In this document: in pieces, positions 1-64,000 of the stretch | Numbering within the stretch: the stretch's first letter is position 1 | Layout of the letters: every line of letters begins with the position of its first letter | Sequence record: MW825358.1 | Strand: one strand, 5' to 3' | Length of the DNA stretch: 64,000 nt | Notes under the pieces: generated by a model | What the model was told of the DNA's origin: nothing | Database searches by the model: none | The model's input: the letters and a program-made list of their open reading frames with translations, nothing else | Position numbers and translations under genes: made by a program

Positions 1-91
1 ATCATTGGCCAATCGGGAGGATGGGCACTCTAGCTATCAATCTACATAGAATGAGCGGCATAACGAGGGGGACCGATGGTCCCCCTCGGGT

Positions 92-1690
92 TTATGACGG
101 CAGACCCAACTCGCTCCCGCTGGGGGCAAACCAGGGGTTCTCATCTTCACTACCCACCGGACCACCACCGGGTGTCTTGCGTGAACTATCGGCCTTGCCC
201 AAGTCATCGCGCACCGCACCTGCCGGATAGAACGGCAACACGGTATAACGGTACTTGATGGGCGTGTCCTTAGGTTTACGATGTTTACCGCGTTGGATGG
301 TCAAGAACGAATCGCCATTGACCACTTCCTTGTGGATGAAGATTTCCAGATCCACTTCCTGGTCGATCGTACCGCAGCTATCGTAGTAACCCTTACCCTC
401 CAGATGCTTGACAAATTCATTCACACCCGCACGGGTCATCTTCTTTGCATCGGTAGACAACTGTGCCGGGGTGATAAAGGTCACACCACGCGGGGCCATG
501 AAGTTACGCACACGGCGGAACAGATCACGCACCTCAGAGCCGGTGGGACCACCTTGTAAGCAACCGACCTTGGAGATCATGTTCAAATAGTCAAAGACAA
601 TGGCATGGATCTCATAGCCCTGTGCCTCGTACTGAGTGACCATGTCGCAGATGGACTGGTAGGTCGTGTTGGACGGATCGCAACGTCCCATCTCCACGTG
701 GTAGCCATTGACCGACATACGCGTGGCGATGTATTCCTGCGCCCGGGCGATATTGGCCTTGCGCACGTCCTCGGGGATATTGGGATCTTTGAACTGGCTG
801 TCATCCACTTCCTGAAGGGTCTCGTTCTCCTTCAGCGAAATGTACAGCTGCACGATGTTCATGTGCAGTTCGTTTTCTGCCGAGATATGCAAGAGCAAGG
901 GCTTCTTGGTGGGATCTCGCATATGTGGCTTGTTATACAGCGCCAGGTGCTTGAAGATGTTCAGCGTAAAGCCGGTCTTCCATTGGTGCTGCAGAGCGCC
1001 GATCAAGACAAACTCACCGCGACGGAATCCACCGTGATCGCCGAGCATCCGGTTGATGGCCTGGTAGCCAGTCTTCAAGATACCATCTAGCGAGGTTTCC
1101 TCAGCCGCTCGTTGGAACATGTACTGCACCCCTTCCACATCAGAGAGGCTGACCATGTTCAACATACCCGCTACTTTGAACTCCTCAGAGGCGGAGTTGC
1201 GGTAGGGTTCGAGCTTGTTATTCATCTCATTGATGATGTTGCGCCAGTCCACCTGCTCGGGTCGAAAGTTCACCTGAGAGGAGTACTGCTTCAGAATCTC
1301 CTTAATCTGAGTCTGATTGATATGATCACGCAACTCGCAGCGCAGCTGAATGCACTGCCTCTTAAGGACAGGCAGTTCGACGTTCTCATCGACTGCTTGC
1401 TCGAAGGCATAGTACAAGCCTTCTTCATCCGCCGTGTTGATTCGTACACGCTGCAAGATGCTGCTACGATCGATCTCCTCACCCGGTGGGGTATCAGACA
1501 TCCACAGCACCGTCGTGCGCAACGTTTGAAGGACTTCTCGGGTATTGTCAAAGCCGCCTGAAGATTCCGGCACCTTGATTGTCTCGATCAGTTCTTTAAC
1601 GAGATTGGCGGAGTGGACCGTGGGGTCTTTGAGCTGCCCTTCTTTGAAGAGCAGCGTTGCCATCTTGACCAAAAGCAGTTTCGGGTCCAT
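92..1690 (-). CDS. dnaB: Replicative DnaB-like (SF4) helicase, phiKZ gp118-like
   Basis: Divergent Walker A RRGEFVLIGALQHQWKTG, Walker B AIVFDYLNM, H3 ITPAQLS, DQEVDLE and QRGKHR arginine-finger region; sits two genes before the major capsid gene as in phiKZ-like phages. Confidence 0.88.
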   Translation of the reverse strand: MDPKLLLVKMATLLFKEGQLKDPTVHSANLVKELIETIKVPESSGGFDNTREVLQTLRTTVLWMSDTPPGEEIDRSSILQRVRINTADEEGLYYAFEQAVDENVELPVLKRQCIQLRCELRDHINQTQIKEILKQYSSQVNFRPEQVDWRNIINEMNNKLEPYRNSASEEFKVAGMLNMVSLSDVEGVQYMFQRAAEETSLDGILKTGYQAINRMLGDHGGFRRGEFVLIGALQHQWKTGFTLNIFKHLALYNKPHMRDPTKKPLLLHISAENELHMNIVQLYISLKENETLQEVDDSQFKDPNIPEDVRKANIARAQEYIATRMSVNGYHVEMGRCDPSNTTYQSICDMVTQYEAQGYEIHAIVFDYLNMISKVGCLQGGPTGSEVRDLFRRVRNFMAPRGVTFITPAQLSTDAKKMTRAGVNEFVKHLEGKGYYDSCGTIDQEVDLEIFIHKEVVNGDSFLTIQRGKHRKPKDTPIKYRYTVLPFYPAGAVRDDLGKADSSRKTPGGGPVGSEDENPWFAPSGSELGLPS

Positions 1691-1721
1691 TTCTTATCCA
1701 AACCAAAATAGGGTTTTCATT

Positions 1722-2252
1722 ATGAAAATTGTCTACATCCCTCAGCAGTTGTACCCTGCGCTCAAGAAGGCGGACCTTCGTTCGCAAGACTTGTGCAACG
1801 TTGATAAGCTGATGGGCACACTATCTGCGGACGACGTAGCTTTTTATTTCTGGGCTAATGACAAGGCCAACTGCCCCATTCCCAAGCCGCTGCAAGAATT
1901 CCTGCCCAACCTGATCTTCGGCGGAGTGATGCCCTTTACCGATACCGCGGCCTCCAAGTCGCTGCTGGGGAAGTTCAATCACTTGAAAATTCACGGTGCC
2001 GCTGCTGCACTGTATGAGAATGATGCAATCCTTACCAGTGATTGTATGGAAGAAGATCTGCTTATCATCACTCACACAGCCGCGTCCGACGCTGTCGCGG
2101 GTGAAAAGTCAGCCAAAGAGAGTACGGTATTCTATGACCGTATTATCCAGCAGCTGCTGGTTTTCCTTCCTGCCTCTGTCGTCCTGGGTTCGCCCGTTCT
2201 GCTGGGTTGGATGAAGTCGGTACAAACTGACGCGAAGCTCCCCAACGCGTAG
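1722..2252 (+). CDS. Hypothetical protein between helicase and capsid gene (phiKZ gp119 position)
   Basis: ORF 1545-2252; the upstream part overlaps the helicase start, so ATG at 1722 (MKIVYIPQQ) is preferred. Confidence 0.6.
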   Translation: MKIVYIPQQLYPALKKADLRSQDLCNVDKLMGTLSADDVAFYFWANDKANCPIPKPLQEFLPNLIFGGVMPFTDTAASKSLLGKFNHLKIHGAAAALYENDAILTSDCMEEDLLIITHTAASDAVAGEKSAKESTVFYDRIIQQLLVFLPASVVLGSPVLLGWMKSVQTDAKLPNA

Positions 2253-2260
2253 GTTTTAAA

Positions 2261-2273
2261 ATTTGCCGTAAAA
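2261..2273 (-). promoter_or_regulatory. Candidate middle-promoter element (minus strand ttttacggcaaat) oriented toward the helicase
   Basis: Shares the 11-mer TTACGGCAAAT with the RNase H upstream region (52728-52738); resembles the phiKZ middle-promoter element ending in TAC. Confidence 0.45.
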
Positions 2274-2324
2274 CAATGCCTAATGATTTGGTAGTATTTT
2301 CTACCGGGGTTGAGCCCGAGCTGT

Positions 2325-2330
2325 CTATGA
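2325..2330 (+). promoter_or_regulatory. Candidate late promoter (cTATGa) for the major capsid gene
   Basis: phiKZ late promoters carry TATG overlapping the start site; TATGA recurs upstream of several structural genes in this window. Confidence 0.4.
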
Positions 2331-2501
2331 ATACTTACTTGAGTACGTATTTACGCACTTGCGCACTCCCCTCATTAGAGAGTGGTGGTCTAACGACTGC
2401 TCGCCCCGGTGGGCGGCAAGCCTAGGACCCCATCATTAGTTTAGCGGTGGGGAATAGGCTACTACTGCTGCCCTTACAAAACACACTCAAGGAACAAAGA
2501 A

Positions 2502-4769
2502 ATGGCTCTTCGTCTGAAAGCTGCCAAGTCGGCCCCGCTGTCCCAGCTGGCTGCCAACCTGCGCACCACCATCCTGGCCTCGGGTTCTGACCTGATTTCG
2601 GCCGGCACCACCAAGAACCTGCTGGCCTCGATGGAATCCATCGGTCAGATGGAAGCTGCAAACCTGCAGAACGAGTTTGAGGCTGTTCGCGATAACCTGC
2701 GTTCGCAGATCCAGGGCATCAAGGGTCTGTCCCGTTCGTTCGGTCTGGAGTCGGAAGGCTCGGCTGAAGAGCGCGAAGAGGCCCAGGCCCGCTTCGAGAC
2801 CGCGCTGGACGCTGGCGCGATGGCTGCCATGGCTGCCGGTAATCCGGAAGCCTACGCGCAGGCCGCTTACCTGGGTCAGGCCCAGGCCGCCCCGGGCGTG
2901 ACCATCGTCGACACGATGGCCTCCGACAGCGCCGCTGCCATGGACTACCGTCCGGCCGTGGCCATGGAAGCCTTCAACGACAAGGAACTGCGCGATCACC
3001 TGCCGTTCTCGATCCTGTTCAACATCTTCGCTTCGCGTCAGGACGACTTCTCCGAGATGTTCTTCCCGACGACCGTTGTCGCCCCGGACCAGGCTGGTCT
3101 GGACGTCACCGTTGCTCGCATGCAGGTCTTCAATGAAGTCCGTCACGCCGCTTCGGGTGCCAAGGTTGATTTCGGCAAGCGCAACCTGATCGACGCCGCT
3201 GTCGACTACACCATCCTGGCCGACGAGCACACCCGTCTGATCCCGGTCGTGCAGCCGGACGGTTCGAGCGACGACAAGTTCGTTGCCGACACCATCGTTG
3301 CCCCCTTCATGGAGAAGGTTGGTAAGTACGAAGTCCCGACCAGCGCTCTGGCCCTGGACAAGGACATCGACCTGATCGGTATTTCGCAGTACCAGCCGCT
3401 GCTGGGCGCTGGCGTGATCGATCACTCCGACGATGTGGACGCTCGCGTCTCCCTCGACAAGCTGTACCTCCAGGCCGGTTCCGGCGTGGCCGTGGCGTTC
3501 AACGTCAACCGTCTGGCCCGTAGCCAGTTCAACAAGACCGTGGAAGGCAACAGCCGTCTGCTGGGTCTGCAGTTCACCTCGACCGATCTGGTCATCGACA
3601 AGGACAGCAAGGCGATCGACGGCTCGGCCGTGACCGCGTTCGCTGGTATCGTCTCGGGCAAGTACACCGTGCGTCTGTCGGTGAACGTCTCGGGTGAGCT
3701 GAACGTTGAGTTCGGTAACGTCAAGGTGTGGGCTGCCTCGGTTTCCGTGGCTTCCATCCAGGACGAGAACGGCAACAGCGTTCCGACCTCCGGTGGCGCT
3801 GGCGCCGCTGTGGTCACCGCTCTGGCCGGTCTGAAGATCGTCGGTTACACCCTGCGTGCCAACCGCACCAACGCCAACCGTCGTACCCGTGGCCACCTGC
3901 TGGACACCGTGTATGAAACCCAGCGTTACACCATCCCGCTCGGCTCGCCGCTGTCGATCACCTCGCCGGTCACCGGTGACGGTTCGCGCGACGCTGCTGA
4001 CCAGAAGGCCCTGATCGCTGCCGCTCGTATGCGCAACAGCAACAACGCGGTCACCGCGCTGTTCGCCATTGCCGACCAGCTGCGTGAAGCGACCCGTGGT
4101 CCGAAGCTGCCGGCGGGTGAAGTGTCCGGTGTGGGCGGCCTGGGCCGCTTCCTGGTCGATCCGTTCTTCGAAGAGCACGATCTGGATCTGGTCGAGAGCA
4201 TCAACTCGATCAAGTCGCAGGACCGCGCCTACGACATCTCGGCCGTGCTGGTTTCGGCGATCCGTGATATCGCCTACCGCATGTACCAGAGCACCAAGAT
4301 CCAGCCTGCGATCGATGCGCTGACCGGCGTTGCCGGCGAAGCCCCGGTCCTGCTGGTGGGTACCGACCAGGTCCTGATCCGTCACCTGCTGGTGAACGGT
4401 GACAGCCGTACCTTCGGCACCGTGTTCGACAAGGCCATCGTCAAGGCTTCCGTTGACCGTCGCGTCTACAACAAGATCTTCATCTCGTTGAGCCGTGCTG
4501 GTGCGGAAGGTCCGGACCCGCTGACCTTCGGTACCCATGGTTGGATGTCCGAGCTGATCGCGACCATGCCGATCAGCCGCAACGGCCAGACCTCGAAGGA
4601 AGCGACTGTCCAGCCGCGTACCCTGCACATCAACAACATGCCGGTCCTGGCGATCATCAACGTCAAGGGTCTGTCGAAGGTTCTGGTCGATAAGACCGCG
4701 ACCCCGGCTCTGACCAGCGCTGGTGTGGCCAACGTGTACCTGGACGGCCTGAAGTACCCGACCCCGTAA
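2502..4769 (+). CDS. Major capsid protein with N-terminal propeptide, phiKZ gp120-like
   Basis: 755 aa, extreme codon bias typical of a highly expressed gene, RBS aaggaa; AMEAFNDKEL cleavage-type site, SRQDDFSEMFFPTTVVAPD, RRTRG and QPRTLHINNMPVL motifs as remembered for phiKZ-family capsid proteins; synteny with helicase and RNAP subunit. Confidence 0.92.
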   Translation: MALRLKAAKSAPLSQLAANLRTTILASGSDLISAGTTKNLLASMESIGQMEAANLQNEFEAVRDNLRSQIQGIKGLSRSFGLESEGSAEEREEAQARFETALDAGAMAAMAAGNPEAYAQAAYLGQAQAAPGVTIVDTMASDSAAAMDYRPAVAMEAFNDKELRDHLPFSILFNIFASRQDDFSEMFFPTTVVAPDQAGLDVTVARMQVFNEVRHAASGAKVDFGKRNLIDAAVDYTILADEHTRLIPVVQPDGSSDDKFVADTIVAPFMEKVGKYEVPTSALALDKDIDLIGISQYQPLLGAGVIDHSDDVDARVSLDKLYLQAGSGVAVAFNVNRLARSQFNKTVEGNSRLLGLQFTSTDLVIDKDSKAIDGSAVTAFAGIVSGKYTVRLSVNVSGELNVEFGNVKVWAASVSVASIQDENGNSVPTSGGAGAAVVTALAGLKIVGYTLRANRTNANRRTRGHLLDTVYETQRYTIPLGSPLSITSPVTGDGSRDAADQKALIAAARMRNSNNAVTALFAIADQLREATRGPKLPAGEVSGVGGLGRFLVDPFFEEHDLDLVESINSIKSQDRAYDISAVLVSAIRDIAYRMYQSTKIQPAIDALTGVAGEAPVLLVGTDQVLIRHLLVNGDSRTFGTVFDKAIVKASVDRRVYNKIFISLSRAGAEGPDPLTFGTHGWMSELIATMPISRNGQTSKEATVQPRTLHINNMPVLAIINVKGLSKVLVDKTATPALTSAGVANVYLDGLKYPTP

Positions 4770-4825
4770 TTGGGGCAGGTGCTTAGCGCAAAGCGTTAAA
4801 ACAGTAGTAGCCTACTGTTCAGAAG

Positions 4826-4856
4826 CTGCCCCGCCTTCGGGCGGGGCAGTGGTTTT
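4826..4856 (+). terminator. Intrinsic terminator after the capsid gene
   Basis: Perfect 10-bp stem ctgccccgcc/ggcggggcag with a cUUCGg loop, followed by tggtttt. Confidence 0.75.
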
Positions 4857-4860
4857 GCGT

Positions 4861-4910
4861 GGCATAACAGATTAGGCCAGACCGCTTTCGGGCGGTCTGG
4901 CTTTTATGCC
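4861..4910 (+). terminator. Second hairpin terminator, flanked by GGCATAA/TTATGCC
   Basis: Stem gccagaccgct/ggcggtctggc (4876-4901), UUCG loop, then tttt. Confidence 0.75.
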
Positions 4911-5007
4911 GCCTAGTCGGTTCAAAGATAAATCAAACGCATACCATCTAAGAGTACACCCGTCAACGGATGTGCTTTCCTTACCACCCAGAGAACCAGT
5001 AATTTCA

Positions 5008-6213
5008 ATGGGCCATCATACTCAACAACGACCACGCATCTTTCGAACCGAGGTCGTCCCCGTCCAGGCAGGAGGGGAGATCCTCGACCCCCGCTCGGCG
5101 GAGTTGGGGTTTCAGTTCATCAACCATCTGCACCGTCCAGTGACTGTGGTCACACGAACCGGCTTTCGGATCGTGATACCGCACTCTGGTCCTCCTCGTT
5201 TCCAAACGCTTAAGGACAAGCGACGTGTCCCGGGTGATCCGTACTTTATCATCCGTACCCGGCTGACGGCACAGCCTGAGGTAATTCTTGACACAAGCGA
5301 GCTATCCAATGATGCAGGACATCAGTCTACTATTGAGTCTCAGGCCTACCTGAACTCAGTGGTCATCATGGAAAATGCCCGCCGTCTGGGTCCTTCCCAC
5401 ACAGCCTGTGTGGAGTACCGGATTCCAGCGGAGGACTTTGATAGCAACGGAGGAGTCCTGCATCTGCAGAACATTGACCTGCTGGTCAGTATTCTCGATC
5501 AGGCCACCACCCCGCCACACCCCTACTCCTTACTCGGAGTGCGAAATCGAGACGCCGATGAGTTTCAACAGGAGCAGGAAAAAGTTGGGGTCTTTTATGG
5601 CGTTTATATCCGTGATAAGGACGGTGGCTTTGGCCAGCGTTACTTAAACATCAATGGTGAGGTCTTCGGCGTTCCTGTCCGTAACGAACCAAGTGATGAG
5701 CGAGATGGCGTCTATCGCGTGTGTAATGGCAAGGCCAATTCAGGGTACATCCACCGTCGCACGATTGTGGAGTATTACAACTTTGAAGAGGCCGATGAGA
5801 AGCTGGGGTTGTACCAGACCTATCGTGATGCCTTTGCACTAGGGAATCCTCAGGAGAAATCCAAGCGCGATTATGAAGAGCGCAGCCAGCAACTCAAGCT
5901 CGATGAACTTGAGTACCGCAATCAAAAGGCTGCCTCGGAGGCAAGAGTCGATGCAGAGAAAGAACGCATGCGCATGGAGATGCTGCACTTTGAACAGCAG
6001 CAGCGCAAGATTGATCACTTAAACCGAATGATCGGAGCTGAACTTGATCGCCGTGACCAACACCATCGTCGAGAGATGCAGGTGCTGAAGGAGATCTTGG
6101 AGGCGCGCGGACACGAGCGCCGTGAGGCTGGGGAATTGATCAAACTCATTCCCTCTGTGGTCACGACCGTTGCCCTGTACGTGGCAGCGATCAAGAAACT
6201 GAAATCGTTATAA
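5008..6213 (+). CDS. Conserved hypothetical protein with C-terminal coiled coil (phiKZ gp122 position)
   Basis: Long ORF; ATG at 5008 lies downstream of the terminators; charged heptad-like C-terminus. Confidence 0.65.
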   Translation: MGHHTQQRPRIFRTEVVPVQAGGEILDPRSAELGFQFINHLHRPVTVVTRTGFRIVIPHSGPPRFQTLKDKRRVPGDPYFIIRTRLTAQPEVILDTSELSNDAGHQSTIESQAYLNSVVIMENARRLGPSHTACVEYRIPAEDFDSNGGVLHLQNIDLLVSILDQATTPPHPYSLLGVRNRDADEFQQEQEKVGVFYGVYIRDKDGGFGQRYLNINGEVFGVPVRNEPSDERDGVYRVCNGKANSGYIHRRTIVEYYNFEEADEKLGLYQTYRDAFALGNPQEKSKRDYEERSQQLKLDELEYRNQKAASEARVDAEKERMRMEMLHFEQQQRKIDHLNRMIGAELDRRDQHHRREMQVLKEILEARGHERREAGELIKLIPSVVTTVALYVAAIKKLKSL

Positions 6214-6232
6214 CTCCTAAAACGAGGATTCA

Positions 6233-7894
6233 ATGGACAAGTACTTGTTCGATCTGGTTGACCAGCGCATTCCCAAATTCAATCGAAGGATTGTGGAAGG
6301 TCTGGCCACGGAAGAGATGCGCCATGTCGAGGCGTATATTGACCAGATTTGCCGGACCGCTACCGCCGAGCTGGCGCCGGAGCTGATCTACAAAGGACTG
6401 GTGCGTTGCACCCCCAAGGAAGAGTACCAAGAAGTGGTTCGCCGCTTTGGTGCACGCAACACCATCGAACATGCCCGCAGTGACATGTACATGGTCAAGC
6501 TGATGTTTGACCTGCACGGAGAACCCCTCCCGCCCAGGCCCATCTATCTGCCATTCGTCCAACGGGGCGGGCTGATGGAAATGCGCGGCAGTATGTTCGC
6601 CATCTCCCCAGTCATGGCTGATAAGGCAATCTCGGTAGGACAGAACTTCATCTTTATCCCGATGGCTTGGGACCGGATGAACTTCTACCGGGAAACGCAA
6701 TACTTCTACGCCAACGAAGTCCAAGAAGTGGTGCAGGTGGTGTGGTCCAAGACCCATCACTACGATCGCAAGACGCGTCGGACCAATTCGAAACTGGACG
6801 TCAAGGCCAAGACCGTACTGCCCCATCACCTGTTTGCCAAATACGGTCTGACCCGCACCTTTGCGGAGATGGCCAATTCTCAGGTGGTGGTAGGCAGTGC
6901 TGCGGAAATCACCCCGGAACATTACCCGCCCAGCGAATGGGTGATCTGTCATTCCAATGCGGTCAAGCCGCGTGGCGTGCGCAATACTGCGTATGTGGCC
7001 TCGGACATCCGCATGGCGGTGCCCAAGGACAAGTGGACGGTACCCGACGAACGGGAAGGTAATAAAGGCAAGATGCGTCCCAATGAAGCCCTGCGCACGT
7101 TGGTGGCAGGATTCTTCTATATCGTCGATCACTTCCCCGAGCGCGTCACGCCCGATGAAGTCGACGAGCCGCGCCTGTGGCGTGTGCTGATGGGCTATGT
7201 CATCTTCGGACCGGGGCAAAGCGAAGGTAAGTTGGCCGAGCAAGTCTCAGAGCACCTGGGCTCGCTGGACAACTATATCGAAACCCAAACGCGCAAGCGT
7301 CTGGAAGAGGTGGGTGTGTTTGTGGAGGACATCTATCAGCTGTTCATGCATCTGATTGATAACTTCGATGAGCTGATCAAGGACAGCTACACCACCTTGC
7401 CCAGCAGCTACGGCAAGCGCTTGACGTGCCTGCCCTACACGCTGTCGGACCTGACCTGGTCCATCCACCGCTTCATGTTCATGATCGATGCCCAGCGCAA
7501 GCGCAAGGCCCTCACCAAGGACGATGTCAACAAGACCTTCAACAAAACCTTAAAGACCAACACTGTGTTCAAGATGAACAAGCAGCACGGTGAAGTCAAC
7601 CCGATTGCCATTTCGGGTGACAACATGTTCTTTAAGGGCACCTCCCATGTGGTGTTGCAAGAGTCTTCCTCTGCCGGCCGCACCAAGACCCGTACCTCCA
7701 CGGATGATCCATCCAAGGTGCTGGATATCTCGGTGGCCGAAGCAGGCAGCTACAACACGATGTCCAAGGCCGAACCCACCGGTCGGTCCAAGATCAATCC
7801 GTGCACCCCGCTGTCTGCGGACAATGAGATCCAGGAGAACCCACTGCTGATCGAGTTGACCCGCAGAGTCCAGTCCATGATTCAGCGTACTTAA
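6233..7894 (+). CDS. rpoB: Non-virion RNA polymerase beta subunit, N-terminal part (phiKZ gp123-like)
   Basis: 553 aa; IYLPFVQRGGLMEMRGSMFAISPVMAD beta1-like segment and the C-terminal SIAEAG-like/PTGRSKINP beta motifs; position after the capsid gene as in phiKZ. Confidence 0.82.
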   Translation: MDKYLFDLVDQRIPKFNRRIVEGLATEEMRHVEAYIDQICRTATAELAPELIYKGLVRCTPKEEYQEVVRRFGARNTIEHARSDMYMVKLMFDLHGEPLPPRPIYLPFVQRGGLMEMRGSMFAISPVMADKAISVGQNFIFIPMAWDRMNFYRETQYFYANEVQEVVQVVWSKTHHYDRKTRRTNSKLDVKAKTVLPHHLFAKYGLTRTFAEMANSQVVVGSAAEITPEHYPPSEWVICHSNAVKPRGVRNTAYVASDIRMAVPKDKWTVPDEREGNKGKMRPNEALRTLVAGFFYIVDHFPERVTPDEVDEPRLWRVLMGYVIFGPGQSEGKLAEQVSEHLGSLDNYIETQTRKRLEEVGVFVEDIYQLFMHLIDNFDELIKDSYTTLPSSYGKRLTCLPYTLSDLTWSIHRFMFMIDAQRKRKALTKDDVNKTFNKTLKTNTVFKMNKQHGEVNPIAISGDNMFFKGTSHVVLQESSSAGRTKTRTSTDDPSKVLDISVAEAGSYNTMSKAEPTGRSKINPCTPLSADNEIQENPLLIELTRRVQSMIQRT

Positions 7895-7954
7895 AATTCC
7901 TATCACCCGCCTGAAGGTGCCAAAGAGCACCGCCGCCTACGGAGACCTAGAAGA

Positions 7955-10039
7955 ATGTCCCGCAATGATTTGATCAACAACCCACCCACGGTATTCCGTG
8001 TGGATATCGACCCGGAACTGGCTGAGCTGACGCCGCTGTTCACCGGCTATGTCATGGACATGGTCGCCAATATGTCCCAGCGCAATGCCGCGCGCAACAT
8101 GTTCTACGAGCTGGCACAGTCAGACAACTCGATTCTGCCGGAAATGGCGCAGGATCTGGCCACCCTGACTGAATTCTGCGTGTTCACGGAAAACACCCGT
8201 CCCAACCAAATCCATTCACTCCTGCACGAGCTGGTCCAAGTCGTGGTCAACGGCTATTTGGTGATGGCGGTGGAGAAGTTCCCCGAGCAGTTCAACCCCA
8301 CTATCTCCCAGGACATGGTCAATGACCTGGAAGGTTATCTGAGCAAATACCAGCAGGCCATGCAACAGGCCCGCAACTACGTCAGGGGCGGTGGTGGTCG
8401 CCAACCGGTCGGTGGTCGTGGATACGGGAACCAGAGCTTCCAGGGCGGTCGTAGTTATGGCGGTAATGGTGGTCGCACCAGCTACGGCGGTGGTGGCAAT
8501 GCTGGCGGGAGTTGGCAGCCTGGTGGTGGCGGTCGTAGCTATGGTGGTGCCGCCACCGGTCGTCAGGGCAGTCGTTGGGACCAGGTCGATGACCAGGGTA
8601 ACCTGCAAGCTGGCACGCAAGGTGGACACTATAACCCCACGGGCATGCGCTATCGTCCCACCGGGAAGGGAATGTGGGCCGAGGAGCAAAACGGTCGTCA
8701 GCCGGGTGCTGGTGGGGCGCGCTTCCACGGCGGTGGCGGTGTAGGCCGTCAGGCACGAGTGACCGTGGATGCTCCGGAACAGCAAGCTCCGATGGGGCGT
8801 CGTGGACCGGTGGTACCGGACAATGCCACGGTGGTCGACGGGATCACATTCGTGCCGGCTGTCCCAGGTCGTCAGTGGCCCAAGGTGGTCAACCCCGAAC
8901 GTCGTTGGGATCACATCCTGCTCGACAATGGGGTGCAGATGCGTCCTGCTTTCAACTCGCCATGGACGCTGTCCTTCGATCCGGCCACTCCGGCAGTGCC
9001 GTACTACGACCCGGGTACCGAAATTCTGTTCCATGTCAAGGAGCAGGATAAGGTTACCTGGAAACTGTTCACCTGGGATAATTCGATGGAATACCTCAAG
9101 CACGAAATGGATCCGAACCTGCGTCGTCGTGAGCAGGAGCTGCAACAGCGCAAGGAAGGCAAGGTCCGTCCGAACTGGGAACTGGCCAAGGACCTGCGTC
9201 CGACCCCGTCCAGTCCGCTGGCCACCAGCGAACCGCTCAACGCTGAAACCCGGGCCATGGAAGTCAAGTCGGTCAACGATGGCAACTTCATGCAGACCAC
9301 CTCGCTGGCCGATGCAGTCAAGAAGAGCAGCTACAAGCTGCGCGTGGAAACGCCGGAGCTGTTCAAGAAGCCCTTCGAGCTGTACGTGGATCGGGCCGTG
9401 CTCACCACTGAGGTGAACGTGGACTTTGGTCAGATGTATGAAATGACCAATGCCCAGTCCTTCCAGGACCTGTGGTCCAAGATGGGTGACCTGGAAAGCG
9501 AGCTGCTGTCTGCGGTGGATGCGCGTATCACCCAGGGCATCAACCAGGCCCTGAAGCAGAACCTGTCGATCCCGAGTCTGGACATCGACTCGTTCTACGG
9601 TGACTGGGCTGATCTGCGCGATGTGCTGCTGGAGCGGTATGGTGAGCCGGTGGTGGAGGCATTGGAAAGTGCTGCCCCTGAGGTGATCTTCCGCTGGCTC
9701 AGTCATTATGAGGAGTCTGAGATCGAGGAAGTGGCCGCGTTGCTGGATATTGAGGCTGAGCACAAGGCCTTGATCTGGTCTGAGCGCACCTCGGTGACCT
9801 GCCTGCCTTTCTCGGCAGCAGATCTGAACCTGCCGGCAGACGGGGTGATGGTCAGCGCAGCAGTCAATCCGGAAGTGTACAGCACCTTGCTGGCACTGAT
9901 GGCGCGCACGGCCGATTGGCCGCACGTGTACTTTGCTCGCTACCTGACCACCAATGACGGTCAGGTCTTCTCGGTGGTCAAGGGTTACCTCAACGATGAG
10001 GCCTTGATGATCTACAAGACCGACATCGTCTTGAAGTAA
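7955..10039 (+). CDS. Conserved hypothetical protein with an internal Gly/Arg/Tyr-rich low-complexity region
   Basis: 694 aa, strong codon bias; GGRSYGG-type repeats at about aa 140-270. Confidence 0.8.
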   Translation: MSRNDLINNPPTVFRVDIDPELAELTPLFTGYVMDMVANMSQRNAARNMFYELAQSDNSILPEMAQDLATLTEFCVFTENTRPNQIHSLLHELVQVVVNGYLVMAVEKFPEQFNPTISQDMVNDLEGYLSKYQQAMQQARNYVRGGGGRQPVGGRGYGNQSFQGGRSYGGNGGRTSYGGGGNAGGSWQPGGGGRSYGGAATGRQGSRWDQVDDQGNLQAGTQGGHYNPTGMRYRPTGKGMWAEEQNGRQPGAGGARFHGGGGVGRQARVTVDAPEQQAPMGRRGPVVPDNATVVDGITFVPAVPGRQWPKVVNPERRWDHILLDNGVQMRPAFNSPWTLSFDPATPAVPYYDPGTEILFHVKEQDKVTWKLFTWDNSMEYLKHEMDPNLRRREQELQQRKEGKVRPNWELAKDLRPTPSSPLATSEPLNAETRAMEVKSVNDGNFMQTTSLADAVKKSSYKLRVETPELFKKPFELYVDRAVLTTEVNVDFGQMYEMTNAQSFQDLWSKMGDLESELLSAVDARITQGINQALKQNLSIPSLDIDSFYGDWADLRDVLLERYGEPVVEALESAAPEVIFRWLSHYEESEIEEVAALLDIEAEHKALIWSERTSVTCLPFSAADLNLPADGVMVSAAVNPEVYSTLLALMARTADWPHVYFARYLTTNDGQVFSVVKGYLNDEALMIYKTDIVLK

Positions 10040-10042
10040 GCC

Positions 10043-10072
10043 GCATAAAGCCCCCACCCTTCGGGGTGGGGG
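10043..10072 (+). terminator. Hairpin with upstream GCATAA box and no U-tract
   Basis: cccccaccc-ttcg-gggtggggg (10051-10072). Confidence 0.65.
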
Positions 10073-10096
10073 TCTCTGTCAGCCAAAGGATCTTCT

Positions 10097-10465
10097 ATGC
10101 CCCATTTTGATTTGTTCGAAATTCCGCCCGGGTGGAGTACTCTGGCAAGCGCACCCAAGGATGGTCGCGAACTTCTCTTGCTGGTTCCTAGGGGCGGTGA
10201 TCATGCTATCGACACTACCAAGGAACCCTACGTTCAAACCATTGGCCACAACAGCTGTGATCACGATGGTCAGGACGTGTGGCACTACGTAGGTTGGTGT
10301 GCCGATCATGGGCACTATGTCAGTGTCAAAACATGGCTAACCAGCAGCGGCGAGGAGTCTGAACCTGCTGTCAACCATCTTCCCATTGCCTTCAAGCCAC
10401 TCCCACCGATCTTTTCCAAGAACGGTGTTGTACTCATTCAAGATGATGCCGCCCAGGTCGGGTAG
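10097..10465 (+). CDS. Small hypothetical protein with a WxPIxTAPKDG-like (DUF551-type) N-terminal motif
   Basis: WSTLASAPKDGRELLL motif typical of small phage accessory proteins; RBS aaagga. Confidence 0.6.
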   Translation: MPHFDLFEIPPGWSTLASAPKDGRELLLLVPRGGDHAIDTTKEPYVQTIGHNSCDHDGQDVWHYVGWCADHGHYVSVKTWLTSSGEESEPAVNHLPIAFKPLPPIFSKNGVVLIQDDAAQVG

Positions 10466-10542
10466 TTTGCTCATTACTGCACACACGCGTGTGCAGTGCT
10501 GAGTATTCTATACTCAACTGACCAACCTTTGGTGAGGTAGGC

Positions 10543-10633
10543 GGCATAGACGCGCACCTTGCGGTGCGCGCTAGCCTTTGTATAGGGGCCTCCGTATTGG
10601 AGGCCCCTCTTTTTATGCCCTCTTTTTTTTTTT
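10543..10633. terminator. Bidirectional terminator region between convergent genes
   Basis: Hairpins 10551-10570 and 10584-10608, GGCATAG/TTATGCC flanks, and an 11-T run at 10623-10633. Confidence 0.7.
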
Positions 10634-10635
10634 GC

Positions 10636-13539
10636 TTAGAGGACACCACCGCTGTTGTAGGACGGACCGGCATCTGGATCTTCTTGATCCTGCTGCTCCT
10701 CTGCGGCCTCAGCCTCTGACCCTTCCTGCTCGACTTCACCTTCAGAAGCGTCTGCCTCATCGGCAATCGGTTCCGGCATTTCAGGCATCGCTGCGGACAG
10801 ATCATCCATTCCACCGCCAAAGTCATCGGTTCCTGAAGGAGCACCGAAGGTATCACCGCCGCCGAAATCACCACCGGGGTTCTCACCCACCAGCTCGGCC
10901 AACTTGGCCACAGCCGGATCGGTCATCTGACGTTGACGGGCAAAGTTGTACATGACCTTCAACAGGGAATCACCCATGGACTTCATGTGTTCGCTGATGT
11001 TCTTAGCCAGATCCGGCTTGTCATCTTCGTCCACACCCACCAGCATGTCATGCAGCTCTGGCATCACGTTGTTATCGCGCATCCAAGCACGCATCAGATC
11101 AGCCTTGGTGGCTGCCTTGGTCACATCCACCAGCTCAGCCAGTGAACCCAGACCATGTGATTCCAAGAAGGCCGGGTTGATATACGCATCCAATGCCTTC
11201 TCATAGGCCTGGTCTTGCTTGTCATAGGCCTCCATCTGACGATCGATGGTGATCATATCCGGCTTGGGCAGGGAGATCAAAATGCACTGCAAGAACTCCA
11301 TGATGACCGCATCTTGGCCCATGTCTTCCAGCTTTTGCAGTTGCTCTTCAAAAGACTCCATCGTCGGGCGCGTTTGATTAGGCAGTCCAGCCTTGGACAT
11401 GTCCACCTTCTGATTGAAGGCTTTCTTACCCTGCAACGCCTGCTTTTGCTCGGCATTTTGCTCAGACAGTTCCTGGGCACGACCTTGATCGGCAGTGAGC
11501 TTATCCTTGTTCTCATCAATCAAGCGGCGCAGCTCTTCCATCAGGTTACCGTCAGCCAAGATGTACTTGGTGACAAAGTCCTGCAAGAACTCCTCCAAGG
11601 TTGCCTGATAACCCAGCACGCGCTTGGCCAGCAACAGGTTGTTTGCCACCACCGAGGTAGCAAACTCTGCATTGGCGCCTGCATCGACCATATCCGGAGA
11701 CAGGCCCATGGCCATCAGATGGCGATCGCGCAAGTCCTTCATCATTTCCGAATCAGGCTTGACGCGGTTGGAGGCACGCTCTGAGACGTCGAACTTCACT
11801 TCCGGGAACCGGGTGTTGCCTTGAACGGCCACATCGACCGAGGCATTTTGCAAGAAGCTGACAATGTCGGTAGGATTGGTCGCACCGAGTGGGAAAGAAC
11901 CCTGGCGGGTCTTGGCGTACTCGGTCATCAAGAACTCCACCGTGTGGGTGGGGTTGGGATCTTCCGGATCCAGGGTGATGTCAATGCGTGTGCGGTTGAT
12001 CGAGTTCTTGATCGAGGCCATGGTCTCGGCAAACAAAGCCAGGACGCGAATGCCGCCTAAGATCTTGGACTTTTGCAGCAAGGACTGACCAATGCCATAC
12101 TTGTTGTAGTCAAATGCAATGTAGGTCAACATTTCCGCAGGCACATACAACAGCTGGGTATGTTGACGGCCCATCGCACGGGCAAGCATGACGCGGTAGA
12201 CTTCCGTCGGAGAGGTCACCTCCACTTGATCACCGTAAATGCCATTGCGCAGTCGATCGGTCAATTCCTTTTCCAGGAACTGGCCGTAGATGCGTGACAT
12301 CTCATCAATCTCAGATTGACGATCCATGGCCTGACCTTGGAAGGCACGCTTAGCCTGAGTCAACAACTGCGAACCCATCGATGCATTGGCATTGAGAGTA
12401 TTGGACATATCAGCGTAGTAGTCACGCTGGGAGACCGTATTGATCGGATTACCCATGTTATCCAAGAGCACGAAATAACCCAGATGCTTTTCTGGGTTGG
12501 ACGGCTGATGGACGGGAATGACCGATTCAGAAGGCAACTTCATCACCAAAGGGTGACCGATCGTAGGACGGGCCAGAGCGTGGGTAGGCTGTATCAGATG
12601 GATCGGTGCGTGGGTACCCATCGTTGACTGACGATGACCCACACCCATTTGCATCCCAGCCATATAGGCCTCTTGCGACACCTCATAGTCAGCACTTTTC
12701 AAAGCCACTCGACCCCGCTTCCTGAGCAGGTGATAAGTGCGGTCTTTGGCCAGGCGCTGCTGCAGGGCAGACATGCGCAGTACCGAAGGATTGTCGATAA
12801 CGGTGACGTGCGATTCCATGCCCAGCTCGGTGGTGTCCAGCGCAGGCTTATAGCCGGCGGTGTCACCGTAAGCTTCCATGGAGAAATTCAGTTTGGCCGG
12901 ACCTTCAGCCCGCGCGTTTCCTAAAAAGCCCCAAGACTTAGGACGCCCATCAGCTTCGAAATCTTCGCTGATCGACTCCATCGAGACCCGACCTGGATTG
13001 TTGATGGCCTGATCAATGGAGGACTCAGGCAAGATCAACAGCGGATAGGAGCCAGTGAGAAATAAAGCGTCTTCCAAGGAAGGTTTCAGCAACTCGCTAA
13101 TCTTGTAGATCTTCTCAAAGTGCTCCGTGACCACATTGAGCATGGAACCTGCCAATTCGCTGTTAAAGCGGTTGGAATCCAGCGTGAAGTTCACTGCCGT
13201 GGTTACGTGGTCTTTGGGAGCCAGAATTGAGCTAACGAGGATCTGCATCGCCAGTTCTGTCTCAGGCAGAATCTGGAAGATGCTTTGCGCATCATTGACG
13301 TCATTTGCCGTCAGGTCTGAGATGCGCTTGAGCAAGCCCATGTCCGGCGCTTGTAGCGGCTTATCGCGACGACCAGCAGACAGATATCCCTGACCGAAGT
13401 TTTGCTGTTGTACCTCAGGGACCAACTTCCTGGTCAAAGCCGCCACCAAAGGTGCGCGACCGTTGGGTGTAAGGCGACGAAAATCGCTTCGCGCATCCGT
13501 CGGGATCGGGTACGAATAAGCGTTGTTTGAATTGGACAT
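10636..13539 (-). CDS. Putative portal protein (phiKZ gp129-like)
   Basis: 967 aa; QIFQILPETELAMQILVSSILAPKD, YPLLILPESSID and LPSESVIPV..P..HLGYFVLLD motifs as remembered for the phiKZ gp129 family; acidic C-terminal tail; divergent from the gp128-like gene. Confidence 0.68.
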   Translation of the reverse strand: MSNSNNAYSYPIPTDARSDFRRLTPNGRAPLVAALTRKLVPEVQQQNFGQGYLSAGRRDKPLQAPDMGLLKRISDLTANDVNDAQSIFQILPETELAMQILVSSILAPKDHVTTAVNFTLDSNRFNSELAGSMLNVVTEHFEKIYKISELLKPSLEDALFLTGSYPLLILPESSIDQAINNPGRVSMESISEDFEADGRPKSWGFLGNARAEGPAKLNFSMEAYGDTAGYKPALDTTELGMESHVTVIDNPSVLRMSALQQRLAKDRTYHLLRKRGRVALKSADYEVSQEAYMAGMQMGVGHRQSTMGTHAPIHLIQPTHALARPTIGHPLVMKLPSESVIPVHQPSNPEKHLGYFVLLDNMGNPINTVSQRDYYADMSNTLNANASMGSQLLTQAKRAFQGQAMDRQSEIDEMSRIYGQFLEKELTDRLRNGIYGDQVEVTSPTEVYRVMLARAMGRQHTQLLYVPAEMLTYIAFDYNKYGIGQSLLQKSKILGGIRVLALFAETMASIKNSINRTRIDITLDPEDPNPTHTVEFLMTEYAKTRQGSFPLGATNPTDIVSFLQNASVDVAVQGNTRFPEVKFDVSERASNRVKPDSEMMKDLRDRHLMAMGLSPDMVDAGANAEFATSVVANNLLLAKRVLGYQATLEEFLQDFVTKYILADGNLMEELRRLIDENKDKLTADQGRAQELSEQNAEQKQALQGKKAFNQKVDMSKAGLPNQTRPTMESFEEQLQKLEDMGQDAVIMEFLQCILISLPKPDMITIDRQMEAYDKQDQAYEKALDAYINPAFLESHGLGSLAELVDVTKAATKADLMRAWMRDNNVMPELHDMLVGVDEDDKPDLAKNISEHMKSMGDSLLKVMYNFARQRQMTDPAVAKLAELVGENPGGDFGGGDTFGAPSGTDDFGGGMDDLSAAMPEMPEPIADEADASEGEVEQEGSEAEAAEEQQDQEDPDAGPSYNSGGVL

Positions 13540-13585
13540 AGCTAACCTCTGAAGCTAACTTTTTTGTGAAATTGGGAGACGCCCC

Positions 13586-16330
13586 GTGTCAAAGGCGCAA
13601 TACGACATTTATAAGCGGAAGGTCCTCGACTTGGCCCGACGCTTGGTCGTAAAGAGTGGGCCTGTGGCCGATGCGATCAACACTGAGTTGCGCGCACTTG
13701 GACTACAGATCAACGAAAACGATCCAACGTCGTGGAAGTACTATCTACATCTGGCGGGCGAGTACCACAGCACCGACACGGTGATGACGGTCAAGTCCTT
13801 GGACACGCTTGAAACGATCGTGTTCAACAAAGCCAACTTGAACATCCATTTGGCAACGTCTCGTGAGTATCGGGAATTTGGGTCTTACTACCGAGCCTTG
13901 GTGGCTCAGTATCCAGACCAAGAAGACCTGATCCGCGGCATTATCAATCCGGTGGATATCAATACTGCCATTGCAGCAGAAGATGGGCAAATCCTCTACT
14001 ACGATGCTGATCTGGTGGAGGAGAACGAAGAGAACCTGATTGCCAAACTGGAAGTTTGGTGTAAAGTCTTCTCGCGCCGGTGGATGGTCCGGGCCTATGC
14101 GTTCGTGGATGACCTGTACGTAGCCGCACATCGCGGGCTTATGTACCAGCTGATCCCGGCCGTGATCATGAATATCCGGCTAGGCAACTGCCATACTAAT
14201 TACGCGCATTCCTATCACATTCGCGAGTACTTGGCAAGCCATCAAAAGCTGGATGAAGCTGTTGATTACATGACCAAAAAGCAAATGCTCTGGTTGTACC
14301 GGGAAATCCGGTATATCGAGCGTAATGCGGGTAAGCAATCAACCTTCAATTCTCTGCTCAAGCACATCATGACCGATCGGGGCCTGCCCCTATCGCAATG
14401 GGACATGCGCCATAACCTGGCGGCCATGCCCGATGCCATTACCCCGAATGTAGAGTTCGTGCGTAGTGCATTGAATTTGAACCTGACCTCAGGTGGTGCT
14501 GAAACACGCAATGTCACTGAGATGCTGGAGGCTGAGGCGGACTTGACGCTGGGCAACACCCGCGTGATGGACGATGTGGCCCCCATCATTCGGGAGCAAA
14601 TGGAATACAGCTTAAATGACAAGCTGGAGACCAAGGTACTAGAGTCCTCGGTGCTGGACATGACCGATGCGGCCATCTTTACCAAGGCCGATACCCTGCT
14701 GAACCATTGGCTGTTCCTGGCCTTTAAGGATCGCTATACGGCGGTCATCACCGTGGACAACCCGCGCACCGGTGCACCGTTGGTGCTCTCGGCCAAAGAA
14801 GCCTTTATCGTTTACGTCTACGTCTTCGGTAAAGCCTTGGGGTTGAACATTACCCACTTGCCGGTCTTGCCGGCCAACAATGTCCGTCGCTTGAATATTC
14901 CGGCGCGCAGCGTGTTGCAGGGGATGATTGCCAAAGAACATCAAGACCCTGAAGTCTTAGATGCGATCTATGCAGCCATTGAACCGACTGGAACCTATAT
15001 CTCCACAGAAGCCTTTAACCGGGCTGCAGTGAAGATCCACGAGGGGTTGATGCAACACCGCTGGATTTGGGCCACACGGGAAAACCGTGATGAACGTGGT
15101 CAGGTCGAAGCGGCGGCCATGCATTTGTATTTTGATTATCCGTGTGATCTGGGCAACTCCCAGACCTATACGGCCTGGTTTGCCGAGCGCGGGCTGGATA
15201 TGCCGCAGTTCACAGAGTTGGAGGCTGGGTTACTGGCTGACTCTCTGGTCTCCTATGCCACCGGTGCCAATCTCACCGCCAGCATTAGCCTGCGTGATAT
15301 CCAGGCAGCGATGCTGCGGATCATGGCCACGCTTTCGTCCTACAGCATTCAATTCCTGCAATCCATCAACACTCAGCCCATCTTGGTCAATGATTGGCCA
15401 GAGCCGCGCATTGGTAAGATTCATGCCACCGCTGCTGACACGATTGGGGTGAATAACATCAACCTCTATGTGCAGGATGTGCGGGAACGTGGTCGTGGTA
15501 AAGACCACTTGCCTGACATTGGATGGGGTGGAGAGCTGGATGATGCGGCCCATGGCAGGATCTATGATCGGATCGACTTTGACCTGATCTCCAGCCCAAG
15601 CGGTGAGACCACCTTTAGGTATCGCATCGAACTGCCGCGTCCGAACAATGTGGAGTGGAACGTCACAGCACCTGAGTTGGAGGACCTGGAGGATCTGGAT
15701 ACAGATTCCTACAAGCCGATCAACTCCACTGCCTTGGCCCAGGCCTTTGCAACGCTGGAGTCTGACCACTACGCCTTGGATGCTGAGGATCTGCAGACCC
15801 TGACAGAGCGCTGGAACAACCGTCCGGTGGAAGCACCGTATGTGCTGTACGGCGATGGGTTGTACGCCCCGAATCCGTTTGAGGCCAACACCTATGTTCC
15901 GCTGTTTGAGATGCCCATCTATGTCATGGATGCGTTCTTGACCGAGCTGGAATATCCGACTTGGTCCTTCCATTGCGTCCTGGACGATTTGGAATATCCC
16001 AAGCTGGTGGCCACAGCGGTCTTGGATGATCTGGTTTATCCCACCGCCCCGGTGGAGATGACGCTAAACCGTCTGCGTTATTCCGATGTGGAACGTGAGG
16101 CATTCTTAAATGACCTGCAATACCCGTCCTTGACCACGACAGTGATGCTCGATGAGCTGAACTATCCTGAGATCGGACAGGTGGTCCTGGATGACCTGGA
16201 GTACCCGGTCGTTGAACAGACACTGACCTTGAATCGCCTGAACTACACTCCGGTGATCATGTTGGATGATCTGGACTACCCGGATGTGGATTATGCCCTG
16301 GAGTCTGATGGGTTGCCGTATCCGTCCTAA
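13586..16330 (+). CDS. Virion structural protein, probable baseplate component (phiKZ gp128-like), with C-terminal LDDLxYP repeats
   Basis: 914 aa; DPTSWKYYLHLAGEYH, GNCHTNYAHSYHI and NAGKQSTF motifs; about 10 short C-terminal repeats. Confidence 0.7.
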   Translation: MSKAQYDIYKRKVLDLARRLVVKSGPVADAINTELRALGLQINENDPTSWKYYLHLAGEYHSTDTVMTVKSLDTLETIVFNKANLNIHLATSREYREFGSYYRALVAQYPDQEDLIRGIINPVDINTAIAAEDGQILYYDADLVEENEENLIAKLEVWCKVFSRRWMVRAYAFVDDLYVAAHRGLMYQLIPAVIMNIRLGNCHTNYAHSYHIREYLASHQKLDEAVDYMTKKQMLWLYREIRYIERNAGKQSTFNSLLKHIMTDRGLPLSQWDMRHNLAAMPDAITPNVEFVRSALNLNLTSGGAETRNVTEMLEAEADLTLGNTRVMDDVAPIIREQMEYSLNDKLETKVLESSVLDMTDAAIFTKADTLLNHWLFLAFKDRYTAVITVDNPRTGAPLVLSAKEAFIVYVYVFGKALGLNITHLPVLPANNVRRLNIPARSVLQGMIAKEHQDPEVLDAIYAAIEPTGTYISTEAFNRAAVKIHEGLMQHRWIWATRENRDERGQVEAAAMHLYFDYPCDLGNSQTYTAWFAERGLDMPQFTELEAGLLADSLVSYATGANLTASISLRDIQAAMLRIMATLSSYSIQFLQSINTQPILVNDWPEPRIGKIHATAADTIGVNNINLYVQDVRERGRGKDHLPDIGWGGELDDAAHGRIYDRIDFDLISSPSGETTFRYRIELPRPNNVEWNVTAPELEDLEDLDTDSYKPINSTALAQAFATLESDHYALDAEDLQTLTERWNNRPVEAPYVLYGDGLYAPNPFEANTYVPLFEMPIYVMDAFLTELEYPTWSFHCVLDDLEYPKLVATAVLDDLVYPTAPVEMTLNRLRYSDVEREAFLNDLQYPSLTTTVMLDELNYPEIGQVVLDDLEYPVVEQTLTLNRLNYTPVIMLDDLDYPDVDYALESDGLPYPS
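15938..16327 (+). repeat. Peptide repeat L[DN]xLxYP, about 10 copies
   Basis: LTELEYP, LDDLEYP, LDDLVYP, LNRLRYS, LNDLQYP, LDELNYP, LDDLEYP, LNRLNYT, LDDLDYP, SDGLPYP. Confidence 0.85.
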
Positions 16331-16342
16331 CCACCAACCATG

Positions 16343-16373
16343 AGCTGGGAGCCCTTCGGGGCTCCCAGCTTTT
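16343..16373 (+). terminator. Intrinsic terminator
   Basis: 12-bp stem agctgggagccc/gggctcccagct, UUCG loop, U-tract. Confidence 0.8.
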
Positions 16374-16399
16374 CTACAGCCTATTGGAAGGATTGCCAC

Positions 16400-16855
16400 A
16401 TGACTGGCTCACTGGCCTTATTGGCCATCCCGCACAGCGAGGCGGCGAACACCATTATCGCCGATGCTCTCAAAGCAGGCGTTAACCCCGATTACCTCTA
16501 CCCAGGCACCTCCAGCGTCCAGCAAAACGGAAAAGGACTGCTGCCTGTGTATATCGATTCAGATGCCTACAACGATCCGAGTTGGCCCTACCGTGGCAGC
16601 ACACAGCTCACCTATAACCGGGTGGATCTGAACGAAGCCTTGGGGCATTTGAACCTGACCTTGAAAGTCACCCGGACCTTCACAAGCGCGCAGTTGGTAG
16701 CCAAGCTTGCCAGTATCTTGCAGCTGTATTTTGAAGCCGGTGATTACGTGGCAGAAACACGCACGCTCAATACTGCCTCGGCAGTGTACACCCTTAAAGC
16801 TGCAGCCGATAGCCCGCGCTGGGCCGGTCAGTTGCAAATCCACGTACATCTGTAA
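16400..16855 (+). CDS. Virion structural protein of the paralogous YxRLDL family
   Basis: Start moved to ATG 16400 because the longer ORF start lies within the terminator; LTYNRVDLNEAL motif. Confidence 0.7.
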   Translation: MTGSLALLAIPHSEAANTIIADALKAGVNPDYLYPGTSSVQQNGKGLLPVYIDSDAYNDPSWPYRGSTQLTYNRVDLNEALGHLNLTLKVTRTFTSAQLVAKLASILQLYFEAGDYVAETRTLNTASAVYTLKAAADSPRWAGQLQIHVHL

Positions 16856-16858
16856 GGA

Positions 16859-18616
16859 TTGACCATGGCAAGTACCGAACTGCTCTTGAAGATGAGCACG
16901 CGCGGGGCGGTGGTGCGGATGCTCAACGATGAGAACGGAACCTTGTTTCATGGAGGTACCGGTGGACCGTTGGAAATCTCCCAGCCACTTTCCCTAGGCG
17001 GTTTGCGCACGGAGGTCGAACTGACCGTCCGCCGACAACTGACCAAAAGCGACAACTTGCCGTATCCTGGGCAGTTGGCGTTTCGCTATAACCGCTTGGA
17101 TGTGGCAGGGACCTTGGCCGATCAGCTCAACGGCTTTCGCCCCACCATGCCCAGTTCCACCCAAGTCTTGCTCGATGAGTTGACCTCCCGCACCGGGATT
17201 GTCTTTGAGCTGGAAGACTTCATCTTAGAAGACATTGGGCGAGACAACGGGGCCCCTTACACGCTCAAGGCCAAGCCTGAGTCCTTGCGTTGGACAGGGG
17301 AGCTGCAGGTCATGCTCTTGGATCTGACCAATCTGGCCACGTATATCCCACCGGGTCTACCGCCTAGTCCGCCTACCTTGCAATTGACCAGCCCTGCGGT
17401 GAGCAGCGTCAACAACCAGCCGTATTTGAACGCCACTCCGTGGCGTAGCGCACTGGCAGGTATTGCATTGAATGAGGCGGTGGTCACTAACGCCCACCCG
17501 CTGTATACCTTGGTAGCCAACATTGTCGGTGTGCAAGGTCAGTACCTGCGCGATTCGACCAACCCGTGGAAAGTTCAAAGTGCTGCCACCACCTACAACC
17601 TCTACGGAGCGCGGTTGATCAGTCGGGACGAGGCGGCCACCAATGTCAATCCTTTGATTCCAGCTACCACCCGTGTGGCACGCGTGCGCTTGGGACCTCA
17701 AGACACTTTGTATGGGGTAAAGGATCTGCTACTGCCCTATGCCAACACTAGCTTTCAAACCAGCGAGTTTAACGACGTGCCGCGTTTGAAGGCCTCTGCC
17801 TTGATCAGTGCCTCCAATGGTACGGCGTGGAATAGCTGGCTGAACTCCCTCACCGCTCCGTCGATTATTACCGCACTGCCGCAAGGTATGGATCTTAGGA
17901 TCAGTGGTCCTGATCGTTGGGTGGCCGATCCGGCCAATCCCTCACCGACTAATCTGTACAACGCGGTGGTCCAGTATAATGGTCAGCGCCGCTCTTCAGA
18001 TCTTGAGCCCTATCACAGCGAATGCAATCGGGTGATCGTGCTGACGGTCAGTGAAGCCAATACGGCCTACCAAGGCAATATCATTTTCCACTACCGTTCA
18101 CCTATCGTCATCAACGATACACCGGCCAATGCGATCTATGGCTCGCGCTATGATTTTGATCTAGCACCGCAAGAAGGGGTGGCACCTTACACCATCCAAT
18201 TGGTCTCAGGGGCATTAGCACCAGGCCATTCGATCAGTCCGTTTCATCACATCGAAGGCAACACCACCACCACTGGCTTGTATAACGCGGTGATTGATGT
18301 GACAGATGCCAACGGGGTCAAGGTACGCTTTAACTTGTCCTATCGCGGGGTCATCGGACCGATCGTGGTCCAAGGCAATCCGCCTGTTGCCACACGCGGG
18401 GTTCCCTACAGTTTTGACTTTACAGTCTCTGGCGGGCGTCCTGAATACACCTATCGGTTGATTACAACCGCGCAAGGTTTAACACTGCCCAGTCCTTTTG
18501 TACCACATGTGGAAGGGACCTTTACCGGTGAGGCCGGGGCGCGCGTGTTTGCTTTGGAGGTCACTGACGTGGTGGGAACGGTCTACACGCACAGTTTCAC
18601 CGTGACGGTGATTTAA
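16859..18616 (+). CDS. Virion structural protein (phiKZ gp130-135-like) with two C-terminal Ig-like (He_PIG-type) domains
   Basis: FRYNRLDV motif, ADSLxW-like PESLRWTG, NLYNAVVQYNG; C-terminal GSRYDF...EGVAPYTI and GVPYSFDFTVSGGRPEYTY beta-sandwich repeats. Confidence 0.7.
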   Translation: MTMASTELLLKMSTRGAVVRMLNDENGTLFHGGTGGPLEISQPLSLGGLRTEVELTVRRQLTKSDNLPYPGQLAFRYNRLDVAGTLADQLNGFRPTMPSSTQVLLDELTSRTGIVFELEDFILEDIGRDNGAPYTLKAKPESLRWTGELQVMLLDLTNLATYIPPGLPPSPPTLQLTSPAVSSVNNQPYLNATPWRSALAGIALNEAVVTNAHPLYTLVANIVGVQGQYLRDSTNPWKVQSAATTYNLYGARLISRDEAATNVNPLIPATTRVARVRLGPQDTLYGVKDLLLPYANTSFQTSEFNDVPRLKASALISASNGTAWNSWLNSLTAPSIITALPQGMDLRISGPDRWVADPANPSPTNLYNAVVQYNGQRRSSDLEPYHSECNRVIVLTVSEANTAYQGNIIFHYRSPIVINDTPANAIYGSRYDFDLAPQEGVAPYTIQLVSGALAPGHSISPFHHIEGNTTTTGLYNAVIDVTDANGVKVRFNLSYRGVIGPIVVQGNPPVATRGVPYSFDFTVSGGRPEYTYRLITTAQGLTLPSPFVPHVEGTFTGEAGARVFALEVTDVVGTVYTHSFTVTVI

Positions 18617-18625
18617 GGAATCTCC

Positions 18626-19189
18626 ATGAGTAATCTTTCGCAATTTAGCGTCCTGAGCAAGACGGCTTTAGAGGCGGTAGTGAACTTGTTCTACTACGTC
18701 TTTACCCGCACGTTGAATCGGGACTTTGTTGAGTTCGCCTTGGACACCACCACCTCTGAGTTGGTGATCACCTCCAAGCAAGAGTCTGCCAGTGGTGAGG
18801 TGGGGATCTACCGTGGCTCGTATCGATGGCCTTACGGTAAAGCAAGCTTACAGCAAGTCCTACCGCATCCGTTGGCGGTGGAGATTGCCTATCCGGTCTC
18901 CTTCCGCTTACTGCGACAACAACTCCTGACTCGCTATGAGTTCTTGGTAGAAGAAGGCGAGTTGGATGTGGTGCAAGACGGGGTCGGGTTGCAAGATGAT
19001 CAAACCGTCAGTGCGGATCTGGCTAACTCCTATGGTCAACTGCGCCTGTATGCCACGTCCAAGTCTGGGCGCTTTGTGGCCAACAGTTATCTCACCTTGA
19101 TGTTCATCCAACCCAACACGCGTATTCCGCTGCGGGCGTTGCTGGACTTTAAGAGCGGGCCGACGTTGGGCGCGATGGTGGGAGCTTAA
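18626..19189 (+). CDS. Putative virion structural protein (paralog family)
   Basis: In the structural operon with RBS aagga; WPYGKASLQQVL matches the family motif. Confidence 0.65.
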   Translation: MSNLSQFSVLSKTALEAVVNLFYYVFTRTLNRDFVEFALDTTTSELVITSKQESASGEVGIYRGSYRWPYGKASLQQVLPHPLAVEIAYPVSFRLLRQQLLTRYEFLVEEGELDVVQDGVGLQDDQTVSADLANSYGQLRLYATSKSGRFVANSYLTLMFIQPNTRIPLRALLDFKSGPTLGAMVGA

Positions 19190-19190
19190 G

Positions 19191-19688
19191 ATGGCCGGTA
19201 CGAAGAATCTGTATAACGCCGATCCCCAGGAGGTCTTACTGGAGGCCATCCAGCAAAAGACGGGCGTGGTGTTGCAGATGAACTATCTGACTGCCACGGT
19301 CACTCCCATTAGTGGTACCCAAACCCGGGTTCGCTTTGAACCTAAGTTGGTAAATGGGTACTGCCCGTACGTAGACCCGATCGAACTGGTCATTGACAAG
19401 CTGAATCTGCAAAGTCGCCTGCCCAAGGACATGGTCTATAACGGCACCTGGCCTGCCACCTTTGAAACGCTGGCGCTGTTTATGATCAACAGCTACGGGC
19501 TGTTGGTTTTGCCGGACGAGTGGGAGTTGGTTTCTAATGGAACCACCGTTCCAATGAAAGGCGGTCAAGCAGTCAGTCCCACATTGGGTGGTGATCGGTA
19601 TGTGTCCTTGCGCACTACCACCCAGCACCCCTTGTTTGTTGCAGGGATGACATTTCAGATGTTTGTCACCTCCCCAACGGCGCAGTAA
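19191..19688 (+). CDS. Putative virion structural protein (paralog family)
   Basis: Translationally coupled to the previous gene; LVIDKLNLQSRL motif. Confidence 0.65.
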   Translation: MAGTKNLYNADPQEVLLEAIQQKTGVVLQMNYLTATVTPISGTQTRVRFEPKLVNGYCPYVDPIELVIDKLNLQSRLPKDMVYNGTWPATFETLALFMINSYGLLVLPDEWELVSNGTTVPMKGGQAVSPTLGGDRYVSLRTTTQHPLFVAGMTFQMFVTSPTAQ

Positions 19689-19692
19689 AACC

Positions 19693-19730
19693 CATAACGC
19701 CCCTCCCGTTTTCCGGGAGGGGCTTATGCC
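19693..19730 (+). terminator. Hairpin flanked by CATAA/TTATGCC
   Basis: gcccctcccg-ttttc-cgggaggggc (19699-19723). Confidence 0.7.
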
Positions 19731-19808
19731 GTAAAGGACCTGTCCTATCATGTGTAGTGCGTCAAGTAAGCACGAAATCTTTGTTAGACACGTGGAAGGC
19801 GATGTATC

Positions 19809-21095
19809 ATGAGTAAGCCATTACCCGGCATTTTTGCCGTGCTGCGCCAGTTGGAACTGACCAAAGCCGGCGTGGCCAAGTTGCACTTTGTCGTGGAGAC
19901 CGAAGAAGGTCTGCGACACCTGTCGGTGGATGAGTTTCTCAAGCTCATCTCATCTACAAAAGCACCCCAGCAGATTGCATTGGCCAATCCAGCTGTCGAT
20001 CCCAACGATCCGCAGATCTTGGCTCTGCAAAAGGCCATTGATGGACTGCGTGCCCAGGTCAATGAACGCATCACCGATCTGGAGCCCTACTACGTAGAGC
20101 AATCGCCGCAGGAAGCTTTTGTGCCTGATGAATCGGTGGCACTGGGAACAGATGCCTTGTTAGGTGGAGCGGTTGACCGTGAGAATGTGGCTATCGGTTT
20201 GTGTGCAGGCTTAAAGTTAGACGGTGATGGTAATGTGGCCATTGGTCCTTATGCCAGCCACGACGTGGACGGTGTGCTGACCGATACGGTAGCCATTGGT
20301 CGAGAGGCTATGGCCGATCTGAGCGGGGACTTTGAAAACGTGGTGGCCTTAGGTGCCTACACCCACCCATCAGGTTCTCACCAGGTGATTCTGGGCGATA
20401 CCCGCGCCAATGTCTACACTGCCTCCAGTCCGCAACGCCGCAACGATGCCCGCGACTTTACCCAGATCAAGGACAACCCGTTGGGGCTGGAATTCATCTT
20501 AGGGCTGCGCACGATTCAATATCAGGAAGATTTCCGCGAGCGGTATATCGACTGGGACAACAAGCCCATCGAACCCACAGCACCGGGCCCGGAACCTGAG
20601 CGGCCGCAGCTGGCGTTAAACGATCCTAACTACCAATCCACGGTGGTGTCCTATCGACTGCAAAAGTCCAATTGGGACAAACAAGTGGCGCAGTATGAAA
20701 TTGACATGGCCACCTATGTCAGCAATTTGGACCAATGGGTCAAAGACAACCAGATGCACCGCTTGAACCCGGATGGGTCCAAGGCGGGTAAGCGCATCCA
20801 TTTAGGGTTGGCCCAAGGCCAGCTTAAGCAGCAGATCGAACGGACGGGTCTGGATCTGGCCATGATTCAAGACCACGCAGTGGCAGGCGGTGCTTCAGTG
20901 CAAACCATTGCCGATGTTGAAGCCATCGCCCCGTTGATCAAGGCCGTCCAAGAACTCCATGCCGAACTGCACAGTGCCACGACTATCGATCGACTGGCCA
21001 GTGCACTGATGCAACGTCACACTGAACTGACCGAACAGGCCATCGCCGAGCTGTCCTCTGCGGCAGCGGCTTTATCCTCGGCAAAAGCTGAGTAA
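19809..21095 (+). CDS. Tail fibre/spike with YadA-head-like repeats and a degenerate S74-type chaperone
   Basis: NVAIG/NVAIG/TVAIG/VVALG repeats; NDARDFTQIKDNPLGLEFILGLRTIQY, HLGLAQ and IAPLIKAVQEL resemble the S74 intramolecular chaperone. Confidence 0.72.
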   Translation: MSKPLPGIFAVLRQLELTKAGVAKLHFVVETEEGLRHLSVDEFLKLISSTKAPQQIALANPAVDPNDPQILALQKAIDGLRAQVNERITDLEPYYVEQSPQEAFVPDESVALGTDALLGGAVDRENVAIGLCAGLKLDGDGNVAIGPYASHDVDGVLTDTVAIGREAMADLSGDFENVVALGAYTHPSGSHQVILGDTRANVYTASSPQRRNDARDFTQIKDNPLGLEFILGLRTIQYQEDFRERYIDWDNKPIEPTAPGPEPERPQLALNDPNYQSTVVSYRLQKSNWDKQVAQYEIDMATYVSNLDQWVKDNQMHRLNPDGSKAGKRIHLGLAQGQLKQQIERTGLDLAMIQDHAVAGGASVQTIADVEAIAPLIKAVQELHAELHSATTIDRLASALMQRHTELTEQAIAELSSAAAALSSAKAE

Positions 21096-21131
21096 GTATT
21101 TACGTAAGTATTCAACAAGGCGCCTCCGAAC

Positions 21132-24100
21132 ATGTCTTTACTTCTTAAAAGTTTGAGTGGCCTGGCTTCGTTGAGTGTTGAAGAACTGCTCTCCACCCAA
21201 CGCTTTACCGTAATCACCCCTGAGGGTCTGTTCAATGTCACAATGGGTAACCTCACCGAAGCTGCCACCGCTGCAATCAATGCGCGTGTGGATGCACTGA
21301 GTGATGCCATTAGTAATGGAACAGGCCCTTCGATTTGGCCCACCCCGCGCACCTTGAGTCTGACCGGCCTGGTAACAGGTTCGGTCAGCTTTGATGGTAG
21401 CGGTAATATGTCTTTGGCCACCTCGATCGCAGATGGGGCCATTGCACAAGCCAAGGTCAATGGGTTGGTTGCCAAGCTCAACGAAATCGGCACTGCCACC
21501 AATAACCGTTGGGGCACCGGCTATACCACAGGACCCAGCCCTACCACCTACAGTGGTGATCTGAACCTGCTCTCTGGTGCTACCTTTATCCAGACCAACA
21601 GCTCCACCAGTTCAGTCCCTGAAAGTGGCGGGGACTTTACGATCTTAAGTAACGGCCCGACCAACACTTCCCATCAGTTAGCTTTGCGCAGTGGCGAGAT
21701 GTGGCTGCGCTCACAAGCCGCTGGTGCGTGGACCTCGACCTGGCACAAGTTCTGGACCAGTGATAATCTGGATCCGTCGGTGCTGCTGCTCAAGACAGAC
21801 ACGGCAAGCTCAGCCACCAAGTTGGCTACGGCGCGCAATATCTCCGCCACCGGTGTGATCACCGCCGGCGCACAGATGTTTGATGGCACGCAAAATGTGG
21901 TGCTCAACACCGCCATTGCAGATGGTGCTTTGTCCATCGCCAAAGTCTCAGGACTGCAGAGCGCGCTCAATACCAAGTATGAGCTACGTGGGCAGATTGC
22001 GGTCAGTACCAATCTCAACACCCTTACTACCTCGGGTTTGTACTTACAAGCCACGGCCTCTGAGGCGAGCACGGGCAACAACTACCCGGTAGCTAATCTG
22101 CCGGGTATCTTGCGTATTACCACCCAAGGTACGTTGACCGTTCAAGAATACATCACCAACACCAACGTCCAGTATCGCAGGTTCTACACCGGCTCAAGCT
22201 GGAGCACCTGGAATAAAGCTTGGACCGCTGCAGATTTTGATCCTGCGGCCAAGGCCAACTTAAGCGGGGCGAACTTCACTGGTGGCATCACAGCACCAGG
22301 GGTGACCGTCAATGGTGATCTGACAGCCAATGCGATGTATGCTGGCAGCTACCAATCGCGCGGGGATGCCAATCGCTGGGTCATCCAGTCTTTGGCTGGA
22401 AGTCCAGGCTTTGCACCTCGTGGTGGTTTGTGGCAAGACGACACGGGTATCTCGCTGGTCAGTAACTTTGGCGGAGTGTGGGTTCCTTTAAGTATCACCA
22501 ATGATGCGCAGTTGTACTTCAACGACAATGCGGTCTACCATGCGGGCAACTACAACCCGGCCATGCCGGTGCCCTCAGGGGGTGTGCTGAACATCGGCGA
22601 TACCGCAGGGACCCATTTGCGTTTCCGCAATGACGGTAAGTACACCATTAATGGCGGCACGACTTGGCGAGATCTCAATGAATCTCCTCAGGCCGTTACT
22701 GATCCGTTGTTTAACTCGGTGAGCATCGGTGCCGATACTGACATCCGGTTGTATGAAGACAATACCGCAGGGACGTTGTTGCTGCGCACAGGCAATTCCA
22801 CCGCGTACAGCTACTTCAACTTTGGCGGCAACGGTAATCTGACTGTTCCCGGACGGATCTACGCCCAAGGTAGCGGCGAGGTATGGCATTCTGGTAACTT
22901 CAATCCTGACAACAAGCTTGGGGTTAATGCCACTGCTGCCGCTGCAACCAAGCTGGCTACAGCCCGGACGATCAATGGCGTGGCCTTTGATGGTACCCAG
23001 AACATCACCATCACTGCGGCCGCCACAGTTCCAGATAGCCCTACATTCACCGGTTCGACTTGGTTTGACGTCAATAACGGTTCCACCGCCATGGGTGTGA
23101 TCCGTGAGTACGGCACCACGGGCGTTGCCTTTGATGCGGTTAATGCAGCCAACAACGCATACGCGCCGTTGAACTTCACCGCCACTGCACTGACGTTCAA
23201 CACCCAGACCATCTGGCACGCAGGGAATTTCAATCCGGCCAGTAAGGCCAATCTGGACTCCCCTTCGTTTACCGGACCGGTCATCTCCACCTATGGTTCT
23301 CTTCGCGCGCAAGGCTGGGCAGGCACTGCCACCAACGGTGTGTTGTACCTCAGTAGTACCGACTCGTATATCTTCAAGAATGGAAGTTTCTTCAGCTTCA
23401 AGAATGCAGAAGGTGCTTTTGAGGCGACATTGAACGCCGGCGGCACGATCTGGACTGCGAATAACTTCAGTCCTGCCAGTAAGTTGAACTATCGTGCACC
23501 GCTTGATGTTAACTGCGCCACTCCTTCCGGTAATGACTGGAATAACGCCACCACCAATGGTTGGTGGATGGCTAGCGGTGCGGCCAATGCACCAGGGGGT
23601 GGGACCGGTTGGTTCTTAGGTACGGTGACTGTCCATAACGGCAGTTGGGTTCAGCAAGAGGTGCGTGATTTTACCGCAGGTGTTAACGGAACCAAGTGGC
23701 GTCGCTGGCGCTTGGCCGATACCTGGAGTGCTTGGACGCAAGATGAGTTCTTTGGCGGGGCTGTCAGTGCCAACCGTTTCTTTGCCGGGTGGGATTCTGG
23801 CAACAACAACTCGATCTCTTGTTCCAACTGGTTCCGTTCCTCTGGTAATACCGGGTTGTACTTTAACGACTACGGCGGCGGTGTGTACATGCAAGACAGC
23901 ACGTATGTGCGCACGTACAACAACAAGGCCATGGCCGCGTCGTGGTTCCAATCGACAGGTGGTTTTGCGCCAGGTGGTAGTGCTGAAAATGCTGCGTTCC
24001 GCGCCACAGGTAGTTTCGGTGGTGGCTATGGTTTGATTGACGGTTCCTACCAAATTACCATGTATTCCAACACCGGTAATTTGATGTTTGCCTTTGGTCA

Positions 24101-24491
24101 AAACGGCGTTAGCACCAAAGCTCAGTTAAATGCCGATGGTACGATGTATGCCAACGACTACGCTTTGAACTCTGACGCTACGTTAAAGACTGAGGTGAGT
24201 GATCTGGTCTTTACGGGTCGGTTGCGTCCGGTGTCCTTCCAGTGGATTGAGTCAGGCAAGTTCGACTTTGGCTTTATCGCTCAGGAAGTGCAAGCACTGT
24301 ACCCTGATGCGGTGGAGCTGGACGAACTGTCCGGCAAGCTGCGGTTGAAGCAACAGAAGTTGGTGGCCGTTGTGGCCGCCCAGGCCAATCAGAACAGTGA
24401 TGACATTGACGCTCTGAAGGGGCGCTTGGCATTAGTTGAGGCTCAGTTGGCTGAAATGAAAGAACTGGTTGCCGCGTTGCGCAGTCAGTGA
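21132..24491 (+). CDS. Long tail fibre protein with C-terminal peptidase S74 chaperone
   Basis: KLATARTI...FDGT.N repeats, WHAGNFNP knots, gp53-like/pyocin-knob segments; NSDATLKTEV...GFIAQEVQALYP...coiled coil. Confidence 0.9.
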   Translation: MSLLLKSLSGLASLSVEELLSTQRFTVITPEGLFNVTMGNLTEAATAAINARVDALSDAISNGTGPSIWPTPRTLSLTGLVTGSVSFDGSGNMSLATSIADGAIAQAKVNGLVAKLNEIGTATNNRWGTGYTTGPSPTTYSGDLNLLSGATFIQTNSSTSSVPESGGDFTILSNGPTNTSHQLALRSGEMWLRSQAAGAWTSTWHKFWTSDNLDPSVLLLKTDTASSATKLATARNISATGVITAGAQMFDGTQNVVLNTAIADGALSIAKVSGLQSALNTKYELRGQIAVSTNLNTLTTSGLYLQATASEASTGNNYPVANLPGILRITTQGTLTVQEYITNTNVQYRRFYTGSSWSTWNKAWTAADFDPAAKANLSGANFTGGITAPGVTVNGDLTANAMYAGSYQSRGDANRWVIQSLAGSPGFAPRGGLWQDDTGISLVSNFGGVWVPLSITNDAQLYFNDNAVYHAGNYNPAMPVPSGGVLNIGDTAGTHLRFRNDGKYTINGGTTWRDLNESPQAVTDPLFNSVSIGADTDIRLYEDNTAGTLLLRTGNSTAYSYFNFGGNGNLTVPGRIYAQGSGEVWHSGNFNPDNKLGVNATAAAATKLATARTINGVAFDGTQNITITAAATVPDSPTFTGSTWFDVNNGSTAMGVIREYGTTGVAFDAVNAANNAYAPLNFTATALTFNTQTIWHAGNFNPASKANLDSPSFTGPVISTYGSLRAQGWAGTATNGVLYLSSTDSYIFKNGSFFSFKNAEGAFEATLNAGGTIWTANNFSPASKLNYRAPLDVNCATPSGNDWNNATTNGWWMASGAANAPGGGTGWFLGTVTVHNGSWVQQEVRDFTAGVNGTKWRRWRLADTWSAWTQDEFFGGAVSANRFFAGWDSGNNNSISCSNWFRSSGNTGLYFNDYGGGVYMQDSTYVRTYNNKAMAASWFQSTGGFAPGGSAENAAFRATGSFGGGYGLIDGSYQITMYSNTGNLMFAFGQNGVSTKAQLNADGTMYANDYALNSDATLKTEVSDLVFTGRLRPVSFQWIESGKFDFGFIAQEVQALYPDAVELDELSGKLRLKQQKLVAVVAAQANQNSDDIDALKGRLALVEAQLAEMKELVAALRSQ

Positions 24492-24526
24492 CATAACGCC
24501 CCCTAGGGAAACCTAGGGGGCTTTCT
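24492..24526 (+). terminator. Terminator with upstream CATAA box
   Basis: gccccctagg-gaaa-cctagggggc, then tttctt. Confidence 0.75.
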
Positions 24527-24546
24527 TGCGTACCAAGGACACAACC

Positions 24547-27500
24547 ATGTTCAAATATCTCAGTCTGGCCGGATTAGACTTCACCGATGAGGTGTTGGCT
24601 GGCCAGCATGTGACCGTGCGCACCGGGCCGGGGGACGATGACTTTGTCAATGTCTTGCTCGGTGATTTCCGTACCTTCATGACCGAATTGGTCCAGCAGC
24701 GGATCGATGATTTGGCTGGAGAGATCGGGGATAACACAGGACCTTCGATTTGGCCGGCTTTGCGTACGATGACCCTGGTAGGGCCCATCGGTGGTACGGT
24801 CTCCTTTGACGGTTCTAGCGACTTTACCTTGTTCACCACCGTAGCAGATAATGCGCTGCCTATTTCTAAGGTGGATGGTCTTCAAGGGATTTTAGATTCC
24901 TTGCAGCAAGGCGGTGTGATCGAAGCGGCTAATAAACTGGCCACGGCACGCACCATTGCCCTGTCGGGTCTGGTGACAGGCTCGGTAGCCTTTGACGGTA
25001 GCCAGAACGTTTCCATTGCCACCTCTATTGCAGATGGTGCTTTAACGTTGGCCAAGGTGTCTGGACTGAATAGTGCGTTGGATGCCAAGGCACCGCTCAA
25101 CGCACCTACCTTCACCGGCTTGGTTACCACCAAAGGTCCGTCCCTTGACGTATGGGCCCAAGACGCTAGTTCCTCTGCTGGAGTGATCTTCCGTAACTCC
25201 ACCGGACAAGAACAAGGGTGTTTGTTCTGGGACCCCACCACCGACACCATGACGTTAAGGCGCACCGCCGATGGCGGCGTAGGGGCAGCAGGCGAGTTGG
25301 TCATTTATAATGACCGCATGACCTTGAACGGTAACAACCTGTGGCATGCAGGCAATTTCAACCCAGCTACTGTAGGGTACTTGAGTAACGTTGCTACGAC
25401 CTATGAATCCGGGGCCAATGCGAATGCGTTGACCGCAGGCTCCAAGGCCATGATGCACAATAGCAATGCCAATACCCCAGGGACGGCATCGACTTATTGG
25501 TACATCGAAACTTTGATGATTGGCGCATCTAGTACCAATTTGTTGCAGCGTGCTTATGCGGTGGTGGGCGATGATGCCTATACGCGTTACTGCACTGCAG
25601 GGACGTGGGGTTCGTGGCGTCGGGTCTGGAATAGCTCCAACTTTACCCCGACCAGCAAGTTAGACAGCAATGCCAACGCCGTATCAGCCTCAAAGCTCGT
25701 CAGTGCGCGTACAATCGCGCTCACGGGCCTTGTGACGGCCACCGGTAGCTTCGATGGCAGTGATAACCTCTCGCTTGCTACGAGCATTGCAGACGGGGCT
25801 CTGTCGATTGCTAAAGTGTCTGGCTTGCAGACCGCCTTGAACAATCTGGCTGCCAAGAACGGCGCGACCTTAACCAACAGTACCTTGGCAGGCACCACCA
25901 CAGTCACCGGCGATATCATCCCTGATGTGGACAATGTCCATTCGTTGGGTGCTCCGGATAAGATGTGGCGGGACATGTACATCGGTCCTGGCTCTTTGTA
26001 CATTAACGGACAAAAGGTCTTAGAAGAGAACGACGGTACGATCCGCATGACGGCCGATCCTGGCCAGAACATCGCGGTACAGACCACCGGCTCAGGTGAT
26101 ATCGAACTGGCCCCGCAAGGTACTGGTTTAATTCAGCTCAAAGGCCCGGTCAGTTTCTTGGGTGGACAGAAAATTCGCACCTCCAATGGCTCGCCGCTGT
26201 TGTTTGACGAAGAACTTCAGTTCACGGCCGGGAACGGGATTGTCGGTGGGTTGACCATTGATGGCTCCGCTGCCTGGCATGCCGGTAATCAGCTGGCCTT
26301 GGGCACCACCCAGTCTGCAGCACGTACCGCCCTGGCTTTGGTGCCTGGGACCAACGTGCAGGCCTACAGTGCGAATCTGACCAGCTGGGCAGGGATTGAT
26401 CCGGCCTCTAAGGTCGATGTGGTCTCCTTAAGTGGGCAAGATAGCCGGGCTGAACAGGGCATTGGTGCTATCCGCACAGATCAAGGGGCACCGACGTTCT
26501 ATCAAGCTAGCGCACCGGTCATTACCGGTGAGCGTCGCAATCGCTTTACGGTCACAGACGCACGTACGGCTGCCATTACGATTCCTGTGGGTTCTTCTAC
26601 CGCAGTGGTATCTTTGGATGCCGATGCTTACGCTCCAGATGGTTCTAAGAGCGTGCGCAAGATCGTCAATACTGCGGCAGGTACGTATCGTTGGGGCAAT
26701 ACCGCCTCTGGTACGGCAGGGGTTAGCTATACTGGCTCGATCTATGTCCGATCGGCAGATGGCGTCTCCCGTAGCGGTAGTTTGAACATCAACGACTCAG
26801 GTAGCAATAAGAGCATCACGGTGACCGGTAAATGGCAACGTGTGTTCCACAGTGGCGCACATGCAAGTCAGACCAATCATTTCTTAGATCTGATTTTGCC
26901 GGCAGGTAACTACCACGTCTATGGCGTTCAGTTTGAGCTGGGTGAGCTGTCTGCCTATCAAGGTGTGCGCTCGACCACCGATTATGATGGCTCAGGTTTG
27001 CCGGTCGGTACCACTTGGTTCAACACGGCCGATGGTAACAAGCCCAGTCGTTATGATGGTAGCGCGTTTGTGGATGTCTCTGATATCCGCACCTCTGCCA
27101 CCGTTCCCACGGCCCGTGGCGGTACTGGCCTGACTTCTTTTACGGCCAACCGATTGTTCTACGCCACTGACGCAGCCACCATGGGACAACTGGCTGCCAC
27201 GGCGAACACCGTGGTGATTCATAACTCCTCTGGTGTGCCCACTGCCAGCACTACCTTACCCAGTGCGTTGAGCATTGGCGATATCCGTATCGGCAATAAC
27301 AACTCCTTGTCGGCAGCAGGTACCAACCTTAGTACCGCCACCGCCATTGCATGGGACTATGCGCGTATTATGACCGCCACGGCAGGTCAGGGTGTACGTC
27401 TACCTTCCCCAGGCGGTGGTAAACAAGTGCGTTTGTACAACGGCTCGGGTGTGGCAGTCAATGTGTATCCGACCAATACAAGCCAATCCATCGACAATCT

Positions 27501-29211
27501 GGCCAACGGTGCACCTTACCTGCTGCAGTCGGGTATGACGCAAGTCTTTATAGGCTCAGGCTCGGGTGGCTGGAATTCACGTGCCTTGCAGCTGAATGAC
27601 TTGCAATTAGATTACCTGCGTGTGGTGCGGGCCGATACCAATGGTTTGGTCACCGCTACTTCTTTTGCAGGTAACGGCTCAGCTCTGACCGGTGTGGTAA
27701 TCAATGACAGTGTCGGTGTGAACGGTCTGGCTTTGAGCTGGACTAATGGACAACCGACATTGCGTGTGGATGCAACTACCATGCGGTTGGCTCTGTATAG
27801 CGATATCGTGGGCGGCGGTTCAAGCTCTACCCCCACCTTTGCAGGGCTGAAACTGGCAGGGGCCTCTGGCACTGACGTCACCACACAGGTCTCAGGTGCG
27901 ATTGCCTCGAGTCAATCCTTAGGCGGTTGGTATGGTGGCGATGCAGCAGGTATCCAAGCGGCTATCAACTTCCGCGCTTCTCAGGCTTGGGGTTCGGGTG
28001 CGAAGGGTACGCAGATCAACTTCCGCGTGACGCCCATTGGGTCTACGGCTCTGACCGATGCTGGTTTTATCAACAGCTACGGTGAATTGCTCATGAACAA
28101 TCGGCTCATGGCCAAGGCCAATACCACTGCGTCGGCGCAGACCACAGGTCAGTACGCAGTGCTTCAGCACAATGGCACCACCGGTCGGTTGTTTGCACAC
28201 GACTACGCCACCTCCACGTATATGCCGATGCTTTACCAGGCCATGGCACACACCTTTGAAGGTGAGGTACGTACGGGCGGGGCCAATAGCTTCCGAATGG
28301 TCAATGGTAACTACGGGATCTTCCAACGTAATGACTCAACCAACTGGTACATGCTCATCACCGCCAGCGGCGATCAGTATGGCGGTTGGAACGGACTGCG
28401 TCCGCTGAACATTAACCTGGCCAATGGTCTGACCAGTGTGGGTAATGGCTTGAGCGTCACAGGCGGATTGGTGAGCAACGGCGATATCAATGCCACAGGT
28501 ATTGTCCGTGGCGCCAGTGGCGGTGTGGGTCGTGCGATTGATATTGGCAACGATTCTTCGTTGTGGGATATCGATGTGGCCAACACGGCCAGTTTGCGTG
28601 GTCAGCAGGACAATACCCAAGGTGCTTTGCAGTTCGGTTCGGGTGGTCCCACCATTGGTCGATCCGGGACGCAAAACCTTGTGTACTCCACCGGTGGCCT
28701 GTGGATTCCCACTTTAGCCATCGGTCAGTACGATACAGACCTGTTGCTGTATGAGACCGGTAACAATAACAACACCTTGGGTGTGCGCACCGGCGATGCT
28801 AATGGTTATCGCTACTTCGCCTTCTCCTCAGATGGTACCTTCTACGCCCAAGAGGTCGCTTTGACCTCGGACCGGAGCCTGAAGAAGAACATCCGTTCTT
28901 TGAAGTCCAACGGTCGCCTGCGCCCGGTACAATACGACTGGCGCGATGGCTCTGGCTTTGACATGGGCTTTATTGCCCAAGACGTGCAAAAGAACTACCC
29001 GCACGCAGTCACAGTCGATGAGCAAACCGGCAAGCTCTCGGTTAAATACCAGAAGTTGCTACCGGTGGTGGCCAAGCAGGTTAATGATGTGGAAGATATT
29101 GTTGTTGCCCAGCAACGCAAGATCAATGAGCTTCAAACCAGCAACAAGCAACTGGCTAAGCGCCTGACACAATTGGAACGTGTCATGAAGAAGTTGCTCA
29201 AGGCAGCATAG
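24547..29211 (+). CDS. Long mosaic tail fibre protein with C-terminal peptidase S74 chaperone
   Basis: ATG at 24547 after RBS aagga; shares N-terminal and shaft repeats with the previous fibre; TSDRSLKKNI...GFIAQDVQKNYP. Confidence 0.9.
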   Translation: MFKYLSLAGLDFTDEVLAGQHVTVRTGPGDDDFVNVLLGDFRTFMTELVQQRIDDLAGEIGDNTGPSIWPALRTMTLVGPIGGTVSFDGSSDFTLFTTVADNALPISKVDGLQGILDSLQQGGVIEAANKLATARTIALSGLVTGSVAFDGSQNVSIATSIADGALTLAKVSGLNSALDAKAPLNAPTFTGLVTTKGPSLDVWAQDASSSAGVIFRNSTGQEQGCLFWDPTTDTMTLRRTADGGVGAAGELVIYNDRMTLNGNNLWHAGNFNPATVGYLSNVATTYESGANANALTAGSKAMMHNSNANTPGTASTYWYIETLMIGASSTNLLQRAYAVVGDDAYTRYCTAGTWGSWRRVWNSSNFTPTSKLDSNANAVSASKLVSARTIALTGLVTATGSFDGSDNLSLATSIADGALSIAKVSGLQTALNNLAAKNGATLTNSTLAGTTTVTGDIIPDVDNVHSLGAPDKMWRDMYIGPGSLYINGQKVLEENDGTIRMTADPGQNIAVQTTGSGDIELAPQGTGLIQLKGPVSFLGGQKIRTSNGSPLLFDEELQFTAGNGIVGGLTIDGSAAWHAGNQLALGTTQSAARTALALVPGTNVQAYSANLTSWAGIDPASKVDVVSLSGQDSRAEQGIGAIRTDQGAPTFYQASAPVITGERRNRFTVTDARTAAITIPVGSSTAVVSLDADAYAPDGSKSVRKIVNTAAGTYRWGNTASGTAGVSYTGSIYVRSADGVSRSGSLNINDSGSNKSITVTGKWQRVFHSGAHASQTNHFLDLILPAGNYHVYGVQFELGELSAYQGVRSTTDYDGSGLPVGTTWFNTADGNKPSRYDGSAFVDVSDIRTSATVPTARGGTGLTSFTANRLFYATDAATMGQLAATANTVVIHNSSGVPTASTTLPSALSIGDIRIGNNNSLSAAGTNLSTATAIAWDYARIMTATAGQGVRLPSPGGGKQVRLYNGSGVAVNVYPTNTSQSIDNLANGAPYLLQSGMTQVFIGSGSGGWNSRALQLNDLQLDYLRVVRADTNGLVTATSFAGNGSALTGVVINDSVGVNGLALSWTNGQPTLRVDATTMRLALYSDIVGGGSSSTPTFAGLKLAGASGTDVTTQVSGAIASSQSLGGWYGGDAAGIQAAINFRASQAWGSGAKGTQINFRVTPIGSTALTDAGFINSYGELLMNNRLMAKANTTASAQTTGQYAVLQHNGTTGRLFAHDYATSTYMPMLYQAMAHTFEGEVRTGGANSFRMVNGNYGIFQRNDSTNWYMLITASGDQYGGWNGLRPLNINLANGLTSVGNGLSVTGGLVSNGDINATGIVRGASGGVGRAIDIGNDSSLWDIDVANTASLRGQQDNTQGALQFGSGGPTIGRSGTQNLVYSTGGLWIPTLAIGQYDTDLLLYETGNNNNTLGVRTGDANGYRYFAFSSDGTFYAQEVALTSDRSLKKNIRSLKSNGRLRPVQYDWRDGSGFDMGFIAQDVQKNYPHAVTVDEQTGKLSVKYQKLLPVVAKQVNDVEDIVVAQQRKINELQTSNKQLAKRLTQLERVMKKLLKAA

Positions 29212-29240
29212 AGGCTGTAGGGGACACGGAGGTCCCCTAC
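29206..29240 (+). terminator. Hairpin with upstream GCATAG box overlapping the stop codon
   Basis: gtaggggac-acggag-gtcccctac (29217-29240). Confidence 0.55.
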
Positions 29241-29265
29241 CCTTCCTAATTCTTTCGAGGACATC

Positions 29266-29715
29266 ATGTCAAACACCAACAACGCCCGGTTTGTGGATAT
29301 GGGCGGCGGGAACATCGCAGAGATGATCTCCCATCAAGTTCAGGTCTTTTGGAACCCGACCTTACAATCGGCGCGAGTAGTGTTTAATGGTGCCCCGTAC
29401 ATGCTCATGGGAACCAAGTACATTAAGATCGGTGAGAGTACGGATATGCTCGAGCAAGATCTGACCGGTATCTTGCACCTGAAGCTGATTCCGCCTGGCA
29501 CGATCGATCCTGTCACAGGGGCTGATCTTTCCAATATCTCCCTGGCCGGGGTCGTTTTGATCCATAAAGGCGCCTACGACTTTTTCTACAACGTCAAAGC
29601 TGGCACACCCGGTTATCCACTGGCCCAGACCATCACCGGTACCCAGCCCACCTACCAAGGTGAGAATGCCGGTAAGGTCGTTGGTAACCTGGAAGATGCC
29701 ACCCCGTCTTTGTAA
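29266..29715 (+). CDS. Tail-fibre-associated hypothetical protein (possible assembly factor)
   Basis: RBS gagga; DPVTGADLSNISLAG motif that I recall beside tail fibres in phages of Xanthomonadaceae (unverified). Confidence 0.6.
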   Translation: MSNTNNARFVDMGGGNIAEMISHQVQVFWNPTLQSARVVFNGAPYMLMGTKYIKIGESTDMLEQDLTGILHLKLIPPGTIDPVTGADLSNISLAGVVLIHKGAYDFFYNVKAGTPGYPLAQTITGTQPTYQGENAGKVVGNLEDATPSL

Positions 29716-29724
29716 GGAGCCGTC

Positions 29725-30246
29725 ATGGCACTTGGTACACGACCTAGTTTCTCCCAAGTCCGGGCCTTCTTTAACGGCCCGGCCAATCTGTCTGCCTACG
29801 TTCGTGGCGGTGCTTACGTACCTAATATCCCGGCCAATGCCAATATCTCCACCACGGTCAATGGGTTGCGCTTGAGCCAGTTCTCCGGTGCAGATAACGT
29901 CGCAGCGCCCACGATCAATGCCTCCAACAACAGTCCTTCTGTCAGTGGTAGCGGTCGTGCCACCAATCCGCCTCAGACACTTTCGTTTACGGTCTCTGGC
30001 TCTGGCGGCAATGGTAGCTATACCTGGAACGGTGTGTCAGTGGTGGCCAATAGTGGGACGGTGACCTCCTCTAGCGCATCGATGAGCGGAACCACGGTGA
30101 CGGTCAACTGTAATCACGCAGTCAATCCGGGCGACTACGATAACGCCACAGTTACAGTTCGTATTTCCATGACCTCTAACGGTCAAACTGTTACCCGCGA
30201 TATCAACTGTAGCTTTAACTACACCCATACAGGCACGCCCATTTAA
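29725..30246 (+). CDS. Putative tail fibre tip adhesin (gp38-like N-terminal attachment motif)
   Basis: MALGTRPSFSQVRAFF..LSAYVRGGAYVP..NANISTTVNGLRLSQFSG resembles adhesin N-termini of the MALP.SG.ISL...S.YYRGG..VP...N..IP....I.LS.FYG type; Ser/Thr/Gly-rich beta C-terminus. Confidence 0.6.
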   Translation: MALGTRPSFSQVRAFFNGPANLSAYVRGGAYVPNIPANANISTTVNGLRLSQFSGADNVAAPTINASNNSPSVSGSGRATNPPQTLSFTVSGSGGNGSYTWNGVSVVANSGTVTSSSASMSGTTVTVNCNHAVNPGDYDNATVTVRISMTSNGQTVTRDINCSFNYTHTGTPI

Positions 30247-30292
30247 TGCGTGGGTGGGGAGTCGGTAAATCTTCACACCCAGTGTCTGAACA

Positions 30293-30298
30293 TATGAC
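30293..30298 (+). promoter_or_regulatory. Candidate late promoter TATGAC
   Basis: About 35 nt upstream of the structural gene at 30331; same hexamer precedes other late genes. Confidence 0.4.
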
Positions 30299-30330
30299 AC
30301 TAGCATTTAGGACTCGACTAAGGTAAGCCC

Positions 30331-30861
30331 ATGGGGAATCCAGCTCCTACCGACCGTCGATTCGATAAACCGACCCACGAATCGTTGATTGACCTAATCA
30401 ACTACTCCAACAAGTCGTACATCGGATACGATGAGATCGAAGCCGATCAGATTACTCCTGTGAATGGAGGATCTGTCTCTATCAACACCAGTGTACGGAT
30501 CCGTCTGAAGGGTGCCGCTGAGAACGCGCCCTATGCCATCATGCGCTATGCGCGCTTGGACTTGTCTGAGTACATTCCCAATCCCGAAGACTTCCGCTTT
30601 GACTCCATGGTCGATGCTGATTCGGTCTTTGCCCAACTGAAAGCCCTGCACCATATCCAGCTCAGTGAACTTGACTGTGCGGTGGTCATTGGTGAGATTC
30701 TCAGTGACGGCACGCGGGAGATTACCTTCCTACCCTTTGCCGGCCATCCGGTTTGGATAGGCGAGCTGACTGTGAAGGGCGTACCCACCAACCACTTGGC
30801 CAACACGATGGCCGAGGGTGATCTAGATGGGTTCACTTTAGCACAACTGGCTTATCAGTAA
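30331..30861 (+). CDS. Virion structural protein (YxRLDL family)
   Basis: MRYARLDLSEYI and HPVWIGEL motifs; C-terminal GDLDGF. Confidence 0.7.
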   Translation: MGNPAPTDRRFDKPTHESLIDLINYSNKSYIGYDEIEADQITPVNGGSVSINTSVRIRLKGAAENAPYAIMRYARLDLSEYIPNPEDFRFDSMVDADSVFAQLKALHHIQLSELDCAVVIGEILSDGTREITFLPFAGHPVWIGELTVKGVPTNHLANTMAEGDLDGFTLAQLAYQ

Positions 30862-30866
30862 GGCTT

Positions 30867-30895
30867 GCTGGAGGTCTTCGGACCTCCAGCTATGC
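30867..30895. terminator. Hairpin followed by TATGC
   Basis: gctggaggtc-ttcg-gacctccagc. Confidence 0.65.
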
Positions 30896-31047
30896 TGTCA
30901 ATATTCGTTGATAGTCAAGTCCGTTATAGTGTGACTACTCCTGACCTGTTACGCACCGAGCGTCGTAGCGACAGGCCTTCACCAGTCCGCCGTCCTTCCG
31001 GCTCGGAAACGGAACTTGTCCCTTTAGAAAGATTGGAGCATTCTCAA

Positions 31048-31911
31048 ATGGCAACTGTGCCGCGCGTTATTACGCGCACTATCAACGGCTCGCGCATTCT
31101 TGCGGCGATGCAACAGGGTAAGGCCTATGTGGCCGTGCCCAACACCACCTTAAACGAGGCGCTGGGGATCAATGCTGCGCTGCAGCCTGAGAACTCTGCC
31201 CAACCGATCGTGGCCTACTACGGTATCGGTAACAATGGCCACGTCTTCCGGACGGCCGGCGATGGCATGCAGTATCCGCAGGCACGTAAGCATTCCCCGG
31301 ATGACTTTGGCCTGTACAACCAGATCCCGTTCTTGCTGCGCGATCCGGATGATGACATCACCGCCGCTGAGCGTGCCAACTACGGTCTGCGTAAGATCAT
31401 CACGGTCAACAACGTCAACTATATCGCCTACTACCTCAAGCGTTTGATCATCTCAGCCGATCCGGTGAAGATGCTTCAGATCACGGTGCAAGACGGCGTG
31501 TCGACCTCGGTGGAGTTTATCCCCACCCAAGCCAATCTCAACCCGACCCCGACAGACCCGGCCGCTACCGGTGCGGTGAGCACCGATGGTACCTATCTGG
31601 TGACCTCGGCCATTGCCACCATCGAATTCAGTGAGAACGATGTCACTGAGCTGATGGAAGTGGCCCGGATCATGTACGGAACCGTGGAGCGGGCGTTGAT
31701 CTCTGAGCTGGCCATCGTGGCTGGCGCAGATCGTATCGTCTCGATCACCGATCCGGGTCAGAGTCCGTTCAATATGCGTGAGGTGGTGGCCGCTCAGATC
31801 GTCACCCACATCACAGGCCTGTGGCCGGTGGCGTACTACGCCAATGGCTTTACCTATGCGCTGGATATTGGTGCCAATGAGCCCAAGACCGGCATTACCA
31901 CAGGCACCTAA
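31048..31911 (+). CDS. Virion structural protein, probable tail/baseplate (phiKZ gp139-like)
   Basis: Start at ATG 31048 with RBS ggag; NTTLNE, YYGIGNNGH, LYNQIPFLLR and YIAYYLKR motifs. Confidence 0.7.
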   Translation: MATVPRVITRTINGSRILAAMQQGKAYVAVPNTTLNEALGINAALQPENSAQPIVAYYGIGNNGHVFRTAGDGMQYPQARKHSPDDFGLYNQIPFLLRDPDDDITAAERANYGLRKIITVNNVNYIAYYLKRLIISADPVKMLQITVQDGVSTSVEFIPTQANLNPTPTDPAATGAVSTDGTYLVTSAIATIEFSENDVTELMEVARIMYGTVERALISELAIVAGADRIVSITDPGQSPFNMREVVAAQIVTHITGLWPVAYYANGFTYALDIGANEPKTGITTGT

Positions 31912-31930
31912 GGCCTGAAGAGGAATTACC

Positions 31931-32515
31931 ATGATACCACGTACTGAAAACAGTACACCGTTTCGCGTGGTAGGCATTGACCCCGGTACGGAGAATCTCG
32001 GGTTCTCCGTACTGGATCTTGACTTGCACGTTGGCCGGATTCACGTTGCCCACTCTGAAACGATCTTGACCACAAAGATGATCAAGGACTATCGGATTGA
32101 AGAACAGACTCACGGCATGCGTACGGCAAGACTGATGGCGCTGGAAGATCGTTTGTTCGTCTTGTTCGAACTCTTCCAGCCCAACGCTATCTGCACAGAG
32201 TCCCCATTTCTGGGACGCTTCCCACAAGCTTTTGCAGCACTGACTGAATGCGTGAGCTATGTGCGGCGGGCCGTGCACCGGTTTGACCGGTACCTGCCCT
32301 TGGAGATGGTTGATCCACCTACAGCCAAGAAAGCTGTGGGCATGACAGTCAAACGCGGTATTACGAAAGACGATGTCAAGGAAGCGGTGCGGAAGCTGGA
32401 GATCACCTATGCAGAGGGTATTGCCCTGGATGCATTAGATGAGCACCAAGTGGACTCAATCGCGGTGGCCTACTACCACACGCTGTACTTCAAAAGCCAA
32501 ATCCCCGACTCCTAA
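31931..32515 (+). CDS. ruvC: RuvC-like Holliday junction resolvase
   Basis: VVGIDPG (catalytic D), ICTESPF (E), PTAKKAVG, KDDVKEAV, DEHQVDSIAVA (D..D). Confidence 0.9.
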   Translation: MIPRTENSTPFRVVGIDPGTENLGFSVLDLDLHVGRIHVAHSETILTTKMIKDYRIEEQTHGMRTARLMALEDRLFVLFELFQPNAICTESPFLGRFPQAFAALTECVSYVRRAVHRFDRYLPLEMVDPPTAKKAVGMTVKRGITKDDVKEAVRKLEITYAEGIALDALDEHQVDSIAVAYYHTLYFKSQIPDS

Positions 32516-32527
32516 AGGAGCATTGCA

Positions 32528-33016
32528 ATGAAGCTAGATGAAGCCCTAGCCCTTGCCGGGGAGCATCCGTTGTCCACGTACGCTTGGGGCGTTGGCGCGG
32601 TGATTCTCTTCAATTCGCTGGTAGCCAAAGACCAGCAGATCGATGTTAATCACAGCGGTCAACAAGCCCATGACAAGCTGCGCCGGCTTCCTTCTTCCAC
32701 CTTGGCTGCCATCTTGGTCCGTGAGGTCCAAATTGAAGGTAGCAATATCGAGTTTCTGCCAACTGTTGGGGAACAAAGTCAGGGGCGTCCGCCCACCATT
32801 CCTTCAGGACGTAAGGCCAATCCGGTCATTACCCTGGTGATGGTGGTGCTGGCGGCAGTATCCATTGGTTTGGTGATCAGCAACTATCGTACGGGCAGCG
32901 ATGCGCAAAAGGCCGCCACGGCCGATGTGCTGAAAGTCGTTGTCCAGACCATGGGTGAGCTGGCCAAAGAAAGCAATGACACTGCGAAGCAAAATACAGA
33001 TGCGCCTCAGCAATAA
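32528..33016 (+). CDS. Hypothetical membrane protein
   Basis: Hydrophobic segments AWGVGAVILFNSLV and VITLVMVVLAAVSIGLVIS. Confidence 0.6.
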   Translation: MKLDEALALAGEHPLSTYAWGVGAVILFNSLVAKDQQIDVNHSGQQAHDKLRRLPSSTLAAILVREVQIEGSNIEFLPTVGEQSQGRPPTIPSGRKANPVITLVMVVLAAVSIGLVISNYRTGSDAQKAATADVLKVVVQTMGELAKESNDTAKQNTDAPQQ

Positions 33017-33021
33017 GGCAA

Positions 33022-33057
33022 CATAAGCCCCCGCCTTGAAAGGCGGGGGTCTATGCC
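33022..33057. terminator. Bidirectional terminator, CATAA/CTATGCC flanked
   Basis: gcccccgcct-tgaa-aggcgggggt between convergent genes. Confidence 0.75.
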
Positions 33058-33066
33058 GTTAAAAGG

Positions 33067-33675
33067 TCAAGCCAGCTGCTGGGCCACTTCGGTGCGCACA
33101 GGAGACAGGGCTTTGGTGACTTGTCGCAAGATGGCTGTCGGTTCACGGTAGGTGCCGTACTCCTTCATGTACTTGGTTTCCAGTTCACGCTTGTTGGCCG
33201 TCTTCTCTGTGCTCGGACCCCAACCTAACAGGCCCCACAGGCGCACTGCGACAAACATCGCATAGCGCAGATACCACTTAACCCCTGCCGCATCCATGGC
33301 ATCAAGGAAGATAAAGTCTGCTTCCTTACGGGAGATCTGATAGGGGACATCATCCTTGTACATGGTCTTGGTTTCGCACAGAATGTCGTGCAAGACCGCA
33401 GCCTGTCCGTAGTTGCCCCACGGCGGGACCAACCACCACAAGGGCTTGGGAACGCTAGCACCATCGCTTAAGAAACCAGCCGGTACATAGCCCCAGATGT
33501 TGGATTGCTTTTCGCTTTTGTAGTAGCGAAAGGACCGCTTGATCTTGTAGTAGGAACCTCCAAGTAGCTCAGAGGCTACCGGGTCATATTCCATCTGCAA
33601 ATCGGTATCAAAGTTGGTAAAACTCTCAGCCTGCTGCAACTGGGTCGCAGTTGGCACGTAGGGTGTGATTTGCAT
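33067..33675 (-). CDS. DUF1353 domain protein
   Basis: VPAGFLSDGASVPKPLWWLVPPWGNYGQAAVLHDILC...SRKEADFIFLDAM..GV signature. Confidence 0.88.
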   Translation of the reverse strand: MQITPYVPTATQLQQAESFTNFDTDLQMEYDPVASELLGGSYYKIKRSFRYYKSEKQSNIWGYVPAGFLSDGASVPKPLWWLVPPWGNYGQAAVLHDILCETKTMYKDDVPYQISRKEADFIFLDAMDAAGVKWYLRYAMFVAVRLWGLLGWGPSTEKTANKRELETKYMKEYGTYREPTAILRQVTKALSPVRTEVAQQLA

Positions 33676-33691
33676 TGTTGCTCCTTGATCG

Positions 33692-33730
33692 AATAAAAAC
33701 CCGGGAGGCGAACCTCCCGGGATCTATGCC
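33692..33730 (-). terminator. Intrinsic terminator on the minus strand with upstream GGCATAG
   Basis: cccgggagg/cctcccggg stem, UUCG loop on the minus strand, followed by tttttatt. Confidence 0.8.
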
Positions 33731-33733
33731 GCT

Positions 33734-35080
33734 TTACTGAATTTGCTTGACAGCGTTGTGGGTGGCAATGCGTCGACCCGGGTGTTCACCGGAGAAGAAC
33801 GAATGATCATCCACGTTAAAGAAGACTACATCGCGGATACCCACGTACTCCATTGACGTCACCGGCTCCCAACGCAGGACCCCGTAATCGTCAACCAACA
33901 CCAACTCGCCCACCATCTCAGGACCAAACATCTTGGTACTGCCATCTTGCAGGGTCATCGGTGTGGAGTCAGAGGCCACAATGGAAATACCCGACTCAGA
34001 GACCATGCGATAGCACGGCTGGGGCATGACCTTGTTCTGGCGTACTTGACGCGAGACAATGGCATCAGGATTGTAATCCGTACCATCAATCCACTCGCCA
34101 ATGGCAATATCCTTGGCCTGACGCTGCTCATCCATCCAGGTCTCAACCCACACACAGCCGGTGTCACCACCGCCTCCGCCACCACCTCCGCCACCTCCAC
34201 CACCCCCGGCGCCAGAGCCATCTTCACGGGTGATGATGACCATGTTCTGGGTTACGTTGAGGGTGACAAAGTTGAAGCGGAACTGAAGTACAGCATTGCC
34301 GTTGCGACGGATGGTCACTAAGATGCGACCACGGTTATACCGACGCAAGGCCGCGTTGGGATCTCGTTGAGAGTAGTTGTTGGCGGTGGTAGTCATATCC
34401 GCACCAATCTCAACGGAGCGATCGGTATTGACTGGCATGTTATTGCCAAGACCATAGATCGTGCCAGATTGGACGTTGAATGAACCGTAGTTACCCTGCT
34501 GCCATTGATACCCGCTGGGACCTGCGCCACGTGGAATCCACAGGCGCCCATAGGTGTGCTCTTGGGTCTGGTAATCCACGGTATAGGCATCACCAAAGTC
34601 AGCTCGCGGAGACTGTGCCCATTGACCAGAGGCCACCACCCGCCCATTGGGGTAATGGTAGCTAACGGCATTGGCGTTATCTTCCAGGCGCTGGGCCAGG
34701 GAGACAAAGTTGCGAGTGTATTGGGTGATATCCCACGTCCCGTTGCGGCGTAAGGTGAAGACTAAACGATGCAAGGTGCGCGGGTTACCGTCCCAGTCCA
34801 CCGCTGAGGCATCAGACCACATCGAGTCGTAACTACCGACATCCCCCATCGAGGGGACCGTATAGGCCACCGTACCACGACCGGCCCAGGTGTTAGTTAC
34901 ATCCCAGCCATCACCTCGGTAATGTCCCACATCGGCAATCTTAGAACCATTGGCAATGGAGGCAAACCGCATGTAGCTGCCGTCTGCGTTAAAGAACCCC
35001 TCGATGGCCGGACCGTTAGGGTCCGGCTCGAAAAGGGTGTTAAACGACTGTCCAGCAGGATTGAAGAAGTAATCAGACAT
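33734..35080 (-). CDS. Putative tail-tip protein with poly-Gly linker and C-terminal Hint (intein/Hedgehog-like) domain
   Basis: Hint starts at G/CVWVETW (Cys codon 34154-34156) and ends at ...VVFFNVDDHSFF...IATHN/A (33755); N-terminus F..LFEP...G.....RFASIANGSKIADVGHY...D..N.WAGRG resembles fibre-associated small proteins. Confidence 0.82.
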   Translation of the reverse strand: MSDYFFNPAGQSFNTLFEPDPNGPAIEGFFNADGSYMRFASIANGSKIADVGHYRGDGWDVTNTWAGRGTVAYTVPSMGDVGSYDSMWSDASAVDWDGNPRTLHRLVFTLRRNGTWDITQYTRNFVSLAQRLEDNANAVSYHYPNGRVVASGQWAQSPRADFGDAYTVDYQTQEHTYGRLWIPRGAGPSGYQWQQGNYGSFNVQSGTIYGLGNNMPVNTDRSVEIGADMTTTANNYSQRDPNAALRRYNRGRILVTIRRNGNAVLQFRFNFVTLNVTQNMVIITREDGSGAGGGGGGGGGGGGGGDTGCVWVETWMDEQRQAKDIAIGEWIDGTDYNPDAIVSRQVRQNKVMPQPCYRMVSESGISIVASDSTPMTLQDGSTKMFGPEMVGELVLVDDYGVLRWEPVTSMEYVGIRDVVFFNVDDHSFFSGEHPGRRIATHNAVKQIQ

Positions 35081-35089
35081 GGAGCCTCC

Positions 35090-37198
35090 TTAGGCTTTCG
35101 CCTCCAAGGCCTCCAGACGCGCCAGGACGGCCGCCAACTGGATTTCCAGTACGCGAGTACGCTCTTCTGCCACATCGGCTCGTGCGTTCGCTGCGTCGGC
35201 CTCACAGCCTGCAGCGTATGCCATCTCAAAAGCCGAACCGGTATAGTCCACCGCCAGACGATCCACCTTGCGCTTGATACCATGGCGATAGGTGGTCACA
35301 CGGTCAGGGGCTGCCTTCTGAAGGTCTTGGGCGATCACACCACGCTGGTGCTCATCCAGTTCCTTATGCGTCCACTGCTTAAAGTCTACCTCTCGCCACA
35401 GGGCACGGGCTTCAATGGAAGAGATCTTCTTCTTAAAGCGCTTATCTGAGGGCTGGAAACCAGCACCTGCGATGGCGCGGCCGTTATGGACCACGTAGTT
35501 GCCACCTGCTTGGAACTGGAAGTAGCGTGAACCGGCCACACGCAAGGTAATGGACCCATCGCCATCTTGATACAGATAACCGGAGTTACCAATGGCCAGT
35601 GTATTAAGCGAGGCATTGGAACCAATCACCACACGCTGGTCAATCTGGGCCTGCAACGGATTGACCGCCCGGGCCTGGACCAACTGTGCGGTACGAATCG
35701 GGGTCATGTACACCGAGTTGGACGAACCAGCTTCCGCATCACCTTGCGAGGCAATACCGTAGTTCTGCACGTTACCCAGACCCACCTGTCCGGCAGTGGT
35801 ACCGTGCGGATTATCGGTCCGGTTGGCGTGAGCGGCAATATTCGGATCAGGCTGACTGGTGGTGTGGACACGTCCCATTGAGGTGGCATCCACCGTGGCA
35901 CGGATTTCACCGTTGAGCCAGGCCAGATAGATCTGATTACCGCTGCTGTTGCGCACCTGCTTGTAATCTTCAACCGAACCTAACCCGACCTGTGCCTTTG
36001 TCACTTGGTGGGGATTGGACGTGTTGTTGATGTGGGCTGTGAACTGCGTACCGACGGCCGCATCAATCAAGGCCTTGGAGGTAGCCGGGGTCATGAACAA
36101 GTTCGTGGCCGTGCCGGCCTGCGCTTGGGCAGTAGTGGCAGTCAGGAAGTTGTCGACATTCCCCAGACCCACATGACCCTTATTGGTGTTATGTGGGTTA
36201 TTGGTATTGTTGATGTGTGCATTGAGCGGTGTGAGGGCCAGCGCGGCAATGGCCGCTCCGGACAAGGTCGCCGTCATGTACGCATCACCGCTACCGGCTT
36301 GGGCCTGAGCGGTGCTGGCCAAGGGGTAGTTGACCACCGAGCCCAAACCCACTTGACCCTTGGTCACCTGGTGGGGGTTGTTGGTATTGGCCACGTGTGC
36401 ATTAAACGCACCACCGACCTGGGCCGCAATAGCTTGCTTGGTGGTCAGGGCCGTCATGTACACCACATTGGATGTACCTGCCTCAGCTTGTACCTGTGTG
36501 GCTACCGGGTAATTCTCAACAGCACCCAAGCCGACCTGACCCTTGGTGGTCTGATGCGGATTGGAGGTGTTGTTGATGTGCTCACCCAGACCGTTTTGGG
36601 CCGACTGAATCAAGGCGCGCAGTTCATTGTCCCGCAGGTCAATGTACTGACGCTGTTCATCAAAGGCAGCCTGATCGCCCAGCAAGATCGCACGGCGGAT
36701 CTGTTCCAGGGCCACCACCACGTACTCAAAGCCGTAGACATCACCGATGTCATGCAAGTGAGCCGTCGGCGGGAAGTACTCAGGGGCACCGATGATATCG
36801 CCCCACAGCACAGTGCGATTATCCAGATCCAACGAGGCAAGCATCTGCTCGATCATAGACACCGAGGAGCTGTAGTCGCCACCGATGGCCTGATAGTCAA
36901 ACTCAACCTCTGTGGCTTGGCAGGTCGGCAAGAACAGCAGGACCGAACAGATTTCCTGACAAGCGCGCTGCGAGGCGGCCAGGAACATGTGCACCGGACG
37001 ATAGTCCGTATCTGGGATCAGCTCGACCCCAGTGGTCTTGTTACGTACCACCAAACGGCGTGTGTAAAACGGTCCCCGCGTGGGGACAATGGCTCGACTC
37101 GATCCGGGCGCACCGATGGTGCGTTGCTCGGCGGCGACCAGATTGGTCGCCGCCTCACCGGTGAGATCAAGCGGGAGTTGAAGAACGATAGGACTCAT
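35090..37198 (-). CDS. Tail fibre protein (phiKZ gp145/146-like N-terminus) with HxxNxxNPH repeats and S74 chaperone
   Basis: PLDLTG....N N-terminus; 5 NPH.VTK.QVGLG repeats; PSDKRFKKKI...RGVIAQDLQKAAP...VDY. Confidence 0.88.
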   Translation of the reverse strand: MSPIVLQLPLDLTGEAATNLVAAEQRTIGAPGSSRAIVPTRGPFYTRRLVVRNKTTGVELIPDTDYRPVHMFLAASQRACQEICSVLLFLPTCQATEVEFDYQAIGGDYSSSVSMIEQMLASLDLDNRTVLWGDIIGAPEYFPPTAHLHDIGDVYGFEYVVVALEQIRRAILLGDQAAFDEQRQYIDLRDNELRALIQSAQNGLGEHINNTSNPHQTTKGQVGLGAVENYPVATQVQAEAGTSNVVYMTALTTKQAIAAQVGGAFNAHVANTNNPHQVTKGQVGLGSVVNYPLASTAQAQAGSGDAYMTATLSGAAIAALALTPLNAHINNTNNPHNTNKGHVGLGNVDNFLTATTAQAQAGTATNLFMTPATSKALIDAAVGTQFTAHINNTSNPHQVTKAQVGLGSVEDYKQVRNSSGNQIYLAWLNGEIRATVDATSMGRVHTTSQPDPNIAAHANRTDNPHGTTAGQVGLGNVQNYGIASQGDAEAGSSNSVYMTPIRTAQLVQARAVNPLQAQIDQRVVIGSNASLNTLAIGNSGYLYQDGDGSITLRVAGSRYFQFQAGGNYVVHNGRAIAGAGFQPSDKRFKKKISSIEARALWREVDFKQWTHKELDEHQRGVIAQDLQKAAPDRVTTYRHGIKRKVDRLAVDYTGSAFEMAYAAGCEADAANARADVAEERTRVLEIQLAAVLARLEALEAKA

Positions 37199-37228
37199 GG
37201 CCCGCTTAGCTCCTAATTACGTTGTTGG

Positions 37229-40200
37229 TTACGGCGTCAGGACCGTCGGGTTGGCACGGCTGTAAGCCTCCACCAGCACCGGACGCAGACGTCCGTTGCG
37301 CTGAGACTTGTACATCACACCGTTCCAATCACTGAAGTACAGACGGTTCGGACGAACCAGCGGGTTATTCAGACCCAAGTAGCTCATCTCCCACGCACCG
37401 CCGTTGTAACGGTAGTGGCGCTGCTTACCATTGTCTGCAGCCACACCCAAGCGGACATAGTCCCGATACATGCGCGGACGCTGCAGCACCTTGAAGGTGG
37501 CATTGGGTTGCTCAATGGAGATCACACCCCAGGTGCTGGGGGTGTCGACAAACGGAGCCAGACGCGTATCGTCTTCCAGATCAATCACGACCTGCTCGGC
37601 AGCCAGATAACTGGTGGAGCCGTGCTGGGTGACATCGATGGTGAGATAGTTACCTGCACGGACCACACGAATGCGCACCGGACCTGCCACATCCCAACCG
37701 TGACCGGCCTCGACGTAGTCAGTACCCACGCGGTTGGCATCCACCGCACCGGTATCAGCCCATGCCAGAGTGCCGTTGGCGCTGGCAATGTCGCTCACAC
37801 CGATCTGACCCGGATTCAAGGCAATGGTCTTGAGGCGATAACGCATCGAGGTCCCATTGTCCAGCGCAGCTGCGCCACCGGGGGTGCGAATCACTGCCAG
37901 GGCAAAGGGACGACGGTTCTGTGTCACCACAGCGGCCAACACACCCAGGCCGTTGGCCTTGGTTGAATCCGAATCCAGCTCCACCTCTAAAGTGTAGTTG
38001 GTCGAATACTCAGTGGCCGTCAAGGTCGCATTGACCCCGGTCATGACCGTGTTATCCAGCAGCAAGGCATCCTTGGCTGTCGACCAACCCCAATCATCCA
38101 ACACATCGGTGTTGCCGTAGAGGTAGTTGAGTAGACGCGGGCTGTGCGGGATAAAGTCGTGGTAGTCCTCACGCAGGACGTTCTGAATGGTTTGCACCGT
38201 CAGCTCGTCATCGTCATTGTCCACCACCGAGACCCACTCCATCAGGCTACCGGTGGTCTGGTCGCTGTTGAGGGTCAAGGGCAGATCGCCAAAGGCCACA
38301 TCGCCCAGGCTCGGACGAGCACGGGTAAAGGGCGGCAAGCGCGTGGTCAGGTAGGTGATCCCTGTCGGTTCAGCCACCAGCGTGCTGGAGGTGCTGACAA
38401 AGAAACGCCCATCTTGCGAGAGCGGGGTGACTTGGATGGCACGGCGCAGACCCGGACCGCGGGCATACAACCGCACAATCGAGTTACCGCTGTCATCACT
38501 GACGGTGTAGCCGAAGTTCAAGGAGATCTCGTAGTTCTCCGTCTCCAGCGTAGCGGTGGACAGATTCAACTGACGCGGGGTGATGACCACACGGGTGGAG
38601 GTCGGGCTGTAGGCACCGTAGCTATCGCCACCGGTGATAATGGCCACGATATCACTCAGCGGCGAGGTGATCTGATTGGCCGGCAGCGTCACCTGACCCA
38701 GCAAGGTCCAGTTCTCAGTGGCCGTCTCAGTGGCCGGATAGATGACCAAGGACACTGCATTCGCAGCGATCTCCGCGGCCGTCTTGCCATCGAGCTTATC
38801 TGAGTCTGCTGCCTTCTCCGTCTTGCCAAGCTTTGCACTCAGGGCCGTATCCACCTGTGCGGTGGTGTAGGCACCGACTTGCGCGGCTGTGGTGTTATGC
38901 GGGTTGGCTGTGGAGTTGATGTGAGAAGACAGGGTGTTACCCACGGCCGAGTCAATCAACTGCTTGCTGCGCAGCACCGTCATGTAACGATCTGCGGCCA
39001 GACCTGCTTCAGCTTCGGCCTGTGTAGCGGTGGCGTAGTTGTTCACATTCCCCAAGCCGACCTGTTCTTTGGTCACCTCGTGAGGATTGTTCAAATTGGC
39101 AACGTGGGCTGCCAGATCGCCACCACCACCGCCTCCACCGCCCATGGCGGTAATCAGCGCTGCGGCACCTGCCGGGGTCAAGAACAGGTTGTTGGCCGTA
39201 CCGGCCTGGGCCTGTGCTGTGGTTGCCGTGGCAAAGTTATCCACATTACCCAAGTTCACCTGTGACTTGGTGACTGCATGGGGATTGTTGGAGTTGTTGA
39301 TGTGATTGGTGAAGTCCGTCTTGACGGCCACCTGGATCAACTGCACCGTACGCAAGGGGGTCATATAGGCGGCATTGGACGTGCCTGCCTCTGCCACGGC
39401 TTGCGAGGCGAAACCGTAGTTCTGCACCAACCCCAGTCCCACCTGCTCGGCGGTGACGTTGTGCGGGTTGTTGACATTGTCCACGTGATCGCTAAAGCCC
39501 TGCAATGCGATGGAGTTAATCGCCTCACGGGTCATGGCCGGGGTCATGTACAGCTCGTTGCTGACACCTGCACGGGCATCAACGGCTGTGGCAATACCGT
39601 AATTCAACACGTTACCCAAACCCACGTGGGACTTGTTGGTATTGTGCGGGTTATCCGTACGGGAGGTATGTGCGGTGATAGCGGCAGTGGCCGTGACATC
39701 AATCAACTGCTTGGTGCGCAGGACAGTCATGAACTTGTTCGCAGCCGTACCGGCTTGGGCTTCAGCCTGGGTGGCCGTTGCGAAGTTGTCCACATCACCC
39801 AGACCGATCTGGGACTTGTTGGTGTTATGCGGGTTGTTGGAATTGTTGATGTGGTCATTCATCGTGTTACCGATGAGGGCCTGCACCAACTGCGCACCGC
39901 GTTGAACTGTCAAGTACCGGTTGGGGGCTGTGCCCGCTTGCGCCTCAGCAATGGAGGCCACCGGGTAGTTCTCAACCAACTCCAGACCCACCTGGGCCTT
40001 GGTCACACCGTGCGGATTGTTCTTATCGGCAATGTGGGCTTGCAGGCCGCCTTCACCGGAGGCCAGCAGGGCATCACGGATCTCGCTCAGCTTGTCCACC
40101 ATCTCCGACATCCCCACCATGTCATCCAGATGCCAAACGTGATCGATCGGCGGGAAGGCATAGGGCAGATCCGCCACCTGTTCCCAGGTAAGGCGGCGCG

Positions 40201-40585
40201 GGTTGGTCAGTTTGGTCGAGAGAATCTCAACGATCTTGGCAGCATCCAAGGTCCAGTCACCGCCCAGGGTCTGATAGGTCAGACGCACCGCACCGGTGAG
40301 GGTCTTGTCGTAAAACGAAATCGAACCGAAGATGGCAGATGCGGTTGCATAGGACGCATCGTGGAAATAGTGCGAGGGAATGTAGTCAACGCCCTCCACC
40401 AGGGTCCGATTGCTCGGCAGGTGCACCACCGTCATGCCTTCCGCAAAGAACGGGGCAGCCGCCGGGATGATGTAGTAATACTCGGACAACTCGGGCGGCG
40501 AGATGACCGAATGTTCTGCCGTAATCTTATTCGAAGCCAGCGTGCCGCTGGGATCGAACGGATAGGCAATAGTGGGATTGCTCAT
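37229..40585 (-). CDS. Tail fibre protein (phiKZ gp145/146-like) with 7 NPH repeats and a C-terminal beta-sandwich domain
   Basis: Start at ATG 40585 (MSNPTIAYPFDPSG); YQTLGG, W..V...P..FPP..H motif shared with the neighbouring fibre. Confidence 0.88.
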   Translation of the reverse strand: MSNPTIAYPFDPSGTLASNKITAEHSVISPPELSEYYYIIPAAAPFFAEGMTVVHLPSNRTLVEGVDYIPSHYFHDASYATASAIFGSISFYDKTLTGAVRLTYQTLGGDWTLDAAKIVEILSTKLTNPRRLTWEQVADLPYAFPPIDHVWHLDDMVGMSEMVDKLSEIRDALLASGEGGLQAHIADKNNPHGVTKAQVGLELVENYPVASIAEAQAGTAPNRYLTVQRGAQLVQALIGNTMNDHINNSNNPHNTNKSQIGLGDVDNFATATQAEAQAGTAANKFMTVLRTKQLIDVTATAAITAHTSRTDNPHNTNKSHVGLGNVLNYGIATAVDARAGVSNELYMTPAMTREAINSIALQGFSDHVDNVNNPHNVTAEQVGLGLVQNYGFASQAVAEAGTSNAAYMTPLRTVQLIQVAVKTDFTNHINNSNNPHAVTKSQVNLGNVDNFATATTAQAQAGTANNLFLTPAGAAALITAMGGGGGGGGDLAAHVANLNNPHEVTKEQVGLGNVNNYATATQAEAEAGLAADRYMTVLRSKQLIDSAVGNTLSSHINSTANPHNTTAAQVGAYTTAQVDTALSAKLGKTEKAADSDKLDGKTAAEIAANAVSLVIYPATETATENWTLLGQVTLPANQITSPLSDIVAIITGGDSYGAYSPTSTRVVITPRQLNLSTATLETENYEISLNFGYTVSDDSGNSIVRLYARGPGLRRAIQVTPLSQDGRFFVSTSSTLVAEPTGITYLTTRLPPFTRARPSLGDVAFGDLPLTLNSDQTTGSLMEWVSVVDNDDDELTVQTIQNVLREDYHDFIPHSPRLLNYLYGNTDVLDDWGWSTAKDALLLDNTVMTGVNATLTATEYSTNYTLEVELDSDSTKANGLGVLAAVVTQNRRPFALAVIRTPGGAAALDNGTSMRYRLKTIALNPGQIGVSDIASANGTLAWADTGAVDANRVGTDYVEAGHGWDVAGPVRIRVVRAGNYLTIDVTQHGSTSYLAAEQVVIDLEDDTRLAPFVDTPSTWGVISIEQPNATFKVLQRPRMYRDYVRLGVAADNGKQRHYRYNGGAWEMSYLGLNNPLVRPNRLYFSDWNGVMYKSQRNGRLRPVLVEAYSRANPTVLTP

Positions 40586-40647
40586 GAAGAATATCTCCAG
40601 CAGAGGACGCATCGTATGGCACGATGTTAAAAAATACGTGTACCATA

Positions 40648-40653
40648 TCATAG
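40648..40653 (-). promoter_or_regulatory. Candidate late promoter (cTATGa on the minus strand)
   Basis: About 65 nt upstream of the fibre start in an AT-rich divergent spacer. Confidence 0.3.
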
Positions 40654-40719
40654 CTATTGGCCCTGCCTTGGTCCCGTATTTCCTCTTTAATTGTAATTCT
40701 CGTTTCGAGGAGTAATTCC

Positions 40720-41964
40720 ATGTCTTACCAGCTCGTCGAAGCCCGAGCACGCTCAAAAGACTTGAGCGCTGAGTGGGCGGTGGTGGATGTCACCAACATC
40801 ACCATCGGCACTTTGTTCACGACCTACTCCAATGTGTGGTTGACCTTGTCGCATACTGCGCTGGACCACAACGTCTATTTGGAACTCAACAGCATTCGCG
40901 AAGCCCTGGCCGCCAGCTACAGTAGCCTGACCTTGGCCCAGTGGCTGACGCAAAACGGCAATGGGACTTTGCCTACGCAAAACACGGCCCCCAAGTTAGG
41001 CTTAAAGCTGGTCAAGTATTCTGATGCATGGCGTGCAGGCTATGACATCAAGCCGATCAATCGCTTCCGCAGTGATGATTCACAGTTGGCTGTGGGTGAT
41101 AAGCATGATCTGTTGATGTCTAAGACCGGGGTGGATTTCATGGTCTACCACCGCTATGCCATGGTCAGCGTTAACGGGTTCTTCCACCGCGTGGCAGGTT
41201 CTACCACCGGTCTGCAAGTCATTGAGGGCAATCGCTCAGGGCGGTTGGCCAATGATAACCAAATTGGTATCCACTCTTTCCGAGAAGTGGGACGTTTGGA
41301 GTATCTGCCGATCACCCCATCAATGATCTTTAAGACGGTAGAAGATCAAGGCTACAAGACCCGGGCTTATCTCCAGCTGCCGGCCGCGGCCAGTGACAAG
41401 ATCGCCCTGTTGGTCTTGGGTGGGTATCTGCACGTGCTTGATGAGGTCTATACCCGCACCGGTCCGACGACCTTGTGCATTAACTTCAACAAGCTGGCCT
41501 GGCCTGAGCGCTATTTTGACAGCCGGCGCTTTATTGACCTGCAAAGTCTGCCTTTGACCTTAGATCCTGATAACCCCACCCATGTGGCGGTGGAGGATCT
41601 GTACTCTGATGCAGTGCTGCAAGCGTATATGACCTTGCCGCAGTCCTTTGTGGTGTTGGTCAATGCCAAGGACTTCTTTGCACGCAAGCGCCCGACGGTC
41701 AACATTAAGTTGCCTGGTCGCTTTGAGGTTCCCACCACCACCGAGCGTCTACCCATGTTTGGCGCCTGGGGTAAGGTCTATGACTATGCGATCTTCCCCG
41801 ATTGGGGCACGCATGTGTTGGCTTGCTCAGAAAACCAGAAACAGAACTACCTGTTCCGCACGACCAAGTGGCAAGGTGACCGGGCTATCAGCGCGGTCCT
41901 TGATGCGTATCGGCCGTGGGATTGGTCTGATGCATACATGCTTGAAATGGGCCGGTTCGGCTAA
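40720..41964 (+). CDS. Conserved phiKZ-family virion structural protein
   Basis: ATG at 40720 with RBS gaggag; MVSVNGFFH, LLVLGGYLH and PQSFVVLV motifs. Confidence 0.72.
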   Translation: MSYQLVEARARSKDLSAEWAVVDVTNITIGTLFTTYSNVWLTLSHTALDHNVYLELNSIREALAASYSSLTLAQWLTQNGNGTLPTQNTAPKLGLKLVKYSDAWRAGYDIKPINRFRSDDSQLAVGDKHDLLMSKTGVDFMVYHRYAMVSVNGFFHRVAGSTTGLQVIEGNRSGRLANDNQIGIHSFREVGRLEYLPITPSMIFKTVEDQGYKTRAYLQLPAAASDKIALLVLGGYLHVLDEVYTRTGPTTLCINFNKLAWPERYFDSRRFIDLQSLPLTLDPDNPTHVAVEDLYSDAVLQAYMTLPQSFVVLVNAKDFFARKRPTVNIKLPGRFEVPTTTERLPMFGAWGKVYDYAIFPDWGTHVLACSENQKQNYLFRTTKWQGDRAISAVLDAYRPWDWSDAYMLEMGRFG

Positions 41965-41966
41965 GC

Positions 41967-42014
41967 GGCATACAGTCCCTGCTCCCGCAGTGGGAGCAGG
42001 GACTGGTTTTATGC
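41967..42014. terminator. Bidirectional terminator, GGCATA/TTATGC flanked
   Basis: 14-bp stem cagtccctgctccc/gggagcagggactg. Confidence 0.8.
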
Positions 42015-42422
42015 TGCCTGGGCGGCTTGATCGCGCCGGACCATGAATTCCCGGGTCGGCACACTGCACAGTGCCTTGACAAATCCACACGCTGCGTACA
42101 GACGCTTGGCCGGATCGTTATGCGGGATCACATACAGCGACCGGAAAGGACGCTCCATCAGGTACTTGCGGGCAATGCCATGACCGCGTGCTTCGGGCAT
42201 GATGTACAAGTTGGACAGATGGCCATTTTTCATCTGCCAGCGAGCAAAGCCCACCAGCGTATCGTTCAAGTACAACCCTTCGGTGGTTTGTTGGGTGTAG
42301 AGCAGATAGCTCATTACGCGGACATCTTGATCGATGTCCTTGTTGTTCTTGCACGATTCGGTAAACAAGAACTGCTTCAGCTCGTCCCAACCCAGCAGAC
42401 GAAAATCAATACGCGGCAACAT
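42009..42422 (-). CDS. GNAT-family acetyltransferase
   Basis: LVGFA...LSNLYIMPEARGHGIARK (motif A), N.PAKRLYAACGF (motif B); ATG at 42422 has RBS aagagg. Confidence 0.82.
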   Translation of the reverse strand: MLPRIDFRLLGWDELKQFLFTESCKNNKDIDQDVRVMSYLLYTQQTTEGLYLNDTLVGFARWQMKNGHLSNLYIMPEARGHGIARKYLMERPFRSLYVIPHNDPAKRLYAACGFVKALCSVPTREFMVRRDQAAQAA

Positions 42423-42855
42423 TGCGAGGAACCTCTTGGGTAATGCGTTCAAAAACGGTCAGTGACTTGGGGTAGGGCTGTTTGCCAGCGGGCTGAAACC
42501 CCATCTTGCGGCACAGGCGATCCATCACGCCGTAGCGCACCGGGACCTGGATATCGGTGATCCTGATTTGACGAATGAAATACGAGGCACACCCGTGCTG
42601 ACGAAACTTAGGTGTGACGTATAACTTGGTCAGCTGACGCCGGCCTGTGTGGTTTTGCGATGCGGTAGCAAAACCCACCGGGGTGGCATCAATGTACAGC
42701 AAGAAGCAGGTGTCCTGGCCAATATCAAACAGACTCAGTTCTTCATACTGGTCCAGATCGTGTTTGGCCTCTTTGCGTTCATCACGGATATAGCTGATCA
42801 ACAAGCGCGGTGTGATGCGCTCATAGCGCTTGTTGGCAAAGCGAAAATCCCCCAT
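42406..42855 (-). CDS. GNAT-family acetyltransferase (paralog)
   Basis: PVGFAT...LTKLYVTPKFRQHGCAS (motif A), LCRKMGF. Confidence 0.8.
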   Translation of the reverse strand: MGDFRFANKRYERITPRLLISYIRDERKEAKHDLDQYEELSLFDIGQDTCFLLYIDATPVGFATASQNHTGRRQLTKLYVTPKFRQHGCASYFIRQIRITDIQVPVRYGVMDRLCRKMGFQPAGKQPYPKSLTVFERITQEVPRNVAAY

Positions 42856-42877
42856 GACACATCCCCAGGGTTAAGAG

Positions 42878-43870
42878 TTAGATGGAATCGCGCGGACCGG
42901 TAATCGGTGCGGACGAGGTAATACCGTTGGCGGTAATCGGTTGGGCAAAGTTGGCCGGGCCGGCAAACGAGGCCGTACCACTACCACCTGCCGCGCCGGT
43001 GGTCAGACTCCCCACTGCCACTTCACCTGTGAAGGTAGACATGGGGGTATTGAACGTGTTGGTGTCAGAATCCACTTGGAACTTGGGTGTCTTGATTTGG
43101 AAACTGGAACTGGCATCGACCACTCCAGTCTGACACTTCAAGGTAAAGGCCTTGGTGGTCAGTTGGATCGTCTTTTCAGCTTCTACCACCATGTTATCGG
43201 AGGCATAGCCAATTAGGTCTTTCTTGTTGAGCTGCCAGGTGGTACCATCGCCGTTCTTCAAGGAGATGATCTTTTCCACTGACTCTAGTTGAATCAAATT
43301 GCCAAAGTCATCGAGCAAGGACACCACCCCGGTGGCGGTGTTGATCTGCAAGGCGTATTTGGCCTTTTCACCATTGGCCAAGGATGTCTCTAAGTGAATC
43401 AACTTCTCATGGGTAGAGATGGCCAGGTGATACCAGTTGGAGACATCCTCCATATCGGCATCTTCCTGGGCGGTGGCCGAGACCCGCAGGTGGATCGTCT
43501 CCAGGCGCCGCAGGTGATCATCCCAACCCGTTTCTGTCCAATAGAACTGATCGGTGTCCTTGTAGCGATAGATGAACACACGCTCGCCACGACGCACGTC
43601 AGGCGCGGTGCGGCGGTTGGAGCGCATGGGCAGCCATTTGGCTGTCAGGGCCGTGTTGAGCGTGACAGAGGCGTCATAGGCCGAGCCGTCGCTGCGTTGA
43701 CCCTGGGCGGTAGATTGGAAGGGTAAGGACACCAACTCACCATCGAGCTGGGACAACTGCTCGATTGGGGTAATTTCAAGTTCGTCTGAGTTGAGCGCCT
43801 TGTTATTGGCAGCTCGACCCAACGAATACAGGCGCATGCCTGAGAGTTCTGGATCAATGCGGTCAGACAC
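42878..43870 (-). CDS. Baseplate central spike / tail tip protein (phiKZ gp164-like)
   Basis: YSLGRAANNK, W..SNRRTAPDVRRGERV..Y...D..FYW OB-fold-like N-terminus, then a beta-strand repeat C-terminus; divergent from the SbcC-like gene as in phiKZ gp164/165. Confidence 0.72.
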   Translation of the reverse strand: MSDRIDPELSGMRLYSLGRAANNKALNSDELEITPIEQLSQLDGELVSLPFQSTAQGQRSDGSAYDASVTLNTALTAKWLPMRSNRRTAPDVRRGERVFIYRYKDTDQFYWTETGWDDHLRRLETIHLRVSATAQEDADMEDVSNWYHLAISTHEKLIHLETSLANGEKAKYALQINTATGVVSLLDDFGNLIQLESVEKIISLKNGDGTTWQLNKKDLIGYASDNMVVEAEKTIQLTTKAFTLKCQTGVVDASSSFQIKTPKFQVDSDTNTFNTPMSTFTGEVAVGSLTTGAAGGSGTASFAGPANFAQPITANGITSSAPITGPRDSI

Positions 43871-43896
43871 GTCAGGTGCCCTCTTGGGAAATATTA

Positions 43897-43902
43897 GTCA
43901 TA
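43897..43902 (-). promoter_or_regulatory. Candidate late promoter TATGAC (minus) for the spike gene
   Basis: About 30 nt upstream of the start. Confidence 0.4.
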
Positions 43903-43907
43903 AGGTA

Positions 43908-43939
43908 AAGTTTTACGGGTTCTTCTGAGGGTATGATAG
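43908..43939 (+). promoter_or_regulatory. Candidate middle promoter for the SbcC-like gene
   Basis: aagttttac followed by gatag at the same spacing as upstream of RNase H. Confidence 0.45.
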
Positions 43940-43966
43940 AAACCACAATTCAAGGCCCCGCACGCC

Positions 43967-46426
43967 ATGAGGATTGAACGTTTGGAGCTGTATGGCTACA
44001 AGCGGCTGCTGTTGAACAACATCCGCCACTTTACCTACACTCCGACCCAAACTTACCAGCTGATCCTGGGGACCAACGGGTCCGGGAAAAGCTCGTTGCT
44101 GTATGAACTGTCACCGCTGCCGGCTGCAGCGGCTGATTACATCAAAGATGGCTTTAAGATCATCCATCTCTCCCACCGTGGCCAGCAGTACGTGTTGACC
44201 TCCACCCTGAAGACCGGCAAGCACAGCTTCCGGTGCAATGAGGAGGAGTTCAATCCGGGCGGCACTGGTGAGGTGCAAAAGATGCTGGTCCAGCAGCACT
44301 TTGGCATTACCCGCGATATCCACGAGCTGATGACCGGTGAACTGCGCTTTACGCAGATGTCCCCAGCTGAGCGTCGCAAGTGGATCACGGCTATCTCCAA
44401 GGTGGACTACGCCTATGCCATGGCCACCTTCAAACGCATTGCCTCGCGCACACGCGATCAGCAAGGTGCTTTAAAGCACGTGAACCAGCGTCTGACCCAG
44501 GAAACCCATAACCTGCAAGCACTGAGTGATTTGGAAGGGTTGGACGAGCGGGCAGCCAAGCTACAAGAAGAACTGAATGTGCTCATGCTCGAGCGCATTC
44601 CCAACCTGCCTTCCTTTACCAATCAGCAACAGCGCATTCACCAGCTGTGCGATCAGATCGTGGCAGACTCACGGGAGTTCTTTAAGTCCCTGGCGTATCT
44701 GCCCAACGGCAAGCATTATCAGAGCAATGATGATGTCAACCTGGACTTGCAGCGGCTGGATAGCAACCTCAATGCCACCCAGACCATGCTCGATCGCATG
44801 GGCAATGAATACTCAGAGATGGAAACGGTGGTCAATGCCGTGCAGATGGATGCCGGTGAAGACCTAGACGACCTTCCCCACCTGATTGAACAGCAGCAGC
44901 TAGAAAATGAGCGCTGGCGCGCCACGCCGACGGTGTTTACCAACTTGCTGGGGCCGGAAGAGATTCAGCGGGACTGGCGGGCAATTGCCGATGAGGTCAT
45001 TGTCACGTTCCGCTCCTTGCCCGATAACCGGGATCGTCGTTACTCCAACGAATCCATGCAGCATGCCCGTGATGAAGTCCAGCGGCAACAGAACTTCATT
45101 GACGGTACGATGGCTAAGATCTCCAATCTGCAAACGCGTATGGCCGCCATGCGTGAGGCCCAAGAGACCCAGTGCCCAAGTTGCAAATACATCTGGCGTC
45201 CAGGCTACTCAGATGAGGAGATGCAGCAGATCCAAGAACAAGTCACCTACTTGGGAACAGAAGTCGATCGGGTCCGGGTGCTACGCAAGGAGCGGGAAGC
45301 ATTCTTGGAAGAGGCCGATGGCTACGCTGCCCTCTACCGACGCTTTCGCGGATTTGTCCAAGGTTATCCACGCCTGCAACCGCTGTGGGACTATATCCTG
45401 ACCAACCAGCTATTGCTCAATGACCCCAAGTCCAATGTGGCCTTGTTTGAAGTCTGGCGTGTGGATCTAGATGCCAATGTCCAGTGGCAGATTGGTCTGA
45501 AGCGCTTGCAGCATTACTTGGATGTGCAAGAACGTCAAAACAGCCTAGGGGATCAGGGGCACTTTAATCGCCGCATGCTGCGCTTGCATGAAGAGATTGC
45601 CCAAGCCACCCAGCAGCTGTTTGAACAACGCCTTGAGCGTGGGATGGTCGATAAGTACTACCGCAAGCTGGTACGTGCCCAAGAGCTGGGTCAACGCATG
45701 GAGGCGGCTTATACGGAAATTGAAAGAATCCGTGCAGGCTTGCTAGATGCCATCCGCAATGAGGTCATCGATGAAACCGTTCGTAGCCACCAATTGGAAA
45801 TGGGTGGAATCTTGCGCAAGTTGTCTGAGAAAGAAGGTCAGGCAGGCATTGTGCGGGATCTGGAAACTTCTCGGGCCGATGTGGAGGTCGATGTCGAGGC
45901 CATGCGGCTATTGACGGCGGCCTTATCGCCCAATGAAGGACTCATTGCCGAACAGCTCTCAGGTGATATTGGTTGCCTGGTGGCCCAGCTTAACTCGATC
46001 ATTGCTTCAATCTGGACTTACGGGATGAAAGTGATCTCCTGTGGTCTTGACACAGGTGAGTTGGATTACAAGTTCCCGGTGGAATTTGAAACCCACGACA
46101 ACCGCCCGGTAGATGTCAGCAAAACCTCGAAAGGACAGCGACAGGTCATTGACCTGGCCTTTCAGTTAACGGCCATGCTCTACATGGACTTTACCGACTA
46201 TCCTTTGTTTTTGGATGAGCCCGGTGAAGGCTTTGATGAGCAGCACCGCATTGGCTTGATGAGTTTTGTCAAGCAGCTGATGGATGCCAACCAGCACTCC
46301 CAGTTATTCATGATCTCCCACTACGCCTCTGGCCATGGGTCCTTCGTGGGTGCTGAGACTTTGGTGCTTGATGCGTCCAATATTTCCGTGGCAGGGGACT
46401 ACAACAAACATGCGGTCCTTGCGTAA
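43967..46426 (+). CDS. sbcC: SbcC/Rad50-like SMC ATPase (phiKZ gp165-like)
   Basis: Walker A GTNGSGKS, long coiled coil with CPSC zinc hook, signature SKGQ, Walker B LFLDE, ISH. Confidence 0.92.
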   Translation: MRIERLELYGYKRLLLNNIRHFTYTPTQTYQLILGTNGSGKSSLLYELSPLPAAAADYIKDGFKIIHLSHRGQQYVLTSTLKTGKHSFRCNEEEFNPGGTGEVQKMLVQQHFGITRDIHELMTGELRFTQMSPAERRKWITAISKVDYAYAMATFKRIASRTRDQQGALKHVNQRLTQETHNLQALSDLEGLDERAAKLQEELNVLMLERIPNLPSFTNQQQRIHQLCDQIVADSREFFKSLAYLPNGKHYQSNDDVNLDLQRLDSNLNATQTMLDRMGNEYSEMETVVNAVQMDAGEDLDDLPHLIEQQQLENERWRATPTVFTNLLGPEEIQRDWRAIADEVIVTFRSLPDNRDRRYSNESMQHARDEVQRQQNFIDGTMAKISNLQTRMAAMREAQETQCPSCKYIWRPGYSDEEMQQIQEQVTYLGTEVDRVRVLRKEREAFLEEADGYAALYRRFRGFVQGYPRLQPLWDYILTNQLLLNDPKSNVALFEVWRVDLDANVQWQIGLKRLQHYLDVQERQNSLGDQGHFNRRMLRLHEEIAQATQQLFEQRLERGMVDKYYRKLVRAQELGQRMEAAYTEIERIRAGLLDAIRNEVIDETVRSHQLEMGGILRKLSEKEGQAGIVRDLETSRADVEVDVEAMRLLTAALSPNEGLIAEQLSGDIGCLVAQLNSIIASIWTYGMKVISCGLDTGELDYKFPVEFETHDNRPVDVSKTSKGQRQVIDLAFQLTAMLYMDFTDYPLFLDEPGEGFDEQHRIGLMSFVKQLMDANQHSQLFMISHYASGHGSFVGAETLVLDASNISVAGDYNKHAVLA

Positions 46427-46442
46427 GGGCAAGGACCGTTTC
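46413..46442 (+). terminator. Intrinsic terminator overlapping the sbcC stop
   Basis: cggtccttgc-gtaagg-gcaaggaccg, then tttt. Confidence 0.7.
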
Positions 46443-46456
46443 TTAAGGAGAGAGGA

Positions 46457-47725
46457 ATGAGAGATACAGACGCAACCAAGCGTTATCGTCCGAGTGCGGC
46501 CGAGTTAAAACTTGATGCGCGTGTTCAACAGCTGGGACAGACCTTGCATCAATTCAGCATGCGTGTGCGCTCAGTGTTACCCGGCGTGGGTGAGCTGGAC
46601 ATGGGTCAGTATTATAGTCAACTTCCCGTGTACGGTAACTACCTCAGTGACGAAGACATGCTCAATGGCTATGGTCCACGTTTTGTGGCCAAATACCATC
46701 TGGCGCGCAGTGATGCAGAGCGTCAGGCACTGTTAGACACCTTACCCGCCACAGGTAACTACGGTAGCTCGTTTTGGACTGACCTGCCGTTACTCACTGG
46801 CCATTGGGAATTCGGACACTTTGACCGCATGCTCGGTGACATCGTCTCCCCCATATGGGCCAACTGGTTAGAAGGGGTAAAGGTCGATTCTTCGATTCGT
46901 GAAGCCCTTGATCTGCCGTGGAATCAAATTCCGCAGTTGGAAGTCCAGGCCGATGACACCGTACAGGTACCCGCAGGCGTGGAACTCATCCGCTACAAGA
47001 CCAGCGAGCGCGAGGGTACTGACGGTTGGCGTAATAAGGTCACCATCCCTGCTAAGGAAAAGCTCTTGGCTTTGGTGGGCATACCGGAGCTGTCTGCATA
47101 CGTAGTCATTGAACACTTGCACATGAACTTCAGTAGTCATCGGTCCCGGGATATCCCGCGGATTGAAGGCTGCATCTGGTGGAACCAACACGAACTGTGC
47201 TGGAACTCCACCGGCCCTAACTTTGATCGCAAGTATCACGAATACGTTGTGCGTCAGTATTTGGCTGCCACTGGTATGCCGGAACTCAACTATGTCAGTG
47301 ATGAAGAAATGCGGACGATGGGTGAGGCGTTGTTGGCACATTTGCAGGCCAATGAAGCCTGGTATGCTGAGGCACTGAAATACCAGGGTAAAGTAAAGTC
47401 CACAAAGGTTTCCTTGCCGGGTGTTTGGGAGCTTAATTTCAGTCGTAGCAGCTACAGCAATGATGCTACGATGTCACCACTCTTTGGCAACGTCGACCCC
47501 AACTACCCCAAGCACTGGGATGTGGCCTACAACTTCAACAAACACAATGTCGCTCCGCTGTATGCACTGTCCGACGATGGCTTTAACTATCTGCGGGCAA
47601 CACTACCCATCTCCCCCTACAAGCGGCGAGAGGTCATTGACGCGGTTATGCAATTTATCAATGCCGATCCTGAAGCCTTGGTGATTGTGCATGAGCCACG
47701 CGATACAACGTTCGATGATGATTGA
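46457..47725 (+). CDS. Hypothetical protein
   Basis: 422 aa with strong RBS aaggagagagg; no recognised motif. Confidence 0.7.
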   Translation: MRDTDATKRYRPSAAELKLDARVQQLGQTLHQFSMRVRSVLPGVGELDMGQYYSQLPVYGNYLSDEDMLNGYGPRFVAKYHLARSDAERQALLDTLPATGNYGSSFWTDLPLLTGHWEFGHFDRMLGDIVSPIWANWLEGVKVDSSIREALDLPWNQIPQLEVQADDTVQVPAGVELIRYKTSEREGTDGWRNKVTIPAKEKLLALVGIPELSAYVVIEHLHMNFSSHRSRDIPRIEGCIWWNQHELCWNSTGPNFDRKYHEYVVRQYLAATGMPELNYVSDEEMRTMGEALLAHLQANEAWYAEALKYQGKVKSTKVSLPGVWELNFSRSSYSNDATMSPLFGNVDPNYPKHWDVAYNFNKHNVAPLYALSDDGFNYLRATLPISPYKRREVIDAVMQFINADPEALVIVHEPRDTTFDDD

Positions 47726-47779
47726 TTTCTCCGGCCGCTAAGGTCTGTTCTAAGTACCCTTTAACCACAAGTGACATCC

Positions 47780-48820
47780 ATGTCTAAGAAGAAAGAAACC
47801 GCCGTGTCTTACTTGCGTATGCCGGCCCAGACCATCGAGCTGTCCAAGCGTGTGGACCTGATCATGCAAAGTCAGGTTCAGTTGGCACAAGTCCTGGCCA
47901 AGCACCTGCCCGCTGCAGCTGCATCGGATCTGGCATTGGTCTTTCAGCAGATCGAACAGGCCAAGGTCCAGATCGAATCTGAGGTGGGCCTGTTGGTCCT
48001 GCAAGGTCATGGCGCCAAGGGCGCACTGGCTTCTACCAAGATCGCCACAGAAGCCACTGAGAAGGCGTTCAAGGCCAAACTGGTCCCCATCGCCACCGCA
48101 CCGCTGACGGTAGATCTGCTCATGGCGGTGTTGGCTCAGCACCTGACGGTGGATACGGCCAATGGTCCGCAGTGGCTGCTTCCTAGCAGTGAGCTTTATG
48201 GCGTGTTGGTACAGGAAGGATCCAAGGTTAAGGACACCGCGGTGACCGACCTGGCCGATGGGATCTACCTGTTCAACGAGGGTGATCAGACCACCTACTC
48301 CCTGCGCTTGCAGGTGGGACCGCATCTGTTGACCTATTCGCCGCTCAGCGGACCGCGTTTGGTGACCTACAGCGAAGTGGAAGAAAGCTACATCCCACAT
48401 CGGGCCTGGCAGGTGGTGGAGCAGGAAGATTTCCTCACGGCCATCCAGAACTTCTTCAGCAAGTCCAACGTGCGTGAGGTCAATGCCAAAGACCTGGAAA
48501 TTCTGACCAAGAAGTTCCGCAGCCTGCCTGAAGAGATTCAAACTCAGCTGGGCCAGCTGGACAGTGATTCGGGCAAAGCCCAGATGTTGGTCAGTGAGGT
48601 CTTTGTGTTGGAGATGGCGCCAGGTGTTTCGACACAGATCCGCGGATTGCGCGATGATCTGGCCTGGGAGAGCCTGAGTCTGGTCACCCGTCGTGGCATC
48701 TACCGCACGGCGCTGGCGGTGATTGAGGCAGCTGCCAAGCAAGCCAAGGACGCTGCTAAGGAGACGCCCGTGGCCAAGGCGGTGAAGAAGGCCACCAAGT
48801 CACCTAAGGCTGCCAAGTAA
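47780..48820 (+). CDS. Hypothetical protein with Lys/Ala-rich C-terminal tail
   Basis: Biased codons; ends AKETPVAKAVKKATKSPKAAK; alternative GTG start at 47771. Confidence 0.75.
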   Translation: MSKKKETAVSYLRMPAQTIELSKRVDLIMQSQVQLAQVLAKHLPAAAASDLALVFQQIEQAKVQIESEVGLLVLQGHGAKGALASTKIATEATEKAFKAKLVPIATAPLTVDLLMAVLAQHLTVDTANGPQWLLPSSELYGVLVQEGSKVKDTAVTDLADGIYLFNEGDQTTYSLRLQVGPHLLTYSPLSGPRLVTYSEVEESYIPHRAWQVVEQEDFLTAIQNFFSKSNVREVNAKDLEILTKKFRSLPEEIQTQLGQLDSDSGKAQMLVSEVFVLEMAPGVSTQIRGLRDDLAWESLSLVTRRGIYRTALAVIEAAAKQAKDAAKETPVAKAVKKATKSPKAAK

Positions 48821-48830
48821 GGAGTCTGTC

Positions 48831-49307
48831 ATGGCAATCCAACGTATTAAGCTGACCCCAGCTGAGGTGCGCAGTGCGATCGACAAACTTCATGTTGTCA
48901 ACTTGAGCTTTGCGCAGTCTGCTATTGCCGCTGCGCCTGATAAATCTCATGTCAGTGCAGAGCAGGCCGTGATGATGGCCATCGAACTGTTGGGGTTGAC
49001 TCGGGTCATTGAGTTGATCAAGCGCAATGGGGATGTGGTCATTATCTGGATGACGGTGTTGGAAGAGATTGGTTGGGGACGAGGCTCGGTCAATGCCGAT
49101 GTGCAGTTCTCCATTCTGACCAACTCCATCAAGTCGGTGGTCAACCGCGAAGCTGCCACGGATCTGAAGAAGCAAGAGTTGGTTGTCCAGCTCATCAAGA
49201 CTTTGGATATCGAGCTGAGTTGGGAGACCTTTATCGTCCAGAAGCTGTTGTCTGACAAACAGATCAACATTCCCTGGGTCGTGCTTTGTAGTAACGATAC
49301 GCTGTAA
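48831..49307 (+). CDS. Hypothetical protein
   Basis: RBS aaggag; co-oriented operon member. Confidence 0.7.
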   Translation: MAIQRIKLTPAEVRSAIDKLHVVNLSFAQSAIAAAPDKSHVSAEQAVMMAIELLGLTRVIELIKRNGDVVIIWMTVLEEIGWGRGSVNADVQFSILTNSIKSVVNREAATDLKKQELVVQLIKTLDIELSWETFIVQKLLSDKQINIPWVVLCSNDTL

Positions 49308-49312
49308 CGACA

Positions 49313-49354
49313 GCATAGCGTCCCTCCTGCCCGAAAGCAGGAGGGACTTATGCC
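49313..49354. terminator. Bidirectional terminator, GCATAG/TTATGCC flanked
   Basis: gtccctcctgc-ccgaaa-gcaggagggac. Confidence 0.8.
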
Positions 49355-49356
49355 GG

Positions 49357-49974
49357 TTAAGGGTCTTGCTGTTGTAAGGCCATCAAGGCCTGCTCAAGAT
49401 TGGCAATGCGCTCTGCCTGAGCATCGATGATCACCTGTTGGGACAACACCGTGGCCCGATCTGTTGTGCGATTCGTAATGGCTGCCTGGCGCGCTACCTC
49501 CAGCGTCGCGTGCTGTTCGGCAGTGACCACACCGCTATACGGAGCCACATGTTCATTCACCGTATTTTCCACCCCGGTGATATCTGAAGCCACTGCGGCC
49601 AGCTGTGCTTTGGCATAGGTCAGATCCACCGCATCAGGAAGCGGTCCTAACAACACCGAAATGACAATGCGCTTATACGCCACGCCGGTAATGTCAGGAA
49701 ACTTCTCAATGAAGCTATCAGGGACATGAACCACACTGGCCGTCTCTGATTCCAAGGTGATGATATTGGCCCCAGCGGCCATATCTGCTTCGTATTGCTC
49801 GCGGCTGACTTCCTTAGGCGCGTAGTACTTGGTGTACACGTCCTCGCCACGTTCGGCAAAGTCACGGAAGCTGCGAATGGCAATACATTCATACTGCGTA
49901 TCGCTGGCAATGACCCAAGGCGTGCGCAGGGTGTAAAGACCCTTGGCGTGCAAGGGAGGCGTATTGAGCGCCAT
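49357..49974 (-). CDS. Putative virion structural protein (phiKZ family)
   Basis: PPLHAKGLYTLRTPW, VPDSFI..FPD, SLGPLP-like motifs; C-terminal coiled coil. Confidence 0.65.
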   Translation of the reverse strand: MALNTPPLHAKGLYTLRTPWVIASDTQYECIAIRSFRDFAERGEDVYTKYYAPKEVSREQYEADMAAGANIITLESETASVVHVPDSFIEKFPDITGVAYKRIVISVLLGPLPDAVDLTYAKAQLAAVASDITGVENTVNEHVAPYSGVVTAEQHATLEVARQAAITNRTTDRATVLSQQVIIDAQAERIANLEQALMALQQQDP

Positions 49975-49986
49975 GGCAAGCCTCCG

Positions 49987-51735
49987 TTATTCTTCTTCAG
50001 GGGTCTCGGTGGTATACACGTGCAAGGTAAAGACCTTCGAGGCCACCGTGCTGTTGGCATCGGTCACCTTGACCGTGACTTGGACATCGCCTGCAATCTC
50101 AGGACTACCGGTGAACACACCCGTATCCGGGTCGATCTCAGCATCTACCATGCGATAGGTATCGCTCATTTCCACCAGTTCGATCACATACGGAGCCTCA
50201 CCGCCCACTGCCACAAACTGCGTGCTGTACTCACCGGCGGCAATATCCGCATTGGGCATGGCCACCAGACCCACTGCACCTTCTGTGGTGATCTGCAGGG
50301 CATCCACCGAAGCCGGCGGGAAGTACTGCTGGACAGACTGACGCGAGGCCACCAGGTACTGGACATTACCGTAGTTGCTCACCACGTACATGAAGGTCTC
50401 GCCTTGCGCGTTGGTGCGCTTGAGACGGGTCATGTTCTGCGGCATATCGGAGAACTCGGTCATCTCCTCTGCAACCTTGAGCATGGCATTGAGCAAGGTG
50501 ACCCAGGCTTGGGTCTCAGGCTTCATGCGGTCAAAGTCCAGCGAGGAGGTGAACACGGCGATATAGTCCGGCCACTGCTCTTCAAAGCGGTCAATGGCAT
50601 CGCGGTTTTCCGGACCTCCCACGACCAGCAGTGATAAGGACTTGTAGGTGCAACCCACCACCGACAGAACGGTATCGATATGCTCTTGCGTGTAACCGGT
50701 GCCTGTGGCACTGCGGCGGGCCGTGGCCAGCGCAGCCAGCGCATTGACCGAAGGAGAATAGACACCTTCTTCAATGGTGGAGTTGGGAATGGCCAGGTTG
50801 GACCACAACGGGGTGATGATGAACTCAGTGCTGGTGAAGATGTCCGGGAAAATCACCGCCCACTCTTCGCGAGTGTGGGTGGAATTGGCCAGAATCCAGT
50901 TAGCCAGACCTTCCTTGATCGAATCCACGTTATCGCCGGCAGCGCCGTAGATCACAAAGGTCCAATTGGTTGGCAAGGTCCAGGTACGATCATTGGGATC
51001 GTGATACAAGAAGGACAGGGTCCGGATCTTGGTTTCCGGCATACCGTTCTTGACCTGATGGATGAGAATCATGGTCTCTTCCATCGTGCGTGCATCGATC
51101 TTGGTCTTGACCTGATCTGAGAGCAGGAAGAAATCATCTAAGCGGTCAGCCGCAATCGGCGGAACAAACTCCAGATTGAATTCATCATACTCACCGCCAA
51201 AGGCGGCATCGGCAAACCACAGCTTGATACGGCTGCGCGCCAAGTCGGCTTTTTCTGCATCACTCCAGGTCGCGCCCAACCCATCGATGTTGACATAGAA
51301 GGTAATGCTGGCCGGCAGGTACACCCCGTCTTGGACGGTCATCTGTCCCACCAGAGCATCGACGATCTTCCCGTCAAACTCAGCCTGCAGCAGCTGGCGG
51401 CAGGTTTCAGCATTGGTGTTGAAAGTACCACCCACGGCCTGGGAGTGCATCCACTGGATCATGGACAGCATCAGGCTCTGGAACGGCACCGGCACGGTGT
51501 AGGCCGGCTGGGCCGTGGTGCGCGAGGAAAACACCGACAGCTCAAGGCTGGTGGGGTTATTACCGGCGCTGGTGGTGTAGTACAAAGCGCGGTCCTTGGC
51601 ATAGGTCGCGCTGTAAAGAGAAAGCTCGCCCAGAGGAGCGGTTTCATAGCGGTCGTTATCCGCAAAAGCACCGATGGACACAAACCCCTTCAGGCTATAG
51701 GTGTCCGCCAGGCTGACGTTGTTGGAATCACTCAC
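49987..51735 (-). CDS. Virion structural protein with a C-terminal Ig-like domain
   Basis: LGELSLYSATY, W...FPDIF...EF.I.PLW motifs; C-terminal GGEAPY...IDPDTGVFTGSP...VTVKVTDAN He_PIG-like domain. Confidence 0.72.
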   Translation of the reverse strand: MSDSNNVSLADTYSLKGFVSIGAFADNDRYETAPLGELSLYSATYAKDRALYYTTSAGNNPTSLELSVFSSRTTAQPAYTVPVPFQSLMLSMIQWMHSQAVGGTFNTNAETCRQLLQAEFDGKIVDALVGQMTVQDGVYLPASITFYVNIDGLGATWSDAEKADLARSRIKLWFADAAFGGEYDEFNLEFVPPIAADRLDDFFLLSDQVKTKIDARTMEETMILIHQVKNGMPETKIRTLSFLYHDPNDRTWTLPTNWTFVIYGAAGDNVDSIKEGLANWILANSTHTREEWAVIFPDIFTSTEFIITPLWSNLAIPNSTIEEGVYSPSVNALAALATARRSATGTGYTQEHIDTVLSVVGCTYKSLSLLVVGGPENRDAIDRFEEQWPDYIAVFTSSLDFDRMKPETQAWVTLLNAMLKVAEEMTEFSDMPQNMTRLKRTNAQGETFMYVVSNYGNVQYLVASRQSVQQYFPPASVDALQITTEGAVGLVAMPNADIAAGEYSTQFVAVGGEAPYVIELVEMSDTYRMVDAEIDPDTGVFTGSPEIAGDVQVTVKVTDANSTVASKVFTLHVYTTETPEEE

Positions 51736-51772
51736 TTGTTTCGCTCCATTGGCTGAGAGATCTTGGTTAATC

Positions 51773-51778
51773 TATGAC
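51773..51778 (+). promoter_or_regulatory. Candidate late promoter TATGAC for the spanins
   Basis: About 40 nt upstream of ATG 51813. Confidence 0.4.
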
Positions 51779-51812
51779 GGAACTCTATACCATTAAACCC
51801 CGAAAGGTCCCT

Positions 51813-52391
51813 ATGTCTGCTTTGACTCTACTGCTGACAATCGGCCGGGAGTTGTTTCCGTTTTTAAAGGAAGCGCTTTTGGAAGGACTGACCTTCCGCG
51901 CTTGGTTGAAAGCCAATGTCTCCACGGCTTTGTGGTTACTGATTACTGGACTGATGACCCTTGCTCTGGCCCATACCACCGATCAGCTCGCGCTGGCCCG
52001 GAAGAATGAGCAGGCGGCCCTCAGCACGCTTAACCAGCTCCAAGAGCCGGTCAAGCAACTTGCAACAAAAGCCATCGCCCTTAAGGATGAGAATGCTTTG
52101 CTCAAAGTCGATCTGGCCCAGTTGGTCGACGCTGCCGATGCAAGCTCCAAGAAGATCGAGCAGTACGAGCAGTGGGCAGACCAATGCGGTCTGCAACCGC
52201 TCATGCTGCGTAACACCTGTCCGGCTAAAACCAAGGCTGCTCGTCAGTCTGCTCCAAAGACGCCACCTCGGTGGCAACCCCCGCAACATTCCACCACTCC
52301 ACAGCCAACTGAAGAGGAAACCCAAAAGCGCGGCTTGATGCAGCGCATTAAGGATGCTCTCAGTGGCAAGAAGAGGAATCAAGACGAATGA
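51813..52391 (+). CDS. Putative inner-membrane spanin
   Basis: N-terminal TM segment (ALWLLITGLMTLALA), then a periplasmic coiled coil and Pro-rich tail; directly upstream of a lipoprotein. Confidence 0.68.
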   Translation: MSALTLLLTIGRELFPFLKEALLEGLTFRAWLKANVSTALWLLITGLMTLALAHTTDQLALARKNEQAALSTLNQLQEPVKQLATKAIALKDENALLKVDLAQLVDAADASSKKIEQYEQWADQCGLQPLMLRNTCPAKTKAARQSAPKTPPRWQPPQHSTTPQPTEEETQKRGLMQRIKDALSGKKRNQDE

Positions 52392-52714
52392 AATACCCGG
52401 CGATGTTACTCATCGTGGGGTTACTGACCAGCTGTGTGACGGTCACGGTTGTGCCGCCTACCTCCGGTGAGGTGGGCGGTTTACCGCCTGTGCCCTCAAG
52501 CGGCAAAAAAGCCGAAAGCTGTACACAGTATCAACCCCCTCGACGTAAGGCTATTCCCGAACCCCCGACCCTGACCGAGGCCGATCTGGATGTGAAAGAC
52601 CGTTTGATCAAGGTCCTGGCCGAACACGGCGGGGCATTACGTACCTACATTGAAGATGAGCACGAAGAGGAAGATAAGGCTTTACAGCGCCACCAGGTCG
52701 AATGTCCGCCGTAA
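52388..52714 (+). CDS. Putative outer-membrane spanin (lipoprotein)
   Basis: Signal peptide with lipobox LLTS-C, Pro-rich mature part, ATGA overlap with the previous gene. Confidence 0.72.
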   Translation: MKYPAMLLIVGLLTSCVTVTVVPPTSGEVGGLPPVPSSGKKAESCTQYQPPRRKAIPEPPTLTEADLDVKDRLIKVLAEHGGALRTYIEDEHEEEDKALQRHQVECPP

Positions 52715-52722
52715 GGAACGTA

Positions 52723-52754
52723 AAACCTTACGGCAAATCGCAATACTAAGATAG
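52723..52754 (+). promoter_or_regulatory. Candidate middle promoter for RNase H
   Basis: aaaccttac matches the phiKZ middle consensus AAanntTAC; followed by ggcaaat and gatag. Confidence 0.5.
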
Positions 52755-52775
52755 GTGGATCCAAACGGACAACTC

Positions 52776-54239
52776 ATGAGCAACGAAACAACTCAACCCA
52801 CCCACGGTGTGTTCTACACCGATGGTGGCTGCGACAACCCTCACGTGGCCGGCTGGGGTCTGCACGGATATCTGTTTTTGCCTGAACCTGCCAAGCAGGG
52901 AACGGGTAATCCCAAAGCCCTGCCCACGGCCACAGGCTACAAGACCGGCGCAACCGGTAAACCCGATATTTCCCTGACGCATTATGTCGATGCGTTTGGT
53001 GCCATCAACAGCAATGCCACCAACAATGTGGCCGAGCTGCAAGCTGGGCTGTCAGCCCTGAACCTGGTCAAGCAAACCGGCATTAAGAATGTCCATCTGA
53101 TGATCGACTCCAAGTACGTCATGGACGGCTTTGATCGTTGGATGTACAACTGGAAAAAGGCCGACTGGCTCCAGCCGGACGGTTCCCCGCGGGCCAATGC
53201 TGCCATGTGGCAGCAGATGTATGACCTGAAGTCAGAGATGCTGGCTGATGGGATCAAGTTCACCACGCAATGGGTGAAAGGTCACTCAGGTGAGTTTGGC
53301 AATGAGCGGGCCGATACCTTGGCCACCGCCGGTAAGATGGCCGCGCGTAACAACACCCCGATCGAATCGATCAAGGTGGTGGAGGCCAAAGGCTTTTGGT
53401 CGGCCAAGAGCGAGCGCAATCGCATGCTGTCTCTACCTAACTGGTACTTTGCAGCTTACGGCAGCAATGCACCGATGGCCCCAGGCGATCGCCATGGTTA
53501 CTATATCGGCACGATCCGCACCGATGTGGAACTGATTGGTAAGGCCATTGCCGATGCCAGCTTTGCGGTGGTCTACCTCAAAGAACGTGATCCGGTCTTG
53601 GACATTGTCAAGGCAGGCACCGAGGACATGTACGTGGGTCGCCCGCAAGGGGTGATGGTGGGTTATCTGGATGAAATCTTTAAGCCGGCTTTGTATGAGC
53701 AGCTTTCAGATTACGGCCGGAACCTGCTTTTGAAAGACCGACGCAACCGTCGTTTGTCCACGCAAGACAAGAAAGTGGTGCTGCACGAAGCCAACCCACC
53801 GGGTCTGTCATTTCGCTTGATGGATCACTTGGGAATCTTGGAGGACCGTCTCCAATCGTATCTCAAGTCGGATGTGAAGACGCAGTTAAGAACTACCGAC
53901 TTGACAACGCTAATCTATGAGACAACAACTGCGAAAAGCAAAATAGTTGTTAAGCTCAGTCAAGCGATTACGACCGGAACCAAGTCGGTGAAGGTTGAGG
54001 GTAACTATTTCGTGGATAAGAGCACTGACAAGCAGCTCCCAATCACGTTGACCGTTGCCCAGGATCTTCCCGACCGCAACACCCTCTCGGCCTTGGCCGT
54101 TGAAGGCGTGAAGGTCACCTTGCTCACCTGGCCAGAGTCCACCCGTGCGGTGCGCTTTGCTGTGGTGATTGAGGCTAACGGCGACGTCGGTATCTGGGCC
54201 GGGCCATACTCCAACCTCCAGATGCTTCCGTTTTCTTAA
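52776..54239 (+). CDS. rnhA: Ribonuclease HI with long C-terminal extension (phiKZ gp155-like)
   Basis: FYTDGG, TNNVAEL, IDSKYV, N..MW, WVKGHSGEFGNERADTLA RNase HI catalytic motifs. Confidence 0.93.
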   Translation: MSNETTQPTHGVFYTDGGCDNPHVAGWGLHGYLFLPEPAKQGTGNPKALPTATGYKTGATGKPDISLTHYVDAFGAINSNATNNVAELQAGLSALNLVKQTGIKNVHLMIDSKYVMDGFDRWMYNWKKADWLQPDGSPRANAAMWQQMYDLKSEMLADGIKFTTQWVKGHSGEFGNERADTLATAGKMAARNNTPIESIKVVEAKGFWSAKSERNRMLSLPNWYFAAYGSNAPMAPGDRHGYYIGTIRTDVELIGKAIADASFAVVYLKERDPVLDIVKAGTEDMYVGRPQGVMVGYLDEIFKPALYEQLSDYGRNLLLKDRRNRRLSTQDKKVVLHEANPPGLSFRLMDHLGILEDRLQSYLKSDVKTQLRTTDLTTLIYETTTAKSKIVVKLSQAITTGTKSVKVEGNYFVDKSTDKQLPITLTVAQDLPDRNTLSALAVEGVKVTLLTWPESTRAVRFAVVIEANGDVGIWAGPYSNLQMLPFS

Positions 54240-54256
54240 CTCCTGAGGTCCTTTCC

Positions 54257-54694
54257 ATGCACAGCATGACGAGTCCCCACCCGGGTACCTCTAGCCGGGT
54301 AAGGGCAGTGGTGGAGTTCTGTCTGTCCAAGCTCGTTTCGGAACATGCCAAGCGGATTATCTTCGTGACCAGTCTTTATGCAAGGATGTCACGGCTGGAG
54401 AAACTGCAAGCTGCCGCAATCGACAAGCTGAACCACTTTATGGTCCTGGCAACGAACAGTGCTTCGTTGCCCTTGCCATCGCGGCTTCAAAACGTAATCT
54501 GGAAAAGCACCAGTCTTAACGACATGCTCTCCCCAGAAATTCTGAAGACGCCACTGACGCCAGAACAACGGCGTGAACTATCCACCAAGGTCGTTGATAT
54601 CACACCTGGGTGGTTGCGGTATGGCACCAAGCCTTCAATGATTGATGATGTTGGTAATCTGCTTTCGCCCAGCGGTCGCATGGCGATGGCATGA
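54257..54694 (+). CDS. Hypothetical protein
   Basis: Co-oriented ORF with gagg RBS, ends before a terminator. Confidence 0.6.
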   Translation: MHSMTSPHPGTSSRVRAVVEFCLSKLVSEHAKRIIFVTSLYARMSRLEKLQAAAIDKLNHFMVLATNSASLPLPSRLQNVIWKSTSLNDMLSPEILKTPLTPEQRRELSTKVVDITPGWLRYGTKPSMIDDVGNLLSPSGRMAMA

Positions 54695-54707
54695 GCCAAT
54701 GAAAACA

Positions 54708-54751
54708 GCATAAGCGCCCCCTACTCTTTGCGAGTAGGGGGCTGTTTATGC
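54708..54751. terminator. Bidirectional terminator, GCATAA/TTATGC flanked
   Basis: gccccctactc-tttgc-gagtagggggc. Confidence 0.8.
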
Positions 54752-54763
54752 TGCTGATTGGTT

Positions 54764-55579
54764 TTACACCAGCGGCTTGACAATCTCAACGTTCTGATTG
54801 ATGGTCTTCAGGTACTCATCCACGCGATGACGCACCACACCGTAGAACTCCACCAGCTCAGCAATCTGGAAGGTCACCTTGCTCAGCTGCTCCATGGCCA
54901 CAGAAGAGAACTGGAACTCTTCCTTGTGCTCAGACACGCGCACGGACAGGACATCCAGCAGATCCACGATTTCCGGAACCTTCTTCTGTACCTTCTCATA
55001 GCGCCCATCAGCATAGAGCGTTTGCAGCTTCTTGGACAACTGGTTCAGCTCGTTCCAGTCAGCTTGTCGACGGAACAGTTCGCTGTAGATCGGATCACGC
55101 TCATCAACCTTGTCAGGGAAGAACGTGTCCAGGCGCTTCTTCAGGCTATCAAGCTTAGGGGCATCCAGACCCGGAATACGCAAGGAGCCAGAAATGGACT
55201 TTAAGGATTCAGGCTCTGCAATGCGCTGGGCCAGCCACGTCGCATAGGGCACCAGGACATCTTTTTCCAAATCAGAGATGCTCTCCACCATGGCCACCAA
55301 GGCCTGACCGTACTCGGCCAGGGTACCCTTAAAGCCCTGCGGTGCCACCAGTTGGGTTCCACGCAGTTCGCTGAAGGGCTTATGCTGGATGCGCAAAGCC
55401 AACCACCCCAGATCCTTGGCGCCAAAGACGCTGGCGATGGGGGCAAAGATGTTCTTGGCCAAAAACTCAGAGGCCGAAGACAGGAATGCAGGAATGCGCT
55501 CAGCAGCCTTGTCCATAGCCGTGCCGCCAGCGGCCTCCATGGAGATGGTCTCACTGGCGTCGCGCAGATTGTTCAACAT
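54764..55579 (-). CDS. Putative head protein with short propeptide
   Basis: ISME/A matches the S/A/G-x-E head-maturation protease site; candidate late promoter TATGAC at 55634-55639 (minus). Confidence 0.6.
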   Translation of the reverse strand: MLNNLRDASETISMEAAGGTAMDKAAERIPAFLSSASEFLAKNIFAPIASVFGAKDLGWLALRIQHKPFSELRGTQLVAPQGFKGTLAEYGQALVAMVESISDLEKDVLVPYATWLAQRIAEPESLKSISGSLRIPGLDAPKLDSLKKRLDTFFPDKVDERDPIYSELFRRQADWNELNQLSKKLQTLYADGRYEKVQKKVPEIVDLLDVLSVRVSEHKEEFQFSSVAMEQLSKVTFQIAELVEFYGVVRHRVDEYLKTINQNVEIVKPLV

Positions 55580-55743
55580 AACGACTCCACAGGGATGGTA
55601 AATAGGGGACGATTCACGTCACTTGACAGATCGGTCATAGACTTAGACTACAAAGCTGTGGGTTTTTTACATGAAAGCGCCATGGTTTGACGGTGCGCTG
55701 TGCACTGGAATTCCGCCACCATAATAACGATTGGAAACTCACA

Positions 55744-56463
55744 ATGTTCGAACCCAAATCCTACCTCGAAGAACGTCTGGCTCTGGCTGAGATCTTCCAG
55801 CAGTCGCTGGCGCAAACGCTGCTGGCCGTCGTGCCGCGCGAACAGCGTCCGCAGATCCAGTACCTCTTCGAGCACTACGGTCGCAGTCAGCAGCTGCTGC
55901 GTGACAAGGAAGCCAAGCGTGTCGTGGGCGAGCCGGTCCTGGAAGAAGGCGTGGCGTACCTGGACCAGACCAAGCTGCTGGAGTATCTCAAGGCCAATCT
56001 GGGTCGCACCTATTTCGGTACCGAAGAAGAAACCGGTGCGCCGGATGGCTCGATCGGCACCAAGGGCTTTGGTACCAAGTTCGCCGACTGGCTCAAGAGT
56101 CTGCCGGATATGGACAAGTCCTTTGCCAAGAACATGCCGTCGGGTTTCTACTCCGACGTCAGCCGCGGTGCTCCGGCCCCAATTTTGGTGCTGAACTTTG
56201 GTTCGCGCCTGTTGATCGCCGGCTATCACGTGTACCTGGGTGTGTTCAGCATTTACCTCGACCACGTCCCGGCCGACTTCAAGTGGGAAATGGAAGACAA
56301 GCGCGCCCTGCGTGGCGAGGCTGTGACCTATTTCAACGACATCAAGCTGGGTGACTTTGAGACCGAGTTCCTCAAGGCGATGTCCGCTCAGGGCATTGGC
56401 GAGATCAAGATCCCGCAGGCCCCGGCTGCAGCTGAAGCCACTCCCGAAACCTCCGCTGAATAA
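55744..56463 (+). CDS. Hypothetical protein, highly codon-biased
   Basis: ATG at 55744 (MFEPKSY); codon usage similar to the capsid gene. Confidence 0.72.
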   Translation: MFEPKSYLEERLALAEIFQQSLAQTLLAVVPREQRPQIQYLFEHYGRSQQLLRDKEAKRVVGEPVLEEGVAYLDQTKLLEYLKANLGRTYFGTEEETGAPDGSIGTKGFGTKFADWLKSLPDMDKSFAKNMPSGFYSDVSRGAPAPILVLNFGSRLLIAGYHVYLGVFSIYLDHVPADFKWEMEDKRALRGEAVTYFNDIKLGDFETEFLKAMSAQGIGEIKIPQAPAAAEATPETSAE

Positions 56464-56497
56464 GCGGGGGTTCCCCTCTTTCATCAGCGAGTAAGAC

Positions 56498-58030
56498 ATG
56501 AGTCTTAAGAACCATTTTAAGAAAGCCCCTAAGATGCGACCACAGCTCAACATTGGGTCGGTCTTTGATATCCCCAACGGTCGATACTATCTGGGTAAAC
56601 ACGGGGAATCGGTCCTCAATGGTGGTGTGGCGTTTTTCACCGGTGTGGCCGGACGTGGTAACACGTTCAAGTCCACCTTGATGCATTACATGACCTTGGC
56701 GATCTTGGATCGCTATTCCAGTAGCGTGAGCAACATCTACGATACGGAAATGTCCTTGACCGCTGAGCGCATGTATCAGCTGGCCCAGCACATGGACAAT
56801 ATCGCCGGGGTGGATCTGGAGGCGGAAGATCGCATGCTGATCACCGATTCCACAGCAATGATGGGTGAAGAGTGGTTTGATGCACTCAAAGCGCACGGGG
56901 CAGACCTGATCAGTAAGGAAAAGATCAAGGCCAACACCCGCACCACACCTTTCATTAATCATGAAACCGGTGGGTTCTTTACTTCGATCGCACCCACGGT
57001 GGTGGAGATCGATTCACTGTCCATGCTTACCACCACTGCAGTCCAGCAGGTCTTTGACAAGAGCGAGATCGGCGATAGCTCCACCAACATGAGCGCTATG
57101 ACCGATGCGCGCATCAAGACGCAAATGATCAACCAGTTCCCGGCCTTCACCGCCGCGCACGGCATTTACGTCATGACCTCTGCCCATGTGGGCAAGCAGC
57201 ATGTGATGGACAAATACGCACCGCCTGCCAAGCAACTGATGTTCTTGAAGGGCGATAACTCTTTCAAGAATGTGCCGGAGAAGTTTTCGTTCCTGACCAA
57301 CAACTTGTACTTTGTCCATTCGGCAGAGATTTTGCTCAATGCCGACAAGTCCGGATGTGAGTTTCCCAAGGACAGCGATGACAAGCGCAAGGGCGATACG
57401 GATCTGCAGTTGCTGACCGTACAGAACCTGCGTGCCAAGTCCGGTCCGACGGGTATGCCCATTGAAGTGATCGTCTCTCAGAACGAGGGCGTCCACATGG
57501 GCCTGACTGAGTTCAACCTGATCAAGAATCTGGGGCGCTTTGGGCTGGATGGTAACATGCAGAACTATGCACTGACCTTACTGCCTGATGTCTCGCTCTC
57601 GCGCACGACGGTGCGTGGGAAGCTGGATAACAACCCCAAGCTGCGTCGGGCCATGGAAATCACCGCTGAGCTAGCCTACATGTACAACTTCGGCTACCGT
57701 ACGGAAAATACGGTGGACAAGCCGGAGGCTCTGGGTGAGGAAGAAGTCCTGGATCGCGATCTGTCCTGCACAGCCAAGGAACTCTACGAGGACCTGAAGG
57801 CTAAAGGTTATGATTGGGATGTGTTGTTGGCCACCCGTGGGTATTGGGTGTTCCAAGAAGACGAGAAGGATCGTCCCCCGTTCCTGTCCACGATGGATCT
57901 GCTGCGCATGCGAGCCGGGCTCTATCATCCGTATTGGATGCCCAAGCCGACTCCGGCTACAACCGACCAGAAGGTCAATGACGCCATCGCAGCGATTGGC
58001 GCCAAGGCCAAGAAACCTGTTACCGCGTAA
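56498..58030 (+). CDS. uvsX: UvsX/RecA-like recombinase (phiKZ gp152-like)
   Basis: Walker A GVAGRGNTFKST, YDTE, Walker B VEIDSLS, SAHVG, RAKSGPTG. Confidence 0.88.
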   Translation: MSLKNHFKKAPKMRPQLNIGSVFDIPNGRYYLGKHGESVLNGGVAFFTGVAGRGNTFKSTLMHYMTLAILDRYSSSVSNIYDTEMSLTAERMYQLAQHMDNIAGVDLEAEDRMLITDSTAMMGEEWFDALKAHGADLISKEKIKANTRTTPFINHETGGFFTSIAPTVVEIDSLSMLTTTAVQQVFDKSEIGDSSTNMSAMTDARIKTQMINQFPAFTAAHGIYVMTSAHVGKQHVMDKYAPPAKQLMFLKGDNSFKNVPEKFSFLTNNLYFVHSAEILLNADKSGCEFPKDSDDKRKGDTDLQLLTVQNLRAKSGPTGMPIEVIVSQNEGVHMGLTEFNLIKNLGRFGLDGNMQNYALTLLPDVSLSRTTVRGKLDNNPKLRRAMEITAELAYMYNFGYRTENTVDKPEALGEEEVLDRDLSCTAKELYEDLKAKGYDWDVLLATRGYWVFQEDEKDRPPFLSTMDLLRMRAGLYHPYWMPKPTPATTDQKVNDAIAAIGAKAKKPVTA

Positions 58031-58047
58031 GGCCATTGGCGTAGCTG

Positions 58048-58464
58048 ATGGCTGACCTTAGTCCCTGCCTTCCATACGGGCAGGGACTTTCATTTCCTGA
58101 GATCGCCATCATGTCTCCGTTTAATTGCCAAAGCCCGGTCACCGCCGGGGTGTACACGGCCTTGGCCTCCATCGACGTTTCGGTGGCCTTTCGCTTCCTC
58201 CAGCAGTACCAAGAACCCAACGCAGCTAGCACCGATTACCACCTCAGCTCGGTCAATCGCTTCTGGCGCGAACAGCTCGGTTATGCCGGGGAAATGTTTG
58301 ACACCCTCGATGCACGCGCGTACCTGATTGATCGGGTCCAGCTGCACGATTGGCTGCGCATGTTTGCCATTCACGTCGCTCCGGTGATTGTGAATTTGAA
58401 CCTGCCCCAACGCTTGCCCGAGGCCGGCCCCAGTCTTGACTTCGGTCAGTTCCAATTTGCTTGA
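58048..58464 (+). CDS. Hypothetical protein
   Basis: Co-oriented ORF after uvsX; exact start uncertain (alternative ATG at 58111). Confidence 0.6.
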   Translation: MADLSPCLPYGQGLSFPEIAIMSPFNCQSPVTAGVYTALASIDVSVAFRFLQQYQEPNAASTDYHLSSVNRFWREQLGYAGEMFDTLDARAYLIDRVQLHDWLRMFAIHVAPVIVNLNLPQRLPEAGPSLDFGQFQFA

Positions 58465-58466
58465 TA

Positions 58467-58510
58467 GCATAAGTCCCTCTCCTGGCTTTTTAGTAAGCTC
58501 AGGAGAGGGA
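58467..58510 (+). terminator. Long hairpin with upstream GCATAA
   Basis: tccctctcctg...caggagaggga with an inner gctt/aagc stem. Confidence 0.6.
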
Positions 58511-58539
58511 TCTTGTGTACTGTCTTTAGGAAAGATGTC

Positions 58540-59205
58540 ATGAGTAACCGTAAAGCAGCCGAAGCTGAGGCCTTGGCATGGATTGAACAGCTGGTCCCAG
58601 GCGGCCAGTGTGTGGCAGATACCAAAGCTTTGTTTGCTTCAATGAGTGATGCCCAGTTTGAGACCTATATGGCCAAGCTGGAAAGCGGCGAGGAGATTCT
58701 TTCCATTGCCGTACCCAATCTGGGGACTGATCGTTTAGAGCTTGAGCGCTTGTTGGACTTAGGACCTAAGTTGGGCCATAGTTTCTTTGAGCAGCTGTGG
58801 CTGACAGATGCCAAAACGGGCACGACGTATCTGACTCCTGAAAAGTACTTGGTCATTGATCTGCCGCTGCGCCGTCAGCAGCAGCTGTTGACTGAGAAGA
58901 TCTCCATTCCAGATAACAACCGGCACGTGGATGAAATGACCGGGCAGGTCACAGGTGATTCTAAGGGCGCAAGTCTGTCGCTGCCTGAGATCCAACTGCT
59001 GCGCTCTCAGGGATTGGATCGACCCATCTTGGAGGCCATCAAAGTACGCGGCGGCGATCATCGCGCTTTCCGTGCGATTGACCGGCAGATCATCGAAACA
59101 GGCGGGGCGAGCTTGGATAGCGTACTGGGTGCAGGTACGCGAGTGAAATCCACCGAGTCGCTGGCCACATTGTTCAAGGGCATGCATCTGTCCACTAACT
59201 TGTAG
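58540..59205 (+). CDS. rpoB: Virion RNA polymerase beta subunit, C-terminal part (phiKZ gp149-like)
   Basis: LPLRRQQQLLTEKIS...DEMTGQVTGDSKGASLSLPE...EAIKVRGGD beta C-terminal switch/clamp motifs. Confidence 0.85.
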   Translation: MSNRKAAEAEALAWIEQLVPGGQCVADTKALFASMSDAQFETYMAKLESGEEILSIAVPNLGTDRLELERLLDLGPKLGHSFFEQLWLTDAKTGTTYLTPEKYLVIDLPLRRQQQLLTEKISIPDNNRHVDEMTGQVTGDSKGASLSLPEIQLLRSQGLDRPILEAIKVRGGDHRAFRAIDRQIIETGGASLDSVLGAGTRVKSTESLATLFKGMHLSTNL

Positions 59206-59211
59206 TGTGCT

Positions 59212-59754
59212 ATGACTGAAACTGCTGCTTACTTTAACCTGCTGCAAGTTCAGCAGGATCTTGATATTGAAATTGCCGCACAGCTCGACTACCACCAACT
59301 GTCCGATGAAGCCTACGATGACCTGCTGGCTTATCTGCTGTCAGATGCGCAGGCCGTGCGCTTTTATCTACACAACGATGCCTTCACTGTAGGTGAGACC
59401 TGGAAGGTCTTGCGCATGAATGAAGTTGCCATGGATGTGGTGATGGATCTGACCTTGTCCTTGCAGATGATCTGTCGGGCCCAGCATCAAAATGGTTGGA
59501 GCCAGCTGGTGGAGATCTACAGTGAAGCGGTGGGGTGTTTGCGCAAACACGAAGCTGACAGCAGTGCTTTGAAAGATGAGGAAGAGTTGGAGATCTTTGT
59601 CACTCCTTCTGAGGCCAAGGAACTGGTTATGTGCAATCCCTGGCTACTGACCTTGTACATGATCCGGCGTTCCAGTGCCATTCGGCGTTTGTTGTCCAAC
59701 TTGAAGGCAGCAGGCAAGACCTTACCCAAATCTGCTAGTGCGGCGGCCACATGA
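59212..59754 (+). CDS. Hypothetical protein
   Basis: Operon member; NPWLLTLY motif. Confidence 0.7.
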   Translation: MTETAAYFNLLQVQQDLDIEIAAQLDYHQLSDEAYDDLLAYLLSDAQAVRFYLHNDAFTVGETWKVLRMNEVAMDVVMDLTLSLQMICRAQHQNGWSQLVEIYSEAVGCLRKHEADSSALKDEEELEIFVTPSEAKELVMCNPWLLTLYMIRRSSAIRRLLSNLKAAGKTLPKSASAAAT

Positions 59755-60560
59755 GCTTTAAGACCGAAGAGTCGGTGATCTATGTGGAATTAGATGCCTT
59801 GATGGATACACGATTGCCGACCCTGGGATTGATTTCCTCCCAGGCGGCCGTGGAGGCATCGACCGACCCGCGCTACTTTGAACGGGTCATTGATGACTTT
59901 GAGCCGATCTGCGGGATTAGTAAGGATACTTTCCGGACCTTGTATGCCAAGCGCGATACCGAGATCCTCAAAGCCTCTGTGATCACGGAGATGGTCTTCA
60001 TCTTAGACGGGATCGTGCGGCAGCTGGAAGAAGAGGCGCGCTCTACACCGTTTATCTCCCGCGTGCGCGTCGAGGTCAACTATTACCCTTACGTCTTAGA
60101 TGAAGGCGAGCGCGAAATGATAGCCACGGCGATCATGGCCCGCTGTGGGGTGGAGACCTTGGTCGAGCTGATTCGCTTAGATCCCTCAGTGATCACGCCC
60201 ACGCGTTGCCGGGATCGGTACTCAGGGATGATCCTGTACAACTTCCATGACTGGATGAAACACCATCTGAAGGCCTTTGAGAGCGTCAAGATGCCCCGCG
60301 TCACCGTGGTGGCACCTGCGCTCTACTACGACGTTGTACCGGCCTCAGATGCGTTTGTAGAGGACGGGCTGAGCGAGCATATCACCGCCTTTGAGTTGGC
60401 CCGCGTAGGTATGGTGGAAATGTTTGCTTTGGACCTGCTGCCTGCGGCTAACTTCAGCATGGCCCGCGTTCCTGGGCAATACACCTCTAAGCCTAAGCCC
60501 GAAGTACCTGTGATTGAGGTCGCCCCACGGCAAGCTCCGCGGCAACGCGAAATCAAATGA
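59751..60560 (+). CDS. Hypothetical protein (VYVELDALxDTR N-terminus)
   Basis: ATGA overlap; N-terminal beta strand plus ELD resembles a degenerate HAD motif I. Confidence 0.7.
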   Translation: MSFKTEESVIYVELDALMDTRLPTLGLISSQAAVEASTDPRYFERVIDDFEPICGISKDTFRTLYAKRDTEILKASVITEMVFILDGIVRQLEEEARSTPFISRVRVEVNYYPYVLDEGEREMIATAIMARCGVETLVELIRLDPSVITPTRCRDRYSGMILYNFHDWMKHHLKAFESVKMPRVTVVAPALYYDVVPASDAFVEDGLSEHITAFELARVGMVEMFALDLLPAANFSMARVPGQYTSKPKPEVPVIEVAPRQAPRQREIK

Positions 60561-60562
60561 CG

Positions 60563-60599
60563 CCATAGACCCCCTCCCGTTTGGGAGGGGGACGTATGG
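60563..60599. terminator. Bidirectional terminator, CCATAG/TATGG flanked
   Basis: ccccctccc-gttt-gggaggggg. Confidence 0.75.
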
Positions 60600-60602
60600 T
60601 CT

Positions 60603-61088
60603 TTACTTCTTGTTTTCGTCAAACAAAGAGTCAAACGGAATCTCTTCGATCTGAACACTGGCCTCACCGGGCTTAAGCTCCAGCGGCTGCAGGTTCGAGG
60701 CATCTGAGATACGCGGTGCCTCACGACGCACCGTTCCTTCAATAGGCGCCTGCATGGGACGATCGCCCAGACGTTCCAGGGCACGCGCCACCGCAGCCAC
60801 CGCTTCACGGTCAGCCGCAGACTCTTGAGCCCTCGCACCAATCTGCTTTTGCTTGATGGCCTGGCTATCCAGATCCTTGAGCATGACGTGAACCAGCTTT
60901 TGCTCATCAAGATCATCTGGTAGCACACCGCCATTGGCTTCCAGTTTGTAGGCAATCTGACGCAGACGAATCTTGCGGGTATACGCAAGCAGTTCGTCCT
61001 CGTTCATGTCTGCGATCTGGTCAATATCTGGGACCCGCTTGATAGGGGCGAGCCCGTTGGTTTCTTCGTGGCTCATAGCCGCCTCCAT
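60603..61088 (-). CDS. Hypothetical protein
   Basis: Convergent on the terminator; start may be the ATG at 61076. Confidence 0.68.
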   Translation of the reverse strand: MEAAMSHEETNGLAPIKRVPDIDQIADMNEDELLAYTRKIRLRQIAYKLEANGGVLPDDLDEQKLVHVMLKDLDSQAIKQKQIGARAQESAADREAVAAVARALERLGDRPMQAPIEGTVRREAPRISDASNLQPLELKPGEASVQIEEIPFDSLFDENKK

Positions 61089-61266
61089 GTAAAAAAATCA
61101 CAATCACATATTATCATGGTGTAAGCAAGGCCAACGAAAAGCTTCCCGAGAAGGCAAGCTGTCGATTAATTTTTACCAAAAGTCCTTATTTTAGAAGAGC
61201 AGCAGATGTCACGACTTACGTACATCTGTTTTCTCTGTGTGCCGCCCTACCAATAAATAGATACTT

Positions 61267-61827
61267 ATGTCAATCCTCAGTCGCCTCGTGACCCGCTATC
61301 GGGACTGGCAGGCGCAGCGTCGAGAAGCGCATTGGAACCATGACATTGACATGCATTTGAAGACCCACGATAACCCGTTTGATCCTACCGGGATTGAACT
61401 GGCCGTGACTCACCTCAAAGCGGTCAAACTCACCGCTGTTCCAATGGCTAAGCGCCGCCGCCTCCCCATTGCCGCCTTCAGCTCCAACATTGACGAGTTC
61501 CTCGTTAAAGTCCAATACTGTACCCGCCTGATCGAAAACCGCGAAAGCATTCCTCAATCCTTTTTACCTAACACGAAGAAGCTCTATCGTCTTGACGATT
61601 TCTTCGTGACGGGAGAGGGGCATATGGTCGCAATTGAGAAGATCGCCCCGACCTTGATTACCCGTTTAGAGCAATTTGTCGCCGCTATCAGACAGCATGA
61701 GATCCTTCAGCTGGAAGAAAACGAGAAGATGAAAGATCTCAGTGGCTACTATCAACGCAAGCTGTTCCCGCTTTACCAGGACTGCTACTACATCGTACAA
61801 GCTGTCCACGCAACCACGTTTCGTTAG
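61267..61827 (+). CDS. Hypothetical protein
   Basis: ORF after an AT-rich divergent spacer containing aatttttac (61168-61176). Confidence 0.65.
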   Translation: MSILSRLVTRYRDWQAQRREAHWNHDIDMHLKTHDNPFDPTGIELAVTHLKAVKLTAVPMAKRRRLPIAAFSSNIDEFLVKVQYCTRLIENRESIPQSFLPNTKKLYRLDDFFVTGEGHMVAIEKIAPTLITRLEQFVAAIRQHEILQLEENEKMKDLSGYYQRKLFPLYQDCYYIVQAVHATTFR

Positions 61828-61871
61828 TCCACCTTCCCGATCCGCCAATCGGGCCTACCAACGAGGTACCA

Positions 61872-62474
61872 ATGTCCTTTAATCGAGAGGATAACTTCCT
61901 CAACGAAGCCAACAAAGGCGTCGATAAAGCCAGGGGTGTATTGGCCGTGCTGTTTCGACAGCTTTTGGCCGTACGCGGGATTGACCCCTGGCGCTGGGAT
62001 ATGCTCATTCGAGACTACCTGGCCGATCCGCGCAACGGCATCCCCAACAACTCCCGCGACCGTTCCTCGGCCCGCGGTAATCTGAACAAGGAGCTGTTCC
62101 GCCCGGACATGACCTGGCGGGTGTTTCTCAAAGCCATGAACTTCCTCAACCTGGTCCGCGTGAGCTTTACGGTCAAGGTGCAGTGGAATGATGGTACGGT
62201 CAGCGAAGTCACCGCCCGACTCAAAGACCGTGCACGCTTTTCCCAGACCAGCGACCTCCCGCCGGTGGTCAATGATCTGGACAAGCCTGCCCTGCCCCGA
62301 CTGCCCGCCATACCCCGTCCAGAGCGTGCACCTACACCTCAGATGGATCTGCCCATGCCTGGTCTGGGTGGGCCTGGAGAAGAGCGAGATGAGGAAGATG
62401 AGGACCTGGATGAGAATGATGAAGTCGAAGAATCCAGCGTCACCCATGACCGCCCCTTCCTGCTGCGCCGTTAA
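61872..62474 (+). CDS. Conserved phiKZ-family hypothetical protein with acidic tail
   Basis: GVLAVLFRQLL...W.MLIRDYL.DP.N...RGNL.KEL...MTWRVFLKAM.FL motif; RBS gagg. Confidence 0.72.
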   Translation: MSFNREDNFLNEANKGVDKARGVLAVLFRQLLAVRGIDPWRWDMLIRDYLADPRNGIPNNSRDRSSARGNLNKELFRPDMTWRVFLKAMNFLNLVRVSFTVKVQWNDGTVSEVTARLKDRARFSQTSDLPPVVNDLDKPALPRLPAIPRPERAPTPQMDLPMPGLGGPGEERDEEDEDLDENDEVEESSVTHDRPFLLRR

Positions 62475-62482
62475 GGAGTCCC

Positions 62483-63229
62483 ATGTCTGCTAAAGTTCGC
62501 TTTACCACCAAGATCTTCGATCTGGAAGAAGACGGTCAGAGCTTCATTGCCATCTCCTCTCGCGGTAAGACCCGCTTAGGGCGTGCCTTGGCCGCAGGTG
62601 CAGGTTGGCAATTGTTGGTCCCTGGTTATGGTGGCTTCACCAGTCTGGCGGGGTTAATCCGCTTTATGGCTGGGGACCAACGGGGTGTCAATAAGGTCAT
62701 TTGTGGCGCTGACTACGACGATGCTCTAACCGAGTCGGTCAAGTCGGTCTATGAAGAGCTGGTAGTGGGTTATGTCCGTGCGATCTTCTCCTGTCCCCGT
62801 GGGCAGGAGCTGGGCCTGCTGAGGTTGCTGCATGAAAACCCCCTACCCTTTGCCATCGTCTACAACATAGATGATGACTGGGTAGCTAGCAAACCCGCGC
62901 CCTGGTTTGAAGAAGCGCTCAACGAGTTGTATCGCGGTGGCAATGGACAGGCCTCAAGCCCTGCGGGTTTGTCCAATCCACATTTCCTCCAATGGGATCC
63001 CTCTGAAATCGATAACAAGGATCCTGCCTTTATCCGAGCCCTTGAAGGCTTTGATGAACTTGAAAAGCAACACGGCACTGTCGGTGCGTTGGAGCAGGTT
63101 TTGGCTAAACCTGTTTTCAAGGATCTGTCCAAAGAAGAACGTAATGCAATGATTCGGACCTACGTATTGTCCGTCACGGCAGATCCTGCAACCACCCATC
63201 AGTTCATTCCACCCCCGTCTGAGAAGTGA
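62483..63229 (+). CDS. Degenerate NADAR-like (T4 gp30.3-like) paralog
   Basis: N-terminal DGQSFIAISSRGKTRLGRAL...PGYGGFTSL aligns with DGIDHINCYSKAQTALGQQL...PEFGFFASL of the next gene. Confidence 0.55.
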   Translation: MSAKVRFTTKIFDLEEDGQSFIAISSRGKTRLGRALAAGAGWQLLVPGYGGFTSLAGLIRFMAGDQRGVNKVICGADYDDALTESVKSVYEELVVGYVRAIFSCPRGQELGLLRLLHENPLPFAIVYNIDDDWVASKPAPWFEEALNELYRGGNGQASSPAGLSNPHFLQWDPSEIDNKDPAFIRALEGFDELEKQHGTVGALEQVLAKPVFKDLSKEERNAMIRTYVLSVTADPATTHQFIPPPSEK

Positions 63230-63326
63230 TAATGTGAGTACGCACAACTCACGTTATTCTTCAAGGGCGATTTAAAGCGCCGCACTACTTTCCTCACGGC
63301 GCTTTTTCCGCCAAAGTGAATCACAC

Positions 63327-63920
63327 ATGTCCACTGACACCACCCCGCTGTCACCTTCCGATAAACCTGATCCCGCAAAGGACGGCATTGACCACATCAA
63401 CTGCTACTCCAAGGCCCAGACCGCCCTTGGTCAACAGTTGAGTAACTTCAGCCACGTTCCGTTTGATCATCCTGAGTTTGGCTTCTTTGCGTCACTGGAA
63501 GCCTACTGGTATTGGCTCAAGACCGGCATGCAGCACAACTCGCTGCGTCGCCTGTATGGGGCCACGGCCAAATCCGCTGGCATTCGTCAGTTGGAAGTCA
63601 GGATGGATGTCGAAGAATTCCATCGACTGTTCAGTGATGGCATTCGGCTTCGGATTGCCCAGAATCCGAAGTTGCGTGCTGCGGTACGCCAGTCCACCTT
63701 GCCTTTCCGGCATTACTACGTCTACGGCACCAACCCGCCGGTGGTGCGTGACCAAACGCGGATGTATTGGCAAATGGAAGTGATGGAGGAAGTGCGCGCC
63801 ACTCTCAAGCGCGATGAACCCATCAAGCTCTCAGATGGAACACCGGCTGCACGAGCAGCCATCCGTGAGGTGGAAGCCAATCCTTTGCCGGAAGCCTTGC
63901 GCTTTCCGACTGAAGATTAA
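63327..63920 (+). CDS. NADAR-family protein (T4 gp30.3-like)
   Basis: DGIDHINCYSK..T.LG..LSNF.H.PF....G.F.SLEAYWYWL..G...LR.LYG..AK..G and LPF.HYY motifs. Confidence 0.78.
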   Translation: MSTDTTPLSPSDKPDPAKDGIDHINCYSKAQTALGQQLSNFSHVPFDHPEFGFFASLEAYWYWLKTGMQHNSLRRLYGATAKSAGIRQLEVRMDVEEFHRLFSDGIRLRIAQNPKLRAAVRQSTLPFRHYYVYGTNPPVVRDQTRMYWQMEVMEEVRATLKRDEPIKLSDGTPAARAAIREVEANPLPEALRFPTED

Positions 63921-63957
63921 CTCCATCAGCGTCTGCGTTATCCTGTGTAGTGTTAGT

Positions 63958-63991
63958 GCTCTCCGGTCCCAGTGGCCGGAGAGCGTTATGC
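63958..63991. terminator. Hairpin followed by TTATGC
   Basis: gctctccggtc-ccagt-ggccggagagc. Confidence 0.6.
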
Positions 63992-64000
63992 TGCCCAGGT

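What the first reader, a model, noticed from the sequence alone, without database searches (positions are those of the whole stretch)
2455..4814. Nested long-range helix that could join the 5' and 3' UTRs of the major capsid mRNA
Seen: the 5' UTR has taggctactactg (2455-2467), ctgccc (2468-2473) and ttac (2474-2477). The 3' UTR has their complements in exactly nested order: gtaa (4766-4769, includes the stop), gggcag (4773-4778) and cagtagtagccta (4802-4814, a perfect 13-bp match). Between the last two sits a small hairpin, ttagcgc-aaa-gcgttaa (4783-4799), which would make a three-way junction. The 3' 13-mer can alternatively fold locally (acagtag-tagc-ctactgt, 4801-4818). Inference: the roughly 2.3-kb capsid ORF is looped out by a closing helix about 25 nt upstream of the start codon and just before two terminators. 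This could be a processing stem (as in RNase III-cut rRNA precursors), a stabilising end-to-end clamp, a translation-reinitiation loop or a full-length-mRNA switch. I know of no description of this in phiKZ-like phages.
Basis: partly seen in the sequence, partly recalled or inferred. Interest (0 to 1): 0.75.

Follow-up and report, generated by a model that had tools for sequence, protein, structure and literature searches.

The report
Capsid mRNA end-to-end pairing element
The capsid gene of a giant Xanthomonas phage is bracketed by two short complementary sequences, one in each untranslated end of its mRNA; both have stayed almost unchanged across a whole clade of related phages, so the message probably folds end-to-end, which is rarely documented for bacterial mRNAs and which I did not find reported for a phage capsid mRNA.

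Summary
TAGGCTACTACTG (2455-2467) and its exact reverse complement (4802-4814) flank the major capsid ORF of Xanthomonas jumbo phage LucasX. They are the only two copies in the genome. Among about 50 genes in the window, this gene is the only outlier (13 nt against a next-best of 9).

I collected 18 capsid-gene lineages, down to 48% protein identity. Sixteen keep 9-13 bp of complementarity at fixed positions (about -47 from the ATG and 22-45 nt after the stop). The 3' core is 95% conserved while its flanks are 39% conserved. Both sites lie inside the predicted late transcript, between the TATG promoter and the terminators.

The helix core never varies, so covariation gives no support (137 of 500 shuffles reach the observed score). 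A competing local 3' hairpin has modest covariation support. Folding predicts the closed form in RTH11, L006 and L033, and places it 3.5 kcal/mol above the local form in LucasX.

Twelve other phiKZ-like phages, including a phiKZ-species phage (KTN4), show only chance-level complementarity.

Best reading (about 0.5): a clade-specific 5'UTR-3'UTR cyclization switch, closest to the 14-bp interaction in B. subtilis hbs mRNA. Its function is untested.

The parts
2326..2329 (+). Putative late promoter TATG, with the transcription start at G2329
   Evidence: The phiKZ nvRNAP late promoter is 5'-TATG-3' with the start at G (PMC4666361). This is the only TATG in the 260 nt upstream of the ATG, and it is at the equivalent place in relatives (-176 to -186). 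Inferred, not mapped.
2329..2501 (+). Predicted 173-nt 5' leader of the capsid mRNA
   Evidence: Runs from the TATG start to the ATG at 2502. It is conserved and structured in the LucasX-tier relatives (alignment A4).
2411..2424 (+). Upstream arms of the leader's own stems: P1 GGGCGGCA (2411-2418) and P2 AGCCTA (2419-2424). These compete with the long-range helix.
   Evidence: The RNAalifold consensus of 11 leaders pairs them with 2466-2473 and 2455-2460. These pairs have probability 0.97-0.99 in the LucasX co-fold.
2455..2467 (+). 5' element TAGGCTACTACTG. Positions 3-13 are invariant or nearly so (16-17 of 17 lineages).
   Evidence: It lies at -44 to -54 from the ATG in all lineages.
They are conserved, but a local leader stem (P1) accounts for that.
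   Evidence: The matching 3' partner is present in only about 5 of 17 lineages.
2502..4769 (+). Major capsid protein ORF (755 aa, LUCX_285)
   Evidence: phrog_3231 major head protein, E 1.2e-179. Pfam PF25620 PhiKZ_MCP on homologues.
4783..4799 (+). Small 3'-UTR hairpin (ttagcgc-aaa-gcgttaa)
   Evidence: Similar small GC hairpins sit at this place in several relatives (L033, L026) but were not analysed further.
4801..4818 (+). 3' element. Local hairpin ACAGTAG-TAGC-CTACTGT, of which 4802-4814 is the exact complement of 2455-2467.
   Evidence: Core columns 3'-14' are 95% conserved against 39% for the flanks. The local stem has 89% of cells paired and double changes at pair 2'-15'.
4825..4856 (+). 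First intrinsic terminator (11-bp GC stem plus T run)
4876..4905 (+). Second intrinsic terminator
   Evidence: Read from the sequence. Annotated as a terminator (ARNold) in the GenBank record.
4905..4908 (+). TATG of the next late promoter (TTTATGC block), which marks the end of the capsid transcription unit
   Evidence: TTTATGC[CT]G follows the terminator in LucasX, RTH11, L004, L006 and Xoo-sp14. The same block is seen after the terminator in most other lineages.

Best explanation
The two motifs are the arms of an RNA-RNA interaction between the 5' leader and the 3' UTR of the late capsid mRNA, that is, a cyclization element.

Each arm also has a weaker local fold. The 5' arm sits in a leader stem-loop. 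In the deeper relatives it sits in the apical loop of what would be a 5'-terminal hairpin. The 3' arm forms the hairpin CAGUAG-UAGC-CUACUG about 10 nt before the terminator. The leader's CUACUG has the same sequence as the hairpin's own 3' arm, and the leader continues into the complement of the hairpin loop. It can therefore displace the local stem and form 9-13 contiguous pairs (-20.9 kcal/mol for 13 bp, against -7.8 for the hairpin).

Only a transcript that has reached its 3' UTR can close. Closure is plausible here because these phages transcribe inside a ribosome-free phage nucleus, so the message is complete before it is translated.

The most likely role (inferred) is to protect or mark the full-length capsid message, as in B. 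subtilis hbs mRNA. A possible additional role is to keep the stop and start codons close together: each lies about 32-34 nt from the helix in LucasX.

Shown here: the sequence facts, the conservation, the positions and the thermodynamic feasibility. Inferred: the transcript ends, pairing in vivo, and the function.
For: (1) The 13-nt complement is exact and unique to the two flanks of this gene in the genome. The gene is the only outlier among about 49 genes in the window.
(2) I examined 18 lineages spanning about 1 substitution per capsid amino-acid site (tree). Sixteen keep 9-13 bp of complementarity. The 5' core is invariant or nearly so in 17 of 17, and the 3' core is 95% conserved while its immediate flanks are 39% conserved.
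(3) The conserved letters include those that are unpaired in the local folds: the hairpin loop UAGC, and the leader internal or apical loop ACUAC / GGCUACUA. These are exactly the letters complementary to the other element.
(4) Positions are fixed: -44 to -54 from the ATG, and 22-45 nt after the stop, always upstream of the terminator.
(5) Decay is correlated. The 3' core is lost or changed only in L004 and L031. Both are among the three lineages (L004, L031, L032) whose 5' core is also changed (hypergeometric p = 0.02). L004's loss is secondary, because it is nested within motif-bearing relatives.
(6) In L032 a 3-nt deletion in the 5' arm still leaves 11 bp (9 Watson-Crick plus 2 G.U), read by eye from the sequences. 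L022 and L028 have C-G where the others have U-A at the terminal pair.
(7) The helix is in the global MFE of the full 2.5-kb mRNA in RTH11, L006 and L033, with probability 0.97-1.0 in co-folds. In LucasX it lies 3.5 kcal/mol above the MFE.
(8) Both arms lie between the conserved TATG late promoter and the terminators.
(9) LucasX is grouped with the chimalliviruses, whose nucleus decouples transcription from translation (10.1101/2024.03.21.585822).
(10) There is precedent: a 14-bp 5'/3'-UTR interaction in hbs mRNA (PMC5737220).
Against: There is no covariation in the helix core, because it never varies. The covariation score is not above the shuffles (137 of 500). The evidence is conservation of complementarity, not compensatory change.

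The two C-G terminal pairs are weak evidence. That pair is unpaired in 6 of 17 lineages, and in L022 the 5' change also improves a local leader stem.

In LucasX, L025, L009 and L019 the thermodynamic model prefers the local alternatives. The competing local 3' hairpin has better covariation support (9-13 of 500).

The transcript ends are inferred, and no RNA run could be listed.

Because the 3' element is palindromic, the 5' motif also resembles its 3' half in direct orientation. A common binding factor could therefore explain part of the conservation.

One lineage (the L004 type, seen in at least four assemblies) does without the 3' arm, so the element is dispensable. No substitute pairing was detected in that lineage (p = 0.18).
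Confidence: 0.5

Rival explanations
1. There are two independent local RNA elements. One is a leader stem-loop (a 5' stabiliser or translation element). The other is a 3'-UTR hairpin (a stability or termination-associated element, or a protein-binding site). Their complementarity is a by-product of common origin from a palindromic sequence, or both are bound by one sequence-specific factor that recognises UAG(G/C)CUACUG. They never pair with each other.
For: The local 3' hairpin has covariation: pair 2'-15' shows AU, GC, CG and GU, and C14', which lies outside the long-range helix, is invariant. The leader has its own consensus fold that uses part of the 13-mer. L031 keeps the hairpin stem while changing its loop. 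Local folds win the MFE in LucasX and L025. In direct orientation the 5' motif resembles the 3' half of the hairpin (read from the sequences).
Against: This does not explain why the hairpin loop UAGC and the leader's unpaired ACUAC are invariant and mutually complementary, nor why the complement is contiguous over 13 nt. It also does not explain the correlated loss of the two sites (p = 0.02). The leader copy lacks the hairpin's 5' arm, so it is not a second copy of the same hairpin. The motif is not a dispersed repeat.
Confidence: 0.2
2. The same pairing occurs in trans. A stable 3'-UTR-derived fragment (seed hairpin plus terminator, the usual architecture of 3'-derived sRNAs) or a leader-derived fragment pairs with other capsid mRNA molecules as feedback regulation.
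For: Sequence alone cannot distinguish cis from trans pairing. The 3' UTR has the seed-plus-terminator layout. 5'-UTR-derived sRNAs, and terminators within capsid leaders, are reported in 201phi2-1 and phiKZ (PMC11512511). In L006's genome a third exact copy of the 3'-type motif lies 3 nt after the stop of another gene, in the same sense.
Against: There is no promoter-like TATG or processing signal in front of the 3' element. That third copy is seen in one genome only and could be chance (about 0.15 copies expected per genome). No RNA data are available.
Confidence: 0.1
3. This is a DNA-level inverted repeat. Two copies of a binding site for a phage DNA-binding protein bracket the capsid gene, for example to loop or insulate the most heavily transcribed late unit.
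For: An inverted repeat presents the same site twice to a double-stranded-DNA binder. The core is invariant, as protein-binding sites often are.
Against: The conserved blocks differ at the two ends. The 5' block extends 3'-ward into CTGCCCTT, and the 3' block extends into CTG. Each extension is explained by a local RNA stem. G.U-compatible changes are tolerated: U.G at pair 12-2' in 3 lineages, and 2 wobbles in L032. No other copy exists in the genome, and no candidate binding protein is known. Both sites fall inside the transcript rather than at promoter positions.
Confidence: 0.08
4. This is an RNase III processing stem. The paired flanks are cut to release a mature capsid mRNA, as with rRNA precursors.
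For: It has flanking-stem geometry. The icaR 5'/3' duplex is an RNase III substrate (PMC3868564). In L019 an alternative register gives an 18-bp helix with one bulge.
Against: The conserved helix is at most 13 bp with sharply unpaired flanks (0 of 17 lineages). The inner helices that would lengthen it are absent from most lineages. Canonical RNase III substrates are about two helical turns (my knowledge).
Confidence: 0.07
5. This is chance complementarity or a neutrally retained ancestral duplication.
Against: The cores are invariant on both sides in 15-17 lineages across saturating divergence, while the adjacent UTR columns are near random.
Confidence: 0.02

Closest known systems
B. subtilis hbs mRNA 5'/3'-UTR interaction (Braun, Durand and Condon 2017, PMC5737220)
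   Same: A contiguous long-range duplex of nearly the same size (14 bp there, 13 bp here). It joins a structured leader and the 3' UTR of one very abundant mRNA. It lies upstream of the SD rather than on it. In hbs it modulates endonuclease access to the leader.
   Different: hbs is a cellular Gram-positive gene, and the nucleases involved are RNase Y and RNase J1. Its ORF is short. Its interaction was shown experimentally. Here the loop is 2.3 kb, the host is a Gram-negative bacterium, the message is viral, and nothing has been tested.
S. aureus icaR mRNA 3'UTR-SD pairing (Ruiz de los Mozos et al. 2013, PMC3868564)
   Same: The 3' UTR of an mRNA pairs with its own 5' UTR. The 3'-UTR motif is conserved.
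   Different: The icaR pairing covers the Shine-Dalgarno sequence, blocks initiation and creates an RNase III site. Here the SD region (AAGGAA, about -14 to -9) is left free in all predicted folds, and the gene needs maximal rather than repressed expression.
hok mRNA fold-back inhibition (fbi) element of the hok/sok system (my knowledge)
   Same: The 5' end pairs with the 3' end only in the full-length transcript. A switch occurs between closed and local folds.
   Different: In hok the closed form is translationally inert, and 3' trimming triggers refolding. There is no evidence for either feature here. There is no sequence relationship.
Flavivirus 5'-3' cyclization sequences (my knowledge)
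   Same: Invariant complementary blocks of about 10-11 nt lie near the two ends of a viral RNA. They compete with local stem-loops and are conserved across a clade without covariation.
   Different: Those act on an RNA genome to promote replication. This is an mRNA of a dsDNA phage.
Long-range flanking stems of rRNA precursors, and T7 RNase III sites
   Same: Sequences that flank a functional RNA unit are complementary.
   Different: Those helices are at least 20 bp and are cleaved. This one is sharply limited to 13 bp or fewer.

Membership tests
Intramolecular 5'UTR-3'UTR interaction elements of bacterial mRNAs (hbs / icaR type) | Both arms lie on one transcript | tested here: inconclusive
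   Both lie between the conserved TATG late-promoter motif (2326-2329) and the first terminator (4825-4856). No RNA run could be listed, so the ends are inferred.
Intramolecular 5'UTR-3'UTR interaction elements of bacterial mRNAs (hbs / icaR type) | Contiguous complementarity well beyond chance | tested here: met
   13 Watson-Crick pairs, never reached in 300 or in 1000 shuffles. The gene is the only outlier among about 49 genes. The duplex is -20.9 kcal/mol.
Intramolecular 5'UTR-3'UTR interaction elements of bacterial mRNAs (hbs / icaR type) | Both arms are conserved together in relatives | tested here: met
   16 of 18 lineages keep 9-13 bp. The 3' core is 95% conserved against 39% for the flanks. 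Decay of the two arms is correlated, p = 0.02.
Intramolecular 5'UTR-3'UTR interaction elements of bacterial mRNAs (hbs / icaR type) | Compensatory covariation, or mutational proof of pairing | tested here: inconclusive
   The core is invariant, so the test has no power. The covariation score is reached by 137 of 500 shuffles. Only the terminal pair shows UA to CG, in 2 lineages.
icaR-type translational repression | The duplex covers the Shine-Dalgarno sequence | tested here: not met
   The 5' arm ends at -35. The SD and the CA-rich spacer are unpaired in both the local and the closed predicted folds.
RNase III processing stems that flank an RNA unit | A helix of about two turns (at least 20 bp), continuous or coaxially stacked | tested here: not met
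   The helix is at most 13 bp. The flanking positions 0-14' and 14-0' pair in 0 of 17 lineages. The inner helix is present in only about 5 of 17.
Dispersed palindromic or REP-like repeats, or a shared promoter or terminator motif | Many copies across the genome | tested here: not met
   Exactly two copies of the exact 11-mer in LucasX and in RTH11, and three in L006's genome. One-mismatch hits are no more frequent than a reversed-pattern control.
Rfam-described RNA families | A match to a curated covariance model | tested here: not met
   Only two sub-threshold hits, both on the terminator hairpin and neither on the two motifs.
General feature of phiKZ-like (chimallivirus) capsid genes | 5'/3' flank complementarity in other genera | tested here: not met
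   Twelve diverse phages give runs of 6-8 nt, p = 0.10-0.95. The Xoo-sp14 group and L017 are also at chance level.

The most novel reading that the evidence does not exclude
The element is a full-length licence specific to nucleus-forming phages. Because the capsid mRNA is finished inside a ribosome-free phage nucleus, end-to-end closure through the two motifs marks complete transcripts. That mark would serve for export, for protection in the cytoplasm, or for efficient ribosome recycling from stop to start. It would be a prokaryotic-virus analogue of the eukaryotic closed-loop mRNA.
Probability: 0.1. Interest if true: 0.85.

Novelty: new variant of a known kind. Interest (0 to 1): 0.55.

Why it matters
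Experimentally supported 5'UTR-3'UTR pairing within one bacterial mRNA is known from only a handful of cases, such as hbs, icaR and hok. My literature searches found none for a phage late mRNA.

Here comparative data delimit a compact element of two sites, each 13 nt or shorter, on the most abundant late message of a clade of nucleus-forming jumbo phages. In these phages transcription and translation are physically separated, which is the setting where long-range mRNA folding is most likely to matter.

The element is small enough to test directly with arm and compensatory mutations. It also offers a handle on how capsid expression is tuned in phages being developed for biocontrol of Xanthomonas. 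If it turns out to be only two independent hairpins, the work still maps the promoter, leader and terminator architecture of this capsid transcription unit.

Tried and rejected
1. Unrestricted RNAduplex of whole UTRs zips everything together and does not discriminate. The window-restricted duplex energy is dominated by GC-rich terminators: RTH11's genuine helix scores only p = 0.2. I used run-length statistics instead.
2. The partition function on the full 2.5-kb mRNAs timed out. I replaced it with MFE-only folds and mini-mRNA co-folds.
3. Dispersed regulatory motif or promoter: rejected, because there are only two copies per genome.
4. General property of phiKZ-like phages: rejected.
5. A possible analogous pairing in Xoo-sp14 (GGCCGCCCCTC with a terminator arm) and in L017 (CCGTCAG/CTGACGG): neither is significant, and the Xoo-sp14 one is not kept in its close relatives L011 and L015.
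6. A substitute pairing near the SD in the lineage that lost the 3' arm (L004): not significant (p = 0.18).
7. RNA-seq evidence: no RNA run could be listed, only DNA runs.
8. Rfam: nothing on the motifs.
9. Earlier notes of this scan: nothing relevant to this feature.
10. A concatenated 5'+3' alignment could not be given to the count of structure pairs by reference, so I re-implemented the same measures for the long-range helix in Python.
Full report
WHAT THE WINDOW IS. The window is part of Xanthomonas phage vB_XciM_LucasX (MW825358.1, 305,651 bp), matched at 100% identity. The ORF 2502-4769 is the phiKZ-type major head protein (phrog_3231, E 1e-179), annotated as LUCX_285. [quoted passage not shown]

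THE OBSERVATION. The 13-mer at 2455-2467 and its exact reverse complement at 4802-4814 are the only copies in the window, even with 2 mismatches allowed. The 11-nt core has exactly these two copies in the whole genome, and the same holds for the relative RTH11. A 13-nt Watson-Crick run between leader and 3' flank was never reached in 300 or in 1000 dinucleotide shuffles. Among about 49 crude genes in the window this gene is the single outlier, at 13 nt against a next-best of 9 and a mode of 6-7. For one genome that is about p = 1e-3, which is suggestive but not compelling.

TRANSCRIPT CONTEXT (INFERRED). The phiKZ non-virion RNA polymerase uses late promoters defined by 5'-TATG-3', with the start at G (PMC4666361). 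The only TATG in the 260 nt upstream of the capsid ATG is at 2326-2329, and relatives have one at the equivalent place. After the capsid ORF come two intrinsic terminators. Then comes a TTTATGC block, which most relatives also have after their terminator and which is presumably the next late promoter. Both motifs therefore lie inside the predicted mRNA, 2329 to about 4856. No RNA sequencing run could be listed.

COMPARATIVE EVIDENCE. I collected capsid loci from several sources:
- GenBank phages (RTH11, Xoo-sp14);
- IMG/VR and metagenome contigs;
- twelve assemblies reached through the protein collection.

This gave 18 distinct lineages from 81% down to 48% capsid identity, plus outgroups. The capsid tree shows a well-supported LucasX-tier clade of 11 lineages and a set of deeper lineages. 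Path lengths between the tiers are about one substitution per amino-acid site, so neutral intergenic DNA should be saturated.

Fifteen lineages carry both motifs with the cores GGCTACTAC and GTAGTAGCC intact. The complementarity is 13 bp in five lineages, 11-12 bp in nine, and 9 bp in L009. In L032 a 3-nt deletion in the repetitive 5' arm still leaves 11 bp, counting two G.U pairs (read from the sequences).

Positions are fixed. The 5' arm lies 44-54 nt before the ATG. The 3' arm lies 22-45 nt after the stop and always precedes the terminator. The 3' core columns are 95% conserved, whereas the ten columns on either side are 39% conserved, which is essentially random.

The complementarity is sharply bounded. 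The positions just outside the 13-mer pair in 0 of 17 lineages.

Decay of the two arms is correlated. The 3' core is lost (L004 type) or altered (L031) only in lineages whose 5' core is also altered. The hypergeometric probability is 3/153 = 0.02. The L004 loss is secondary, because that lineage is nested among motif-bearing ones.

WHAT THE COMPARATIVE DATA DO NOT SHOW. Because the helix core never varies, there is no compensatory covariation. Using the same measures as the pair-count tool, the long-range helix has 90.5% of cells paired, but its covariation score is reached by 137 of 500 shuffles. The only double change is at the terminal pair, U-A to C-G in L022 and L028. That pair is unpaired in 6 of 17 lineages, and in L022 the 5' change also improves a local leader stem.

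A partner for ctgccc beside the stop codon exists in about five lineages: LucasX, L009, L019, L027 and L030. The variation among them is G.U-compatible. The partner is missing in RTH11, L006, L022, L023 and L026. The invariance of CTGCTGCCC in the leader is explained instead by a local stem with upstream GGCAGC.

COMPETING LOCAL FOLDS. The 3' arm is also a hairpin, CAGTAG-TAGC-CTACTG. The pair-count tool gives it 89% of cells paired and two pairs with changes on both sides. Pair 2'-15' shows AU, GC, CG and GU. Between 9 and 13 of 500 shuffles reach the observed covariation measures. C14' lies outside the long-range helix and is invariant, which fits this hairpin.

The 5' arm lies in a leader stem-loop. 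In the LucasX tier, GGCU pairs with an upstream AGCY and GCUGCC pairs with GGCAGC, leaving ACUAC in an internal loop. In the deeper tier a conserved TATG sits at -61 to -64. A transcript starting there would begin with the stem GGCGGUGG/CUGCUGCC and display GGCUACUA in its apical loop.

So in each element the letters that are unpaired locally are invariant, and they are complementary to the other element. These letters are the hairpin loop UAGC and the leader loop. I take this as the strongest argument that the two elements interact.

THERMODYNAMICS. The isolated 13-bp duplex is -20.9 kcal/mol and the local 3' hairpin is -7.8. In co-folds of leader and 3' end, the long-range helix has probability 0.97-1.0 in RTH11 and L006, but about 0.01 or less in LucasX, L009 and L019. 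In MFE folds of the full 2.5-kb mRNAs it forms in RTH11, L006 and L033, but not in LucasX or L025. Forcing it in LucasX costs 3.5 kcal/mol, which is within the error of such models. The picture is a bistable pair of states, not a static clamp.

GENERALITY. Twelve other phiKZ-like phages show longest runs of 6-8 nt (p = 0.10-0.95). They are FLC9, pEa_SNUABM_54, DT01, Goslar, Eowyn, pVa-21, D6, SA002, RP12, Psa21, PhiPA3 and the phiKZ-species phage KTN4. The Xoo-sp14 group and L017 are also at chance level. The element is specific to the LucasX/RTH11 clade and its deeper metagenomic relatives.

INTERPRETATION. I favour, at about 0.5, an RNA-RNA interaction between the leader and the 3' UTR of the capsid mRNA that toggles with the local hairpins. 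Only a transcript that has reached its 3' UTR can close, and the ribosome-free phage nucleus gives it time to do so.

The nearest documented system is the 14-bp 5'/3'-UTR interaction of B. subtilis hbs mRNA, which modulates endonuclease access to the leader (PMC5737220). The icaR case (PMC3868564) differs because its duplex covers the SD. Here the SD is free in every predicted fold. Protection or marking of the full-length message is therefore my preferred function. Stop-to-start proximity is a secondary possibility, since each codon lies about 32-34 nt from the helix. Both are inference.

RIVALS.
- Two independent local elements, or one common binding factor (0.2).
- The same pairing in trans by a UTR-derived fragment (0.1).
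- A DNA-level inverted repeat (0.08).
- An RNase III stem (0.07), weakened by the 13-bp limit.
- Chance (0.02).

VERDICT. Nothing on 5'-3' pairing of jumbo-phage capsid mRNAs turned up in the literature searches. I rate it a new variant of a known kind, with interest 0.55.

Noticed in passing
L034:485-495 (-), which is IMGVR_UViG_3300011559_000001 positions 204184-204194: L006's genome holds a third exact copy of GTAGTAGCCTA. It lies 3 nt after the TAA stop of a 160-aa ORF on the other strand. That places it again in a 3' UTR and in the sense that is complementary to the capsid leader. It could be chance (about 0.15 copies expected per genome). If real, it would favour trans pairing.
   Followed up: partly
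window 2275-2294: The block AATGCCTAATGATTTGGTAG, about 35 nt upstream of the putative TATG start, is nearly identical in LucasX, RTH11, L004 and L006 although it is intergenic. It may be a further promoter or regulatory element of the capsid unit. phiKZ and 201phi2-1 are reported to have three capsid promoters (PMC11512511).
   Followed up: no
window 4902-4911, and the equivalent places in most relatives: TTTATGC[CT]G directly after the terminator T run is conserved in LucasX, RTH11, L004, L006 and Xoo-sp14, and a similar block follows the terminator in most other lineages. It contains TATG, so a terminator and the next late promoter appear to be fused. The mechanical ORF start at 4906 lies inside this TATG, whereas the GenBank start of LUCX_286 corresponds to window 5008.
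   Followed up: partly
L026, L028, L019, L029, L027, L030 and L031, at -61 to -64 from the capsid ATG: The deeper relatives share (A)TAGTATGGCGGTGG, with the TATG G at a fixed distance from the ATG. The LucasX tier has the homologous GCGGTGGGG without TATG. This suggests a proximal late promoter that was lost or replaced by the distal one in the LucasX tier.
   Followed up: partly
L035 (Burkholderia phage FLC9), about -40 from the capsid ATG and +77 after the stop: AGCCCCAAUAGC can pair with GCUGUUGGGGCU: 12 bp with one G.U, window-restricted duplex p = 0.01, one hit among ten phages tested. It may be similarity to a terminator arm, or an independent example of 5'/3' pairing.
   Followed up: no
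window 4762-4776: CCCC just before the stop codon can pair with GGGG just after it (CCCCG-UAAUU-GGGG), forming a small hairpin that encloses the stop codon.
   Followed up: no

Follow-up and report, generated by a model that had tools for sequence, protein, structure and literature searches.

CATA/TATG-flanked hairpins in the Xanthomonas jumbo phage LucasX match the phiKZ terminator motif

We found that the GC-rich hairpins flanked by CATA or TATG boxes in the Xanthomonas jumbo phage vB_XciM_LucasX are very probably hairpin-dependent (intrinsic) terminators of the phiKZ type, predicted from sequence to act in one or both directions. At the level of sequence, their tail consensus and stem arms equal the phiKZ terminator motif as it is given in the available text of Putzeys et al. 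2024 (microLife, PMC10914365). Actual termination in LucasX, and its mechanism, are what we infer from the association of box and hairpin, its orientation, its distribution over gene junctions and the motif match. An earlier note on this DNA had suggested a termination signal of the phage's transcription system, which the match to the phiKZ motif in that text (PMC10914365) indicates to be essentially right, but it had placed the box 5' of the stem, where it does not belong.

The window analysed (MW825358.1) is the final 64 kb of LucasX. Several split RNAP beta-like genes are annotated in the record, the capsid protein has matches in 220 records of phiKZ-like phages, and LucasX has the shared gene order DnaB, gp119-like, capsid, RNAP subunit; annotation, capsid and gene order thus place LucasX among the phiKZ-like jumbo phages with their own multisubunit RNAPs. 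Genome-wide counts were made on the LucasX genome from the public record (55% GC) with our own gene calls, which gave 324 genes compared to the 334 annotated. Rfam returned no matches at the gathering score in the 64-kb window, and a scan for sigma-70 promoters and U-tracts over window positions 1-20000 gave counts at shuffle level.

The flanked hairpins are real and far beyond chance. Among the 111 intergenic GC hairpins of the genome, 59 had TATG within 12 nt 3' of the stem (3.4 expected) and 54 had CATA within 12 nt 5' of it (2.3 expected), so that the enrichment over composition on which the earlier note had staked its proposal does hold. A single wrongly oriented box was observed on either side among these 111 hairpins, and of 55 intragenic hairpins just 2 were boxed. 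The genome contains about 80 boxed hairpins in total. Within the window, 16 of the 22 intergenic hairpins with perfect stems were boxed, in addition to an imperfect hairpin at 58467, and fold z-scores ranged from -4.7 to -7.6. Each coordinate listed in the earlier note holds the CATA/GCATA or TATG/TATGC word named for it, beside a stable GC hairpin.

Stems of the boxed LucasX hairpins measured 7-16 bp (mostly 8-12 bp) and loops 3-9 nt (mostly 4-6 nt, close to the short loop of about 4 nt in the phiKZ motif), with TTCG the most frequent loop (15), followed by AAAC (5), GAAA (4) and GTTT (4). A C-rich 5' arm was present in 58 of 78 boxed hairpins, in agreement with the C-rich and G-rich arms of the phiKZ motif (CCYCCCC...GGGRRGG), and the 5' arms found most often were CCCCTCCC, CCCTCCCC and CCCCACCC. 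Stem sequence varied among copies, the commonest 8-mer occurring in 7 of 78, and the flanks alone were common to them. The position matrix gave a LucasX tail consensus of YTTATGCYGTY, and on the transcribed strand the stem was found to be followed directly by the tail YTTATKYYGT; the genome holds 18 perfect matches to it, all intergenic, with 16 located directly 3' of a perfect hairpin. The boxed tails are poor in U, 41 of 59 having no more than 4 T in their best 8-nt window, and they fall short of the at least 5 U in the 8 nt right after the stem that mark a Rho-independent terminator. The earlier remark that many stems lack a canonical U-tract was therefore correct. ARNold terminators annotated in the record cover 6 of the approximately 15 window loci and miss 9. 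The sense-strand fold was more stable than the antisense fold by only -0.73 kcal/mol, a small and marginal difference (P = 0.049).

The phiKZ motif, BCCYCCCCHWWDGGGRRGGBYTTATKYYGT, was derived from mapped RNA 3' ends, with 61 terminators mapped by ONT-cappable-seq according to the text available (PMC10914365). As described there, it shares with the LucasX element a C-rich 5' arm, a short loop, a G-rich 3' arm and YTTATG-Y-Y-G-T directly after the stem, and in both phages the elements are intergenic, at gene ends, and bidirectional between convergent genes. LucasX differs in its GC content (55% as opposed to about 38%), in stems that are longer than those of the phiKZ motif as available (mostly 8-12 bp), and in the base after TATG, which is mostly C (TATGC); the LucasX element is known from sequence alone. 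The consensus as stated for phiKZ in the text available has no 5' mirror box (PMC10914365), whereas LucasX often has one. KTN4, a genome of the phiKZ species, showed this architecture on direct inspection.

To locate the conserved box, flanks were scored out of 10 against the published phiKZ tail YTTATKYYGT. At one-way junctions the 3' side scored 7.44 and the 5' side 6.23 (Wilcoxon P = 6.6e-7), while random intergenic windows scored 5.35, well below the 3' side. Tail matches of at least 9/10 at these junctions numbered 21 on the 3' side and 5 on the 5' side. At co-directional junctions genome-wide, the box was 3'-only in 21 cases, 5'-only in 12 and two-sided in 20. The conserved box belongs 3' of the hairpin, and the CATA on the 5' side is this tail in reverse complement. 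The claimed rule, by which one-way sites would carry the box 5' of the stem, is thus reversed by these scores and counts, and three sites set aside as its exceptions (4861, 19693, 30891) fit a 3' tail, as does 63985; the sites that had suggested it (10043, 24492, 29206, 58467) have degenerate or T-rich 3' tails. Flank covariation beyond the CATA/TATG core was absent (73 Watson-Crick pairs compared to 77.3 +/- 5.3 when shuffled) and spacer lengths on the two sides of the stem were uncorrelated, which argues that the two boxes are the same 3' tail on two strands. A long conserved helix as the reason for two boxes was rejected on the same observations.

The placement of the boxed hairpins fits terminators. 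They were found at gene ends, at 21 of 25 convergent junctions (84%, 17 of them two-sided), 46 of 252 plus-plus and 6 of 21 minus-minus junctions, and at only 1 of 25 divergent junctions (4%); the box was also best conserved at convergent junctions. Two-sided boxes had been reported for the convergent junctions, and we observed them at all six in the window, none of which was assigned to a single strand. The first (10545..10617) consists of two tandem hairpins, with stems at 10551-10570 and 10584-10608, and reads on each strand as 5' box, first hairpin, second hairpin and TATGCC tail, followed on the plus strand by an 11-T run. The bidirectional hairpin at 33022..33055 has CATAAG, a CCCCCGCCT stem and TCTATGCCGT, and scores 9/10 on both strands. 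A 14-bp stem lies between GGCATA and GTTTTATGCTGCC at 41969..42013, giving a tail on both strands, and 11-bp stems lie between CATAGC and TTATGCCGGT at 49314..49352 and between CATAAGC and TGTTTATGCTGCTG at 54709..54750, where the two strands score 10/10 and 9/10. The sixth (60564..60598) carries CATAGA, a CCCCCTCCC stem and ACGTATGGTC.

Boxes were also observed on both sides elsewhere in the window, e.g. at 59..96 (no strand assigned), between two minus-strand genes, with GGCATAA, an 11-bp stem and GGTTTATGACGG. The major capsid gene is followed by a tandem pair on the plus strand: the first hairpin (4826..4849) has a UUCG loop and the tail TGGTTTTGCG and is unboxed, and the second (4863..4908) has GGCATAA 10 nt 5' of its stem and a 3' tail, CTTTTATGCCGCC, that scores 9/10 against the phiKZ tail; it is annotated as an ARNold terminator. 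The annotated terminator at 19693..19728 (plus strand, co-directional junction) combines CATAAC, a GCCCCTCCCG stem and a CTTATGCCGT tail scoring 10/10. Hairpins with a 3' box only, both on the plus strand, include 30867..30894, at a co-directional junction, with a 10-bp stem and UUCG loop followed directly by TATGCTGTC, and 63958..63990, where the deposited record ends, with a 9-bp stem followed by GTTATGCTGCC.

On the plus strand, 10044..10072 (co-directional junction) has a box on the 5' side only, GCATAAAG, and a degenerate 3' tail, TCTCTGTCAG; 24492..24521, an annotated terminator, has CATAAC, a 10-bp stem, a GAAA loop and a T-rich tail, TTTCTTGCGT, scoring 8/10; and 29207..29240 has GCATAG 6 nt 5' of a 9-bp stem and a tail, CCTTCCTAATTC, that is without TATG. 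The imperfect long hairpin at 58467..58525 (plus strand) reads GCATAAG, TCCCTCTCCTG...CAGGAGAGGGA, TCTTGTGTACTGTC, with TTGTG replacing TTATG in its tail and G-U pairing with the 5' box. Between minus-strand genes, 33700..33728 reads on its transcribed minus strand as GGCATAGAT, stem and a UUUUUAUUCG tail scoring 8/10, so that a 5' box and a tail of the TTAT type occur together.

In the terminator we propose, the RNA would fold into a GC-rich stem whose 5' arm is rich in C and whose 3' arm is rich in G, in many cases with a UUCG tetraloop, and the short conserved tail Y-UUAUG-C-Y-G-U would stand where a long U-tract would be. The proximal UUAU may form a weak stretch at the upstream end of the RNA-DNA hybrid, which is disrupted once the hairpin is complete, and the rest of the tail may be a sequence-specific element that many phiKZ-like phages share irrespective of GC content. 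The 5' GCATA(A) would be what the same terminator has as its tail on the opposite strand, which would explain both why nearly every convergent junction has both boxes, as a two-way terminator, and why the element resembles an interrupted palindrome. At co-directional junctions the weaker 5' copy most probably serves to end antisense transcripts, to extend the base of the stem, or both. Twelve co-directional hairpins carry a 5' box only, for which a pure 3'-tail model has no need. The weakness of the hybrid alone is also insufficient to explain the conservation of A and G in the tail.

We also considered that the UAUG in the tail might be more than a weak hybrid and be recognised by that part of the non-virion RNAP which reads the late-promoter TATG, or, as a variant, that antisense transcription is started or blocked by the mirrored copy. 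We regard this as rather unlikely; if true, the elongating enzyme would pause at, or be captured by, a promoter-like word as the hairpin forms, and phiKZ-like phages of 38% to 58% GC would share a conserved terminator code specific to the phage polymerase. The tail of the proposed LucasX terminators contains the TATG core of phiKZ late promoters.

Less probable still is a terminator-promoter module in which the tail TATG is the start for the next gene by the non-virion RNAP and the 5' CATA an antisense start. The late promoter of phiKZ has exactly the core TATG, with +1 at the G and every position needed in vitro (Yakunina et al. 2015, PMC4666361), LucasX belongs to a lineage with the same kind of non-virion RNAP, plus-plus tails lie 3-600 nt upstream of the next gene, and TATG is conserved in tails across phages of 38% to 58% GC. 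However, TATG alone is insufficient for initiation in phiKZ (PMC4666361), and the box is nearly absent from the divergent junctions, where promoters are expected. TATG is present by definition; the placement at convergent junctions is wrong for a late promoter, since at these junctions, where the box is commonest and best conserved, it would send antisense RNA into the neighbouring gene. Placement after a hairpin and the downstream C-Y-G-T are likewise terminator-like, and hairpin-free intergenic TATGs upstream of genes are without the C-Y-G-T extension. Reinitiation at TATG, raised in the earlier note, is thus disfavoured as the main role. No extended late-promoter consensus was found around the hairpin-free intergenic TATGs of LucasX, and the genome has only 7 copies of TATGTAG, the form found in phiKZ P119L, 3 of them intergenic.

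We consider it very unlikely that the functional box is instead a GCAUA located on the transcript 5' of the hairpin and serving as an orientation-specific tag for a phage RNAP or factor, or for RNA processing or export in a nucleus-forming phage. None of our observations speaks for a processing or export tag. Four plus-strand sites (10043, 24492, 29206, 58467) do have an exact CATA on the 5' side only, 5'-only boxes occur at 12 one-way junctions genome-wide, and the 5' side lies above background, 19 of 82 flanks at one-way junctions scoring at least 8/10 compared to 3.5% of random intergenic windows. However, conservation at these junctions is significantly better on the 3' side and 3'-only sites outnumber 5'-only sites, some of the latter have near-cognate 3' tails (TTGTG at 58467, TTTTTATTCG at 33724), and the phiKZ motif from mapped 3' ends, as far as the available text gives it, consists of the hairpin and a 3' tail (PMC10914365). 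A DNA-level element, either an interrupted palindrome (dimer-bound or cruciform, for replication, recombination or packaging) or a mobile REP/MITE-like repeat, is hardly credible despite the inverted-repeat symmetry and about 80 dispersed copies, since the distance between half-sites varies too widely with stem and loop length to suit a dimer on duplex DNA, the stems differ among copies and the whole sequence is not shared, which argues against a repeat family spread by copying, many copies are one-sided, and placement tracks gene orientation.

The phiKZ-type terminator is also distinct from the canonical Rho-independent terminator, a GC hairpin followed by a U-tract and often preceded by an A-tract that makes it bidirectional. 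Both have a stable GC hairpin at gene ends, a weak start of the rU:dA hybrid and an upstream complement of the tail that allows two-way function, but the LucasX element has the specific word UUAUGCYGU and not a U-run.

Boxed hairpins were also observed in RTH11, KTN4, 201phi2-1, PA1C, Ralstonia FLC1-1B, Burkholderia FLC6 and Erwinia RAY, with almost no wrongly oriented boxes in these seven relatives, and TATG was kept in the tails of phages spanning 38% to 58% GC. The G of TATG seems absent in Goslar and SPN3US-like phages. The earlier expectation that relatives may already show similar elements was borne out by phiKZ, in the available text (PMC10914365), and by 201phi2-1 (PMC11512511). Motif A of 201phi2-1 resembles the phiKZ motif and adding its motif B lengthens the hairpin; eight of its terminators were chosen for a host terminator-trap assay, several of which were reported as confirmed in vivo (PMC11512511). 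The lengthening by motif B would fit a 5' complement of the tail, and CATAA-stem-TATG elements were present in the 201phi2-1 locus that we examined. Its authors propose that a long stem confers resistance to antitermination (PMC11512511); the absence of flank covariation beyond the core in LucasX speaks against a longer helix being selected for.

The terminator motif itself has already been published for phiKZ and 201phi2-1, which makes LucasX a further case and the discovery an ordinary one. The survival of the phiKZ terminator word in a Xanthomonas phage of 55% GC and in Ralstonia, Burkholderia and Erwinia relatives argues that the tail is read specifically and not as a mere U-rich stretch. 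Compared to the 47 ARNold predictions in the LucasX genome paper, the approximately 80 boxed hairpins roughly double the usable terminator map, which sets operon boundaries for a phage considered for citrus-canker biocontrol. The k-mers enriched upstream of LucasX genes were mainly T-rich words and pieces of the terminators themselves.

A 10-kb piece of the window is 100% identical to Xanthomonas phage vB_XciM_LucasX (MW825358.1, 305,651 bp), and the window makes up the final 64 kb of that record. For a genome-wide census of hairpins, the genome was assembled from the pieces of the public record and the window, and genes were called by simple codon usage, which reproduced the window annotation almost exactly. 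The record annotates several RNA-polymerase-beta-like genes and carries features labelled 'Rho-independent terminator, predicted by ARNold', the latter present at just 6 of the approximately 15 window loci that the earlier note had described as hairpins with an adjoining box (CATA 5' of the stem or TATG 3' of it). Both the word and a GC hairpin were found at each of the positions listed there, and representative sites had very stable folds (z-scores -4.7 to -7.6, with no shuffle equally stable). The box was observed at 16 of 22 intergenic perfect-stem hairpins in the window, and also at a long imperfect hairpin (58467). Genome-wide, 166 perfect GC hairpins (stem of at least 7 bp) were found, 111 intergenic and 55 intragenic. 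TATG lay within 12 nt 3' of 59 of the 111 intergenic hairpins, where other intergenic DNA would predict 3.4, and CATA lay within 12 nt 5' of 54, against 2.3 expected (binomial P ~1e-58 for the association). The reversed arrangement occurred once per side, and only two of the 55 intragenic hairpins had a box. These counts are conservative, since TATG straddles the stem end in some hairpins scored as unboxed. The boxed hairpins are therefore real and strongly non-random, well above what composition would give. Many stems do lack a U-tract, as had been remarked, with 41 of 59 tails (the stretch after the stem) containing at most four T in eight.

Boxed hairpins were present at 21 of 25 convergent junctions (17 two-sided), 46 of 252 plus-plus junctions (18 two-sided), 6 of 21 minus-minus junctions (2 two-sided) and 1 of 25 divergent junctions (none two-sided), and this census is that of terminators. 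The sense RNA fold was on average slightly more stable than the antisense fold (-0.73 kcal/mol, P = 0.049), which lends weak support to an RNA-level function.

Orientation was probed with the published phiKZ tail YTTATKYYGT, scored out of ten, with the 5' side scored as reverse complement. At one-way junctions, between co-directional genes, the hairpin's 3' side in the direction of transcription had a mean score of 7.44, versus 6.23 for the 5' side (Wilcoxon P = 6.6e-7), and matches of at least 9/10 numbered 21 and 5, respectively. The mean was 7.98 on both sides at convergent junctions and 5.35 in random intergenic windows. Information content after TATG was highest at convergent junctions, and at one-way junctions it was clear 3' and nearly flat 5'. 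By exact core words, 21 one-way junctions were 3'-only, 12 were 5'-only and 20 were two-sided. The proposed rule that the box lies 5' of the stem at one-way sites is thus reversed, and the sites set aside as its exceptions (4861, 19693, 30891 and 63985) are in fact the regular ones. The four plus-strand sites taken to follow that rule have degenerate or T-rich 3' tails. At 33724, on the minus strand, the transcribed strand carries a UUUUUAUUCG tail in addition to the 5' box.

Aligned on TATG, the flank consensus was Y-T-T-A-T-G-C-Y-G-T-Y. The 5' arm was C-rich in 58 of 78 stems, with CCCCTCCC-like arms, and the commonest loop was UUCG. The phiKZ terminator motif of Putzeys et al. (PMC10914365) was obtained by mapping RNA 3' ends with ONT-cappable-seq and consists of a stem-loop with a 5'-TTAT-3' region after it (BCCYCCCCHWWDGGGRRGGBYTTATKYYGT; 61 terminators); the LucasX hairpin and tail match this motif. 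In 201phi2-1, motif A is the same as the phiKZ motif, a second motif, when added, lengthens the hairpin, and several terminators, according to the authors, proved functional in vivo when tested with a terminator trap in the host (PMC11512511). The LucasX genome contains 18 perfect matches to YTTATKYYGT, all intergenic and 16 of them directly 3' of a perfect hairpin. Its genome paper reports '47 Rho-independent terminators' and does not mention the motif (PMC9009655). Judged by sequence, the boxed hairpins are a known kind of element, putative phiKZ-type terminators, new for LucasX. Together with the junction census, the motif match indicates that a termination signal, the first function guessed for the box, was probably the right one.

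Another reading makes the box mainly a promoter, with TATG as the start. The phiKZ late promoters have a TATG core and start at its G (PMC4666361), and because of that core the terminator tail does contain a late promoter core. All four bases of TATG are required in vitro, yet the word by itself is insufficient for initiation in phiKZ (PMC4666361), and the 80 hairpin-free TATGs upstream of genes showed no conservation at the tail's C-Y-G-T positions. The box is moreover most frequent, and its conservation strongest, at convergent junctions, where its direction is antisense into a gene, and it is nearly absent from divergent ones. The insufficiency of the word, the lack of conservation at hairpin-free TATGs and these two features of the distribution argue against promoter activity as the main role of the box. 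In a secondary role, the tail may serve to restart transcription, to start antisense transcripts, or as a word recognised by the elongating phage polymerase. Several terminator tails had a second TATG approximately 13-14 nt downstream, as TATGTAGA (window ~40-50, genome 241693, minus strand; also genome 109317 and 28963), the same word as in the phiKZ/KTN4 P119L late promoter (CTATGTAGAC, at ~18880 of the phiKZ/KTN4 stretch L009). This second TATG may mark late promoters directly after terminators; TATGTAG occurs just 7 times in the LucasX genome, 3 of them intergenic. The words TTTTTAC, ATTTTTA, ACCTATA and ATACTA showed 8- to 13-fold enrichment in the regions upstream of genes across the genome, and may be part of an early-promoter consensus that is AT-rich, as in phiKZ.

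Among the 35 loci boxed on both sides, the five positions outside CATA/TATG formed 73 Watson-Crick pairs, no better than when left and right flanks were shuffled among the loci (77.3 +/- 5.3), and the stem-to-box spacers of the two sides were uncorrelated. Both results are as expected if one hairpin is shared by two independent copies of a strand-specific tail, and neither is expected under selection for a long conserved helix. The tandem double hairpin at the convergent junction 10545-10617 makes the same point as the independent tails, since on either strand a 5'-boxed hairpin comes first, then the second hairpin, then UAUGCC. Another tandem pair (4826-4908) follows the capsid gene (2502-4769 in the record annotation). 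The box lies on the outer flank of each pair, and an 11-T run follows 10617.

The LucasX capsid protein matched 220 phiKZ-like jumbo phage records. We repeated the census on approximately 42 kb around the capsid gene in nine relatives, and on 40.5 kb of RTH11 surrounding the region that matches the window. Similar elements had been anticipated in phiKZ relatives, and correctly oriented CATA/TATG hairpins were observed in seven: RTH11 (Xanthomonas), KTN4 (Pseudomonas, phiKZ species), 201phi2-1, PA1C, FLC1-1B (Ralstonia), FLC6 (Burkholderia) and RAY (Erwinia), each with at most one wrong-orientation case and with GC contents from 38% to 58%. The capsid gene is followed by a phiKZ-type terminator in KTN4, 201phi2-1, PA1C, FLC6, RAY and LucasX. 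Few flanked hairpins were found in the ~42 kb sampled of Erwinia pEa_SNUABM_54. In Salmonella SPFM4 (L016), the hairpin tails were TTATTT or U-rich and lacked the G. Goslar (L011) had only two GC hairpins in the 42 kb sampled, which means that its stop signals must be of another form. The TATG tail is therefore not used by all phiKZ-like phages.

By analogy with bacterial intrinsic termination, the hairpin would form behind the polymerase, with the weak r(UUAU) segment making up the upstream part of the RNA-DNA hybrid. Since the remainder of the tail is not U-rich, release would not rely on a long slippery U-tract. The A and G are kept across phages of very different base composition, which suggests that the tail may be specifically recognised.

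The order DnaB-like helicase (minus strand), small virion protein, major capsid and, about two genes on, RNAP beta-like subunit was common to LucasX, phiKZ, 201phi2-1, PA1C and the Ralstonia and Burkholderia phages (window 92-7894 versus the capsid-region stretches L009, L010, L012, L014 and L017), and most phages sharing it have a terminator 3' of the capsid gene. Three deposited product names, 'assimilatory nitrate reductase large subunit' (LUCX_333, window 62483-63229, 248 aa), 'aldehyde dehydrogenase' (LUCX_35, genome 41244-42464) and 'permease of the DMT superfamily' (LUCX_90, genome 90226-90690), look like automatic mis-transfers.

What the first reader, a model, noticed from the sequence alone, without database searches (positions are those of the whole stretch)
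33734..35080. Tail-tip protein fused to a C-terminal Hint autoprocessing domain
Seen: 308-aa N-terminal region, a 14-Gly linker written in mixed codons, then a 134-aa Hint domain from G/C (34154-34156) to ...THN (33755), leaving only AVKQIQ. The +1 residue is Ala, so it cannot splice. The block-B TxxH is replaced by ASDSTP. The gene is directly downstream of an S74-chaperone fibre and upstream of DUF1353, the position where an adhesin is expected. Known: Hedgehog/BIL Hint domains form an N-terminal thioester that can be hydrolysed or transferred to a nucleophile. Inference: a virion protein that self-cleaves or covalently ligates its N-terminal part to a partner, such as the freshly processed fibre end, or to a host surface molecule. 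A fibre assembled with two self-processing chemistries (S74 plus Hint) would be an unusual module.
Basis: partly seen in the sequence, partly recalled or inferred. Interest (0 to 1): 0.8.

Follow-up and report, generated by a model that had tools for sequence, protein, structure and literature searches.

The report
Self-cleaving Hint cap on tail protein
A protein in the tail-fibre gene cluster of the Xanthomonas jumbo phage LucasX ends in an intein-like (Hint) domain with intact catalytic residues; it belongs to a large, uncatalogued family of such end-caps on phage tail-fibre proteins that most likely cut themselves off after synthesis.

Summary
The ORF at 33734-35080 (-) is LUCX_306 of Xanthomonas phage vB_XciM_LucasX. 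It has a 291-aa N-part, 14 Gly in mixed codons plus DTG, Cys309, a 134-aa domain ending His441-Asn442, and the tail AVKQIQ.

Pfam and NCBIfam find nothing in the C-domain. An AlphaFold model (pLDDT 91) matches only inteins, BIL domains and Hedgehog Hint domains (best 2LWY, TM 0.76-0.81). A small family profile hits the gp41-1 intein (E 5e-4).

A search of 1.84 billion representative proteins finds 651 clusters. Nearly all carry the domain at the extreme C-terminus of 100-3000-aa proteins, and the N-parts that can be identified are phage tail-tip or tail-fibre proteins.

- Invariant in the family: Cys1, S-x-x-T-P in place of TxxH, and His-Asn.
- Orthologous loci exist with and without the cassette, as a clean indel.

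The cassette most likely excises itself using both junctions. I favour acyl transfer onto the tail Lys, but this is unproven.

This is a new variant of a known kind.

The parts
33734..35080 (-). LUCX_306 ORF, 448 aa: N-part, Gly linker, Hint cassette, Lys tail, stop
34208..35080 (-). N-part, residues 1-291. Mostly beta, fold not assignable. Residues 8-122 match phrog_11610 (unknown function).
   Evidence: Orthologues are P0001-P0005.
34157..34207 (-). Linker, residues 292-308: 14 Gly in mixed codons, then D-T-G. G308 is the -1 residue of the scissile bond.
   Evidence: A Gly-rich upstream stretch is a family feature: median 40% Gly in the 20 aa upstream, and -1 is Gly in 57/133.
33755..34156 (-). 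Hint (BIL-like) domain, residues 309-442, Cys309 to Asn442
   Evidence: AF2 pLDDT 91.4. All top-50 Foldseek PDB hits are inteins, BIL or Hedgehog Hint domains. Profile hit to the gp41-1 intein.
34154..34156 (-). Cys309, the putative N-S acyl-shift nucleophile
   Evidence: Cys in 133/133 family members that cover the column
33959..33973 (-). Block B, S370-D-S-T373-P374. Thr373 stands where inteins have the TxxH His.
   Evidence: S 148/157, T 149/157, P 156/157
33755..33760 (-). His441-Asn442, block G (site of Asn cyclisation)
   Evidence: H 157/157, N 154/155
33737..33754 (-). C-flank tail AVKQIQ, with Lys445 at 33746-33748
   Evidence: One Lys in 147/147 family tails, never replaced by Arg; 19 expected by chance. 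The same holds in the further loci L014-L028.
33700..33721 (-). Intrinsic terminator hairpin (9 bp, 8 GC, then a T run) directly after the stop
   Evidence: Conserved in RTH11 and in the Hint-less locus L008.
35090..37198 (-). LUCX_307, upstream neighbour: 702-aa fibre protein with Peptidase_S74 at residues 584-634 (35297-35449)
37229..40585 (-). LUCX_308, a tail-fibre-like protein that shares its N-terminal phrog_2163 domain with LUCX_307
33067..33675 (-). LUCX_305, downstream neighbour: DUF1353 / phrog_1158 'tail assembly chaperone'

Best explanation
LUCX_306 is a protein of the distal tail-fibre gene cluster. Its last 140 residues form a self-contained autoprocessing cassette: a Gly-rich linker, a 134-aa Hint domain of the bacterial-intein-like (type-A-BIL-like) kind, and a short tail with a Lys.

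Shown:
- The fold is Hint.
- Across the 157 members aligned, both junction residues are conserved absolutely or nearly so: Cys1 in all 133 that cover the column, His 157/157 and Asn 154/155. The tail Lys is present in all 147 short tails.
- The cassette sits almost always at the C-terminus of phage tail-tip or tail-fibre proteins.
- Orthologous loci differ by a clean presence or absence of the cassette.

Inferred mechanism:
1. After translation, Cys309 attacks the G308 carbonyl (N-S acyl shift) and forms a thioester.
2. The acyl group is taken over by a tethered nucleophile. I favour the epsilon-amine of the invariant tail Lys445, which would give an isopeptide branched intermediate.
3. Asn442 cyclises and releases the 15-kDa Hint domain.

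The virion protein would then be the roughly 33.5-kDa N-part ending in its Gly linker, carrying the hexapeptide on an isopeptide bond. If water or the alpha-amine is the acceptor instead, it would end in a free carboxylate or be joined to the tail linearly.

The Hint domain is therefore a removable maturation module, not part of the mature fibre. It is functionally comparable to the S74 intramolecular chaperone of the neighbouring fibre protein but chemically unrelated to it.
For: Fold and homology:
- AF2 model pLDDT 91.4.
- Foldseek PDB gives 57 hits at E <= 1e-3, and the top 50 are all intein, BIL or Hedgehog Hint domains. Best is the C. thermocellum BIL 2LWY, TM 0.76/0.78; the Ssp DnaB mini-intein reaches TM 0.80.
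- The profile of 5 family members hits the gp41-1 intein at E 5e-4 and aligns block B.

Catalytic residues under selection in 157 diverse members (median pairwise identity 34%):
- Cys1 133/133, His 157/157, Asn 154/155, and S-x-x-T-P at 148-156 of 157.

Both junctions matter:
- His-Asn is invariant, and a tail of 3-9 aa is present in 127/131 members and is never absent.
- Each of the 147 short tails has a Lys, exactly one in 146 of them, and it is never swapped for Arg. Lys makes up only 2.6% of these proteins, so 19 tails with Lys are expected by chance.
- Three tandem-cassette proteins have a second Hint that lacks both Asn and the tail.

Dispensable for the mature protein:
- Syntenic loci run S74 fibre, then the N-part protein, then DUF1353, with the cassette (LucasX, RTH11, L017, L018) or without it (L008, L009/L010).
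- The DNA flanks align on both sides of an indel of about 400 nt.

Modular cap:
- Hint domains on unrelated N-parts (P0006-P0008) are 56-62% identical to LucasX's, about as close as those of its orthologues.
- The N-parts carry Phage-tail_3, FNIII-A_GpJ, Phage_T7_tail, Phage_Tail_Tip, PB4_spike, Gp53-like_C and Mtd_N.

Precedents:
- Type A BILs cleave or splice without a +1 nucleophile (PMC4031507).
- BIL2 of Tetrahymena forms a Lys isopeptide bond (PMC8616854).
Against: - No biochemical or proteomic datum exists for this protein or any family member. The LucasX paper reports no virion mass spectrometry, and the XacN1 text does not mention its family member ORF231.
- The block-B His that normally promotes the N-S acyl shift is missing, and the -1 residue is Gly. 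That is the opposite of the bulky -1 residues shown to compensate for loss of that His (PMC6333167). The first step could therefore be slow or need a trigger.
- The tail is disordered in the model (pLDDT < 50 for the last 5 residues), so the position of Lys445 relative to Cys309 is unknown.
- The Lys could be catalytic, an anchor, or a site of modification rather than the acceptor.
- Hint-less orthologues keep a similar Q-rich tail without Lys. This fits a linear spliced product as well as it fits the isopeptide one.
Confidence: 0.68

Rival explanations
1. N-terminal self-cleavage only. The thioester at G308/C309 is hydrolysed by water and Hint plus tail leave as one 15.9-kDa piece. The domain would be a disposable folding or assembly cap, working like the S74 intramolecular chaperone or like Hedgehog processing without the sterol.
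For: - Cys1 is invariant.
- The G/C junction follows a flexible Gly linker.
- The position is C-terminal on fibre proteins, as for S74.
- Cleavage products dominate in type A BILs.
- Hint-less orthologues function without the domain.
Against: This reading does not explain why His-Asn (157/157, 154/155), a tail of at least 3 aa, and the tail Lys (147/147) are all invariant. Hedgehog-type domains that only cleave at the N-junction do not need a terminal Asn (my knowledge of the family).
Confidence: 0.25
2. Type-A-BIL splicing through the alpha-amine. Asn442 cyclises first, the freed amino group of A443 attacks the thioester, and a linear N-part-AVKQIQ protein results. This is the same product that the Hint-less orthologues encode directly.
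For: - The mechanism is described for type A BILs.
- The best structural match is a BIL domain.
- Hint-less orthologues P0003 and P0004 end in a Gly linker plus a Q-rich tail of 8 aa that aligns with the tails of the Hint-bearing proteins.
Against: - A free 6-aa peptide would have to stay bound after cleavage.
- The +1 residue is Pro in 26/131 members, a poor alpha-amine nucleophile.
- It gives no role for the Lys, which is never replaced by Arg and which the Hint-less orthologues lack.
Confidence: 0.15
3. Trans-ligation. The thioester is attacked by an amine or hydroxyl of another virion protein (for example the processed S74 fibre) or of a host surface molecule, attaching the N-part covalently.
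For: Thioester chemistry allows it, and BIL2 conjugates its N-flank to other proteins. The protein sits at a position where a distal adhesin is expected.
Against: - The invariant cis Lys and Asn argue for an internal reaction.
- The cassette occurs on fibres of very different phages with no shared partner. S74 and DUF1353 are absent from L011, L012 and L013.
- Orthologues lacking the cassette keep the same neighbours.
Confidence: 0.08
4. A selfish or neutral intein-like passenger. The cassette persists because it removes itself harmlessly and brings the phage no benefit.
For: - Presence/absence varies among orthologues as a clean indel.
- Near-identical cassettes sit on unrelated N-parts.
- Base composition is the same as in the host gene.
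Against: - There is no homing endonuclease; the domain is a 134-aa mini-domain.
- It is not inserted at conserved sites of essential enzymes as inteins are.
- It is confined to the extreme C-terminus, and the N-parts that could be identified are tail proteins, across 651 clusters. That pattern suggests a function tied to fibre biology.
Confidence: 0.2
5. A non-catalytic Hint fold that is kept in the virion as a binding or structural tip domain.
For: The block-B His is lost, and Hint folds can degenerate.
Against: Cys1, His-Asn and the tail Lys are invariant over members only about 34% identical to each other. The domain is absent from orthologues in otherwise unchanged loci.
Confidence: 0.06

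Closest known systems
Type A bacterial intein-like (BIL) domains, e.g. the Clostridium thermocellum BIL, PDB 2LWY
   Same: - Best structural match (E 1e-6, TM 0.76/0.78).
- Cys at position 1, C-terminal His-Asn and no +1 nucleophile.
- Mini-size with no endonuclease.
- Expected to cleave or ligate by aminolysis.
   Different: - No Pfam or NCBIfam model recognises the LucasX domain, even at E <= 10.
- The block-B His is Thr.
- The C-flank is only 3-9 aa and always holds one Lys.
- It is found at the extreme C-terminus of phage tail proteins rather than inside bacterial surface or secreted proteins.
Mini-inteins (gp41-1, Ssp/Npu DnaB, class 3 DnaB inteins)
   Same: Same fold (TM 0.7-0.8). gp41-1 is the only significant hit at sequence level (E 5e-4). 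Blocks A, B, F and G can be aligned.
   Different: - No +1 Cys/Ser/Thr: Ala here, Cys never and Ser/Thr in 12% of the family.
- Not embedded in a conserved host protein.
- His replaced by Thr in block B.
BIL2 of the Tetrahymena BUBL locus (PDB 6Y75 / 6TMM)
   Same: Hint fold (ranks 8, 15, 22 and 27). It is the documented precedent for transfer of the N-flank onto a Lys epsilon-amine, which is the chemistry I favour here.
   Different: In BUBL the flanks are ubiquitin-like domains and the Lys lies in a folded downstream domain or in another protein. Here the Lys is in a 6-aa tail. Sequence identity is only about 10%.
Hedgehog C-terminal autoprocessing domain (PDB 1AT0)
   Same: Hint fold (rank 23, TM 0.77). 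C-terminal position in the precursor, a Gly/Cys scissile bond, and release of an N-terminal functional part.
   Different: Hedgehog has TxxH and a sterol-recognition region and uses cholesterol as the nucleophile. It has no terminal His-Asn and no Lys tail.
Peptidase S74 intramolecular chaperone of endosialidases and tail fibres (present in the neighbour LUCX_307)
   Same: A C-terminal, self-removing module that is shuffled among phage fibre and spike proteins.
   Different: Unrelated fold and chemistry (a Ser-Lys dyad in a trimer versus a Cys thioester and Asn cyclisation in a monomeric Hint). The resemblance is in role only.
Pre-toxin HINT domains of polymorphic toxins
   Same: A Hint peptidase at the end of long filamentous proteins, some with tail-fibre repeats (PMC3482391).
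   Different: Those domains stand before a C-terminal toxin domain, which they release. Here nothing but a 6-aa tail follows, and there is no Pfam PT-HINT match.

Membership tests
Hint superfamily (fold) | Hint beta-fold with the N- and C-termini meeting at the active site | tested here: met
   AF2 pLDDT 91.4. Foldseek probability 1.00, TM 0.7-0.8, to 50 or more intein, BIL and Hedgehog structures.
Hint superfamily (sequence models) | Match to a curated Hint/intein profile (Pfam, NCBIfam) | tested here: not met
   No family at E <= 10 for the window domain or for four relatives. The only sequence link is the custom profile against PDB, gp41-1 at E 5e-4.
Inteins / BILs | Block A nucleophile (Cys or Ser) as the first residue | tested here: met
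   Cys309; 133/133 in the family
Inteins / BILs | Block B T-x-x-H | tested here: not met
   S370-x-x-T373-P. The column is Thr in 149/157 and never His.
Inteins / type A BILs | Block G His-Asn at the C-terminal junction | tested here: met
   H441-N442; 157/157 and 154/155
Canonical (class 1) inteins | Cys, Ser or Thr at +1 of the C-extein | tested here: not met
   Ala443. Across the family Cys is 0 and Ser/Thr 16/131.
Canonical inteins | Insertion inside a conserved host protein, leaving a functional spliced product | tested here: inconclusive
   Only 6 aa follow the domain. However, Hint-less orthologues end in the same linker plus a similar short tail, as an intein-free allele would.
Type A BIL domains | Cys1, His-Asn and no +1 nucleophile | tested here: met
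   Definition taken from PMC4031507.
Type A BIL domains | Demonstrated autocleavage or aminolytic splicing | not testable with these tools
   Needs protein-level data; none has been published for this family.
Hedgehog/Hog autoprocessing domains | Sterol-recognition region after the Hint; nucleophile supplied by a small molecule | tested here: not met
   The protein ends 6 aa after Asn442.
Peptidase S74 intramolecular chaperone | Match to PF13884 | tested here: not met
   No hit in LUCX_306. The hit is in the neighbour LUCX_307.
Phage tail-fibre / tail-tip proteins (N-part) | Recognisable fibre, tip or receptor-binding domain | tested here: inconclusive
   Only phrog_11610, of unknown function. 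The AF2 model of the N-part is poor (pLDDT 54.8) and Foldseek gives nothing. The assignment rests on gene position.

The most novel reading that the evidence does not exclude
The cassette performs 'side-chain splicing'. The fibre protein's C-terminal Gly is moved from the Cys309 thioester onto the epsilon-amine of the invariant tail Lys, and Asn442 cyclisation then discards the Hint domain. Mature receptor-binding proteins of many phages would end in a branched isopeptide-linked peptide. In the tandem-cassette proteins this could extend to a short chain of such ligations. It would be a widespread, enzyme-free post-translational modification of phage tail tips that nobody has looked for.
Probability: 0.3. 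Interest if true: 0.85.

Novelty: new variant of a known kind. Interest (0 to 1): 0.64.

Why it matters
Tail fibres and tail tips decide which bacteria a phage can attach to, and how they mature is understood for only a few systems (the S74 chaperones, and Tfa-type or gp38-type assembly factors). Three points follow from this work.

- A second, chemically distinct self-removing C-terminal module appears to be in wide use. It covers 651 clusters at 50% identity, on J-like, T7-like, Mu-like and jumbo-phage fibre proteins. No curated profile recognises it, so these genes are annotated 'hypothetical'.
- The family is a natural experiment in Hint chemistry. It has no block-B His, Gly at -1 in this protein and in 43% of the members, and an invariant Lys in a tiny C-flank. 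That makes the question 'what resolves the thioester?' directly answerable with one mass spectrum.
- For annotation, the predicted gene product is not the mature virion protein. Its last roughly 140 residues should not be modelled as the receptor-binding tip.

Tried and rejected
- **Curated profile libraries.** Pfam and NCBIfam scans of the C-domain and of four relatives at E <= 10 gave nothing. phmmer of the domain against PDB also gave nothing.
- **Profile of full-length relatives against PDB.** It returned only single-chain antibodies, an artefact of the Gly run matching (G4S)n linkers. I rejected it.
- **N-part structure.** The AF2 model was poor (pLDDT 54.8) and Foldseek found no match at E <= 1e-3, so no fold is assigned.
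- **Diverse alignment in the 1.84-billion library.** A single-sequence phmmer search was used instead.
- **Pattern scans.** The scan of bacterial genomes with the diverse alignment failed for lack of a conserved stretch. With a closer alignment it found only 3 loci, in Dyella, Kordiimonas and a Lysobacter MAG, because the method needs near-exact peptide words.
- **Second copy in the window.** None was found.
- **Obligate DUF1353 or S74 partnership.** Rejected. Both persist in Hint-less loci and are absent from several Hint-bearing loci.
- **Foreign composition of the cassette.** Rejected. GC and GC3 equal those of the rest of the gene.
- **Literature.** Ten full-text searches found no paper that describes a Hint or BIL domain at the C-terminus of phage tail proteins. 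The LucasX paper reports no virion mass spectrometry, and the XacN1 text does not mention ORF231.
Full report
**1. What is in the sequence**

The window is part of Xanthomonas phage vB_XciM_LucasX (MW825358.1, 305,651 bp, a myovirus isolated on X. citri 306). Window 33000-40900 is 100% identical to record 274651-282551. The ORF at 33734-35080 (-) is LUCX_306, annotated 'hypothetical protein'.

The translation reads as follows:
- a 291-aa N-part;
- 14 consecutive Gly, written with 7 GGT, 3 GGA, 3 GGC and 1 GGG;
- D-T-G, then Cys309;
- a 134-aa domain ending T-H-N (Asn442);
- the tail AVKQIQ and a stop.

A good ribosome-binding site (AAGGAGG) precedes the ATG. A strong hairpin with a T run follows the stop at 33721-33700.

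**2. Surroundings**

Read 5' to 3' on the minus strand, the cluster is:
- LUCX_308, tail-fibre-like;
- LUCX_307, 702 aa, which shares its N-terminal phrog_2163 domain with LUCX_308 and has Peptidase_S74 at residues 584-634;
- LUCX_306;
- a terminator;
- LUCX_305, DUF1353 / phrog_1158 'tail assembly chaperone';
- a second terminator.

The same order occurs in Xanthomonas phage RTH11 and in two IMG/VR contigs of about 310 kb. A more distant version of the whole protein (26% identity over 99% of its length) lies behind baseplate and tail genes in the 227-kb PhiXhv-12 group.

**3. The C-terminal domain is a Hint domain that curated profile libraries miss**

Pfam, NCBIfam and a sequence search of the PDB give nothing, even at E <= 10.

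An AlphaFold2 model of residues 307-448, built on 12 sequences, is confident (pLDDT 91.4, pTM 0.86). Only the last five residues are disordered. Foldseek against the PDB gives 57 matches at E <= 1e-3, and the first 50 are without exception inteins, BIL domains or Hedgehog autoprocessing domains:
- the C. thermocellum BIL 2LWY (E 1.1e-6, TM 0.76/0.78);
- the Ssp DnaB mini-intein (TM 0.80);
- gp41-1;
- the Tetrahymena BUBL BIL2;
- Hedgehog 1AT0.

Independently, a profile of five diverse family members hits the gp41-1 intein at E 5e-4. It aligns the family's S-x-x-T-P onto the intein's S-x-x-H, and onto T-x-x-H-P of the PhoCDC21-1 intein.

**4. It is one member of a large family of C-terminal cassettes on phage tail proteins**

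phmmer of the 140-aa domain against 1.84 billion representative proteins returns 651 clusters at E <= 1e-3, 163 of them at E <= 1e-10. In almost all of the 150 listed, the match ends 1-8 residues before the end of a protein that is anywhere from 100 to 3013 aa long.

Among 46 full-length members, the Pfam domains in the N-parts are:
- Phage-tail_3 (8 members) and FNIII-A_GpJ (4 members);
- PKD and fn3;
- Rcc01698_C, Gp53-like_C, Phage_Tail_Tip, PB4_spike and Mtd_N.

Further loci add Phage_T7_tail plus Phage_Tail_Tip, and CBM_4_9.

The genomic contexts are also tail regions:
- behind a lambda-J-like gene (L011);
- in the fibre position of a Mu-like prophage (L012);
- next to Caudo_TAP, DUF1353 and a lysozyme (L007);
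- at the end of an 1824-aa 'VlrC' protein next to the baseplate wedge of the Stenotrophomonas phage DLP_6.

**5. What is conserved**

In 157 aligned members whose domains are on median 34% identical to each other:
- Cys1 is present in 133/133 that cover the column.
- Block B is Ser 148/157, Thr 149/157 (never His) and Pro 156/157.
- His is 157/157 and Asn 154/155.
- A second Cys (C356) is Cys in 122 and Ser in 21.

Upstream, the 20 residues before Cys1 are on median 40% Gly, and the -1 residue is Gly in 57/133.

Downstream, the tail is 3-9 aa in 127/131 members and is never absent. The +1 residue is never Cys and is Ser or Thr in only 16/131.

Every one of the 147 short tails contains a Lys, exactly one in 146 of them. 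It is usually the penultimate residue (104/147; 87 tails end in Pro, most as K-P) and it is never replaced by Arg. Lys makes up only 2.6% of these proteins, so 19 tails with Lys would be expected by chance. The new loci L014-L028 also show it. In LucasX this residue is Lys445. A residue that is kept without exception and cannot be exchanged for Arg is doing chemistry, not supplying charge.

**6. The cassette comes and goes**

The orthologues P0003 and P0004 keep the N-part and the Gly linker. They then end after 8 Q-rich residues that align with the tails of the Hint-bearing proteins but contain no Lys. P0005 lacks the linker as well.

Their loci are otherwise unchanged: an S74 fibre of 701 aa, the 310-aa protein, then DUF1353 in L008; a 627-aa protein, the 282-aa protein, then DUF1353 in L009/L010.

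At the DNA level, LucasX, RTH11 and L008 align on both sides of an indel of about 400 nt. Upstream they share the end of the N-part and the linker. Downstream they share the terminator hairpin, the ribosome-binding site and the start of the DUF1353 gene.

Conversely, Hint domains attached to unrelated N-parts (P0006-P0008) are 56-62% identical to LucasX's, about as close as those of its own orthologues at 62-64%. The unit that moves is therefore linker, Hint and Lys tail together. The mature function of the N-part does not need it. The cassette's base composition equals that of the rest of the gene.

**7. How it most likely works**

*Shown:* the fold, the residues, the architecture, and the presence/absence pattern.

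*Established for the superfamily* (PMC4031507):
- Cys1 converts the preceding peptide bond into a thioester.
- The terminal Asn cyclises and cuts the following bond.
- Type A BILs have His-Asn and no +1 nucleophile. They mainly cleave, but they can ligate their flanks when the freed amino group attacks the thioester.
- The Tetrahymena BIL2 transfers its N-flank to a Lys epsilon-amine (PMC8616854).

*Inference:* both junction residues are invariant, so both bonds are cut and the Hint domain leaves the protein. The tethered, invariant Lys is the best candidate for the group that takes the acyl chain before Asn cyclisation. This follows the order of canonical splicing, except that the branched intermediate is an amide and hence irreversible.

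The alternatives are that the Lys activates water or the alpha-amine, or anchors the tail. Three observations bear on the choice:
- Pro at +1 in 20% of members speaks mildly against alpha-amine ligation as the general mechanism.
- The Lys-free tails of the Hint-less orthologues show that the Lys belongs to the cassette's chemistry and not to the mature protein.
- In three related tandem-cassette proteins the second Hint has lost both Asn and the Lys tail together. This fits the idea that the two work as a pair, but it is probably a single evolutionary event.

One point argues for caution. The block-B His is missing and the -1 residue is Gly, whereas bulky -1 residues are what compensates for that His in engineered inteins (PMC6333167). 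The first step may therefore be slow or conditional.

**8. Comparison with known systems**

By its defining residues the domain passes the type A BIL test: Cys1, His-Asn and no +1 nucleophile. It fails the canonical intein tests (TxxH, a +1 nucleophile, an internal position) and the Hedgehog test (no sterol-recognition region).

It differs from the type A BILs as characterised in PMC4031507 and from the solved Hint structures in four ways:
- block B is S-x-x-T-P;
- the C-flank is very short and carries an obligatory Lys;
- it has a strict C-terminal position on phage receptor-binding proteins;
- it is invisible to the curated profiles tried (Pfam, NCBIfam).

In role it parallels the S74 intramolecular chaperone of the neighbouring LUCX_307, but the two are independent. 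S74 occurs without Hint (L008), and Hint mostly occurs without S74.

**9.

- Hint fold and probable self-cleavage: yes.
- 'Cannot splice': too strong.
- Ligation to the fibre or to the host: possible in principle, but the internal Lys and Asn argue against it (my estimate 0.08).
- 'Tail-tip protein': only positional. The N-part could not be modelled well (pLDDT 54.8) and has no structural match.

**10. Novelty and limits**

Ten full-text searches found no description of a Hint or BIL cassette on phage tail proteins. The library lacks most subscription journals, so this is absence of evidence only.

No protein-level data exist. The LucasX paper has no virion mass spectrometry, and the XacN1 paper's text does not mention ORF231, that phage's family member.

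I rate this a new variant of a known kind. The chemistry class is known. The subfamily, its invariant Lys and its biological setting appear undescribed. The decisive evidence is descriptive and simple: the mass and the C-terminal peptide of the protein in virions.

Noticed in passing
Family members P0015 (1269-1403 and 1409-1553), P0064, P0126, P0140: Tandem cassettes. Hint1 ends in His-Asn, a 5-7-aa peptide containing Lys follows, and a second Hint then starts with Cys-Val. In P0064, P0126 and P0140 the second Hint ends the protein with no Asn and no Lys tail.
   Followed up: partly
window 34013-34015 (Cys356 of LUCX_306): A second conserved Cys lies inside the Hint domain (Cys in 122/157, Ser in 21/157), just before block B. 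It could be a redox partner of Cys309 or a relay nucleophile. A recent paper reports a second Cys forming a branched intermediate in Hedgehog (PMC12054796, title seen, paper not read).
   Followed up: no
L008:3380-3610 compared with window 33640-34260: The Hint-less orthologue keeps the Gly linker and a Q-rich 8-aa tail ending in ...EIQ, much like the ...KQIQ or ...KEIQ tails of the Hint-bearing proteins. It therefore looks like the exact excision product, with Thr where the others have Lys.
   Followed up: partly
window 35090-37198 and 37229-40585: LUCX_307 and LUCX_308 share the same N-terminal domain of about 260 aa (phrog_2163 / phrog_13857) and the same fibre repeats. They are two paralogous fibres that probably attach to the same site. 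Only LUCX_307 has an S74 domain.
   Followed up: no
window 34166-34207: The (GGN)14 stretch sits exactly at the upstream boundary of the presence/absence indel. Gly-rich linkers precede the cassette throughout the family. GGN microhomology may be the recombination site by which the cassette is exchanged.
   Followed up: no
L002 (Stenotrophomonas phage DLP_6, KU682439.2): An 1824-aa 'VlrC' protein next to the baseplate wedge carries the cassette at its end. The tblastn report listed a second matching place elsewhere in the same record, which I did not examine.
   Followed up: no
window 33067-33675 and loci L007, L008, L009, L003: DUF1353 (phrog_1158 'tail assembly chaperone') recurs one or two genes after the fibre-tip gene whether or not the Hint cassette is present. 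It belongs to the fibre locus, not to the cassette.
   Followed up: partly
window 34208-35080: The N-part has a confidently predicted beta core only in patches (residues about 100-122, 147-181, 201-231 and 246-276) and no structural neighbour. It may fold only as an oligomer or together with a partner.
   Followed up: partly
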